Shown here in pieces: positions 1 to 64,000 of a stretch of 64,000 bases of DNA. The notes under the pieces are model-generated. The model saw only the letters and a program-made list of their open reading frames with translations, was not told the origin of the DNA and made no database searches. Source of the DNA: Trichoplax adhaerens. Its lineage: Eukaryota > Animalia > Placozoa. The stretch is taken from positions 390,952 through 454,951 of the forward strand of contig NW_002060973.1 of the NCBI RefSeq assembly GCF_000150275.1, written 5' to 3'. Position numbers and translations under genes: made by a program. How positions within the stretch are numbered: the stretch's first letter is position 1; every line of letters begins with the position of its first letter.

Positions 1-339
1 AAAACTTTAACTTTCTCTGCCAGTACAAGTTTAATACGAATAATCCAATATAGATTTTTAATATGATCAAATAAGTAAGCGTATGTAATTTAAAATTAGT
101 AAATTCTCTGGATTTAGAAGCTGACATATCCAAAATATTTCATTAAAGACTATCTAAAAGATTAATTTAGTCCTTTAATTTGTAGTAAATTTTTATCAGT
201 AACTCATTATTAATTTTAGGATAGTTATAGCAGGCTTTCTTTACCGGGCCATTAAATTATTTTATTTTAAATCGATAATATATTAATATTTTTTTTCAAT
301 CTCAATTTTATTATCTAATTTTTGTTTCACAAATTCAAG

Positions 340-3300
340 AAATTGTAATGGAAATCAAATCACTTCTATAGCTGGAGCACCGTTTTCTAATTTGAAAAAG
401 CTTGACAAATTGTATGCTTAGTAATTATAGATTCTCTATCCTATCCTAGATACTTAGTATAATTGGATCCATAAGATTACTAAAATTAAAAAAATTTAAT
501 TATTATTCTCCAATTAAAAATTATTTATATTTAGATATTTAAATCAAAATCAGTTAACAGAAGTGGCTCCTGATAGTTTTAATAATTTGATTCATTTGCA
601 TATCCTGAAGTATGTAATCTAGAAGAAACTTTTAACTGGCCTTAAAGGGCACAAAATTGATTAATTTATTGTAAAATGATAAGTTGTGATATATAGCGAT
701 CACAAAATTCCAAATTTTAGAAAAATAAGGGCTTTATTGAATCTTATACAAAGATTAACTACACACAGCTCTACTCTAGCCGAGTACTACTACTAAAGAC
801 TTCTAGAACGAACTAACAGAATAATCTAAAGTTGCATGCTTCTATGCTTTTCGTAGCATTCGCAGCTACAATCCGCATGGCAACCTTTTACCTTATTTTA
901 CACTTAGTAAAATTATTCTTAGTAACACTATTCTACTGCAGACCATCATTAATCCGATATGGATACGACTACAGTATTTACGTAGACGTTATTCACACCA
1001 GCAATAGTATAATGAATTAACCATATCCTAATATATGATTTGCAGTTCTATTTTTACCTGTAACCTTATTAGTAACTCAACACCTTACTGTATATAGTCA
1101 TCTATACTTTAGCATAGAGTCTATACCACTATAGTCTATAGTTATGGCTACCAAATATCTCTTAGGATAAATATCTACCGCACATTATACTAAACATGGC
1201 TAACAGTCTACAATTACAATACTAAGTTACATTACACAAGTACTTAATGGTAACTGCAATCATTTTGTGTATATCTCTCTTTGAAACAGCTCAATAGATC
1301 ATAATAAACTTACCCGTTTATCCTGTCTATCAATCTCCGAAAATATCCATGATTTGTAAGTAATACGATTACAACTTGTTCTTATTTATACCATTCAACT
1401 AAATCAATTAAATTTTTATATTATTTTAAATCAATGCATAATAATTATGGCATTATGACAGAGTTGGTAGTAAAATTAAATCCGGCATTATTTCCAATTT
1501 TTCGATTTCGATTGTAATTGTATTGGCGAAATACTGCTCGCATTTGCGTATATTCCTGTAATCATCCTTTTAAAATGGCTAAAGAATAGCCTTTCTCAAT
1601 ACGATTAGTTAAGCCATTCTACAGAACAAATTTAATTATTGCTACTGTCTTGATAAATTTAACATTTTAATCTATCAGTACAATACTTAGAGTAAAATTC
1701 CAGTCTAGAAGTTCACATGCGTTGTTTCACTAATTAAAATTTGCAAAGACAATTGTGCAATAATTAAATGAAATTAGTTTTAAGACGGGCTATGGAAGAC
1801 TGATTACGAATATTTATACTAACTTTTATGATGCAATTGATTTAAGCATATTCTAACTATATTTATATTACTGGATGTATAATTTAGGAGTTTAAGTCAT
1901 AACAATATATCCTATATCTCACCAAGTTGCAATAAAACATTTGGCAGTTTACTGAAGAGATTGTAAGTCACAATTCATTTATTATCTCTTTTAAATCTAA
2001 AATAGAACTAAGACATATCAAAAACGACTATCTGTTATAGAGGACATATATAAATATGTAATGATCTCAGCTAATTGCAGTAATACGGTATGTGACTGAT
2101 AGAATATGGACTTGCACTGCTTCTACTATGAGACTGTAATAGCACACGTCTATGTACNNNNNNNNNNNNNNNNNNNNNNNNNNNNNNNNNNNNNNNNNNN
2201 NNNNNNNCGAGTAATGAGCAAGTTTTATTTAAGCTATCAAGATTACCTCCAGCGATGTAAGCAATGAAAAAAAATTAAATGATGATCTAATTTTCTCAGC
2301 CTAGTCTAGAACTCTGTCGTATTATTATAATAAAGTATAATCAGAAATTATTTAAAAACTTATTCTTGTTTTCGTACTTGAAAAATAGACTATTGGCAGG
2401 GAATAACATAAGCGCTATTCCGATATCGTTTTTAAAATGGAATATTTATCTTAGAACATTGTAAGTGAATCTTTTGTTAATCGATCTAATAATGACCACT
2501 TAGTATTTAAAAGAGAATTTAAGTATGGCGTAGAATAAATAAGAATTAGTCTTACATTATCCTACCGGAACCGTATCTAAATTTATGAAAAAGTATGATA
2601 AACCATATGAGAGTACTTTATATTAAATGATGCTGTCCATTATAAACTTAACTAGTATAAGTAGAGCACAGCTAGGATATTGCGATTATTATAATAGCAG
2701 ATAAATTTTATTTAACACGAATGTTTAAAATTAGTTAAGAATTCTGTGAAAGTTATTTATTGCAATTAAGCTATACTTGAAGCCTAGTCTTACGACTTTT
2801 CATTGTTTAGGTCCATTAGCAGCAACAAAATGTCACTATCTGCCATTAAACAAACCATGCGTGGCCTTTATATTGACGATGGCTGCATACCGCCATTAGT
2901 CTATAACTACGGAGAATATTACAGATGCCATCATTATTCGCTGTAAGTAAACAATATGTCCGTAATTTTTATAATACAAATAACTTACATATAATTGCGC
3001 AAATCTTCTCGATAGGACTTGACTTCTTTTCAGTATCTAGAATATTCTTACCTCGAATGACTAATCTCATCATTTATTTTTATGCAAAACTGACTTGATC
3101 AGAGACTTGAGCGACTGTGGACTGAATAAAATTCCTTTGGATATTTTTATCCATCTTCATGGCTTTTTAAAAGTCTTGTAAGTCAATTTAAGTGGCAACA
3201 ATTATCATATATAGTTTCTTTAACCTAAAACGTTGAAAGAATCTACGAATAGGACTATAGGTATTTCATTTTTTTATCTGATTTCTTAATTAGCTTCCAT

Positions 3301-6300
3301 TATATCAAATTTAATTTTGATGTATTGATAGTAATATTTCTATTTTCTATTTCATCGTATTACATTTTAATACTTTAATACATTTATAACAAACAAAGCC
3401 TATTAACCATTGAACAGTAAAATTTCTTACAATTAATTCAATTTTGAATACACGAGCTTATAAAAGTAAAAATTTCATATTATCATCCACAGTTAATTTT
3501 AAGACTAATGAGAAATATACGAATGTTTTCATTTACAACTTATGTTCATAGCCTGCTAGTAACTCACAAATTCAATGAGTACTATAATTTTGAAGGATAT
3601 CAACGTTTTGATTTTCTTCAATAATATCCTAAAAATTGTTACGGAAGTTTATTGGCATCGTTTCTTTACTGGATAATTCAATGTGAGATTATCAACTGAA
3701 TCAGTTGAAATACCATTAAACATCCAAAATAGGAATAAGTGTCATTTATCTTCTGCCATGAAATCTGTAACAGGTTGAAGATACCTAAAATGCTAATTTC
3801 CGCCGAAATTAGAGCATCAATTACAGCGCACCCTTATGCTAGTACCTGATATTTCAATAATTATACAGCACTATAATGCTAATGATAGTCTATATTTCAA
3901 ATTTTATTTTAATCTTCCATATTAAAATATTTTCCTTTCCACCTTATTGAGCAACAGAACACTCAATAATAACAACATCGAAAATATGGATGCGTCAGCC
4001 ATATTTCGAGATAGTGATCACAATTTACGAGAACTGTAAGTTCATTTATAAGCTATTCTTTCACTTAGGTATCGTTGACAGGAATGCAACCTTTGCTGAA
4101 GTTAAATTTCTTTTGATGCAGAACATCATTTAAATAAAATATATATTATCATTATTTTATCTATTGCTTCCTAGATAACATCGTAATGACATGCAATAAA
4201 TGCTAAGTATTGACTGAATAGCTATTAAATTCCAATGTAGGCATTTGGCCAATAACAAAATATTGAACTTCACGAATTCTAATAATATACAATTTAATGC
4301 ATTAAAGATACTGTAAGTAGCAAAAGTTTGCTCTATATAAACTTTTAGACTGTGAAAATGAAATAATGATAGTCTGTATTTTTTCGAATTTCGTCAATTA
4401 TTCAGAGACGTCGCTAAAAACCGGCTAACTGATATTTGCGGAAGATCAGATTTATTAGGAATCGCACCCTATGTATTCGATATGTAAGTATTCGTTTCTT
4501 AATGATTTTTAACCAAGTAGCTATAAATATGTTAATTATCTGTGGTTTATACGTAACTACAGATATTTAGATTTCAATCAAATCCGAGTTTTAAAACCAA
4601 GATGTTTTGGAACCCTATTCAAGCTACAGAAACTGTAAGTACTATTATCGCTAAAATTTATGGAGCGAGATAACTACTCACAATTACAGTAGTTTAATAG
4701 CCTCACTGCTACTACGATATAGCTCTTGGCATAAGAGATAATGCCGTACCTCACCATTTCATCATCAGCTACGGCCCATTTGGATACTTTATTTTATGCG
4801 AACCATTACAAATAGATAACTGTTTAAGTGATGCACTGTGTATGAAATAAACTTTGTCGTAATTTAAATTATTCAGTTTACTTAGATTAAATATTGTACT
4901 ATTTCTAATCTCATTCTCTCTAAGATCAATTAAATCGAATCCATTAGTGGCTTTAAAGGAAGTTTCATTTTATGGCTCAGCTACCTTAGGCGCGGTGTAA
5001 GTTAGATGACCATAAACATCTGATTTTGTAGATTTAATCGAAATTTTATTATTGTTAGTTACCGGTACTGATCTAGAAGTACTCGCCAAATTTGTTACCG
5101 AAATCAGTAATATCTCAAAAAATTATCAGTTAAAGCTTCTATATAATAAGTTAAAATTGAAATATTGAAAGAGTTGCATTAATAGTTTGAATAAAATCGT
5201 ACTTCGGTGGATTAACACGAATTAAACGTCGCTTCTGCGGCGATGCATGAAAAGATCTCAAATTGAGTAAACTTTACCCTTTCATATAACTATCCTAAAG
5301 CTAATTTCTTACAGATATGATTGTTACAATTAAATATTATAGTACTTCAAGAACATTTGTAATCAATGTTAATATTAACTATTCATTTTGTAATTTCTTA
5401 TTTCATTTGGACGATTAAATATCGGCATGTTAGAGATTCTACTCGCGCATATTTATGCTGCATTGTTCCTGCAAAGATTACTACCTGCTCGCCATCTCCT
5501 GATTTAGATTCTGCTTCAAGTTGTGAAAATATTCTTGCTCATACGACTTTACAATTAGCTGTTTGGATTATGGCTATCGCTGCGTTCATTGGAAATATAA
5601 TGGTCATCGCCAATAATCGTTCTGATAAAACTCGCAAAACGAGCAAAGCTACTGAATTAGTCTTCACGAATTTAGCATTGTCTGATTTCTTAATGTCAAT
5701 ATATCTAATTATCATTGGAATCGGCGATTTCGTATATCGTGATCGTTATGCTCACAATACTGAAGAATGGCTTAGAAGTCCTACTTGCGTCATAGCATCA
5801 TTTTTAATATGTACATCAAGTTTAATGTCAGTTCTTATGATGTTGTTTATAGGCATCGATCGTTACACAATTACTTCAGATCCCTTTGCATCATCGGATA
5901 CAAGATATAAAAGGACTAAAATATTACTCGTATTAGGATGGCTACTAGTAGGAGTTTTCGTAGGCATACCAGTTTTTATGAGTATTAACCAACCCGGCGA
6001 CAGGCGTCTATATCAGTTAAGTTCAATTTGCTCTCCAAGTAATTTAAGCGATCGATTCTATGCTAGTTGGACAATTTCATTTGTAGTAATTCAACTTTTA
6101 TGCTGGATTTTAACTTTAGCACTTTATTTAAAATTAGTAACTATAGTAAGTAAAACGCAGCGTTCTGTTCGAAGTAGTGCTCAATCACGCAGTTTTGCCG
6201 TTGCTATTCGGATATCACTGATCATAATAACAGATTTATTGGCTTGGCTACCAGTTTATATTATTTCCGTTATGTCCATCGCACAAGGCACCCTAAATAT

Positions 6301-7135
6301 ATTCATTCTACAATTTGCTGTCATCTTAGCTATTCCACTGAATTCGGCTATTAATCCATATATTTATACGGCTACTGGAACGGCTTGTTTTTATCGCTTA
6401 ACAACAACTAAGAGCAAAAGAAATTCAATGTACTATTCAGCAACACGAAATACTTCTATGAATCAGTTTACAACTAATATCAATAAATCGAAGTTTACTA
6501 GTACTAATCGGCTTTCTAAATATGAGACTGTGATTAACGATATTGATGATCGTATTCCTGAAAAACTAGACGACAGCAATCAAGACCTTAATGAAGTTAC
6601 TAACAATCAAACTGTTCAAGTAGTCAATAAGAAAGAACATAGTTCTCATTCTACACAGCCCATCGTCACTGTAATATATTATGCTCATAATGTAGGCTTC
6701 TTATTAAGTATCCGGCGAAGTAAAAACTGTAGCACAGTTTCGTGCTTAGCTGCTAATGTATTAGCTATCAACGGCGATCTGGACTCTTCTCGTGATACAA
6801 ATTTAAAAAATTGCATCATGATTGATGTTAGTAACTTCTTGCAGATTTATAAACTGGAAAAAATAACTTGGAAAAGTGAAGAAACCGATGCAGCCGTAAT
6901 TAATACCGGTATTATAAATCCTGCATTTGATGGGAATGATGATTGGAATACTAAGTTTGCTAAAAATAGAAAAGATATTTTAGCAATAAGGACTGATATA
7001 AATCATCAAGCATGTGATCGCATTGACGGAGAAGAAGACAGTGTGCAACATAATCAACTAAGTAATGTTCAGTATAGGAACGCAGGAGTACAAGGTAGGT
7101 ATTATCCTCCTTTATTTCTTACTAGAACAAAATAA
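340..7135 (+). CDS. LRR-containing rhodopsin-class GPCR (LGR type C-like 7TM), paralog 1; 5'-truncated by window start, multi-exon
   Basis: Phase 2-2 AG/GT-bounded LRR exons at 340-411, 535-609, 1290-1355, 1888-1962, (gap)2208-2256, 2389-2460, 2811-2942, 3103-3177, 3958-4035, 4241-4312, 4406-4483, 4563-4634, 4925-4996. These match exons 49-61 of gene 2 one-to-one. Terminal exon starts at 5434 (ttag|a gat tct act cgc gca tat tta tgc tgc). Possible extra terminal exon 7176-7228. Confidence 0.9.
685..1236 (+). mobile_element. Solo-LTR-like element, family A, copy 1
   Basis: TGTGAT...ATTACA termini and TSD taagt/caagt. Similar to 10099-10663 along its whole length. Confidence 0.75.
2158..2207. 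other. Assembly gap (50 N), truncates an LRR exon of gene 1
   Basis: Run of 50 n. The following bases encode the 3' half of the exon homologous to 40885-40971. Confidence 0.98.
5434..7135 (+). CDS. Hinge + 7TM + cytoplasmic tail exon of LRR-GPCR paralog 1
   Basis: ORF 5366-7135 (true exon starts at the acceptor at 5434). Shows hinge YLCC..CSPSPDLDSASSCENIL, TM2 NLALSDFLMSIYL, DRY, ECL2 SSICSP, TM6 TDLLAWLP and TM7 NSAINPYIY (NPxxY), all LGR-family 7TM hallmarks. Confidence 0.93.
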
Positions 7136-7656
7136 ATCATTGTTGTAATGGAAGTTATTTTTCATTTATTACCAGATGAACAAGATAGAAGAAGTAAAAA
7201 TTCCATTGTAAGAAGCAATTCTTGGTAGTTCCTAAACAAAAATGATACTACTACTATCAATGGTTGACGTATAATACTTAGGAAAAGTTTTCATTTATTT
7301 AATTATGATATTTACTATTATTCTGCACTCAATATGACTGTAACTCGTACATACTTAGTAATAATATTAGGTTGCCTTTAATGTAATCATATTCTCTTTT
7401 TCATATCATGTTGGGTATTCTTTTCGATTAATTAGATTAATGTTCAATGCAAATTCCCCAAATTTCTTGCCGATAGCATTATCATCAACACTGTTTCCTT
7501 CGGTACCGATGATATTTACTATTCTATAACCTTTCTAATACTATTTCATAATAATAAATATTCATATTTAGCTCTTAATCATTGTAGTGATGCACCTCAT
7601 ATTTGATTTCACCGATAGCTATGTTTAAAGTAGCTTAGAAGAAGGTTGATTATTAA

Positions 7657-8110
7657 TGTAGTGTATTTAGAATATACTGTAACTATATTCTACTCTTAAA
7701 TATAGACATGTTGTATTGCTCTTATATTTAGACATATCTGCAGTCCGCTTACTTCACATTCATATATAGGCTACTGTATTTAGTTATTACAGTACTCGCT
7801 GTTTGCTACAATCATCAAATATGTTGTAACCTGTTATGGTATATGTTGTATCTAAATCTACAATCCTATTCTTTGCATGCGTTCTATCTTTAAGCTATAA
7901 ACGTCGCCCTTTTCCACCTCAGAAATCGTTAGTTTCCTGGTTAGTCTTCGCAGGTTACTCACGACAGCTTGCACGCTGGTCTACCGTAACTACCTCACTG
8001 TACTTACTTAACTACTTAAAATAAAGTATAAGTTTTATACAACTTTTGGTGTACTAAATGTAAATGGCAACTAAATCTCAATCCTCTGAGATATCGAACC
8101 CTACATCACA
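7657..8110 (+). mobile_element. Solo-LTR-like element, family C, copy 1
   Basis: TGTAGT...ATCACA termini and TSD attaa/agtaa. Inverted copy at 26466-26951. Absent from the homologous spacer near 48600. Confidence 0.78.
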
Positions 8111-10098
8111 AGTAATATTATTCATTACAGACTATTGGTAGTATACTCCTATCAAAATACAAGGCCAAGTCTGGGTGAATAGCTATAGAATAATTGTGAA
8201 GATGCTTGACCCTTTACATTCTAGGACATTAATAAATAAGTAAATACATCTTAAGTAAACAGATTCAAACAATGGCAACATTGATTGCTCACATGAAGAT
8301 AAGTGTTGCATTCGTTTATTTTATTCTAATTGTTAGCCATTTTTTTTGTGGTAAATTGATTGATTTTAAACTATATGGGAGATACAAATAAGAGGCTCGT
8401 AATTGGTTCGAGTTCATTGTTAATAATTCAATATTACTTGACTGTTCTATAACCCTGCAGTAATTGTTTTTATATTCTGTCTTAACTTTGACAATTATTT
8501 TGTGATAATTAGGGTTTTAGATAGATCAAGGAGTTGGATATTTTCATTTCAGTAACAGGTTAAGTTCCTTATTATGACCTGCTATTGTTTTGTAATTTTT
8601 ATATGGTAGAATTTTTTTTTTTATTCGATATTTATGGAGCAGTTTAAATTTTTATAGTGTTTTGCATTTTGAATGTAGTTGTGTAAAAATAAGTGTTACA
8701 ATTGCGTTAAAGTTTTAGCGAGCAATATTGAGTACCGTTACACAAATACGAATTTAATTGCCGATATACTTATGAACCATTTACTTTTAGTCACTATATT
8801 TGATAACATTGACCTATAAGTTTGCATAGGTTCCTTTTTACTTTTTTGCTGCGAAATAATATTCGTAGATAAATACTTATCATATTTCGATAGAGATCGT
8901 AAATTGGGTGGGTAATAGTTGATAATAACATTTTTTTGATACTTACATTCTGGTATAGCCAACTGCTTAGGCCTATAATGTTCATTTACCGACACCTAGT
9001 AATTAATACGTATGCAAATTTAACACTAAATGGTATATTTTCAAAGAAAGTTTCAGATCAATTTCGCCTAAGGAGACGAATAGTTTATTGACATCCCACA
9101 ACGAAAGAGGAGATCTTCGGCATTTACTGCTGTATTGCAAGACAGATGTTGGAAGGACTCGCCTGTCAGCAGGCTTGTAATGAGTAATTCCTATTCTGGA
9201 ATTTTAAGGTCCAGCTTATAAATTTAACAGAAACAGATTCTGTTTGTTAATTTTTTGTAATTAATTAATTAATTATCAATTTTTATTTATTTAATTTCCA
9301 ATTGCTTCATAAGAAATCAGCTAGAACTTGGATAAACCAATAGCAAGTGATAATAGTAGGCATTTAAAATTGATTATATATAAACAATCACAAAATATTC
9401 GATAAAAGGATCATTTAAGCAACGAAAATTTGTTTCAGGACTGTTAAGGCCAGGGATAATCAATGTTCTGTAGTGTAATACACTTACATGCCAAGTTCGT
9501 AAATATATTTTGAAAAATATGCTTAGCATTTGTGATACGATATTAAAGTCAAATATGCTTGAAATTTTATTAAATTCAGGGATCACATTTTCTATCAACG
9601 ATATATACTGAGTAATAATGAATAGCTATTTATTATTAAGGTTTGCAATCCATAAAAAGGAATCTGAATTACTAGAATAAAACATTCTCTACTACGGAAT
9701 AAATGCGCGAGCACCGCTTTTAACCTTAAAAATATTATTTACCATGACTCCGTCTGTGGGAGAAGAAGCTACTTTTAGTCTTCTAAGAAGAACTATAGAA
9801 AAATAGCAAAAACAGCCCAGATAATCAAGTTATTCAAATCTCCATCAACAATTCCGTAAAATGTAAACAAAAGACAATCAAATACTCCTTTAAAATATTC
9901 TACGCTGAAACTAAGATTCGTATTAGCATATGAAGAAACAGAACTATGCATGACTGTCATTTACCGCTTTTTATGTGCACAGTGCGATAAACATATGTAC
10001 AATATTTCATTATACCAGCCATCATTGTAATTCCTTTTTTGAGGACGGCGACTATTCTACGTCACATGGCGCTTTAACTCATATTAACTTTGTACTTT

Positions 10099-10663
10099 TG
10101 TGATAAAATCTGATCACGAAAATTCCAAAGTTGTAGAAAATTAGAAGAACTTTATTAGATCTAATACAAAGACTAACCACACACAAATCTACTCTAGCCA
10201 AATATAACTACTGAAAGAATTTTAGAAAGAATAATCAGATAATCAAATGTCTCCTGTTTTTATACTCCCAGTAGCCTGCGCAGCTAGAATCATCATAACA
10301 GCATTCTACCATATTTTACACATATGTAGCTTATTATTAGTCACAATATTTTACAGCGAACCATCAGTAATCCAATATGGAAATGATTGCAGTATTTTCG
10401 TAGATATTATTCCTACCAGTCAAAGTAAAATGAACTAAGCATATCCTGATACATGATTTACAATTCTATTTCTACCTCTAACGTTATTAGTGGCTCAACA
10501 TCTTACTGTATATAAACATCTGTGCTCTAGCATAGAGTTTATCCTTACAGTCTATAATTATGGGCTACTAAATATATCATAAGACAAATATAGAAACCAC
10601 ACTACCGTACTTCAACCTAAACATGGCTAATGGCCTACAATCACAATACTAAGTTACTTTACA
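10099..10663 (+). mobile_element. Solo-LTR-like element, family A, copy 2
   Basis: TGTGAT...TTTACA termini with perfect 5-bp TSD ACTTT. Confidence 0.82.
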
Positions 10664-11429
10664 ACTTTACATAAAATTTATGATAACATGCACATTTTTT
10701 CTATGCTATGAAATTTATTGCATTAAGAGTCACCATTATCTTCAGAAATGAATAATTTCAAGTGTAAAACGTCATAAAAACATATGTTGCCTTATAAATA
10801 TTTATATAGTTTATGAAATTATTACGTACCTGGCTGCGATTCTATAAACCTTGTGGAGTATTTGCAATACGTGGCAGTAAATCAATTATCTTTTGTCAAA
10901 TTATTCTGATAGTAAAGTACAGTATTTTGTTTGAAATTGTTATTTCAATCTGTTATAATAATTATTAATTAGGAATAATATCTATTTTGCGATATCGATA
11001 ACAATTAATTCGAAAGCTGTGCACGTATTGTGTTGACTTAATTTTATTTTTCTGGATCATTAACATCGATTATAAGAACGAGCTATTGTATAGCGTTCTA
11101 TTAGTTTTTCACTACAGCGCCTCTTTGTTTCTCATTTGATTCTTTAATTAGGATTTGAGGTCAAAAATGATACTATAATGATTGAAGTATATCCGCTAGA
11201 TTAAAATTAATTTAATTATGAATAACATTATTATTATCTAGAAATTTCGCAAGATCATGCAAATTCTTTGGCTGATAAATTTCTGCATAATTTATCCTTA
11301 CAAATTTTACAAGTTCTTTCTTATGATAAACTATTGCCTTTTCTTTAATATCCACTTCGCGTTAAAGCAGTTAGTAAACGAACCTGCAATAGATAGCTTT
11401 ACGAACTTATCACGAATAGCTGGTCAATT

Positions 11430-14400
11430 ATGAAACTCTTCGTCATCTTATTTTGGTCAAATGTTTTCTTTGACTCCATACTACTGGTGTCAGGTAGGAA
11501 TGTATTCTATTGGAATCAAATCTAATGTTCACAGCTAAAAATCTACAGTATGTCAGGAACATACTATAATTATAAGTAGCGAGGGATGCTATGGGAAAGC
11601 TTAATAAAATAGTAAATCTGATAAGAAATCTTAATCTTTACACCATTCCACGAGTAAAATTTGTCGCTCCTACTTAAAGGTGATAAGGTAGTGAATTGGT
11701 GAGATTTTCTTTATTTTTGATATCAATTCAAGTAAATCCAATAGTTTATTATTTTTAAAACAGCCTTGCAAAAGGAAAGCGTAATTTACGATCTAAAAGT
11801 TGAGCCCCTAAACCATGTACCAAATGCCTAATATCAGTATTATCGAGAAAAACATTTCTTCTGCTAATTCATGACATAAAAACTTGAACGTCTTGTATTT
11901 TACGTTAAAAGTTTGAGAAGTTTCCTTATTTTACGGTATACTACATTTTTATTCACTTAGCCACAATTATTAGTCGTGTGCTATTGTTATTATAATGTTT
12001 ATGGTTTTCTAATAAAATCAGATAGTGCATTAATATTAACTTTCTAACCAAAGACAGCAATATTTACAGATATATGAGCAGATATTCTATAACTATTACA
12101 AGATGACAGGATAAGGAAATATCCTTTTGCAGAGTATTCTTGTCATAATATACAATTTAAAATAATGCAGTTACAATTATCGTATTCCTATAAACAAATA
12201 ATTTTGACTGCTATATTCGTATATTTATCAATTCATTTCCACTGTATAATAATAAATCGAGGATACTAGTCCTACGCTCCGTCACGATGCTGACAGATCA
12301 TGCGCTCAAAACTGTTGTGCAACAGCGTAGCTCTATGTACTCCTACAATCTGTCGTGCTGCTAATGGAACATAGGGCCACAAGATCATACTCATAACTTT
12401 AAATAACAGTTGATAGATAATTATAATAGCAGGGTCAAATGTGAACTTGATACAATAGCATTATTTAAAATAACATAGTGTGCCTTCTATATAACTAATT
12501 TATTCAACGAAAAATACACTATACCATCGACCAGGACAATCAATTTTATTAACATTCTTGATTCAGTACGGGTATTAAGATTCCATCATCTCATTACTTT
12601 TACGATGCAAAATATCTACTAGTATAGGTCACAAATATATAGGATACACGTGTACGTATATGTTACAGGGTCATACACAGTATTATTGAGATTAGAATAA
12701 AAATATCTACGTGATTGTAACTTACTTATTATAGATTGTAGATTATCGTGGAAATATTCCGTGATAGGACATATTGTAATCTGATTATTTTGTATTAGTA
12801 ATTAGATGCCTATGTTCGGGAATACTGTTGCCTTCTTTAGGTAGTAGTAGGTAAAATTAGTTTTGGATTCATTGGAAGTCTTCGAAATTAAGACTACACT
12901 AGTACAAATTCACGTCGCATTGCTGACGGTTTACGATAATGTACCCATTTGTTAATAATTAACTGATAGTATTACCATTCGACATTATATATAACCCGGT
13001 AATAGCCAGGCACTGCTATATTTACAGATATGCTTCTAGAATACTACTTTTCAATAATGCATTCTCGGATGAAATGCTATATAAAGATTAGTTAATGGTC
13101 CAAAGCACATTATGATAACTAATGTACGGCGATAGACATACCAAGTTAAGATTAGCAGGTGCTGTAAGATATCTACAGTTCGGTACCATGTCCTTAGTAC
13201 TGTGGTCAACTCTATACCAATCATTATAATGTGTCTAAGGATAGCTTGAGTACGCAAGCAAAGCGTGCTCTGTCGATAACAACCTGTTATGTTCTTCAAT
13301 AATAAGTTCACTCCGTGAGTAAGATTGATATCCGCATTTTATTATTAGTTGATCGGTATTTATAGCTACACGAGGTTACACCACTTTATTTATGCCTTTA
13401 TGGTTAAGATATGGTATTTAATCTATTACTACCTATATATACAACACAACCGTTATAAGAAAATGTAACTCTATAAAGATTCTATGTTTATTCAATTTTC
13501 ATCAGAGTATTAAATCAGATCAAAATTCAAAGGCCCAGTGGCCACCCTTAGCGACATAACGAATAATATTTTAAAAATCAGTACTCTGCAGAAATTACTA
13601 GCTTAGAGCTATTCGTTTTACATGAAGAAATCTTGAGGTAAAAAGTACTGTAAGAATCTTATACTGACCTATTGAAATGAACCCATAATCAAAGTCATCT
13701 AACAGTAGTATAAATACCCCGCGTTGCTCGGGTGGGTGGGATTAACTATGATGCCTGAAATATTGTAGGAGAGTACGTATATAAATGCAGTTTACAGTGT
13801 AGTAAAGTTAGTTCTTAACCCTTAAGATTAGCGTTTGACTTAATTTGTAACTTAAATTAGTATTAGGATTGTAGACTATTAGCTATGTTTAGTATGATGT
13901 ATGGTAGCATGATTTCTATACAGTATTTAGTAGCTTATGACTATAGACTGTAGTGGGAGATGTTATGCTACTGTACAGATGACTATATATAGTAGGATGC
14001 CAAGTTACTATTGGGGTTGAAGGTAAAAATAAAGCTATAAATTATACATTAAGATATACAGTAGTTATTTCATCGTATCCTGACTGGTAGAAATTATGTC
14101 TCGTGAGTGCTTTTGTAGTTACTATATTGGATTAACGATGGTCCGCTGTAGAACGTTGTTACTAGTAGTAATCTGAAGATGTGTAAAATATGGTAGAATG
14201 TTGCTATACCAATTTTAGTTGCCAATGCTATGAAGAGCACGTATATAAGCTGGCAACTAAGATTATTCTAGTTGTTCTTTCCAGAAGTATTTAGTAGTTG
14301 CATTCGGCTAGAGTAGAGCAGTGTATATACATTATCTTTTCGTAAGATCTAATAAAGTTCCAATTTTCTACAAATTTTGGATTTTCACGATCGGTTATGT

Positions 14401-17400
14401 CTCAGTAATATACGAGGCTTCTAAACTTTATCTTGCCTGCTAGTAAAGGGAAAGTTTTCCTGATAGAGTAGATATTATTCACTGATACGTGGTTTAGGAA
14501 ATCTACACACTGATTATACACATTACATTATCTTGTTGCAAAGCTGTTTCGTAACATTATATGCAGCGCAATGATGACAAATTTATTATATTATAAATTA
14601 CATTATAATAATCGCAATATTTGATACAATTTAAGCTGTAGTAATGATAATTTAAGTTGCAGATCTATCTTTTAAAAATAAGCATTGATTTATATTATAC
14701 CGACAGATCTGTTATTGTTAAGATTAATTTAATTCCTTGAGACCATAAAACTTTCTCGTAGATAGCCTTGCGTGTGACCTGATGCTTTCCGTTGTTTCGT
14801 GCGTATTAGCTATAATCACTAGCTAGCAATGAAGAGAATTTTTTGCTCAATAAATGGTTTCGAATAGTTTGAAATGCCTGCACGACTTATGATAACGTAT
14901 AGCTGAACATGAGTGAAGATCGTCAGTTGACAGATATAATAGTGCGCAAAAAATATGAAGTAACTCTGATTTTAGGGGTTTAAACCTGACTAAACCTGAA
15001 TTAAGTAGAATGAAAACTTTGATTCACAACGAAGATCATGCCGTATATAAAGCGTTATATGCAAAAATATAGCTAAAACATTTTGGAAGTTTTAACTTTT
15101 CTTGCTGTATCTCATAATTATAATAGCTTTACAATGTCCTCAAACTTGCCAATGCTCAAGTATTTCTACAATGCAATGTCAAAATCCCCTAATGAGCACT
15201 TTTCCTGTGTTTGAGGCAAATGTGGTCAACATAACAAAATTGTACGTATAATGCCAATAATTCTTCTGCATAAAGCTTAATAATCGATATAGATATTTAA
15301 CATTGGTCGGAATTTTGTATCAAAGTTTACTTTATATAAAATCATGTCATTGCAATAAATATTGTAATTATATTTCAAAGTATACAATTTAATTTTCATT
15401 ATTATTCCTATAAATACGGCCATCAAACTCTGGAAATAGATATATTTTCGGTACAGGCATCCGACATATATACAAAAACAATTTGTTCCATTATTTAAAA
15501 CTGACATCACTGTAAGTCAAAAATGTTGTACTATCTGTTATAAAAATCAAATTAGCATACTGCTTAAGATATGTGCAACATACCGGTAATAATTAAATTT
15601 AATAAGTTATAGATTAAAGACAAAGGATATACTCTACTAAATCTCTGAAGCAACATTTACTGCTTGACTTAGATATTTATATAATAACAAGATAGCAAGT
15701 ATTGAAGATGGAGCGTTTTCAAATTTAAATATATTACGAACATTGTAAGTAACTCTTTGACTAAACCAGGAATCAGCTATAATAAAAGTTATTTTTTTTA
15801 TAAAAAATAAATCACATTTTAATTATAGTGATGCATCCGTGGAGTTTATTGCTGTTTTGAATTTACAGATTGTATATTTACATAATTATTTTAATTAATT
15901 TGAAATTGATTAACGCTGTAGGTCTTTGTTTGGGAATCAACTGATGGTTTTAAATTCTTCTAAAACATTTACGGGCTTGACAAATTTGAAATATTTGTAA
16001 GTTAGATAGAAGTGAACTTAAATATAGAACCAATTCGTTTGTCAAACCATTATGGAAGTATCTGAATCGAATAAGAATCACTAGCTTACTTTTTACTAGC
16101 AATTTTAATTCTAATTAAAGGTTTTCTTTCTGCTTCGGATATTTACAAAGATTATTAAATTTTATAATTGGAGCGTAAAATAAAATATTCTTCTATTACA
16201 TATTATCTTTAAAATAAGAGATTTGTATCAGAAGCACCGCATTCATAGCTGATACTACTACTACTTAGATCATTATGGGATCTAGAATTGGCTTATTCGG
16301 TACCACTTATAAATGTTTACATCGTAATTTAGAATTAATTTAATTTCCATAGATATTTGCGAAGTAATAAAATACAAATCATCGAAGGCGACATATTCGC
16401 AAGCTTGAATAATTTACAAAAGTTGTAAGTTTTGGTGATATTAAATAAAGATATGGTGAGAATGAATATTTATTGTAAGGAAATGCAGCGAGTTTATACC
16501 GTTATGCCCTATATACAACTAGTAATAGAAGATGATATGGTATTTATATATGCTAATAGAATTATGAGTTAAAATAAAATGTAGATTATATAAATTTCAT
16601 TTGATTAATTATAAAATGGAGTCTGTATTGTATTTCATTATATTACTTAATGCAAATAGTACCTTCCTTGACTAATTTACGCTGATTAGACATGTAGTTG
16701 TTTAGAAAAGTTATATATAGTTAGCGTTATTGATTAATGACATCAACTATCGTATGGACTATAATTAGTTGTTTTATTAAGATAAATGTATCTACTAGTT
16801 CGATGCCACAGGCGGGATTAGTTGACATAGACACGAAGGAATACTAAATTAGAATAATGTAAAAGTATACAAGCACACGGTATATTCGTATTTATCGATT
16901 TTATGAAGCCTAAATTAAGACTTGTGTCAACCGTAATTGCATTACAAGAAATCTTACTATGCAAACTTTCTCTACCTGTATTTTATAACTACTGTATAAC
17001 ACTAACAGTAACCGTTATATAGGGCGTTTCTACTCAAATAACTTCATTAAATTTAGTAGTCAATTCCGTAATCGTCTATCATAGCAAAGTCTACAGTACA
17101 CAAACGCAGTAATGGGAGATACGTAAAAAAGATAATCAATATATTTTTCTCTCTCTCTTTTTGGCTATTTACCATATGTTGGTATGCTTTCAAAAATTTA
17201 CAAATAGACTACAGTAACATTTAATTATCACAAGAACTTAACGTAAAATATCCATTATCGCTAAATTTTAATGCTAAATATCAATTATTGCAATATCTTA
17301 GTACAAGATATCCTTTAATTATTACTATAACTTTTGTCACAATGTGAAAATTGGACTCGAATTAGATTAGTATCTGGAGATCTAAGTTCGTAAAATTTTA

Positions 17401-20400
17401 ACTTTATTTCTAAAAGTGATCCTCATTATATACATCACTGACTACACATAAACAAATCATTATCGATAATATCAGTCTTAACTTAGAAATAAAGAGGTTG
17501 ATAAACACAAAAACATATGCTCTTAGATAAATCTAATTCAGCATCACCTCTCATCTAAACCAACTATTCACACCATTGATATTACACTTTTCGTTACAAA
17601 AAACTAGTGAACACTTTATACTAAATTTAGGGTTTTAATCAAACAAACTGGCTATATACTTGTATGTAAGCTTTCTAAACATCTACATGTCTAACTATAA
17701 TAATCTAACCTAAGAAAGCCCTGTTTACGATACGTAATTTTACAAAATACGAATAATTTAATGCAAAATATTAATTGGCATATGTCACAAACCAACTTCG
17801 TGACAAAGATAACTTAAAAAAAAATCTCTAAATTACTATAGTCTCTGGGATTCAGCATCCCTTAACTACCTCACAAGAATTTAGACGCCTTTGCTTCTAC
17901 GTTAAAACAACTATATAACTCTTCTTTTATTCAACTATCTGCCGAGCTTAAACACCCTTCGGCAGCAGCTATCATGTATGAGTCACAACAGTTCATGAAA
18001 TTTAGCTCATATTGGATAGCCAAATTAATACAGACATTATTCATAATTTAGACATGTACTGAATGATTCTAGATAATTAGACTACAGTATGTCCACACGC
18101 AGAATTATTTATAGTATCATCTATAATTGAATATCTTCAGGATATTCATCACAAGCGTTACAAGACATAACACTGTAATCAATTAATATTAGTTACCTTA
18201 TGAGAACTCTTACTATAGTACAGCATAATTTACTATAATAAAATAATAATTACTGTAGTTCTTACTGTAACTCATTATTAGTTATCGACATATATAAATA
18301 TGAAACACCGCATTTAGTCATTTACTCTTCACTGTGGTTCATACAGTGACAGCATAATATTTTAATGTAAGACATCCATTATCACCGTACTTTAACATAA
18401 TCCAATTCTATTTTCTCGCCTTTAGTATTATGATATTATGACAGCGGAATATGCATTAGATTATGAGAAACTCTTTGAGAAATAAAGCCAGCTAGAAGAA
18501 TTAGCACTGCAGAGATTTTTTAAGTTTCCTAATTTGAAATAATTATTTATGACAACTCTGCATCAATTTAAGAAATTATAACTTTACTAATTTATATGAA
18601 AGCCCATATCCTCTACTGCTTGATTATTTCGATAATCTATTTAGATTATTTATTATTCACAATTGGTGCAGGTATTTGAATGAAAATATGTTGAAGTCTT
18701 TAAGTTCTCCCAGAATCTTTTATGGGCTAAAAAGCTTGAAGAATTTGTAAGTAAGATATTCATCAAATGAACAAGATCGTGAAGACTCAATTAATCTCAT
18801 CTGAATAAATTTAACACAAAACATGGCTATAACTGAATGGCTATTCTAAATATTCGCTAATTATTTCATTTGCTTTAACATATTATTTATTTCGAGATAT
18901 AATATCAAAGGGCGAATACTTTATCGATAATAATCAGTAGTAATTAAAATGGAGAATTTAAGAAATTGATAACTTTAATAGTGCTGCTAACTCCAATCCC
19001 TTTACAATCTAAAATCTTAATAGATTTTAGATTAGAATACCGCAGATTGAAGGTATTATCTTCATTCAATCAGATATTTGCATAAAAATTACATCGAAAA
19101 AATTGAAAATGGAACATTTGCAAGCTTGCAAAGCCTATCGAAACTGTAAGTCTTTATAAAGGGCACATTGACTACTGATATTTTATCAGCTCAATTTACG
19201 GATATGACATCAGATATGTTGTAACAGGCATCGATTTATAGATACTGGCATAATGAGTTGAGTATATAATTTCAACTCTGTAATTGTCATTACCAACTAA
19301 TCAAAATTAGTGCATACCACAATGTCACTAGGCAATTTACTATACTGGAGTATATCTTCTATGGTAAACTTCCTAATCGATTGATATTCGTAGTCAATAC
19401 ATTAAGTCTTCAGCTTGAAACAAAATCACAAATCTAATCTATTAACCATATCAGCAAGCATTTAAATAGATATTTTAAGCGTATAGCAGGTTTGACTACT
19501 CATAATCTCGTAGGGCTGCAATATAACAATTTTTAGGTGATATTTAACTCAAGTATTCCCTTCAGGACTTCTGTGGACTCTAGTATAGTCCTGTTAAATA
19601 AACAATTAATATGTGAAATATCCTAGATTACCCGTACTTTCTATCTAATACATTTAGCATTAGACTTTTAATCTAGAACATTTAAAATTTATGTCTAAGT
19701 TTACCAATCAGGTTCATAATACTTCAGAAAATAAGAATAATATCTGCTTTTAAATTATTCGATTTGACTTATTTCTAAGGCTGTACTTAAAATGCATTTT
19801 CAAATCTTATGAAAGTAATGGCTTGCAAAGTTCTAGACTTCAATATCAGATTTGTAATAAACAGTTCACGCAGTAGATAGAATAAAATCTTGCTAATCAG
19901 TAATTTGATGCTCATTCTTGAAGATGTATATAGATTATGTCAAATGTAATCGTCGTAGGTAATCGAATAAATTAAAGTAAAGTGTATTGAAATTGTACTG
20001 TACATAAAATATGGTATTGTATAAACACTACAAAGGTCTACCTTTATTTATTTAGGTATCTATACGAAAATAAAATAGAAAAGATTGCAGATGGAACTTT
20101 TACGCAACTGTCTAAACTGTATCAAATGTAAATATTGAATTCTAGAAATCGCGGATATAAATTTAGACCGTATCTATTTCATCATCTTAACTTTAGAATC
20201 TCTATTGACTTTTACATTGTCTTGTGTCAACAACTATTATAGATCGTTACACAAAAATTCGTTAACCTCATTAAGTCCTGGAATGTTTCAAGGGTTACAA
20301 AATTTGCGTTACTTGTAAGCTACTATATATAGATAGATAGATACTAGCTAATTGATAGTTCTTGGGCAAGTCATTTTACATATAACTGTTAATCTTAATG

Positions 20401-23400
20401 TTATCAATAACAATAATATTTTAGTTATTAGTTCTATATAAGATTTAATCCACTCATCTATGAGAAAACGTGTTTAGGCTTAATTATTATTAATTTAATA
20501 ACCAACTACCTACGTCTAAACTACTTGTTAAAATAACGCTACGGATCTAAGTTATCCTTTATCAGCGTTCAATCACTTTTCATAATAATACGCACAGTAT
20601 ATAGTTTTAATGTGATGCTTATCCTTCAATATGCAATATGGATTTAATTTAATTAATCGTTTAACTCATCGAACAAATTAAAGTAAAGTGTATTGAAATT
20701 GTACTGTACATAAAATATGATATTGTATAAACACTACAAAGGTCTACCTTTATTTATTTAGGTATCTATACGAAAATAAAATAGAAAAGATTGCAGATGG
20801 AACTTTTACGCAACTGTCTAAACTGTATCAAATGTAAATATTGAATTCTAGAAATCGCGGATATAAATTTAGACCGTATCTATTTCATCATCTTAACTTT
20901 AGAATCTCTATTGATTTTTACATTGTCTTGTGTCAACGACTATTACAGATCGTTACACAAAAATTCGTTAACCTCATTAAGTCCTGGAATGTTTCAAGGG
21001 TTACAAAATTTGCGTTACTTGTAAGCTACTATATAGATAAATAGATACTAGCTAATTGAGAGTTCTTGGGCAAGTCATTTTACATATAACTGTTAATCTT
21101 AATATCGTCAATAATTAATAGAAATGTTTATGAGAAAACGTGTTTTTAAGTTTAATGGTTTCTATTTTAATAACTAAGTACCTACATCTAAATTACTCAT
21201 TACAATTGCATTACTTGTAAGCTTCACGTGCGTATAAGAATAGAATTAGATAAGAAATGATCTTCAAATCTATTAATTACTGAACATAACCAAAAATGAA
21301 TTAGAAAATATTTGTGCTGTAATTACTGCCACCTGTGATATTTATATGGTCTTTTGAAAACTACCAAATTAGTTAATAAGTCTAAGCTGCTGAATTTTAA
21401 TTTCATGAATTTTAAAATATTAAAACTTTGATAAATAAATGTATCTCACTTTACAGATATAAACAGCTCGAGTGGATTGAATCTGTAGATAACTATTTTT
21501 GGGTGACTTATGAATTTTTATCTTTCATTCAGATACTTAGGCCAAAATAAGATAGAAAAGATAGCAGACAGAACTTTCGCTAAACTCTACCATTTATACC
21601 ACCTGTAAGTTATCATGTTATTTGATATTCAGTCTCAGTTATAAATTTGATGACTTTAAAGTAAATTGAAATCCCTTTGTGAATATATCTAGCGACTTGA
21701 AGTGCAAATTTCAGAACGGATATTCGCTTTTTGATTTATGTTATCTAAATGATTAAATATAATATTTCTATTCATATACTCGTGTAATATAGAAATTTAG
21801 AACAAAACTTGTTAACTGACTTAAATTCTCAGCAAATGTTCGATGGATTGTCATTTTTAAAGTATCTGTAAGTTAAATGCCTTAGGACTAGAAAATTTAC
21901 CAATTAGAATCTAATCAAGCAGTCGATGTTAACCTAGTTTATAAAATTTCATAATTTGTTTTTATTTTGACTTCTAAATAATATCAGCAACAATGCTGCT
22001 TTGATTTATATATTCTTTGCAATAAAATAATTGTGATAGGTTAGCGCGAGATAACAGAAGTAAAATTAACTCTATTCTTTCAGTTTGGTTTATTTGTCCA
22101 GGAACACTTTCATATCTACAGTTTAAAATATTGCTATTGCATTAAGGAGAAATATTAATGAAATTTAAGCACTTAATAAATGGCGATGCGATATATATTT
22201 ACTAATCAAACGTTAATCTTATAATTTTAGTTACATGAGCGAAAATAAAATAAAAAGCATTAAAGACGGACTTTTTTCAAGCTTTAAAGGGCTCAACTTA
22301 CTGTACGTATAAAATAAAACGGCTTTAAATCATTTTAGTGATACAAAATTGCCAATATTTTAACTTGGAACTTATTCTCCATTTTCCTCTGATGATGTAC
22401 GATACAGATGCTTGAAAGGAAATTTGATACAAACTTTCACGTCTCCAGGCGTATTTCAAGGATTGACGAACTTGACAGATTTGTAAGTTATATTTAGATG
22501 TATGTCATCGACACAAAGCAGCTTGGCGACAAGATTTACGTAAAAACAATTTTAATTTCTATAGTTTTCGGGAAGCAGTATCCTTTAATTAATCACAAGA
22601 ACTGAGACACCTTTACTTATGCGTTACAAAACTATAGAATTAATTTTATTCAATGACCTGTCGAAAGTTTAAATACCTTTTGGTAGTAGCTAACTTTGAT
22701 GAATCGTCTCACAACAGTATTTATCGATAAGTACATTTACTGTCTGATTTTACCTAATCAGACAACAGTATATCCACTCTCGGAGTCTTTCAATACACCT
22801 ATAATCTACCCTTAGTTAGAATTTCGATTAGAACAGCTTGTAATTTCTTCCAGTACTACATAAGAATTACATAATAATACAATATATAATTTATTGTAAC
22901 GCATTATAACTTCAGTAACTTTTACTGTGAGCAACTAAATGTAATCATAATATATGAATGTTATTAATTCAGTAAATTTAGCCATTTAATTCTTCACGAT
23001 AGTTTGTACAGCTACTGCCAATAAGTGTATATATTTGTTATATTAGTCGTACTCTATTTACATCTAAATGTTGATTTTTTTAAATGCAAAATGCATACTT
23101 ACAAATATAAAAGTGATATTATTTGAAGAGAAGTGTTGTATGTTAAGGTGTAATATTCAGTGATTGTTAATGCTTGATAACAGTTTCCGCTCAAATAAAT
23201 GATAGCATTCAGCTAAACTTTCAATGTTTTTTTCGTAAGAAAAATGTGCTGACTTTCAAGAAATATAGAAAATCGTTATACCCACTATGACATATTTTAT
23301 TTCTAATCATATTCTGATCTGGTTAAAATCTAAAAAAGTTACAATTGAAATTTGTGTAGCAATATGACAGTGTTAAATACTGTATTAGAGTAGCAATATC

Positions 23401-26400
23401 TATGTTATGATAATTTTGTTAGCCTATCCTTATTTAGTTAACTTCTAATTTGGATATACTGTGTTTTAATATAGCACTGACTTTTTATGACAGAGACACA
23501 TATACACATACTGAAATTAATAGTTATAATAGGGAATGCAAATCGTCTACTTACAGTTCGAATCATTGTGATTGTAACTTACTTATGGTAGATTGTAAAT
23601 TATCATGAAAATGTTTCGTGATAGGACATATCGTAATCTGACTATTTTGTATTAGTCATTACGTGTCTATGCTCGTAAATACTGTTGTCTGCATTAACGG
23701 AGCAGAAGCTAAAATTATAATCTAATTCAGTAAATGATTCCAATGTTAATTGTATTAACTATGACTCCCGAACTATTGAGGAATAGTATATAAATGCAGT
23801 ATATCGTGTGATAAAGAGGATTCTTAAACTTAGTATTTAACGTAAAATACGAGGCGTTTAAGTCTTTATGTAGTCTGCTAGTATAACAAAAGTGTTTCTG
23901 ATAGTGCAGATATCGTTCCTTGATACGTGGTTCAAGGAAATGACTTATTGATCGTACACTGCATTATCTTGTTGCAAAGCTGTTTTGTGACAAGGAATAA
24001 ACGTCTTATTGATATTTTCGTTATTTTAATGGATCAACTCATTATCTTCTTTTGTCGATTGATGGCGAATATTTTTAGAGAAGTCATACGTAACTATTAT
24101 CGACGCTGCAATGTAGAAGATAGTTAGAGCAAACTATATTCTTCTGATTATCTTATAGGAGACTGGACGGAAATAGAATATCGCTTATTGCTGATGGAGT
24201 ACTGGCACCACTTGGCAATTTAGAGTTTCTGTAAGTTGCTGTAAATCTTGATAAGTTTCTCATGTGGCTATTTTACTGCAATTAATTATAATAGCTGCTC
24301 CTGAGAGTAATATTCCTTTAATAATAATATAATAAATTGAAGGTTGACTAAAGATCGATTTACTAACAAACTTTTACATGATTTAGCGCAATTTAAAAAT
24401 CATATTCCTAATCTTTGTGATCTTATTTGTGACTGATAACGGTAGCAAATTCGGATTTCTGTTTGTGTAAACTAATCTTAATTGATTAATTTACTTCGTA
24501 ATAGCTGAGTAATTTTATTAAGTCCAATAAACCACGAGTATCTATCTTTAATCGCAAAATTTTCCATCAATAATTACATTATTAAAGTATTGTTTTCGCA
24601 CCATTACGCAAGAGAAGTAAAATTTAAAGTTTATAGTAAAGCAATACTAAATATCGTACTTTACTTTAGCAAGCACTTTTAGAAATGTCTTTCTAAAGCA
24701 GAGAGTAAATTAAGGTCTATGTCTTTATACATACCTAATTTTGCATAATTGCTCTAACTTACTTAAACACTTAGAAATAAATGATAAAATAAGCTAATTC
24801 ATGATAGCTACTTAGAATAGCTTAATATTTCTATTCGATATGGTAAAGTCCATACTTTTAACACTAAATATGATATTTATTGCTCCAAAATTATAAGTAC
24901 TTTATAAGATAGCCAGTTTTATCTACATCAATATGGTATAGATTGCTATCATGTATGAGAAGTAATAAATGATTGTACTTTTATTCAAGTAACTGAGCAA
25001 GATTACGATTCTGATTAAATTAAAGATTACGTTATGAGTAACAGTACAAAAGTGTTCACTAATAAAACTGATTTCATAGGAACAATGCAGTCAAAGACAT
25101 ATTCTTAAGTTACGGATAATAAATTAACCAAAGTTATTTGTAAGATAGTTGTTATACAAATAAAGGCAATTTGAGTTATAAAAAGTTATAATCAAATTTC
25201 TGTTTTGCGGTTCTTAGTTGTGGAAGTGAACGTGACCGTATGCGAAGTCGGTCATTTTGCAAACTGCCCTTGTAATTCAGATAATTTGTGACACATACAC
25301 ACTAATAACATACCTTGTAATTCAGAAGTTATTATAACTTATATATGAGGCCATTAAATACACATCATGAGATTCATGTTAGGAATAAATCATCCGTTCT
25401 ACCTAATATTATTTCATTGATCTATTTGCTATCTGGTAATATTTCTATAAAATTTTACGCCATCTTCACGTGTAAATCAGGAAATATACAATGAAAACGC
25501 TTATATTAGATGCAAAATTATCATAACTAATACTGATAGCAAAGGTACATTTCTAAACTTTGTTAGATTACCGCAATAGATAATTATGAACAGCGATTCT
25601 ATAAGAAAGTGAAGATGGCTCTACGAAAAATTTTATAGCCTTAAATATCAGAACTTAATTGTATAGCTGCTGATTAGTGTTTATTACTTTATAATATGAG
25701 TTGAACTGAACATTTTCTTGTAACGGAACTGATCAAATTTTAGCAATTTAGCAAACAATGGAATACAAGACTTGCGTTCTATGAGCTTTAGAGGTTTAAC
25801 TAATTTGACTAATCTGTAAGTAATTAATGAAAATAACCTAGAGTACCTAAGACTTCTTATTTGTCATATTTCAATTAACTATAGCATACTGGCATCGATT
25901 ATTGCTAATCAATTAAACTTATTAGAAATATTATACGGAACAAGATTACTGAAGTACCTCCCGAAATATTTAGAGATATGCCGAGACTAACAAAGCTGTT
26001 AGGATTCTATTGCTCACTGATTCTATATCGTAATATTAAGACTTATAATTTAAAATATCACTTCTGCACTACCAGTAAATCTGTAGAATCTTCGTAAATA
26101 CTTTCAATTATTTAATTATTTAGAATTTTTAAGAAAGCTTTTAAACGCTGAAGGATAAGATATTAAATGTATCTTTTCATATATTCTGTTAGATGGATGA
26201 ACACAAATTTGATTAACAAAATTAGCCAAGAATCATGGGAAGGAATAAATCAACTAAAGTCGATGTAAGACATAATATTCTATAAATGAGGACCAGAAAA
26301 GAATAAGTTTTTACAAAATTTAATCTATTATGTTGCATGTTAAAGTGCATTAGGAGTACTACGATTATATAACATACAATGCGCGAGAAATTGACTATGA

Positions 26401-29400
26401 TAAGGACTGACCATATTTGATCTTTGAGAAAGTTTTAAACTAGCTATCAAAAAATTGATGGTACCTGTGATTGAGGGTTCGATATCTCAGAGGATTGAGA
26501 TTTAGTCGCCATTTACAATTATTACAACAAAGGGTTTATAAAAGTTATGCTTTATTGTAGGTTAGTAATGTGAAGTACAGTGAGGTAGTTACGGTAGATC
26601 AGCGTGCAGGCTGTCGTGAGTAACGAGTAGAAGTATTAGACTGTGAGAGACTAACTAGATGACTAACTGAGAGGCTAATGAACTCTGAGGTAGAAATCGC
26701 CGGTATTTATAGTTTTAAAGATAGAGCACATGCAGAGAATAGGATTGTGGAAATAGGTACAACGTATACCATAACAGGTTACAAAATAGCAGATAATTGT
26801 AGAAAACAGCGAGTACCGTAATAACTAAATACGGTAGTCTATATATGAATGTAGAGTAAGCGGACTGTAGATCTGTCTAAATATAAGAGCAATACAACAT
26901 GTCTATATTTAAGAGTAGAATATAGTTACAGTATATTCTAAATACACTACAGTACCATTGCGAAGTTGACGTAATTTACAAGTCTTACTGTTTAGATAAC
27001 TTTTAAGATCGTCAAAAGCATATTCATGAGGATTAGTAGTTACTGAAAGCCGTTATTCGCTGACCTTACATGATAAAGTTATAGATATATACTATAATAC
27101 TTAGATTATGCCATTTTCATATTAATTCTATATGGTGCGCTTGTTACTGAGATATTGCCGATTTATCCATAGAGATCTCGCTATCAATGCAATTGAAGAA
27201 TTTGGTAGATCCGACTTTTCTTCGCTTGCTCATTTGGAAGATTTGTTAGTAGTTGACATATCTGTATAAATATACCACCAAAAGCAGACTATTTAATAAT
27301 GTTAGTATAAAGTAGCGTAGTATTGTGATTGCAGACTATTAGCCATGCTAAGTATGAGTTACGGTAGTGTCGTTTCTATATTTATCTTATGACGTATTTA
27401 GTAGCCCACAATTATAGACTGTAATAATAGACTCTATAATGGAGTATAGACGACTATATACAGTAAGATGTTGAGCTAGTAATAAGGTTAGAGATCAAGA
27501 TAGAATTGTAAATCAGATAATAGGATATAGTTAGTTCATTGCAGTTTGAGTGGTAAGAGCAATGTCTACGCAAATACTGTAATCGTTCGCATATTGGATT
27601 AATGATGGTTCGCTGTAAAATGTTGATACTAATAGTAACCTGAATATGTGTAAAATAAGGTAAAATGTTGCTATGCTGATTATAGCTGGGAAGGCTACGG
27701 GGATTATAAAAGCAAACGAAATTAGATTTTTTGATTGCTATTTCTAGAAGTCTTTCAGTAGTAGTATTCGTCTAGAGTAGAGCTGTGCAGCTAAACTTTG
27801 TATTAGATCTAATAAAGTTCTAGTTTTCTACAAATTTTGAATTTTCGTGATTGGATTTTATGACAGCTAGTTAATTTTATAAACTCATGATAACAATTAT
27901 ATACGATATCTACAGTAAATGAAGTCTTTCGGAGCCGTAACGAAAAAAATGCATTACGTTATAGGAGATTGAGCGTTAACTATTTGGTTGTCTTGGAAGA
28001 TTATATATTTTCAAATCTGTCTAATCTCCAAATTCTGTACGTTAATTGTATTTATTTTCCGTCGTATATCTAGTTATGATAGTAAATAGTCGCTTATAGG
28101 ACTTGTGGACTTGCTCTTGTTTGAAAGCTGTTTCCTTGTAACAAAATTTTTTCGAATTTTAGCGGGATACATGGCAATAGATTAGCTATTATTAAATCTC
28201 AATCATTTTATGGACTCTGGAAATTAAAAACTCTGTATGTTACAATCATTTAATTTACTTACCCATAAGTAATTGTTAAGTAATTGTCACTTACTTCAGA
28301 TATATTTTGAAGTAAATATTTTTCAATCAATAATTTGATTCCCTGTTGAATTAGACTCATTTATAATAACGAAATCGAAGTAATCGAACCTGGGTCTTTT
28401 TCCAATCTTACGGAACTTTCAACCATGTAAGTCTTTTCATTTAGACGAACTATCTAAAACTGTAATTGCATAGCAATAGTCTATTAGTTCTCAAAATAAA
28501 AGAATCCATTACTTAACATTAAAATAAGCTGTGTTAATCAAGGTAGTTAATATCATCAATGTTCTAATAAATATTTAAACAATCGATGATATTAAGGAAT
28601 TCATAACAGATAGTGGTTTGTTAACTGATATAAATATATTCTGTTTGTAGTTATTTTAATAATCAGAAATGTAATTTTAATATTATAACAGTCACTAGAA
28701 CATAATTACCAACCGTTCAGCTGCTATGAAGTTTTGTGTATTTTCATTTTACTAAAGGTTTACCAAGTTATTTTTTGTGTTATTTTCCGCTGAAAATGTT
28801 ATTATATCAATTGAAATCTCATTTTCTAGTATAAAAGGGTTGATTCTATTAAATAAAATTCAGTTGTGTTATTCACTTTTATAGCAGTTGCTCAGGCTGT
28901 ATTAACGTGTAGTTAAGTTATAGTTATACACATTGCAGAAAACTTGTCCGTAAGATTAAGTTATAGTATTTTAGTCACTATCATATAATTGCAGAGCAGA
29001 CATTAGAAAGACAATTTCACAGTGATTAATAGCTAGCAACAATTTCTTATCTAGTCGAGAGTATCATTTAATAAAGACTATGCTATCTTTGATACACTCA
29101 TGATTGGTTATTCCTTAATAGTATTTCCACGTAAAAAACTTGCCATTTTCCCGTATGTCTTATTATTCAATTTGATGATAGCAAACTTCAAGCAGAAATA
29201 ATTTATGTCAATTGAGTTATGAGTTCAGTTGAAGTAGCTAATGAAATATATTATGCACATAGATCAGAAGTTGTCCGTAGGATAAATGGTAAAATAGCAT
29301 TGATTATATCAATAGAGAAGCAATTATTAGGAGAGAGATTCTCCTTAATATCTTATTACGAGGTAGATTTACTGGATCATCAAAAGAAAAGCATACCTAT

Positions 29401-32400
29401 TTTATATTAACTCCATGTATCGCAAACTTAGTACTGGCATTTATTGAAATCAATATTATTTATGTCAGTGATCAATTTTATATTACTTAAATTCTTACTT
29501 TGCTCACTTACACAATCCTTAGCCTAGTGCGTATTATAAAATTTTTTTATTTTTGTCTTCAATTAACAATAATATTTTTAATAAATTGTATACTTCAAGA
29601 CGGTCTAACAGCTCCTATTATCTTTTAGTAATCTATCTTGGAACAAACTCGTATCTATCAGCAATAATATGTTTAGCAATATACCTTCATTGACAGAATT
29701 GTAAGTAAAATTTGATTTTACATGGAGGAATTGGATTCTTATACTTTTGGATATGAATAGCTATTTATAACTGGAAGACTTAAAGATAAATTGTAATTCC
29801 TTTATTTTAGGTTGATCTTAAATAACTTTGTGATCAATATCAGCTCCAAAGCTTTCCGAAAATCAGCAAACATTCGCAAATTGTACGTCAAGTGATATAT
29901 AATATTATGAAAGATATAATTAAATACTCATATAGTATTAACATTCAAATTGGAAGAGATTTGTCAGGAAATGGACTAAAAGTAATTTCAGAACAAACTT
30001 TCTCTGATTTAGTTAATATAAGAATCTTGTAAGTTAAGATTTTTCCGAATATGATTACATAACACTTGGCCTTGACTAATGCATTCTTTGCCTTACTCAT
30101 ATGGAATCATTTATAAATCTCCTTCATACTTAGAGAACTCAGAGTATGTTCCTTTACTGACATTGGTATATATTTGTTCTCTAATAGCACTTTTCTTGAA
30201 TATTTGTGAGTCTTTCTTGATATTTATGTACTCGTAATTGATTTCATTGATCAATATTCTATCAAAGAAAATTTAATGGACGTAAATCAATTATATTCAT
30301 TTAATTAGAGATCTTGGAGGATGCAACATTAAAACTATTGCTTCTACAGCTTTTAGGAACTCCGTTTCGTTAAAAATAATGTAATATGATTTACGACATT
30401 ACATATCGCAATTATACTTATCAATTAGAGTAGTCGCTTCATACTGTTGGTCTATTTAAACTATATTCTGCAAAATGATATCATATGCTTACCTATGAAA
30501 ATTTAGCTTCTTTGCATTTGAAGAAATAGTCATTTTTTACATAATTGATACCCTACTTTTAATATTTCTAATTATTCGTTCTAGAACATTCTAGAATTTA
30601 GTCAAGATACTTTACAGCGATGTGTATATCATGAAGCAATTTGACACCGTTAAGAATTTAATTTCCTTAAACTATAGAAATTTATCATCTACATCATTAC
30701 GAAAATTACCATCCTATATATTTGGATCTAATAACAAGACAATCCTGAAAGAGTTGTAAGCATATGAAATAAGGCGTAAAGCTTAAACAATTTTATATGA
30801 AATCACGAATTAACGAATAAATATAAACAAAATGACTACGAATTAATGTATAGAATTCTAATGTAATATCAATTGTACAAATTATGCATCATAATTGCTA
30901 GCAAATTAATTAAATGGTGATGCATAGCAAGGCATGCCCGTTTTTAACAAAATATTATTGTATATGACAGATTATGCTATTAAATCTTAAATATTCTCGA
31001 CCAGGTACCTAAATAACAGCTTAATAGAAAGTATTGACGCAAAGTCATTTTATGGATTAAATCACTTGGAACTGCTGTAAGATTTTAATTTTTATATTTA
31101 TCTATTTTAGAACTAATTGTTACATAATTCAATCCTGAAATTTCAATTTAAAGAACTTGAATATTCCGATAGTTCATTTTTTGACATAACGAAGCAAAGC
31201 AAATAGTTTCAAAAATTAAATTTTTCTACCACACCAGTCTCTAATGGATGGCCAAATAAATTAAATGCTCTTTTTCTTACTTAATATATAAAATAGTAGA
31301 AGCTAGCCTACTTGTAGGTAGCGTGGTATGAACTCTGATTCAGTATTTACTCAACGTTGCAGATAAAAATTTTTGAACAGTTAATAGTGCATTAAGTATC
31401 AATTGCATATGAAGTAGAGAGAAGAGTTTGTTTGCAAATCGGATGGCAAGAGTGTAATGTATTTAGTAATTAACATAGGTTACTATTAAGATTGATATTG
31501 AGCGTCACTTCCGATTTCTTTTATCGTTAATATCAACTGTTATTCTATTAGCCAGTTGTGACAGTGTTATATACTGTATTCGAGTAGAAATATCTATGTT
31601 ATGATAATTCTGTTAGCCTATCCTTATTTAGTTAACTTCTAATTTGGATATACTGTGTTTTAATGTAACACTGACTTTTTATGACAGTGACACATATACA
31701 CATACTGAAATTAATAGTTATAATAGGGAATGCAAATCATCTACTTACAGTTCGAATCATTGTGATTGCAATTTATTTATAGTAGATTGTGAATTATCAT
31801 GGAAATGTTTCGTGATAGGACATATCATAATCTGACTATTCTGTATTAGTCACTAGATGTCTATGTTCGTAAATACTGTTGTCTGCATTAAGGGAACAGT
31901 ATCTATAATTAATATCTAATTCAGTAAATGATTTTAAAGTTAATCGTACTAAGTATAACTCATGAACTATTGAGGAATAGTATATAAATTCAGTATATCG
32001 TACAATAAATTGGATTCTCAAATTTAGTATTTAACGTAAGATACTAGACGTTTAAGTCTTTGTATAGTCTGCTAGTAGAGCAAAAGTGATTCTGATAATG
32101 CAGATATCGTTCCTTGATACGTGGTTCAAGGAATTGACTTATTGATCGTATATTACGTTATCTTGTTGCAAAGCTGTTTTGTGACGCAAGTATTTCTAAA
32201 TTATTACTTATAATAGCAATAATTTGTTTGTAATACTTTGGAAACGCTGCAAACAATTATTTGAAACACCTCGAAATGAAGATTGCAGCTTAAATATACC
32301 TACAAAAGTATACTACTGCAAGTAATCCTAGTTTCTTTTCTAAAAGGACGACCTATAAGAGTTATCAATTTCTTATTGGACACCGTACTGTAATCTGCCT

Positions 32401-35400
32401 TAGTTCTCATCTACTTAAGATTAACTATTAAAAGGTGTCCATAATTGGTCACTAGTTGCTTTCTCCTAATGAAATAAAGAAGCCTTAAACCCTAATAGAG
32501 GTTTCTTTACAGTTTTATTATTTGTAGCAAGCCTCGATTTGCAACAAATATAAATAAAACTTTATATATTAAATCAGCTACTATAATTAATTCGTTAATT
32601 GAATGCAGATTATAAATATCATTTATGCTTTTAGGACATTAAGTACAAATAATATCCAGCATTTACCAGCGGACACTTTTCAATTTCTTTCTGCCTTGAT
32701 TAAATTGTAAGTTTCATACAAGTACTTATATTGGAATTCATGTTTTTTGATATCTTAGACTAAATCATATGTGAACAATGACATCAATAGAATAAACACT
32801 CGCACATCTTTATGAAAATAGATACGATTTTAAAATCTTCTAATCAAATTAAATGAAATTTCGTACTGCTGATCATAAAATTTTATTACATTTGTCCTTT
32901 AGGAATCTGAACGAAAATAAAATAAAAAATTTGAATGGCTATGGATTTATAGGGTTGCAAGCACTCAAGAATTTGTAAGTAGATATTGCATTGAAAATTG
33001 CAGCTTTTGCTAGAATCTATGTCGCTTATATCTCCTTTAAATTATGATAATTATGCTATAATTGCCTTAAATGGCCACTCAGAACACATATTAACAGAAT
33101 GATCCTATATGGATTCGAAAGAATTTTCAGAAATGATCATTCAAATGTTTATTAACGCTTAAACAGCTAAATTTCCTTTTGTGACAATTTTAGATACTTA
33201 TCTTCAAACGAAATCAAACACATCGACAATGAAGCTTTTATAGGCCTTATAGAACTAGCAAATCTGTATGTTAAAAAATAGCGCTGTCTACGCAAAATTA
33301 AGCTAGCAAAAAACCGGCTATAGTTATCACAGGGAGAGACAAAATTTAATTTTGATTACCTTAATATTCGCTTCTATTCCTGCGCAAATACAAACAAGAT
33401 CAATAATTTTATTAGAGCTATCAGTTTTATCGACTCTGCTGTTTTCTTAAGAAGTCTATTCTATAACTACCAGGAATGAATAATTTAAAAATAAATACTG
33501 AACTTAAATTTATGATGATGAATATGAGAACTGGCTTGAAAATTTTCTTTTAATGCCTGCATAATCTTTAATAGCGGAAATTGTAACATACTGAAAGCTT
33601 TTAATTTACGGTTTCTGATTGATCCTCATGTTTATGACATTCGTGGATCGCAACGCTAGTACATTTTGCAGGATGCTCTATAGAGCTAACATCCATTCTT
33701 TATTGGCAACAACTGAGCTGATTAAAAGCATTTTAAATTATTTTAATATTTAGACATGTCAATAATAACTATCTGACTTCACTCAACCGAACAATCTTTA
33801 ACGGATTACGTAAATTAAATAATTTGTAAGTTTGAGAAGAAATATTAACTGAACTGTTTCCATATTATAGTATTAAACAACATGATCTGAGAATAGCAAA
33901 ATTATAAATGAATATTAGGCCTCATTAAAACGTTAATAGTGATTTAATCGTAATAATTAATACGATGCTATTCAACTCTGTAAATCAGCTTAGTTTTGTG
34001 ATAGTAGACTATTAGCCATATTTAGTATGATACACGGTATTGCCGTTTCTATATTTATCTTATGATATATTTAGTAGCCCACAATTATAGTCTGTAATAG
34101 TAGACTCTATGCTAGAGCAAAGATGATTATATACAGCAAGATATTGAACTGTTAATAATGATAGAGATTGTGACAGTGTTTTATACTGTATTAAAATCAG
34201 AAATATCTATATTAGGATAATTTTGTTAGCTTATCCTTATTTGGTCAACTTCTAATTTGGATATACTGTGTTTTAATATAACACTGCCTTTTTATGACAG
34301 AGACATATATACATATACTGAAATTAATAGTTATAGTAGAGCAAAAGTGTTCCCGATAGTGCAAAAACCATTCCCGGATACGTTGTTCATGGAACTGGCT
34401 TTTAATCATACATTACATTATCTTGTTACAAAGCTGTTTTGTGACAGAGGTATAAATAGAATTGTAAATCAGATATTAGGATATGTTTAGTTGATTGTAC
34501 TTTAGATTATCTGGTTGTTATTTTTAGAAGTCTTTCAGTAGTAGTATTCAGCCAAAGTAGAGCTGTACGGAGCTAATCTTTGTCTTAGATCTAATAAAGT
34601 TCTAATTTTCTACCGATTTGAATTTTCATAATCAGATTTTATCACAAATTCTTATAGTCAATTTAATGCTATTTATGTTTCAAAATAAACCTCTTTTTGT
34701 TGATATTTGCTATAGGCTGATTGACGAAAATCAGTTAACCTTTATTCAGGATTTTCAATTTTCTGAGCTGAAAGCATTGCAAACTTTGTTAGTTATTTAT
34801 TTATCTTTACTACATATCAAAAACATGACACAGGAATATTAAATAAAAATGGCTATAATTTGAATAAATATTAGATATTTAAGGTCAAATAAAATAGAAC
34901 TTGTCCAACCTAAAGCTTTTGAAGGACTGGATAATATTAAGGAAATGTAAGTAGCTAGACTGATGTAAATAAAAATTTTTAATTCTAATGTATGGCGATA
35001 TTATAATCGGATGAAATTAGTCGTTGGCCAATGAATCAATGTGAAGCAAAGCATATACAATTTATAAATTTCTGACAATCTAAAACTTATAGCTTGCTAA
35101 TATTTTATACTATCCTTTATAACCACTGTGATGGAAATGCAACAATCTATAGTTGGCTTGACGGCAATCCCCTCAATCATTTATTGGATTTACCTTTTAG
35201 CAGCTTCAAAAGTCTTAATTACATGTAAGAAATAGGAAAAATCAATTTTAATAATTCGATATGATTTAAATTTAAGGTCCTTAATGTTACATATTGTACA
35301 TTATTTTTTAATATTAATAACTCGAATTATGCGAGATAAGCATTAACGAATTCTATACTTTAAAAACTCGTTAGAGGTTTATCCAAGACCAAACTGCTTA

Positions 35401-38400
35401 GAATCAATATTTCTTGTGCAAACATTGATGTCTATAAAGTCAATAAAATGTAAGTTTATATTTCTTTTTCTATTTTCAAGCATGAAACATTTCCAAAACA
35501 ATTTTATTTATTCCATTTACGGCTATAATTGGTCATTAGCCATTCTGTAAATATTACTCTTGCAAATTATTTTGAACAGTGACAAGTATATAATACCTTA
35601 ATTTTTCAATACCTTATTGTCACAAAACAGCTTTGGAACAAGATAACGTAATGTACGATCAACAAGTTAATTTTTGAATACCACTTATCAAGGAACGATA
35701 TCTGCACTATCAGAAACACTTTTGTTCTACTAATAGACTACACAAAGACTTAGACGCTGCGTATTTTACGTTAAACACTAAGTTAAGAATCCGCTTTATT
35801 ACACGATATGCTGCATTTACATACTATTGCTCAAAAATTCATAAGTCATAGTAAGATTAACTTTGGAATCATTCACTGAATTAGATATTAATTTTAGCTA
35901 CTGCTTCCTAATGCAGACAACAGTATTTACGAACATAGACACCTGATGACTAATACAGAATAGTCAGATTACGATATGTCTTATCATGAGATATTTCTAC
36001 GATAATTCATAATCTACCATAAATAAGTTATAAACACAATGATTCGAAGAGTTAGTAGATAATCTGCATTCCCTAATATAACTATTAATTTCAGTATTTG
36101 TATAAATGTCACTGCCATAAAAAGCCAGTGCTACATTTAAAGACAGTATATCCAAACTAGAAGTTAACTAAATAAGGATAGGCTAACAGAATTATCCTAA
36201 CATAGATATTTCTACTCTAAAACAGTATATAACACTGCAATACTTATTTAACCGATTAAGTAGCAAGATTAAATGGAAGTAATTAGAAAAATATATCCTA
36301 TTTATAGAATTTCATACTTTAAGAATAGGGACTAAAAGGTAGTTATTACTCTTTATAGCCTTAGTTACTGATTTTATTGCTTTTCTTTGCATAGGGATTT
36401 ATCGAACAACCTAATGAGTGAAATTAAAATTTTTGGATGTTTTCCTTGCTTGCAGCAAATGTAATTAAGTACTGAATAATAGTATCAATCTTATTGTACT
36501 ATTTATCAAAGACTGATTAGCTATTTTGTTAATTTTGATATAACGTCAGTCCACTTACTATGCTGCTGAAATATTCTTTCAATGTCATCAATATACAGTA
36601 CCTGAATTGATTAGCATTAATGACGCACTTGCTTCAATTTTCAGCAATATCTCAAGCAACAGATTTACTAGGGATGAAAGTCTATCTTTTCGTAACCTTT
36701 CTTGTATTTCATCATTGTGAGTGAATTGTTTACCTTTGAGTTTAATGGCTGTATGATATAAAGTGCATATTAGTATCATGATGATATCAATACGTACTCC
36801 TTTGCTCTCTTCTAGACGATGCTCTTATGCATTTCAGCTACATATGATTACAATTTTATCAGTTAATATATTTATATATCGTAATAATTTAGATTAAATA
36901 ATATCTTAACTTGACCAAACATTATAAACCTGGAGTCTGTTTAATTAATCTATTAACAGAGTATTAACAATATAGCTTAAAGAGCATAATACAGACCACA
37001 CTTTTATTTCAACAACATGTGAATTTGATTTTAGAGATGTTAGCAAAAATAGAATTTTGAAGTTATCTTCAGATGTTTTCTCCACTTTACAAGATCCTAT
37101 AAACCTTTCTACACTGTATGTATACATATGAAATTCTTAGTGAATGTTATATATATATATATCAATCAATGTATTACATTTTAATGAAAGTATTATAATT
37201 TTTCATGTCATTCTTTAATAACACATTTAAATGCAGAAATATATCTAGCAATCGGCTAGACTATATCCGAGCAGATATATTTTATCCAACATCTGGTTTG
37301 AAAACGCTGTAAGAATTATTGCTATTACACAAATGAATATATTTGAGGTCCTAGTGATAAATGCCAGCTTTAATTCTTAGCGACATAACGGAATAATGCT
37401 ATACAGTAAGACATAAATTATCGGAGAGTTACCACTACAATTTTGAAAAAGACTGCTTATGTAATTCTATAATCATTAGCTACCGATGTACAATATTAGA
37501 TATTGTGCACTGATTTACCTATTTATACATGTTGCGCTCTAAATTAAAAGCCCACGTCAATTCCAAACACAAAAATATGCTAATGATCTATAATACATTG
37601 CAAAATATCACCTACTCAACAAAGATTTGAAATATATTGCTATCTTGGTTGTTTATAAGCAGAAATATTGAAAATAATCGTCTGGATACATTGAATTTTA
37701 TTCAGCCGTTGCATAAACTAAATACGTTGTAAGTAAATTTTTTGCTGTACAATTGAAATGATAAATAGAAATGTTAGTTGTATCTATGCCGTGTATTTTC
37801 GTTTTAACATATCTTTCATGAAACTCAGCTGCTTTTTGGCTCGAATTGCAATCAGTATTGAGAACAATGCGAGCAAGTTCATGTATTCACTTCCATTTAC
37901 TAAATCGTTCTTCGTCTATCAATAAAATTTTACTAGATTGGGCTCCAAAAATCGAATAAGTACATTAAAGAGTGGCTATTTTAAAAATTTAACAAATCTA
38001 TTGCATCTGTAAGGAAATTAACTAAGGAGATCATTCTATAAAATAATCAATTTGAAGCCAATTTAAGGCATCAATACCAGCTAACCACTTTAAAATTAGC
38101 TAAAAATGATATTACAAAATCTATGAATAAAATAACGATGACTTTTATCATAAATTCTTTGAAAACGTTGTTAGGTATTTAAGTTTTAATGAAATTAAAT
38201 CTATTAGAAATGGAATATTTGAAGGATGCAAAAGTATCATAAATATGTAAGTTTCGATAGAAATCAATGTAAAGGACAAGCCTTCCAAATTTTTGAAAAA
38301 AATCAATGCTGCTGTTACGGTGTTACCTTACCGTTACGATAGTTTAATACGTACAGTAGTAGACAATATAAAAAAATATCCATATTTGTAGTGCTAGGTA

Positions 38401-41400
38401 AGATAAGTAATGCCTTAACGTTAATGTTATTTGTGATAGTTTATTACATATATTTGATATTTATTGTTATTATGTGTAGATAGTAGCAAGATAATTCAAG
38501 TTCTAGAGATTGATAGTTGAATTAGACAACATGCTTAGATTAAGATTAGGTATGAGTAAGAGATTAAAAATATTTGCTGATAGAAAAACTAAAGGAACAC
38601 CTCATTTCGAGATGTCTCTCCTAGTATGGTATGATAATAATTCTTTGTTGTTTATAAATTATTCAGTTTCTATATCAATGGGAACGTTTTAGTTGAGTTT
38701 CGTGGTGAAAAGTTGTAGACGTATCTATGCTAATAAAAGTTCTATCTTTATGGTACTATCTTGTTGTCACAACTCTCACTTGTGGCAAAGGAAAGTAAAG
38801 AACTCTAGTGCAATTACTTAAAACTTGGGCTATTTCTCCCAGTACTTTCAGTTTCTATGAGAGAAGTATTTGAGAACTCGCTTTCTCGACTGATCTCCAC
38901 AGACAACTGACTAATTATTACACTATTCTTCACGATATGAATCTTGCCGTTTCTTGAGCAATTACTTACTTTATTCTACAAACACACGCGCTTAAATAGG
39001 TTTCTACAGTGAATTCCAATATTAACGAGTGAGAATTCATGCTCTGCAAGTTACATTAATTAGTATAATACCATTACTAAATATACATGTCGATATCCTC
39101 AGACTTAGATAGCTACAAGCTATCAGGTATTAAGACGCTTAACCTTCGTCCATATACAGCTCAATTTTTAGAGATTAACACAACTTATAAACCTACAGTA
39201 AATTAACTGCTAACAACTTCTATTTTTATCTCATTTCTACCATCCTATTATCAGCTACAAGTGCATTAAAACATAGCACATAACCTTATCTTATCTATTC
39301 ATAAGCATTCATTAATTTACAGTTACTTAATTAGTAACGGCGTACCGTGACACTTATGTGTGTTTAACGTATAGTAAAAGGCTGTTTCAGTCAGTAGTTA
39401 CTTATAGACTTTTACTGTATGTTTTCCTTGCCGTGAAGTTGAATTTATGACGGCTGCATTTTATAGAGTGCAAAGAATTACATCTATTGCCACAATTCTT
39501 ATTTGTAAATATTCAATATTTCTATTCTAGGAGGCTAGACCATAACAAAATCGCAACCATAGAGAATACTGCATTTCTTGGTTTATCAAATTTAAATTTG
39601 CTGTATGTTATTGAATTTTTCGTCTGAGAGTTATTTAATTTATTACAGTTTATACCAGAATTAATTACACAAGCAGAGTATTAGCTGACTGTTTTAAAAT
39701 AGTTGTTTTTTACTACCTTAATTTTAATTTATTAGAGACATCAGTTATAATCGCATAATTTCATTGAAAGGAATATTTCTTCAAGATTTAAAAGAGTTAA
39801 ATTCATTGTAAGTAGTTGATTCTCTATGTCTTGTACTATTATTTGTAAATCTATCCCTATCTAACTCTATGATATTTTCAGCCTTATAGACAATATTACT
39901 GCCTATAAACTGCTGTGGATATTTGTTTTAGAAAATAATCATTATTAAGATAACCAACAGGATTGGGTATTCTAAAAGAGGGCATCTGCTCTGATACTAC
40001 TAATTTATACGTTCTCTTATTTATAATTCGCAGAAAATGTGATGGTAATCTAATCTCTTCGTTAGCGGGATCACCATTTTATAATCTATCTAAAGTTACT
40101 CAACTGTAAGATTAATTAATATTCTTACTTAATATTAAATTTTAATCCAAAATAGAAAACATAAATTGCGAATATCAAATATGCTAAAACATCGGTTTCT
40201 TCATTCTAATGTCAACTATTTTTTCGCAGATCTCTGGACCATAATCAAATTGTTGATATTGCTAACGATAGTTTTACTAACTTAAATAGTTTAAGTAAAT
40301 TGTAAGTCAATCAAGCATTTTAAGTTTGCATTGTTTTAAAGAGTAGAGTAATGATATTGATTTAAAGAAAGTCATATTTGATTTACCTATTTCATAGATC
40401 GATTAATCATAATAGACTTTCTGGCTTATCGTGCAGTTCAATTTACAAAACTATTCAAGACTTGTACGTAAAAACGAAAAAAACTGCAGAGCTATAAATC
40501 TGTCTATTTTACTAAAAGTTTTAGTCACTTTTCAATTAGTAATTCATTAAAAAATTAAAGTATTAATGCTTGGCAATTTCTTATACCATTTATATCACAA
40601 TCAAATTTGATTGTTTCCTATAGGAGTGTACACCATAACAATATATCTTATATCTCACCAAGTTGTAATGAAACGTTTGGGAGTTTAAAGAATAGCTTGT
40701 AAGAGGAATCTTGTTTGAAAAGTTTACATCATACTACAGAATTAGGGAAAAAAATTATACTAGCTGTGTATATTCTTACTATTGGCATTTTATATATAAA
40801 CTGTAAATTTCCACTTTATTTGTTATGATGGTTTGTTCTTTACTTTAAGACTTAAAGTAATAATTCTTCCATATTAATCACAAGGGATATGAGCTATAAT
40901 GATCTTGAAGCAAATGGTATTAACATTTACGATCAAATCTTGATAAAACTAGCCAAGTTACCTCCTACTCTGTAAGTACCGTTGCACAACTTCAAGCAAG
41001 TAAATGAATAATGATAGTTGTCTTAAAATAGTAAATGTTATTTTGCCTAATGATATGAAACTTTAACGCCATCATTCACAAATTTTTTGCTTAAATGTAA
41101 TTAGACTACTGGCTGGCAATAATATTACATCACTACCACATTCCTTTATGAAATGGAATATATATCTTAGAACATTGTAAGTGTGTTAAAAGCTATAACT
41201 AAGCGATAAAGCCAATTAAGCGTAGAAATGTCTTCAATATCTATTTTAATTCGAAAATTATTAAATAACGATATATTTAAACGTTTAATTAGTTTCAGCA
41301 TTTGATCTATAAACCTAATACATTTTTGGGGCTTTTGAGCTCTAATTATCCACCATTGAGTAAAATCTTACCAACTTATTGTACAAATGAGGCTAACCAG

Positions 41401-44400
41401 GAACTTTCATCTGCGTGTAAAATTACTATTTAAAGAGTGAATGATCTAATCAACAAAAGATTAAATAGTACTCCTGATCAGTTTGCCATAAGAACATCGG
41501 TAAAGTTACTATGCAGTGGAGCTACAGCGTCCACATTAACTTGGTGATAGCAAACTCATGAGTTGAGCTGGAATAGCTAATAATAAAGTATCATATATAC
41601 GTTAATCAAGAATATGTTATAGGTAGAGTAGTGCCGACTAAATTAGTGCAGAAACAATTATCATTGAAGTAATTTTACTATCTATCGTGTTACTAAGTAA
41701 TTTTGCTGGATCGATGTGGGTAAAGAATACCTGCTTTCTATCATCTACTTGTTGTCACAACCTCGGTCTTGTCAATTTATAAAAGGGTCTTTATCAATTC
41801 TCAGCGTTGCTAAGGATCTAGATTCGGTTTGTGTGTTAGGTGAAACATAACAGCAGTTAAATACGACAAGTGCTATTAATAGTTATTGTCTTTTACTCCT
41901 TGGATTACTGGTGCACCATTCTAGACGATAGTTTCTCGGAAGGGTTTTATAAATTAATAACGTTATAAGCGTATCACCAATTTGTAATAAATTTATGTTT
42001 CTAACTAGCTACACTCACGCTTGCTATATTAAGATGTAACCAAATTAAAAGTTACATTTAAATTATGTTGAGGTTCGCATGCTATATGTAAGATTATAAA
42101 TAGATGAATTTCAGAATATTATCGATTTATCTGGAATTATATGCTATATGTAGCAACATGTATAACCATAATAGGCATGGAAAATAGAGTATAAATCACG
42201 TAATTCATTTACTGTCGATTGACCTTGGCATATGCTACTGCTCAATCTAAAATAAATCAATTATCGGCTTACAATTAAATTTATAGGTCTATAGGATATA
42301 ACAAATTGGCGTTATCTGCCATCAAACGCATCATAAAAGGATTCTATATCACTAATTACTGCTTGTCACCAAGTATATCTACGACAGCTAAATGTTTTAT
42401 GTATTCTATGTAAGTTATGTACTTTGCCTAAATATGTTTTAATCGATTTATAAACAATTAATTTGTATTCAAAGAAGCCAAACAACAGCAATTTGTCAAT
42501 CGTTAATAGTGTATTTTTACCTATGCGAACTCATACTATCGAATTATTTAATTGGAGCAGAGATGCAAGCCATAGCAGGTTAACAGAAATTCCATCCAAT
42601 GTATTTGTTCATCTGAGAGGATTTTTGAAAGTCTTGTAAGTTATCTTTGCTAAATACCAAACGTAAATTAGTCTTTATTTGAAATTAAATAAAAAATGGA
42701 TAATAACCAGATAATTTACTGTATATCTATTGGTTTTATTGGAAGCATAAATAAAACAATTGTATAAATGCGGTTAATTAATAACGTAAATCTAATAATT
42801 ATATAGTAGATTGAGAAAAATGAGGTGCTTTTAATAGATAGTTACTAATAATGTAACGGCCCACTTATCATTATATGTTTAACAATTTTAATTATACCAG
42901 ATTCGCCTTAGATTTAAATTACAGTACTTTCTATATTCATTCACAATACAACATGATTACTATAATTCAATTTATAAAAGCCTCGGAAAATGCTCAACTG
43001 ATTAATTAAGATTTCAGACACGATTCGATATTACGACGATGGTATTAAAATAGAAATACCCTTTGAGGCAATTATAGAAGTGTGATAGAGTTTGCTCTCA
43101 AAAATACAGTTTCTTGCAAACTTCACTTTACGTAAGATTAGGTTCGTCTCATAGCTAACAAGGACTGTCTAACTGCAGTCAGACTATCTCTGGAATATCT
43201 GTATTATCACAGCAATATTCACAATTGATATACAATTAGTTACTCAATGATTTTTTCAAACACAATCTTGTCTTACCAATTAAGTTATAAGTTTATATCT
43301 AAATTTACTATCGCGCTATCAGTTCATAATTTGCGCTTCTAATTAAAACGTCGCAATACAAATCTTACAGTACTAACATAATTAACGCTCTCTATTATTA
43401 TCACAGAATCTTAATATAAGCATCTCAATACAATTACTACAATACGTATAACCAACATCTTCCTCTATTAGACACTTATGCAGTCTTACACCTTAGCGTA
43501 CAATTTATCAATTTTCGTATTATTCCATAATCTTATTCTTAAGCTTATTTGGGGCTTCACTACATGAAGATACAAGTAACTATCTTTTTTTGACTATCGC
43601 ATTAAATTTTGCATACGTATGTGTACTTGATGTCATTGCACTAATTCAGCGGTAGCAATTTTAATTAGTGTCTTTTTGATCAGTTCTCAAAATTGCTATA
43701 ACAGCAAATTAATAAATTGAATATCAGACATTACCATTATGATTTAAGAATATCTTAAATTGGTTTTCTTTGTACTGTATGATAGAAATCTAAATTATAA
43801 CGAGATAACACAGATCGACGCCTCGGCCATATTTCGAGATAGTGAAAGAAACTTGCAAGAGCTGTAAGTTAAAAATATTGCAAAAGCGCTTTTTATCACC
43901 TTTTATATTTAATTAATAATAATCATTTATTGCGCTACATTTCTCTATCTGAATACTATCTAGTACGGTACCTGATAACAATCTTGCATTTTTAGATCAT
44001 ATAATGTGGCAAATCCGATTATGTAGTTATGATAACTTTGATCTATTGATTTAGGCGTTTGGCTAATAATGCATTATCTAAAGTTACCAATCGTTACAAT
44101 GTTCAGTTTAATGCACTGAAGTTATTGTAAGAATAAGACTTAATATAACGACTTTATTATTTAATAGTTATATGAAAAATATGCGTCTAAGATTTTCTTG
44201 TATATTATGAAATCTATGCAGGGATTTAAAACAAAACAGACTTTCTAACATTTGTGGAAGGTCTAGCGTATTAGGAATTGCGCCCAACCTTTTAGAATTG
44301 TAATAATAAAAGTTCTATTATCACATATTCTATGTTCACTATTATTGCTTACGCTTAACTCAGAGAATACTTATAAATACACCTATTCGCTCTTATATTC

Positions 44401-46985
44401 TCTTAGATATTTAGATTTCAATAAAGTCAGAATTTTAACAAGTAGGTGTTTCGGGACACTATTCAAACTACAACTATTGTAAGTTTAAAATTTTTTAAAT
44501 TATCTGCTGCCTTAAATATCAAATTCTATCTCAGTTTCAATAAAGCTAGCATATATTATAATAAGAAAGAGAACTTATTACGGCATGTTGATGTACAGAT
44601 TTGTCTAGCATTGCCACTTTAGAGTTAGCTTAAGATAGTATTCTTTTACCGTGCTATTAGATCTATTAGGTCAAATCCTTTGGCACTGTTAAATGACATA
44701 TCATTTTATGGTTCAGTATCCCTGAAAAATGTGTAAGTTAAAATATTTCTAGGTTCAAATCTATCTTACAGAAGATGTCTTTAATAATTTTTAATTTCAA
44801 TTTATCGTATTTTTAAATAATTAAATAAGATAAAATTCTTGATGGGAAATTTGAATTTATTACTCTCATCAAGTGTCTACTAATATATTTAATAATTTTC
44901 AGTATTAAAGAGGAAATTAAGGCTCAAAATTTACAGATTGCAGAATTATTGACGTTATATCTCTAAAATCTCTCGCTGATTTGCATTTCCATAGAGTTAC
45001 TCTCTTTCCATAGTCTAATCTTCATAACAATGCTTTATATTTCAATAATTAATATTAGCAGGCGTAATGTCAATCACTTTTAATATCATCATTAAACTTA
45101 ATCTCCCCTATTTTTGTCCAAGGCCTTCATATTTCATAATTGCTGTACGATGTCGAAAATTTCATTCAGATTTTTCTGCTAATTGATTTCTTAAATCTTC
45201 CATCTGTTTTTGTGAAAAACGTCCTTTAGAGCCTCCACACGTGCTTACTTATGCTGTATAGTTCCAGCCAAAATTACAACATGTTCACCAACTCCGGATT
45301 TAGATTCAGCCTCAAGCTGTGAAAATATACTTGCTCACATATCTTTACGTTTAGCTGTTTGGATTATGGGTATTGCATCATTTATAGGAAATATACTTGT
45401 CGTTACCTTGCATCACACCAATAACAATCAAAAGATGAGTAAAGCTACAGAACTTGTCTTCAGTAATTTAGCCTTGTCAGATTTTTTAATGTCAATCTAT
45501 TTATTTATTATTGGTGTTGCCGATGTAATTTACCGAGATCGTTACTCTCAATATGCTGAAGAATGGCTCAGTAGTCCAGCATGTTTTATTGCATCTTTCT
45601 TAATATCTACATCAAGCTTGATGTCGGTTATTATGATGCTATTTATCAGCATCGACCGATATTTAATTACTGCTAATCCATTTGCATCATTGGATGGAAG
45701 ATATAAACGGACTAAGATAGCATTAATAGTTGGATGGATATTGGCATGCACTTTTATTAGTATACCAGTTATAATGGGTACTAATCAAATTGGAGATAGG
45801 CGATTACACGAATTCAGTTCTATTTGCTCTCCGAGTAATTTAAGTGATAAATTTTATGCTGGCTGGGTACTTGCTTTCGTTATAATACAATTTTTATGTT
45901 GGGCTGCAACATTAATAGTCTATGTGTTGTTAATAATATCAGTTAGTAAAACACAGCAATCCGTTCGTAGTAGTGCTCAATCTCGCAATTTCACAATTGC
46001 GATTCGATTATCAATAATTTTAGTTACAGATTTGATTGCATGGCTACCAGTTTATGTTATTTCTGCAATGACTATAATTCAAGGCAAATTAAATATATTT
46101 ACATTACAATTTGCGATCATCTTGGCTGTACCACTCAATTCAGCGATTAATCCGTATATTTATACAGCTACTGGAACAGCTTGCTTCAATCAATTGGTTT
46201 CTATGGGATCGAAAAGAAAGTCAGCACGATCTATGCTTAGTCGAGGTGCTGATATGAGTACATTTAGGAGTAATGCAAAGGCTACAAAGCCCAGTAAGAC
46301 AGGCACTGATCTTGCTCAAGTACAAATACAGAATCAAAATACTGTCTGCTCAACAATTATTGACCCTTATAGTTACATATACGATGACGTTGATAATTGT
46401 TCGACAAAGCAAATTGTAAGTGAAGAAATCGATTCTGATGGAAAAGTTGCAATAGAATGCGATTTCGATCGCTGTGATACTAATTCTCCATGGCGAAGGC
46501 ATAAGGCACCTTTACGTTTATCTGATGATACTGCAATTGTAATTAATGACATCGATGCATCGAACAATGTCAATTATGAGAATCTATTAATCGATGATAA
46601 AAGCGATCTTGTATGCCATAATGATATGGTTACTTGTCATTCTAATACTACCGATAACGTAGGTTCTATAAATCCTGCGTTTGATGGTTATGAGAATCTA
46701 GATACTGAAGGAGCTGACCTTAATTGGCAAGAACTTTTTGGCAATAATGAGGGTAAAAAAAGTAAATTCATTACTGGTAACGAAGGCTCCAGAAAGACTT
46801 ATTATAAACTCCTTCATAATCAACGGTTTGATACAAATACTTCAGGAATGAATATTTATAATAACACCCAATCGTACCATGATGGCTTAAGGATATCTGA
46901 TTTTGACGAAGGATTCCATTCTTTCCATCAAAAGTCTAAACTGAATAATCGCATGACAGGAATGAAACGGAGCAAGTCACACTAA
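11430..46985 (+). CDS. Complete giant LRR-GPCR, paralog 2: signal peptide, LRRNT, 59 LRR exons, hinge, 7TM, tail (about 2092 aa, 62 exons)
   Basis: Exons read by hand: 11430-11493 (MKLFVILFWSNVFFDSILLVS), 15127-15241 (LRRNT CPQTCQC..C), 15440-15511, 15673-15744, 15922-15996, 16353-16424, 18672-18746, 19074-19145, 20056-20127, 20243-20314, 20762-20833, 20949-21020, 21533-21604, 21793-21867, 22231-22302, 22408-22482, 24159-24230, 25744-25815, 25926-25997, 26193-26264, 27173-27244, 27965-28036, 28163-28234, 28355-28426, 29629-29700, 29811-29882, 29957-30028, 30134-30205, 30309-30380, 30678-30755, 31005-31076, 32635-32706, 32903-32974, 33194-33265, 33754-33825, 34716-34787, 34875-34946, 35153-35224, 35375-35449, 36395-36460, 36645-36716, 37035-37115, 37237-37308, 37663-37728, 37937-38008, 38175-38246, 39531-39602, 39736-39807, 40034-40105, 40230-40301, 40398-40463, 40624-40698, 40885-40971, 41105-41176, 42287-42409, 42561-42635, 43786-43863, 44055-44126, 44222-44299, 44407-44478, 44661-44732, 45230-46985. 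All are AG/GT bounded and each LRR exon fits xLxxNxLxxLxxxxFxxLxxLxxL. Total 6279 nt, divisible by 3, with no internal stop seen. Confidence 0.9.
11750..12090 (-). mobile_element. Old degenerate family B element in intron 1 of gene 2 (boundaries approximate)
   Basis: Reverse complement of family B segments (aaaacagccttgcaa; aacgtcttgtattttacgttaaa). A counterpart lies at the same position in gene 3 (about 52155-52480). Confidence 0.55.
12899..13741 (-). mobile_element. Non-autonomous Helitron-like element
   Basis: On the minus strand it begins TC and ends CTAG, preceded by hairpin cgtcagcaatgcgacg. Inserted between A and T with no TSD. Removing it restores the host family B sequence (actaca|ttaactatga). 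Confidence 0.7.
13846..14404 (-). mobile_element. Solo-LTR-like element, family A, copy 3 (nested in family B)
   Basis: Reverse-complement similarity to 10099-10663 across about 560 bp. TSD degenerate. Confidence 0.72.
17783..18351 (+). mobile_element. Solo-LTR-like element, family D, nested in a larger insert (about 17335-18554)
   Basis: TGTCAC...GTGACA termini with perfect TSD GCATA. Related copy at 61226-61660. Outer insert TGTCAC(17335)...ATGACA(18554) has TSD acttt/actct. Confidence 0.8.
19962..21115 (+). repeat. Recent tandem duplication (period 706 bp) of an LRR exon pair
   Basis: 19962-~20410 is nearly identical to 20668-~21115, including exons 20056-20127/20762-20833 and 20243-20314/20949-21020. 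Confidence 0.92.
23363..23992 (+). mobile_element. Solo-LTR-like element, family B (630 bp)
   Basis: TATGAC...GTGACA termini and TSD agcaa/aggaa. Highly similar to 31557-32186. Confidence 0.8.
26466..26951 (-). mobile_element. Solo-LTR-like element, family C, copy 2
   Basis: TG...CA termini with perfect TSD GTACC. Reverse complement of 7657-8110. Confidence 0.82.
27306..27865 (-). mobile_element. Solo-LTR-like element, family A, copy 4
   Basis: Reverse complement of family A. TSD gttag/gctag. Confidence 0.78.
31557..32186 (+). mobile_element. Solo-LTR-like element, family B (630 bp)
   Basis: TGTGAC...GTGACG termini and TSD ccagt/caagt. Confidence 0.8.
33979..34646 (-). mobile_element. Solo-LTR-like element, family A, copy 5, carrying a nested internally deleted family B copy (34169-34446, +)
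   Basis: Outer element TG...CA with TSD aactc/aattc. Inner element TGTGAC...GTGACA with TSD gagat/gaggt. Confidence 0.75.
35618..36242 (-). mobile_element. Solo-LTR-like element, family B
   Basis: Reverse complement of family B with perfect TSD CTTAT. Confidence 0.8.
38765..39352 (+). mobile_element. Solo-LTR-like element (family D-like termini)
   Basis: TGTCAC...CGTACCGTGACA termini and TSD cttgt/cttat. Confidence 0.6.
45230..46985 (+). CDS. Hinge + 7TM + cytoplasmic tail exon of LRR-GPCR paralog 2
   Basis: Acceptor cctttag|a gcc tcc aca cgt gct tac tta tgc tgt. Includes ORF 45366-46985 with NLALSDFLMSIYL, DRY, TDLIAWLP and NSAINPYIY. Closely similar to the paralog 1 7TM. Confidence 0.93.
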
Positions 46986-49900
46986 ATTTTTGGTAATAAT
47001 TATACTAACATTCCTTATCAAATGTTTTTCGGCAGTATGACATCGTAATGATAATAATCTTCATTATCTACCGAGGACTGTAATTTGATAGACTAGTGAA
47101 CACATAATATGAGCTGCGGATATATTCGTAGGTTATTTATTATCATTTTGCGGATAATAAGGATTATGTTAACCTTGCGTTTCCATCTCTAAATATAATC
47201 AATTGTAATTTGGTTATTTTATATGCCAAATAGTAGGCGTAGATCACTGTCATATAGTGCTATAGATAGTAAAGTAGTCATGAATTTAATAGTACGTCGA
47301 CCTTGGACCCACACTTATTTGCAGGCAAGAATGATTTAGTATGTCATTGCTGTCATGTATTAGCAATTCATATACTCATTCAGTATGCTTTTACTTGCAA
47401 TAATATATTTAAAGAAATGAGTTAATGTTACAATTATGCAAAGTAATCAAGTGCTGTAAAGGCATTTATTTATATGCAGTAAGTAAATTTTGTAACCCTT
47501 TAGGTTTGCAATACGCTAATTAAAAATTCATATTATGTAAAGAGTTTGTGTGTCTAGTTTACCTTATAAAAACCTTTCTTTTAATCCACTATTGTTTACA
47601 AGTACTTTGTTAAGCACAGTGACTAGCCTGCTTTACGAAGGGATTTCTTACCCCCTATGAGCGCATTTTTAACACGTTTTAATTCTGTAATTAGCTTAAA
47701 TCACTATATTATTGTATTAATTTATTATTTTAATCATGGATTATTCTGAAAAAATAAATATGTATTACATTTTCCCTTTTGGATCCGGTATACGTACTTT
47801 GCAAAATGTTTAACTTAATAAATTTTATTATCTACATGCTTTAATTCATTTCTTTTATATTAAGTATTTCTTTACTTATATTAACAATGAATGCTGAAAT
47901 AGCTTTTGCTTAATAACCGTCTATAACTGTTTGATAAAGTGTCTAACTGTAAGCAAAAACTTCCTTATGTTAAGAATAAATTATATCTTCTACTAAGGAC
48001 CGAATTAGCCACAACTAACTGAACGTCGGAGATGAAATCTTCTGCTTACATATATACATTTGGTTACAGAGTATCGCCAGAATGCAAAGATCAATATCTA
48101 TCTTAATTAGGCTAGCATTTCGTTACTAGCGTATCTCAAGGTATGAAAGTCATCTGATACAGCCTCTCTAACAACTACTACAATCTGCGCTGTAACTACC
48201 TACACGAATATTCAAGTATACAATGTTACTGTATTTATTAAAAAATCCGTCATTTTACAAAATCGCCAGGTATTTTGTAAAATCACTTAGGTATCACTAT
48301 TATCTTCAATCCATTTTATTATCGAATGCAAGATAAAGAGGAACTAAACTATCACTCAATGTCGCGGACTACTTCCTGACAAGTTTACTAGTCTAACGTA
48401 AAGCATATACTTTTAGTACCGATGATATGCTATTCTACAACCTTACTACGACTGTTTCGCGACGATGGAGTAGTAATGCCTCTTCTTTCTTTCGAGTAAG
48501 CATTTTTAACATAACAATTAATGTTTAATAAGAATATTTTATGCATCTTAACTAAGAAGAGCTATAGTTAACACTGCCTTATGATTGTCTGAGAAATTAG
48601 CTTACTACATGGATATCATCAATAATAGTCATTGCTGATTGCTAGCAATGTTCTACTATCAGTATTCGGGGTCAGATCCACGTGAATAGCTGTACCATAA
48701 TTAAGAGGATGTTTGACATCTTACGTTTTTAGATATTAACAAATCAGGAAACACATTTCAAGTAAATACATTCTACCAACAGAAAAAGTCGATTATTTAT
48801 TTAGAGAACAGTATTCTATTCATTTTCTTTAATTCTGATTGTAGGTCATTTAGTTATGGTAAATAAATTAATCCTAAACTTTGTAAGAGCTACAGATATG
48901 AAGCTCGTAGTTTCTTCGAAGTTATTTTTAATAGCTAAACATTATTTTGCTATTCTATCAAGTTTACTGTAAAGCTTTTTTGAATTCTGCCTTAACTTTG
49001 ATTATTAAATTATGAGAATTTGGTTTTAAGATAGATAGAATAGTCGGATACTTTCATTACAATAGTAGTTTCAGTTCCTTATCACAGACTAACATCATTA
49101 CACACTTACAGGGTAGATGCTTTTTATTCAATATTTGAAACGTAGTTTTAAATCATCATCGTGTTCCACAATACAATTGTAGTTATACAAAGCAATGTCA
49201 CAACTGAGGTGAATTGATAGAGAGTAATGTTGCGTTCCGCTTTATGAATACGAACTTAATGAAAGCTACAATTATGAATCAGTTTCCTTTTATCACGTTT
49301 TTCGAGGATATTCACTCTGCAGTTCGTATTGATAACTTCGTTACCGTTCGCGCTGGAGAAAATTTGCTAAATAAATGCTAATATTACTTGAATGGATATC
49401 ATGGTGTAGTGTAGCAGCAGTGAAGTTTTTACACATGGATTAGTATTTGTTTATATGAACGCTTTCTCTGATGTTTTACATATTTGGATAGATAGCTGCT
49501 TAGTCATGTTATTTATGAATTGATATATGCGTACAGTAATTAACGCTTATGCAAACATACCATGAAATGGTTGATTTTTTAAAAGGAATTGAGATCAGTT
49601 TTGCTTAAGAGAGTCAAAAGATATATTGACACCACTTAACAGAAGGCGAGATCGTTAATATTTACTGTCGTATTGCAGATAAATATCGGGGAGCACTAAA
49701 GTGATAGCACGCTTTTAGTTAGCAATTCCTTTTAGTAGTTTTGTGTTTCTTCTTATAAATTTAACAGAAACAGAATCTGCTTGCTGATTTTCTGTAACCG
49801 ATTGTTTTCTAAATTCATCTATTTAATTTTCAACTATTCGAAAGAAATTTGATCACGAATTGGGTAAAAAGATAGTAAATGATAACAGCAGGAAAAATTG

Positions 49901-51830
49901 ATCATTGTTTAAGACATTCTCAGAACATTCGGAACAGCATCTTCCAAGCAATGAAAATTTGTCTTGAGACTAGGAAAGCCATGGGGTAAACGGTGTTTTT
50001 ATGTAATAAGGATGTACGAATAGGCCAAGATTTTAATCGCAGTCTCAAAAATATCCTTACGCGACACGATAATATACCAAATGTCGATTGCGTATAAAAT
50101 TTTTATTGAATTTATAATTTTACTTCCTTTAGATAACGCAAGCCAAGTTGCTATGAATAGGTTTTTATTGAGGGTCACAACCTATAAACTCGAAAATTTA
50201 GTTATTAAAATAGAAGATTCTCTAATGTGATACAAATAGATGAGCTCTGCTTCTAACTTTAAAAATATCAATTATTGCAACTCTGTCAGAAAAGAACCAA
50301 TTTTATTATTCTCAAATTAACTGTTCAATGGCTAAAGCAAACAGAGTAATCGACTTATTAAACTCTAGAACAACAATTCCTTACGATTTAAGCACAGTCA
50401 AATACTCCTTTACAATGTTTTACTCAGAAATTAAAGATCACGGTAGTATACAAAAAACACAAATTTACATGGCTTTCAGGTAAAGCTTTTAATGTGCTTG
50501 GAGTAATAAATCTAAGTACACTTTTTCACCAAATCAGTCATCATTACAGTTACTTCGTTAAGCACAACGACTATTCTACGCTACTTAGTGCTTTACTTCT
50601 GTTACAAATCAAATACGTAACGAGAAAATTTAAAATATTACAGCAACTATAGCGCTACGAGTATACTATGAGATTTTTCCTCCCGATATCTACCTCCATT
50701 ATAGTACGACTTTAAATACTAATGATCACCTATCACCAGGAGGAATAATGCCACAAGTCTGTCGTAGGCAAAAATCAACCCAAACTGTATTGAAAATTCA
50801 GTCAATTTCTAGTGTAGTCACAAGATTCTACTTTAGTTGCTACTACTTAAATAGTATTTTCAGACTACCTACTTATCGACTAAAAATACGTAAATTATCA
50901 TAGATAATCTAATATCAATACATTTCTAGATAAGCAATCTTATAAAAACTATGCTACCACTACTACGCCAAAGTTACTCCTTGAACACCTCATATTACTC
51001 TTGCACTTTCAATAAAACTAATTTCTCCAGCGATAAGATGAATCACTGCAAAAATTTAATTACATTTCAAATCAAAGCTACAGATCCAACGACAGAAATT
51101 TATTATAAAAAACGTATGTTTTCTCTTCTAAAAAATTTATCGCAAGAAGTTGCTTTACCATTATCTTCAATAATTAACAATATTGAGTTTGAAAAGCCAT
51201 TAAAACATATGGTGCCTCCTATATATAATTTATAAAATTACAAAATTCCCGGCTACGTTACGATAAACCTTGTAGAATACTTGTACTACGTGGTATTAAA
51301 TCAATATATTATCTTCGGCAAGTTATTCCCATAGAAAAGTATTTGCGAAGAATTGCTATTTCATTCTATTATAGATGACCAATGATATGCACTATACCGA
51401 ATACATAACACTCACTTAAAAGCTGTGCTTGTATTGTGTAGATATAATTTTATTTTCTCAGATCATTAAAATCAATTATTAAAATGAGCCGTTATACAGC
51501 GCTCTATTCGCTTTCACGACAACGCTATTCATTTTCATTCAATTGCTTAATTGCATTACGAGATCAAAAATAACATCGCTGTAATTGAATTATATCGGGT
51601 AGATTAAAATTAACTTTGTTATAAATATTAATATTGTTATATAAAATATTTACAAAATATAAAACCTTCGGTTGATCAATTTCTGTATAAGCTCTCGATA
51701 TAAATTTGATAAATTCTTTCAAACGACAATTTAATGGCTATTTCTTCAATATCCGCATCACGTCAAAACAGTTAGTAATTGCATCCGTAATAAATACCAT
51801 TACTAAATCATCAGCAATAGCTGGGTAATT

Positions 51831-54800
51831 ATGAAACTCTTTATCGTCTTATTTTGGTCAAACATATTCTTTGACTTCCTACTACTGGCATCAGGTAGGG
51901 ATATTTTTCATTGGAATCGTGTCTAATTTTAACTGCTAAAAATTTAACTGTAAAATACCTTCCGTAATTTTGTTCAACGGGTGATATTACGAAAAAGCTT
52001 AACAGCATTGTTAATCGATTTTAAAACCATACGGCAATCATTTATTAATTTAACGAGCAAAATTTCTTGCTCTGTTAAAAGTTGATAATGTTCTAAATTA
52101 GGGAGATTTTTCTTAATTTTTAGTATTGAATCACGAAAATGTAATAGGTTATTAGTGCAAACAGCCTTTCAAGAGGATAACATATTGTGCGATCTGTAAA
52201 TCGTGTTCTTGAATTATGTATCAGTTCCTAATAACTGTGCTATCTTGAATAACTTTCCTCTGCTGGTGGATAACAGAAAAGATTTAGATGCCTCGTATTT
52301 ATGTTAAACGCTAATTTAAGAACTCTCCTTATTACACGCTATACCTAATTTTAATATACTTTTGCAACACTTATTGCTCGTGTGTTATAATTAGTATCTG
52401 GAGCTTTCTAAACAAATCAGATAGAGCATTTACGTGTAAAGACCTAACTACAGACAGCAACATCTACGAATACAGATATGCAATGATTAATATAAAATGA
52501 TTATTTTCGTAATATTTCCCAACAATCTAACGTAAAATGGATGCAATCACAACAGTTTGAATTGTAAACGACTAATTTTTATTGCTGTCCCTAAGTCTCT
52601 CTTGCTCAAATACCCTAGACTTTTATACCTTCAACGACGGATTGTACCGTAAAGTGTCTATAGAATCTAAATACACCTTCCTAATATGACAAAATCTTAA
52701 CTAGAGAGTCTGCAGAGTCTACTTTAAGCCTTTTCAATACTTTAAAGTCCTTGATCATAGGGATTCTTAACTACACTCCTAACACAGTCGTTATTGCAGT
52801 ACTGATGCAATCATGCTTTTGCTCTATTTTGTATCACAGATGTTGTACTTATCGTAGCACTTTTAAAGTGTCAGTGCAAGCAGTAACTGGGGTGCCTGTG
52901 AAATCTACGTTATTTCTTCCTTATGCTTGAAAGTCATAATTACAGAGATTCTAGCTTACACTGTCATGATTTTACTGTATCGCAAGTCTTAGCACTTTCG
53001 AAATATCAGGGCAAGCTCAGGTATACAGTACTAAGTCTGTTGATGCAGACTGGATGTACTAGTATATAATTCATTTCAACTTCATTTGAACTGTTTAATA
53101 ATTTATGTACTAAATCAAGGTTATTTTGATGACCATTATATCTAAATTAGAAGTTGTCTAAACGAGGTTAAGCTCTAAAAGTTATCTTAACGAGTCCTCA
53201 CTAATCTAAATTCTACAATGATCTATCACTGTAACACTTATTAAGCGTACAGTAAATTCTCCTTTATATCAAATCTTTGCTATCGCCATTTATAACTAAT
53301 TCTTGCGAGGCCAACGTCAATCTTTAATGGTGTATACGTATACGCGTACGTATAAAATACCACGTCACCTTATCCGTCTTATGATACTACAATTAAGAAG
53401 TATTAGCCATAAATATGGCGGATCAAATATTATTATGGTGGTTGATTCAATTTCCTTGATACCGTAAAACTTCCTAATATTCGTATAATCAACGCTGCAT
53501 GTAATCTGATGCTCTGCCATGTTTCATAAATCTGGCTATTAGCACTTGCTCGTAAAGAAAAGAATTCTCCTTAAGCAACAAAAATTTTCAAATAGGTCTA
53601 GATTTTCGACCAACGCAACTTGCGGTATCGTAGAGCTAGTCATCAGAGAAGATGTAATACTAGCTCACTACTTGATCGATGCGCAAAATATGCAGTAACT
53701 CCAGTTAGAGATTAGACCTTGTTGGAAACTTAACTGGAACAGAACGAAAACTTTATTTCACAACTAAAGCCTCAGTTTCTAGATGTTATTACGTATGATC
53801 AGGTCATGTAATAGAATAAATTTTAAAGATTTTACGGTAATAGGTTTCATATGCTAAACAGTAGACATTACTGTTTTAGACAAACGTAAACTTCTGCACT
53901 AAATCCGTAGGCTAAGTTATGCTTTTTGCCGAAGTCAATAAGAACAAATATTTGATATCGATATGGACATATCACATTAAATGCATGTAGCTTAGCTGGA
54001 TGGTTGTATTAAATTGAGAACCAAGCAAACAAAATCAATGTTACATTGGTATTTCTTTATTTGTTTATAGTAAATTTTCAACCTATTAATGAAAAACTTG
54101 TTAGGTAACTTGACATAATACAATAATATTGTTATGGCATTGTCACTGTAAAGGAATTAGCGAGGTTTAGCGATACAGCCTTATTTAGGTTAGGAAATAG
54201 TTCATGATTTAGACCATTTATTTCTTGATATAGTAACTCGGTAACTGGGCATACTACAGCATTAGTGTCATGGTGTAGCCTCGCCCTAAAGAATTTAGTG
54301 ACGAAGCATTATTTAGCTTAGGTGATGGTTCATAATTTAGATGATTTTTTCTTAAAATATTACATTATGGCTTCCTCCGGTGCAGCAAATTGATATATAG
54401 TTATGACTAATTCACATCAGATTGTACTTTGGTTTACTATGATATAGATGATTCCGTGAATGAGCATTTTGTAATCTAATTGACTAGTGTAATTTAATTT
54501 ATACTTAGTCTTCAGAAATCAATCCCCAGATATTGACTTATCAATTAAGCATTTATGTACGAATCCTCTAGATGGTTTATAGCGCTATTAGTACTAATTA
54601 TAACTTTAAACTATAGTTGAAATATATAATCTTGACATCGTGTAATAAAACTAGTAATTAGGTTCAATAATGAATACGAAAGTGGAAGGTATATCAACCA
54701 CTATGAATCGTTAAAATTACGTATAACTGCTCCAAGAGTTTCTTATAAAGGTTGATTACCTGACGTATACTGTAGTTCTAGGGTAAGATTTGTAGATTAG

Positions 54801-57800
54801 GCCTTCTTGTTATCTAGTTACATAGCTTGTCTCTGACTGATATACTAGAAGATGCAACTTTAAATTGATTGCTGCATTAAATATGGCTAAATCATTTTAG
54901 AAATATTTACTTTTCTTACTGCATAATAATAGCTTTACAATGTCCTCAAAGTTGCCAATGCACCAATGGTTCCACAATGAAATGTCAAAACCCCCTAATG
55001 AGTACTTTTCCAGCTTTAATGGCAGATATGGTCAATATAACATACTTGTACGTATATTACCTAGCGCTCTTCTGTATAAAGTTCCAAATCTGTATAGATC
55101 TTAACTTTGGTCGAAATTTTTTGTGTTTACACATACGGCGCTTTATGCAAAATCCTACCGTTTGAACAAATACAGCATTTTTTAAGAATTATAATTTAAT
55201 TTCATTATTATTCCAAAATATGGCCATCCACTTCTTGAAATAGACAAATTTCTGGCACAAGCATCCGACATATATATAAAAATAATTTGTCTCATTATTC
55301 AAAGCTGACGTCACTGTAAGTTAAGAAATGTTATATTATCTACTGTGAAAATCGAAATGCCACATAAAAATAAAAAAATGTAGATTTATAGTTTATGATA
55401 ATATTTTGTTTCAATTCCTAAAAATATGAAGCACTACCTTAGGAATTGTTCTTGCTATTAATAAAGTAAATCCTTATCATATTATGATGAAATAGTAAAT
55501 ATTCCAAGTAGGCATATGAAATATAGAAACTTGATAGAGCTCGTGATCGAGATAAACTTTTGGAAGAAATTATTTGTTCCCTCGAATATCCGTATATGAT
55601 AACTTAATCGTAATAATATATCACTGTCACTTAAAATATATTGATAGCGCAGTCAATATGCTTACTACGACAGATAGAGTATATGGGTGAAATAGCAATC
55701 AATAAGAAGAGAAGAGAATTCTGTTTTATTTTGTTTTGTGTGTTAGAACGCGCTCTTTGCAAAGATTACAGTTACTATACCATAGACTAGCGAAATAGTC
55801 ATACGAATTAATGTAAATTTAACATAAGTGCAGTCTTGTTTCTGGTATTGCAAGGGTAGTTGTAACACATTTGTAACGTACCCTTAATTAATAAGCCGTG
55901 GATCGTAAATGGAGGTTATGCGATATCATATCTTTAAAAGTGAAATATATTGCTTGAATCAGATATTTATATAATAACAAGCTAGCGAGTGTTGATGACG
56001 GAGCATTTTCAAATTTGAATAAATTAAAAACCCTGTAAGTAAATTTTTAAGTAAGCCGCATATCGATAATAATTTAAAGTATATGTTAATACAAAAAATA
56101 AATCACTTTTTGCTATTGTAATGAGTGCTTGGAATTCGTTATTATCTTAAATTTACGAGTTATATATTTCGATAAGTATTTTTTAATGATTTGAAATCGA
56201 TTATCGCTTCAGATCCTTGAAAGAAAATCGATTGACGGTCTTAAATTCTTCTCAAATATTTGTCGGTTTGATAAGTTTGAATTACTTGTAAGTTAGATAA
56301 AATTGAAGTTCTACAAGAAATTAATTCGTTTTTCCATTTATGGACAGTAGCTAAGCAAAATAGATAGCACTAACTTACTTTTTCTTTACCAATTTTAATT
56401 CTAATTAAGGGTTCCTTTAGTGCTTTTGCTTAAAATACTTACGGGCATTATTATATTTAATAGTTGGAGAGCAAACTAAAAGATTGCTACTATTATATTA
56501 CATCTTCTAATGAGGAGAGTTTTTAACAAAAGCTCTATATTTATGGATAATATCACTTTACAAAAATTACTGTGAAATTTAAAATTGGTTCTTTGGGTAC
56601 GACTCATAAATGTTATAAAACTAAGATGGTTAATTTTATTTCCATAGATATTTGCAAGATAATAAAATAAAAGCCATCGAAGAAGGCATATTTGCAAGCC
56701 TGAATAATTTACAAAAATTGTAAATTTTGGTAGTATGAAATAATGATATTGTGAGAATAAATAGTTGTTTAAAGTAATATAGCGAATTCAATTACCCTTA
56801 TACATAAAATAGATATGTAAGAGAAGGCAATACGGTACTTATATCAACTGACGGGATGATACACTAACGTAAAATGTAACTTGTAAGAAGTTTATTCAGT
56901 CAGTTTTAGAATTTAGTCTGTATCTATTTAATAAATTATAACTCGACTAATTTGTAAAAAGTCTACTTTCTCTGCTGCATAATTACTGCAATAATAGTTT
57001 GAATTATTATTCATAATTGATACAGGTATTTAAATGAAAATTTATTGAAGTCATTAAGTTCTTCCAGAATCTTTTATGGGCTAAACAAATTGAAGGAATT
57101 GTAAGTAAGATAGCTGTCAATAAATAAACAAGATCATGAAGATTCAGTGTATTTCATTTAAATCAGTTAAGCTACTACATCACTATAACTGAATGACTAT
57201 TATTATAAATATTCGCTAAATGTTTCATATGCATACGCATATATTTTATTTATGAGATATAATATCGAAAAGGATTACTCTATAGTTAATGATCAATGGG
57301 ATCAAAATTGGGCGATTGAAAGTCGATAATTTTAATAGCACGGCAAATACTAGTAAATTTATAATCTATAATCTTTAAAAGAGTTAAGATCGAATGGAGT
57401 GAAGGTAATATCTTCATTTAATTAGATACTTGAATAAAAATTATATCGAGCAAATTGAAGATGAAACATTTACAAGTTTGAAAACCTTAAGAGTGCTGTA
57501 AGTCTTGTAAAAGAGTAAAATGATCCCCGATGTCTTATTGGTTTAATTTAAAGATAATACATCAGATATGTTTGAAAATTTAGCGATTATTTATTGTGGC
57601 GACTATTTATTCATTAATCACATTTTTGATGTGATATTGACCGTTGAAAGAAATAATTAACTTATTGCGTTCTTTCCAAAATGATGCAGTGATTTGCGAG
57701 ACAATTCCTTGAGCGAATTAAACTCTCCAAAGCTATTCAATGGAGTAAAATACTTAAAATATTTGTAAGTCACTATTATGTATTCGGTATATGCATTTAA

Positions 57801-60800
57801 AGTACAGTTTTCATATCCAAAAAAGTAAATTTAAATATAATACCTTCAAGTTTGAGCTCTATTGTAATCTTCTAATGGTATCATGTTACCTGACCTATTT
57901 CGTAGAGACTAGCAACATTTGTTGGGACAGTAATTTCGATACTTTCTTCATCACTACCAACTAATTGAGATTAGTATTTACTATAATGTCACTAGGCGAT
58001 CAGCTGTAGAGAATATCTGTTCTGTAGTCGATTAGTCTAGGCAATGAGTTAAGCCTTCAACTTAGAACAAAATCACAAATCCAATTTATTAACCAAATTG
58101 GCTAACGTTTAAATAGCTATTTTAATGGTGTATGACCGCTTGAACTATATCAATGCCTCTAAGGACTACAATATGATTATTCTAGGAGATATTTCACATA
58201 AAATCTTTCATTCAAGACTTCTGTATACTCTATTCTAGTCCTATTAAATATAGAATTAATATTGGAAATATTTATGATTGTCGTCATTTCTTATCGAACA
58301 CATTTAGTATACGATTTTAAACTAGAATATTCAAATTTTACAAATCAAGTTTATAATATATCGGCATTTAAGGATAGTGTCGGCTAAACTTGTTCCCAAC
58401 ATCTATATCTGGGAATCTACTGCTAAATCTAAGCATTACTATCTAAACCGAATAACATCAATCCAGTTGAGGTTACATCTTTATTAAGAAAACATAAATA
58501 TGATCGATCTTGGTCCTACTGCTAGTATTCACACTATATTTAGTAATAAAATAGCCTAAGAACCTGAATGGCAGTTTTCATGCCCTAATATTATTCAAAT
58601 CTACATACATATGCTATACATATAAGAGCTTGTTACGTTAATTTTGTGTCCTGATATAATAAAATATAGTTGCTATATAAAAGCAGTGAAATTGAAAATT
58701 AAATTATAACTTCTTCTACAACTTGTCGCTTCGCTTCATTGAGCAGCATGTGCGGTAAAGGGGACTCTTAGTCATCGAATAAATTGAAATAAAATAATTC
58801 TCAATCCTACCTTACGTAGAAAATGCTATTACACAAATACTACTAATGGTTTTTCTTTACTTATTTAGATACTTAAGCAACAATAAAATAGGAAAAATTG
58901 CAGAAGGAACTTTTGCGCAATTACCTTTTTTGAACCTAATGTAAATATGAAAGTATTAAATCGTAGAACTTAATTAAGGCCGAATGGCTGAATTTCATCA
59001 TCTAAATTTTGGTACTACTATTGATTTTTGAAATTATTTTGCATTAATAACTAATATAGAACTTTACAAAAAAATTCATTGACCTCTTTAAGTTCCGGAA
59101 TGTTTCTAGGGTTGCGAAATTTATATTACTTGTAAGTTATCATATATAAGTATTAATTCGTTTAAATATGTATAAAAGCTTTCAGAAAGACGTTAAATAA
59201 GTTATCTAGTAATGAATTATTATTCTTGAAGTTATGACTAATAGAAATATTAGGCTTATTGATATCATAACGTGGCAATAATGCAATAATTAGCGAATTC
59301 GCCTAAGAGAAAGGTGTTCTTATTTTTAGTAATCAGTAACTTAAGAACTATATTGCAACATCTAACCTACTTACTACAATAAAGCTAAGGGTTTAAATTA
59401 TCCATTAATTATCAATGTACAGGCCTTTTCATAAGAACGCGGGCATTGTTTTAATTTTTAGTGATTTTTCGAATAAATGCGGGATAAATCGCCGTAACTT
59501 AGTTGAAATAGATTAATATTAGCAACAAAAGGAAGCTAAACTGAAAGAGTAATCAGGAATGCGGAGATTACTATAGGTATAAATTAAAAATAACTATCAA
59601 CAATTCGTGCAAATATTCTCTGCTCTATGAGCTCAAGATGACTTCACACCAGAAAAAGAGAAAATTTAGTACAAGTAATGCAAGATGCTCGAAATAAATC
59701 GTACCACATTATAACCAGTCAATATTAAAGAGATATTGCTAAAGCTGGTTGTTCTTGCACTTAATAACTTGAACGATATATCTTATTCTACTATACTATC
59801 ATACCTCACAATAAAGTCTAGCCAAGCCAAATTAAGATAAAAATCATGTTATTACTATTTATAGAAAGATAGTTCACGTATGCTGTTTATAATAGAAAAA
59901 AAATATTTCATTAAAAGAATCTAATTCTATTGCTCGAAAAGACTTTAAATCCACTTATTCCAATAACATATACACCATGTTCACTTTTGGTCAAGTGATT
60001 TTTTTCTAGGTTTTCAAAGTCTTTTCTTTAATAAATTATTTATCTAAATACTTAACAGATCTACTGCTTCACTAAGACATTATATCTATAATCTAATTTG
60101 TAGTTTATGGAATAGTTAATTTATTGGTTGTTATCACTAGTATCAATCATGGCTCTAGTATACTTAATTAAATAGATTAATATGAGAGTTCACAAAAATT
60201 CGAAATAAAATAAAGATTACGGCTAATGTCTATAATTGGCCATTATAAATTCTATTATTACAGTATTTATCTCACAATCTATTTTACTTAGTACGTTTAA
60301 GTAAATAGTAATCTAGATATAATGCTAGAGCTAAATGAAATATAGCAGTAAGAATTATCAAGAAATGATGATTTATTGAATTAGAAGTTAAATGTTAGGT
60401 TTATAATATAGGATATAGCTGATCTGTTACATCTGCATATACGTAAATGTCCATATTTTATGCAATTAAGTTCTTACAAGACTTCAATAGATTCTCTTTA
60501 TTGTAACTTTAGGTACTTAAACGATAATAAAATTGCTACCATCGAAAATGGAACTTTTGCGTCTTTGCAATATTTGTATTTGCTGTAAGTTACTTTGTAA
60601 TTGTCACGAAAGCAATCGTCGTGACGTTTACTTTATTTTTATGTTACGTTCTGTATATGTTTATATCTCAAAAACGTTTTACGGTTTCCCTAATTGTAAT
60701 TTTAGTCGTTAAGAGGTGGTATCCTTAATTTAGGATAAGATAAACTAAAATAGTAATTGCCATCCAGCTAAACTGGATTGTATCTTTCGACTCCAAAGTT

Positions 60801-62545
60801 GTTAAGGTTCAAAGTACAATTCCTAAGTTTAGAGGAAATGTCTTAGTAGGATAGGTTTATATGTATCCGTTAAACTATTAGTAAGCAATGATTATCTTAA
60901 TACTGCTACAATAAATTTAATAGGATTAGACTGTATCTAATCTGTACAGATAGAATCTCTTAAAGGTATCAATTTGGTCAATTTCTAATAGACGAGGCGA
61001 CTTGTGTAGTTAAACCGGCTTTAGGTACTGAAATCTATGTAAACAGCGAGTTCGCCGACAATAAATTAGATTGAGATTTTCTAGTAAGTTTTGAAGGTCT
61101 GGCTGTGTTAAATTTTATCTGCCTTAGAATACCAATTGTCTGGTATTCCGAATAACAGTAGTATAGGAAAGAAATTACTCTTTCAATCCTTGTTGCTAGT
61201 TAGGGTTATTCCTAGCTTGTAACCGTGTCACAACCAGCTTCGTGACAAGGATAACGTAAAATAAATCTCTAAATCTCTAAAAATCTGCGGATTCAGTATC
61301 CCTACTCACAAGAATTTAGACGCCTTTGATTCTACGTTAAACTCAACTAGACAATTGAGAACTGCTTTATTCAACTATCTGACGGGCTTATATACCCTTC
61401 TACAGCAGCTAACATTCATGAGTCATCCTATAAAAATAGTTAGGTGAGAACATCTACTAACTAATTTTTCACAGTCGGACTACAACATGTTCATTCACAG
61501 AATCATTTCAGTGCACATTACAGCACAGCATTAAATTTACAGTAACGCATTTATAATTAGAGTAATTCCTATTGTAAATAACTAGTTGTAATATATTATC
61601 ACTATATTGTATTAACCAAATTTAGGTAGCTATTTCTTCACGGTAGTTCGTACCGTGACTGACCGTAATTATTTCTTTATCTTCTATACGGAACAAATAT
61701 AATGGTACAAAAAATCGTGTTTGTTTCATGGGCTTGCAGCAAATACAATACCTACGCTAGTCTATTTGGTCATCATAAATAAGTTATTGCAATATTATTT
61801 GAAGCTTTTCGATTAATGACAAATATAGGAGCTTGGAAAGAAATCTGATACGTGCTTTGGATTCTTCTAGGATGTTCGAGAAATTAACAAGATTGCAATA
61901 CTTGTGAGCAAAAAATAAAAGTGAATTTAGATAAGAAATCATCTACAATTCATTAATTACTGATACCGAAAATAGAAAAATTAGAAAAGATTCATCCGTA
62001 ATTGCTACCATCTACAATATTTATATGGTCTCTTAAGAATTGCCAAATTAGTTAATAAGCCTAAGCTGACTATTTTTAATTTATAAACTTTGAAATATGA
62101 AAAATTCGATGCATATGTATCTCATTTTATAGATACATATAAAGTGTTTTAACGAATTGAATTAGTACATAATTATCTTTGAATGTCTATGGAATTGTTA
62201 TTATTATTTCAGATATCTAGGCGAAAATAAGATAGAAAAAATTGCAGACGGAACTTTTGGAAGCCTATACTACTTATACGAGCTGTAAGTTATCAGATCA
62301 TTTGATATATACTCTTAGTTATCAATTTGATGACTTTAAAGCATAATTTACGTCTTAATATGCAGTATGTGTCTACAGACATCAGGTATAAATTTCAGGT
62401 TAAAAATTGATTTTCTTCTTTGATTTACGTTACCTAAGTGACAAAAAAATAATTTTCATACATAATACAGAAATCTACAAAAAAATTTGTTGAAAGATTT
62501 AAATTCTCCGAAAATCTTCGAAGGACTATGGTATTTACAGAATCT
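51831..62545 (+). CDS. LRR-GPCR paralog 3, 5' part (signal peptide, LRRNT, 13 LRR exons); continues into the gap and beyond the window
   Basis: Exons 51831-51894 (MKLFIVLFWSNIFFDFLLLAS), 54933-55047 (LRRNT CPQSCQC), 55244-55315, 55963-56034, 56213-56287, 56648-56719, 57026-57100, 57426-57497, 57690-57764, 58869-58940, 59060-59131, 60513-60584, 61829-61903, 62213-62284, 62471-62545. Collinear with gene 2 exons 1-14. The 7TM is not in the window, so GPCR identity is inferred from paralogy. Confidence 0.87.
60602..61664 (+). mobile_element. Two adjacent or nested solo-LTR-like elements; inner family D copy at 61226-61660
   Basis: Inner copy is similar to 17783-18351 (TSD aaccg/gaccg). Outer element begins TGTCACG at 60602, with gtaat on both flanks. 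Confidence 0.62.
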
Positions 62546-62761
62546 GTACGTTAAATGCTATGTAATTAGCAACAATAAATAATTATAGAAAAATGAAATA
62601 ATTGACGCTAATCTAGTTTACAAAGTTTCATAAGTTGTTTTCATTTCGGCTTTAAAATGATATCAATAACAATACTGTGCTGTTTTTCCTACAGCTAGCT
62701 ATACTTAAAACTAATTACTAATAATTAATTCCCCAGTATGTTTATTAAAATAATTTATTAC

Positions 62762-62811
62762 NNNNNNNNNNNNNNNNNNNNNNNNNNNNNNNNNNNNNNN
62801 NNNNNNNNNNN
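62762..62811. other. Assembly gap (50 N) in gene 3
   Basis: Run of 50 n where the counterparts of gene 2 exons 15-16 are expected. Confidence 0.98.
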
Positions 62812-64000
62812 ATTTCTATAGTTTTCGGGAAGCAGTATCCTTTAATTAATCACAAGAACTGAGACACCTTTACTTATGCGTTACAAAACTATAGAATTAA
62901 TTTTATTCAATGACCTGTCGAAAGTTTAAATACCTTTTGGTAGTAGCTAACTTTGATGAATCGTCTCACAACAGTATTTATCGATAAGTACATTTACTGT
63001 CTGATTTTACCTAATCAGACAACAGTATATCCACTCTCGGAGTCTTTCAATACACCTATAATCTACCCTTAGTTAGAATTTCGATTAGAACAGCTTGTAA
63101 TTTCTTCCAGTACTACATAAGAATTACATAATAATACAATATATAATTTATTGTAACGCATTATAACTTCAGTAACTTTTACTGTGAGCAACTAAATGTA
63201 ATCATAATATATGAATGTTATTAATTCAGTAAATTTAGCCATTTAATTCTTCACGATAGTTTGTACAGCTACTGCCAATAAGTGTATATATTTGTTATAT
63301 TAGTCGTACTCTATTTACATCTAAATGTTGATTTTTTTAAATGCAAAATGCATACTTACAAATATAAAAGTGATATTATTTGAAGAGAAGTGTTGTATGT
63401 TAAGGTGTAATATTCAGTGATTGTTAATGCTTGATAACAGTTTCCGCTCAAATAAATGATAGCATTCAGCTAAACTTTCAATGTTTTTATCGTAAGAAAT
63501 ATGTGCTGACTTTCAAGAAATATAGAAAATCGTTATACCCACTATGACATATTTTATTTCTAATCATATTCTGATCTGGTTAAAATCTAAAAAAGTTACA
63601 ATTGAAATTTGTGTAGCAATATGACAGTGTTAAATACTGTATTAGAGTAGCAATATCTATGTTATGATAATTTTGTTAGCCTATCCTTATTTAGTTAACT
63701 TCTAATTTGGATATACAGTGTTTTAATATAGCACTGACTTTTTATGACAGAGACACATATACACATACTGAAATTAATAGTTATAATAGGGAATGCAAAT
63801 CGTATACTTACAGTTCGAATCATTGTGATTGTAACTTACTTATGGCAGATTGTAAATTATCATGAAAATGTTCCGTGATAGGACATATCGTAATCTGACT
63901 ATTTTGTATTAATCATTACGTGTCTATGCTCGTAAATACTGTTGTCTGCATTAACGGAGCAGTAGCTAAAATTATAATCTAATTCAGTAAATGATCCAAT
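62812..64000 (+). repeat. Near-identical copy of 22555-~23743 (gene 2 intron 16, including most of a family B element from 63620)
   Basis: Base-for-base match with only about ten differences over about 1.19 kb. Confidence 0.92.

Follow-up and report, generated by a model that had tools for sequence, protein, structure and literature searches.

We consider it likely that the locus studied here is an array of placozoan-specific LGR (leucine-rich-repeat GPCR) genes of Trichoplax adhaerens, comprising genes A, B, C and at least one more (D) past an apparent scaffold gap, and that this array evolves under purifying selection and encodes receptors for conserved ligands. The stretch of DNA that was analysed (64,000 nucleotides, hereafter the window) carries gene B in its entirety (11430-46985), flanked by the 3' end of gene A and the 5' portion of gene C, all three arranged head to tail. 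Its features are as follows.

340..4996, plus strand: last 14 LRR-type exons of gene A in the window, identified by profile matches and by their colinearity with gene B exons, and matched one exon after another by the H2 protein P0003. They include 340-411, 535-609, 1290-1355, 1888-1962, an exon truncated by the gap (to 2255), 2389-2460, 2811-2942, 3103-3177, 3958-4035, 4241-4312, 4406-4483, 4563-4634 and 4925-4996.
2158..2255, plus strand: assembly gap (2158-2207) and the surviving 3' 48 nt (2208-2255) of an 87-nt-type exon of gene A (tblastn).
5434..7135, plus strand: last exon of gene A, with hinge (YLCC, CSPSPD, SSCE), 7TM with DRY and NPYIY, long tail and stop (Pfam 7tm_1, acceptor mapped).
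11430..11493, plus strand: predicted exon 1 of gene B, which carries the start codon, encodes the signal peptide MKLFVILFWSNVFFDSILLVSG and ends in phase 1 (73% identity with gene C 51831-51896).
15127..15241, plus strand: predicted exon 2 of gene B, LRRNT cysteine cap (CPQTCQC...C), phase 1 to 2 (Pfam LRRNT E=1e-3; conserved in gene C at 54935 and gene A at -17674).
15440..22482, plus strand: predicted N-terminal module of gene B, the first LRR and 13 alternating-type exons (exon profile, paralog comparison).
18453..18497, plus strand: probably what is left of a degenerate LRR exon, interrupted by an in-frame stop, in a 2.2-kb intron of gene B (weak tblastn match with gene C exon 61829-61903, giving ALDYEKLFEK*SQLE).
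19901..21114, plus strand: unit of two exons that was recently duplicated in tandem (20056-20127 and 20243-20314 equal 20762-20833 and 20949-21020).
24159..39807, plus strand: 32 predicted central LRR exons of gene B, most of them 72 nt long and in 1:1 colinear order with those of A and D.
40034..44732, plus strand: 13 irregular membrane-proximal LRR exons of gene B, 66-123 nt (13 GT..AG joints in run X5, five of them also in X7).
42287..42409, plus strand: 123-nt exon, one LRR with a Cys-bounded loop (transcript joints, H2 protein match).
45230..46985, plus strand: last exon of gene B, with hinge, 7TM, 240-aa tail and stop (Pfam, acceptor mapping, transcript).
51831..62545, plus strand: 5' part of gene C, with the signal-peptide exon from 51831 to about 51894, the LRRNT at about 54933-55047, the first LRR at 55244-55315 and, between 55963 and 62545, at least 12 further LRR exons.

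The window DNA showed colinear self-matches at offsets of 39.8-40.7 kb (self-BLAST), in agreement with the three head-to-tail paralogs about 40.4 kb apart reported in a preliminary description of this DNA. The 7TM exons of genes A and B start at 5434 and 45230, the start codons of genes B and C are at 11430 and 51831, the genes follow one another at intervals of 39.8-40.4 kb, and each spans about 30-36 kb. Gene A begins about 17.7 kb upstream of the window, with its LRRNT at window coordinate -17674. The assembly gap at 2158-2207 cuts a gene A exon homologous to gene B 40885-40971: the left flank of the gap is intron with stops in all frames, 2208-2255 encodes the 3' end of the exon (EQVLFKLSRLPP, with the gene B exon peptide matching 2216-2251 by tblastn), and a GTAAGC donor follows at 2256. 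About 39 nt of this exon and its acceptor are unread within the gap, so the frame continuity of gene A cannot be checked there. The remainder of gene C lies beyond further gaps (62762-62811, then N from 64001 to 103004), and no 7TM match fell within the N stretch 64001-103004. A 1.19-kb island past the gene C gap is 99% identical to an intron of gene B.

A genome-wide search with the 7TM exon, suggested in the preliminary description, recovered about 50 LGR-type 7TM exons, with several arrays at a spacing of 24-40 kb. Within this family, the array genes sit in an eight-member clade with support of 100/100. Four further close paralogs are located on scaffold C1413 (5.5 kb, 40 kb and 9.61 Mb) and scaffold C1410 (4.82-4.85 Mb). 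They cluster with other Trichoplax LGRs and share the features of the placozoan-specific LGRs, namely many LRRs, no LDLa and a hinge of their own. Homologs in H2 carry the automated names GRL101-like and relaxin receptor 2. One LGR family member has a TGA inside its 7TM. Amino-acid identity in the 7TM is 69% between A and B and 83.5% between B and D, and is lower in the LRRs (52% and 76%, respectively).

Gene B was modelled as 62 exons with about 2,092 codons in all (the sum over exon coordinates, the exons having been searched singly): a signal peptide, an LRRNT, 59 LRR exons and one exon carrying hinge, 7TM and a long tail that evolves fast. All 59 consecutive LRR exons have AG...GT borders, a length divisible by 3 and phase 2-2, as had been described for this locus; the lengths are 72 nt (43 exons), 75 (seven), 78 (three), 66 (three), 81, 87 and 123 nt (one each). 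Their 59 split junction codons encode L, I, M or V; at the LRRNT border, with the exon ending at 15241, the split codon should be TTA (Leu; read by hand). Single exons match Pfam LRR_8, and the cap exon matches LRRNT. The N-terminal exons alternate between two types, YLxxNKIxxIxDGxF (72 nt) and xLxxNxLxxLxSxxxFxGL (72-75 nt). A profile scan of the window for AG/GT-bounded open exons with an LRR profile of at least 9 bits gave 58 on the plus strand and none on the minus strand, where the best reached 7.3 bits; across 184 kb of scaffold the numbers were 126 and 0. The LRR-exon counts cover genes A and B and portions of C and D, with 59 LRRs in gene B and about 56 in gene A. Because all LRR exons share one phase, the gain or loss of an exon stays in frame. 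One LRR per small exon and a constant intron phase are a trait common to the family, as in the mammalian LHR, FSHR and TSHR genes. A literature search on LGR intron phase returned nothing usable.

The full-length Pfam 7tm_1 profile matches gene A (E=7e-23) and gene B (E=9e-26), with DRY, NPYIY and the TM2 Asp intact. Among PDB matches, the best solved relative of the 7TM is RXFP1 (E=5e-31), ahead of FSHR and LGR4. In both A and B, the last exon carries a Cys-rich hinge, YLCC...CSP(S/T)PD...SSCE, in its first 35 residues, and the alignment with RXFP1 begins in this region. The genes thus combine what defines an LGR: a rhodopsin-type 7TM, an LRRNT-capped LRR ectodomain on one polypeptide and a Cys-rich hinge. 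The signal-peptide exon leads directly to the LRRNT exon, so the N-terminal LDLa of type C LGRs is absent; neither its 6-Cys pattern nor DxSDE was found in any plus-strand frame of the upstream and intron-1 DNA of genes B and C.

An RNA-derived contig of 4,481 nt (run X5) joins 40034 through 44732 to 45230 across 13 GT..AG joints, five of which were supported by a second study (X7). Since 916 nt of this contig lie further upstream of 40034, it must span roughly the last 12-13 central LRR exons. The genes are therefore transcribed, and spliced as predicted across at least about 26 3' exons. This transcript evidence covers the 3' part of gene B, and the 5' two thirds is a predicted structure drawn from exon prediction and paralog conservation. 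No exon skipping was seen in the transcript contigs, which drop rare isoforms. The suspicion that automated models fragment these genes was confirmed. TRIADDRAFT_33357 (337 aa, partial) is 100% identical to the 7TM region of gene B and covers just this part of its last exon; public models of the subfamily range from 337 to 894 aa, the latter being the longest protein found. No papers naming the TRIADDRAFT gene ids were found in a literature search.

Selection was estimated from the B-D and B-C pairs. The B-D pair has unsaturated dS (0.4-0.56), whereas dS between A and B is saturated (1.3 to at least 3) and usable for relative dN only. Between B and D, omega was 0.24 in the LRRs (1,111 codons), 0.21 in hinge and 7TM and 0.84 in the tail; at the x positions of the repeats it was 0.20 on the concave face versus 0.36 on the convex face. 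The N-terminal module gave 0.28 between B and C. As pairwise values average over sites and time, episodic positive selection at a few positions may be masked in them. The Cys-bounded loop exon and repeat position x3 (10-48% identical) are sites where this may be so. Between 42 and 48 LRR exons are 1:1 colinear between paralogs, with identical lengths in 40 of 42 A-B pairs and 47 of 48 B-D pairs, and the odd lengths of 66, 75, 78, 81, 87 and 123 nt are kept. The whole-exon gains and losses described earlier are real and are confined to the N-terminal alternating 72/75-nt two-repeat module, which has 10 such exons in A, 13 in B and at least 12 in C. The exon pair duplicated in gene B differs at 0 of 144 nt while its introns have diverged by about 7%; all 26 mismatches and four gaps of the 511-nt alignment are intronic. 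In a DNA-like run (X1), 12 of 40 listed strain variants are exonic (eight synonymous, four non-synonymous), a number too small for testing and perhaps inflated by paralog cross-mapping. The array has evolved through tandem duplication, with purifying selection acting about equally strongly on LRR solenoid and 7TM. Repeat number shifts only where units of one or two exons are duplicated or lost within the N-terminal module.

These results bear on a reading put forward in the preliminary description, that the genes form a rapidly remodelled, variable recognition repertoire. Here the expanded LGRs would be immune or chemosensory pattern receptors, maybe replacing TLRs, whose LRR surfaces diversify by positive selection and exon shuffling. 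A large tandem family with about 50 LGR-type 7TM exons in arrays would suit such receptors, as would the exon turnover of the N-terminal module, including its recent two-exon duplication, and LRRs conserved less than the 7TM. The Cys-bounded loop also varies in length and sequence between paralogs (the gene A homolog of 42287-42409 is 2811-2942, 132 nt), and true TLRs are absent from placozoans, for which lectin-ectodomain GPCRs have been proposed as pattern receptors (PMC6321704). We nevertheless regard this reading as unlikely: the LRR codons are constrained, the concave face more than the convex (opposite to VLRs and plant R genes), 42-48 repeats are strictly colinear with their idiosyncratic lengths, duplicated exons have stayed identical beside diverged introns, and the transcript contigs are without exon skipping. 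Neither a concave-face non-synonymous excess nor a repeat number variable along the array, as in VLR-, TLR- or R-gene-like systems, was found in these pairwise averages. Purifying selection with a fixed LRR number, which the preliminary description had named as evidence against its own proposal, is largely what was observed, save for the N-terminal change in copy number. There is a slim chance that the LGRs of about 2,100 aa (56-59 repeats) provide this animal with an LRR-based branch of recognition, directed at the environment or at microbes and signalling through G proteins or arrestins, with the N-terminal module and possibly exon skipping tuning specificity and averaged selection hiding a few sites such as the Cys-bounded loop; the lack of canonical TLRs in placozoans (PMC6321704) leaves room for an immune role.

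It seems quite improbable that the genes encode receptors for adhesion or tissue organisation, in which the long solenoid, like LRR adhesion proteins, would mediate cell-cell or cell-matrix contact and the 7TM would be a signalling anchor and not a hormone sensor. An ectodomain of about 1,450 residues (59 repeats) goes far beyond the needs of known LGR ligands, and constraint is uniform along the whole solenoid and not concentrated on a short binding patch. However, the 7TM retains its G-protein-coupling motifs, and ligand-activated LGRs have a similar hinge. That the array consists of pseudogenes, of debris resembling LRR exons or of an assembly duplicate is hardly credible. Gaps do cut genes A and C, the island after the gap matches a gene B intron, and one family member carries a TGA in its 7TM, but spliced transcripts exist, all 59 LRR exons of gene B are open, its two long exons are intact and omega is well below 1. 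At 52-83% identity the paralogs are too different to be assembly duplicates, and the artefact reading is largely refuted.

In the reading favoured here, as receptors for conserved ligands, the array genes would use the very long LRR solenoid to bind a specific extracellular ligand on the conserved concave face, and hinge and 7TM may couple this binding to G proteins or arrestins. A conserved protein, either endogenous or from the environment, is the most likely ligand, and the paralogs would be subfunctionalised with no arms race.

T. adhaerens has been reported to possess 46 LGRs, of which 41 are placozoan-specific, have unusually many LRRs (34 in the example given) and were placed outside types A-C (PMC9545775, 2022). 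The array genes are larger members of this published family and almost certainly belong among or adjoin the 41 placozoan-specific LGRs (Tadh-LGR6-46), with which they share the species, many LRRs, an own Cys-rich hinge, the rhodopsin-type 7TM and a large lineage-specific expansion. That their architecture may be undescribed, as had been supposed, holds only in part. Gene B with 59 LRRs and gene A with about 56 exceed the published example; that report was without exon structure, tandem-array or selection analysis. In contrast, RXFP1/2 and GRL101 (type C), although they include the closest solved relative of the 7TM and have a similar short hinge (C-x-P-x-P-D...SSCE) before TM1, possess an LDLa and about 10 LRRs, and in some RXFP/LGR3-type genes introns interrupt TM2 and TM5 (PMC11863921), whereas the 7TM is encoded by a single exon here. 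Glycoprotein-hormone receptors and LGR4-6 (types A/B) share the order LRRNT, LRR, hinge and 7TM and the single last 7TM exon, but are low-copy receptors with 9-18 LRRs, other hinge types and a more distant 7TM (E of 1e-24 and 1e-13). Large LRR ectodomains, tandem clusters and changing repeat number are also known from VLRs, plant LRR-RLK/RLPs and expanded invertebrate TLRs. Those repertoires have hypervariable concave residues, often with omega >1, whereas the array genes have a constrained concave face, a fixed repeat order and a GPCR as signalling module.

In sum, T. adhaerens does possess, as first proposed for this locus, a tandem family of giant LGR-type genes with a modular exon layout. 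Placozoan censuses of GPCRs and LRRs, single-cell expression tables and deorphanisation screens that draw on the fragmentary public models miss most of each protein. The one-repeat-per-exon, single-phase design can be stretched to about 59 repeats, in frame and under selection; the Trichoplax example in the literature has 34, and bilaterian LGRs have 9-18. Because the array is unlike an arms-race repertoire, it points experiments toward conserved ligands.

Comparison of the window with itself gave colinear matches offset by 39.8-40.7 kb, in line with the head-to-tail paralogs about 40.4 kb apart of the preliminary description. The tandem array of leucine-rich-repeat GPCR (LGR) genes is a correct observation, well above chance expectation. 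The window (scaffold C1384:390952-454951), with a GC content of 27-33% throughout, contains the 3' part of gene A, all of gene B (11430-46985) and the 5' part of gene C; gene D lies beyond it. The long ORFs of A and B both have the relaxin receptor RXFP1 as closest solved relative (E=5e-31), whereas their 7TM matches to FSHR, LHR and TSHR (E 1e-24 to 1e-22) and to LGR4 (E 1e-13) are weaker. The last exon of gene B is 100% identical to the NCBI entry "TRIADDRAFT_33357, partial [Trichoplax adhaerens]"; it encodes YLCC, CSP(S/T)PD and SSCE before TM1, followed by DRY and NPYIY. No LDLa module was found in gene B, including + frames of its upstream and intron-1 DNA. Database searches covered its exons one at a time.

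Features of the array (window coordinates; genes on the + strand)
5430-6390 versus 45226-46186: colinear match pair, self-comparison
10674-12106 versus 51096-52500: colinear match pair, self-comparison
15655-16638 versus 55945-56932: colinear match pair, self-comparison
5366-7135: long ORF of gene A, full-length Pfam 7tm_1 match
45366-46985: long ORF of gene B, full-length Pfam 7tm_1 match
11430-11493: gene B exon 1, signal peptide (gene model)
15127-15241: gene B exon 2, LRRNT, the N-terminal cysteine cap (gene model)
15440 to 44732: 59 LRR exons of gene B, AG/GT borders, all phase 2-2
45230-46985: gene B last exon (gene model)
-17674: gene A LRRNT (flank)
104035-129871: gene D LRR exons (flank)
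from 131038: gene D last-exon codons (flank)

LRR exons were sought among all AG...GT-bounded open phase 2-2 segments, scored by a profile from the window's own repeats. On the + strand of the window 58 exons scored at least 9 bits, and on the - strand none did (top score 7.3 bits); over 184 kb of scaffold the counts were 126 and 0. Single LRR exons match Pfam LRR_8 (E 0.0015-0.026), the cap exon matches LRRNT (E 1e-3), and homologs in Trichoplax sp. H2 match LRR_8 with E 8e-31. The proposed organization of one LRR per phase 2-2 exon held for 59/59 LRR exons of gene B, whose lengths are all multiples of 3 (72 nt in 43, 75 in seven, 78 and 66 in three each; 81, 87 and 123 nt once each). The codon split at the 59 exon-exon junctions encodes the hydrophobic L4 of LxxLxLxxN (L in 47, I in 9, M in 2, V in 1), a strong internal check on the model; by hand reading, the split codon at the LRRNT border should be TTA with exon 2 ending at 15241. 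Arithmetic on the exon coordinates gives a CDS of 6,279 nt (2,092 codons plus the stop).

Transcript data were consistent with the 3' part of this model. A 4,481-nt contig from the RNA-derived run X5 aligned on 40000-45999 as an exon chain with all introns GT..AG: 40034-40105, 40230-40301, 40398-40463, 40624-40698, 40885-40971, 41105-41176, 42287-42409, 42561-42635, 43786-43863, 44055-44126, 44222-44299, 44407-44478, 44661-44732 and 45230 onward. Two of these exons (87 and 123 nt) were missed by the LRR profile and recovered from the transcript. The contig has 916 nt upstream of 40034 and a loose end matching exon 39736-39807, indicating that it carries ~12-13 further LRR exons; it also extends ~0.8 kb beyond the stop codon. 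Five of the joints were also backed by X7, from another study. Run X1 showed even intron depth and 0 of the joints, and therefore behaves as DNA. The X5 and X7 joints indicate that, for the 3' part at least, a single transcription unit joins LRR exons to the 7TM exon; for the 5' two thirds, gene B is a prediction supported by paralog conservation.

Flanking scaffold sequence was added to compare the 5' part of gene A and gene D. A and B share 42 strictly colinear exon pairs, identical in length in 40, odd lengths included, and three additional pairs; mean amino acid identity is 52% over the 42 LRR exon pairs, 69% in the hinge (the Cys-rich stretch before TM1) plus 7TM, and 31% in the tail. Every B exon from 21533 onward has a colinear partner in D (47 pairs of equal length, one of 72 versus 69 nt, and one with the partner inside a 50-N gap). 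The whole-exon gains and losses described between paralogs are real in the N-terminal alternating-repeat module and absent elsewhere. Exon number varies only in this module: gene A has 10 exons there, gene B 13 and gene C at least 12. Gene C exon 57690-57764 has no counterpart in B. Gene B contains a recent two-exon tandem duplication of about 510 nt, 94% identical, with 0 differences over 144 exonic nt and all 26 mismatches in introns, indicating that both copies are under selection or undergo conversion limited to the exons. At 18453-18497 gene B has what is probably a decayed exon, interrupted by a stop. About 750 bp 5' of the B and C start codons, together with exon 1, are 69% conserved (10674-12106 versus 51096-52500), making the upstream stretch a candidate for a promoter region shared within the array.

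The gap at 2158-2207 can be read against gene B, whose transcript-confirmed 87-nt exon 40885-40971 sits between the homologs of gene A exons 1888-1962 and 2389-2460. Right of the gap, 2208-2255 reads ...EQVLFKLSRLPP in translation, is followed directly by a GTAAGC donor and matches the last 12-15 residues of the B exon and of the corresponding D exon; left of it, every frame contains stops. The left side is intron and the right side exon, so that the gap removes the acceptor and ~13 codons of a gene A exon. The nominal 50 N agrees with gene B geometry within about 20 nt. A second 50-N gap (62762-62811) precedes a 1,189-bp island reaching 64000, 99% identical to gene B intron 22555-23744, while neighbouring B-C intron DNA is only ~72% identical; its first ~810 nt have no other occurrence in the genome. 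The island (62812-64000) is probably either an allelic piece of gene B misplaced in gene C during scaffolding or the product of very recent conversion. Directly 3' of the window are 39,004 N (64001-103004, C1384:454952-493955), and 12,052 N begin ~38 kb upstream; both could be large scaffold gaps. Judging from the 85.8 kb between the 7TM exons of B and D, the remainder of gene C and the beginning of gene D would fall inside 64001-103004. LGR introns also carry a young repeat of about 0.4-0.6 kb (23365-23991, 31559-32185, 35617-36237 on the - strand, 63622-63995), with 686 first-look candidates genome-wide and 38 scored copies 92-94% identical. A second family (~550 bp, copies 70-81% identical) occurs in introns and intergenic DNA (684-1236, 10098-10663, 13846-14394 and 27305-27865, the last two on the - strand).

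A 7TM query against the 105.6-Mb, 1,414-contig genome, a search that the preliminary description had proposed, revealed ~50 near-full-length LGR-type exons in several arrays, e.g. on C1380 with a spacing of 34-39 kb. Eight close members (67-100% identity; C1384, C1413 and C1410) form one clade with support 100/100, in which A pairs with the C1413 gene located at 40 kb, and B groups with D. Two family members with a TGA within the 7TM match (C1413:9612294-9613277 and C1380:10204-11253) are possible pseudogenes. Public proteins of the subfamily are fragments of 337, 370, 599, 791 and 894 aa, against 2,092 codons in gene B. The structural side of the preliminary reading stands: these are giant exon-modular LGRs in tandem, broken up by gene predictors. 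Among 1.8 billion cluster representatives, searched without restriction, nothing at >=50% identity exceeded 510 aa, and placozoan relatives of up to 1,270 aa appeared at ~45%.

The array had been read as a diversifying, immune- or chemosensory-like repertoire. Selection was estimated from the B-D pair, for which dS is unsaturated.

Nei-Gojobori estimates for B-D (omega, dN/dS; all omega values in this analysis are pairwise averages, drawn from two or three pairs of paralogs)
LRR exons: 1,111 codons, dN 0.135, dS 0.56, omega 0.24
Hinge+7TM: 345 codons, dN 0.081, dS 0.40, omega 0.21
C-terminal tail: 176 codons, dN 0.48, dS 0.57, omega 0.84

Within 33 regular 72-nt exons, B-D omega was 0.20 at concave-face x positions, 0.08 at structural and 0.36 at convex/other x positions; A-B identity ranks the same way (structural 0.75, concave 0.43, convex 0.40), and the N-terminal module gave 0.28 for B-C. 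The concave face is more constrained than the convex, the opposite of the hypervariability expected for a diversifying LRR repertoire. Purifying selection with a fixed LRR number, which the preliminary description had named as contrary evidence, applies here apart from the N-terminal copy-number changes, and that functional reading found no support in the available tests. The cytoplasmic tails of ~220-240 aa (46270-46985 in B, 6470-7135 in A) are nearly unconstrained, with 39% B-D identity; tail length differs between paralogs, and the last-exon product has 584 aa in B against 566 in A and 530 in D.

Re-annotation of T. adhaerens yielded 46 LGRs, of which two are type A, three are type C and 41 are specific to placozoans; this third group has a hinge of its own and an unusually high LRR count (PMC9545775, 2022). 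The published example Tadh-LGR-15 has 34 LRRs (PMC9545775), whereas the gene B model has 59 LRR exons. Placozoans are without true TLRs, and lectin-domain GPCRs were proposed as pattern receptors in a paper that does not discuss LGRs (PMC6321704). In sum, this study adds a full gene model, exon turnover confined to the N-terminal module, and a selection profile. The genes of the array join the already described placozoan LGR family as new members, the largest to date, and they look like conserved, subfunctionalised ligand receptors.
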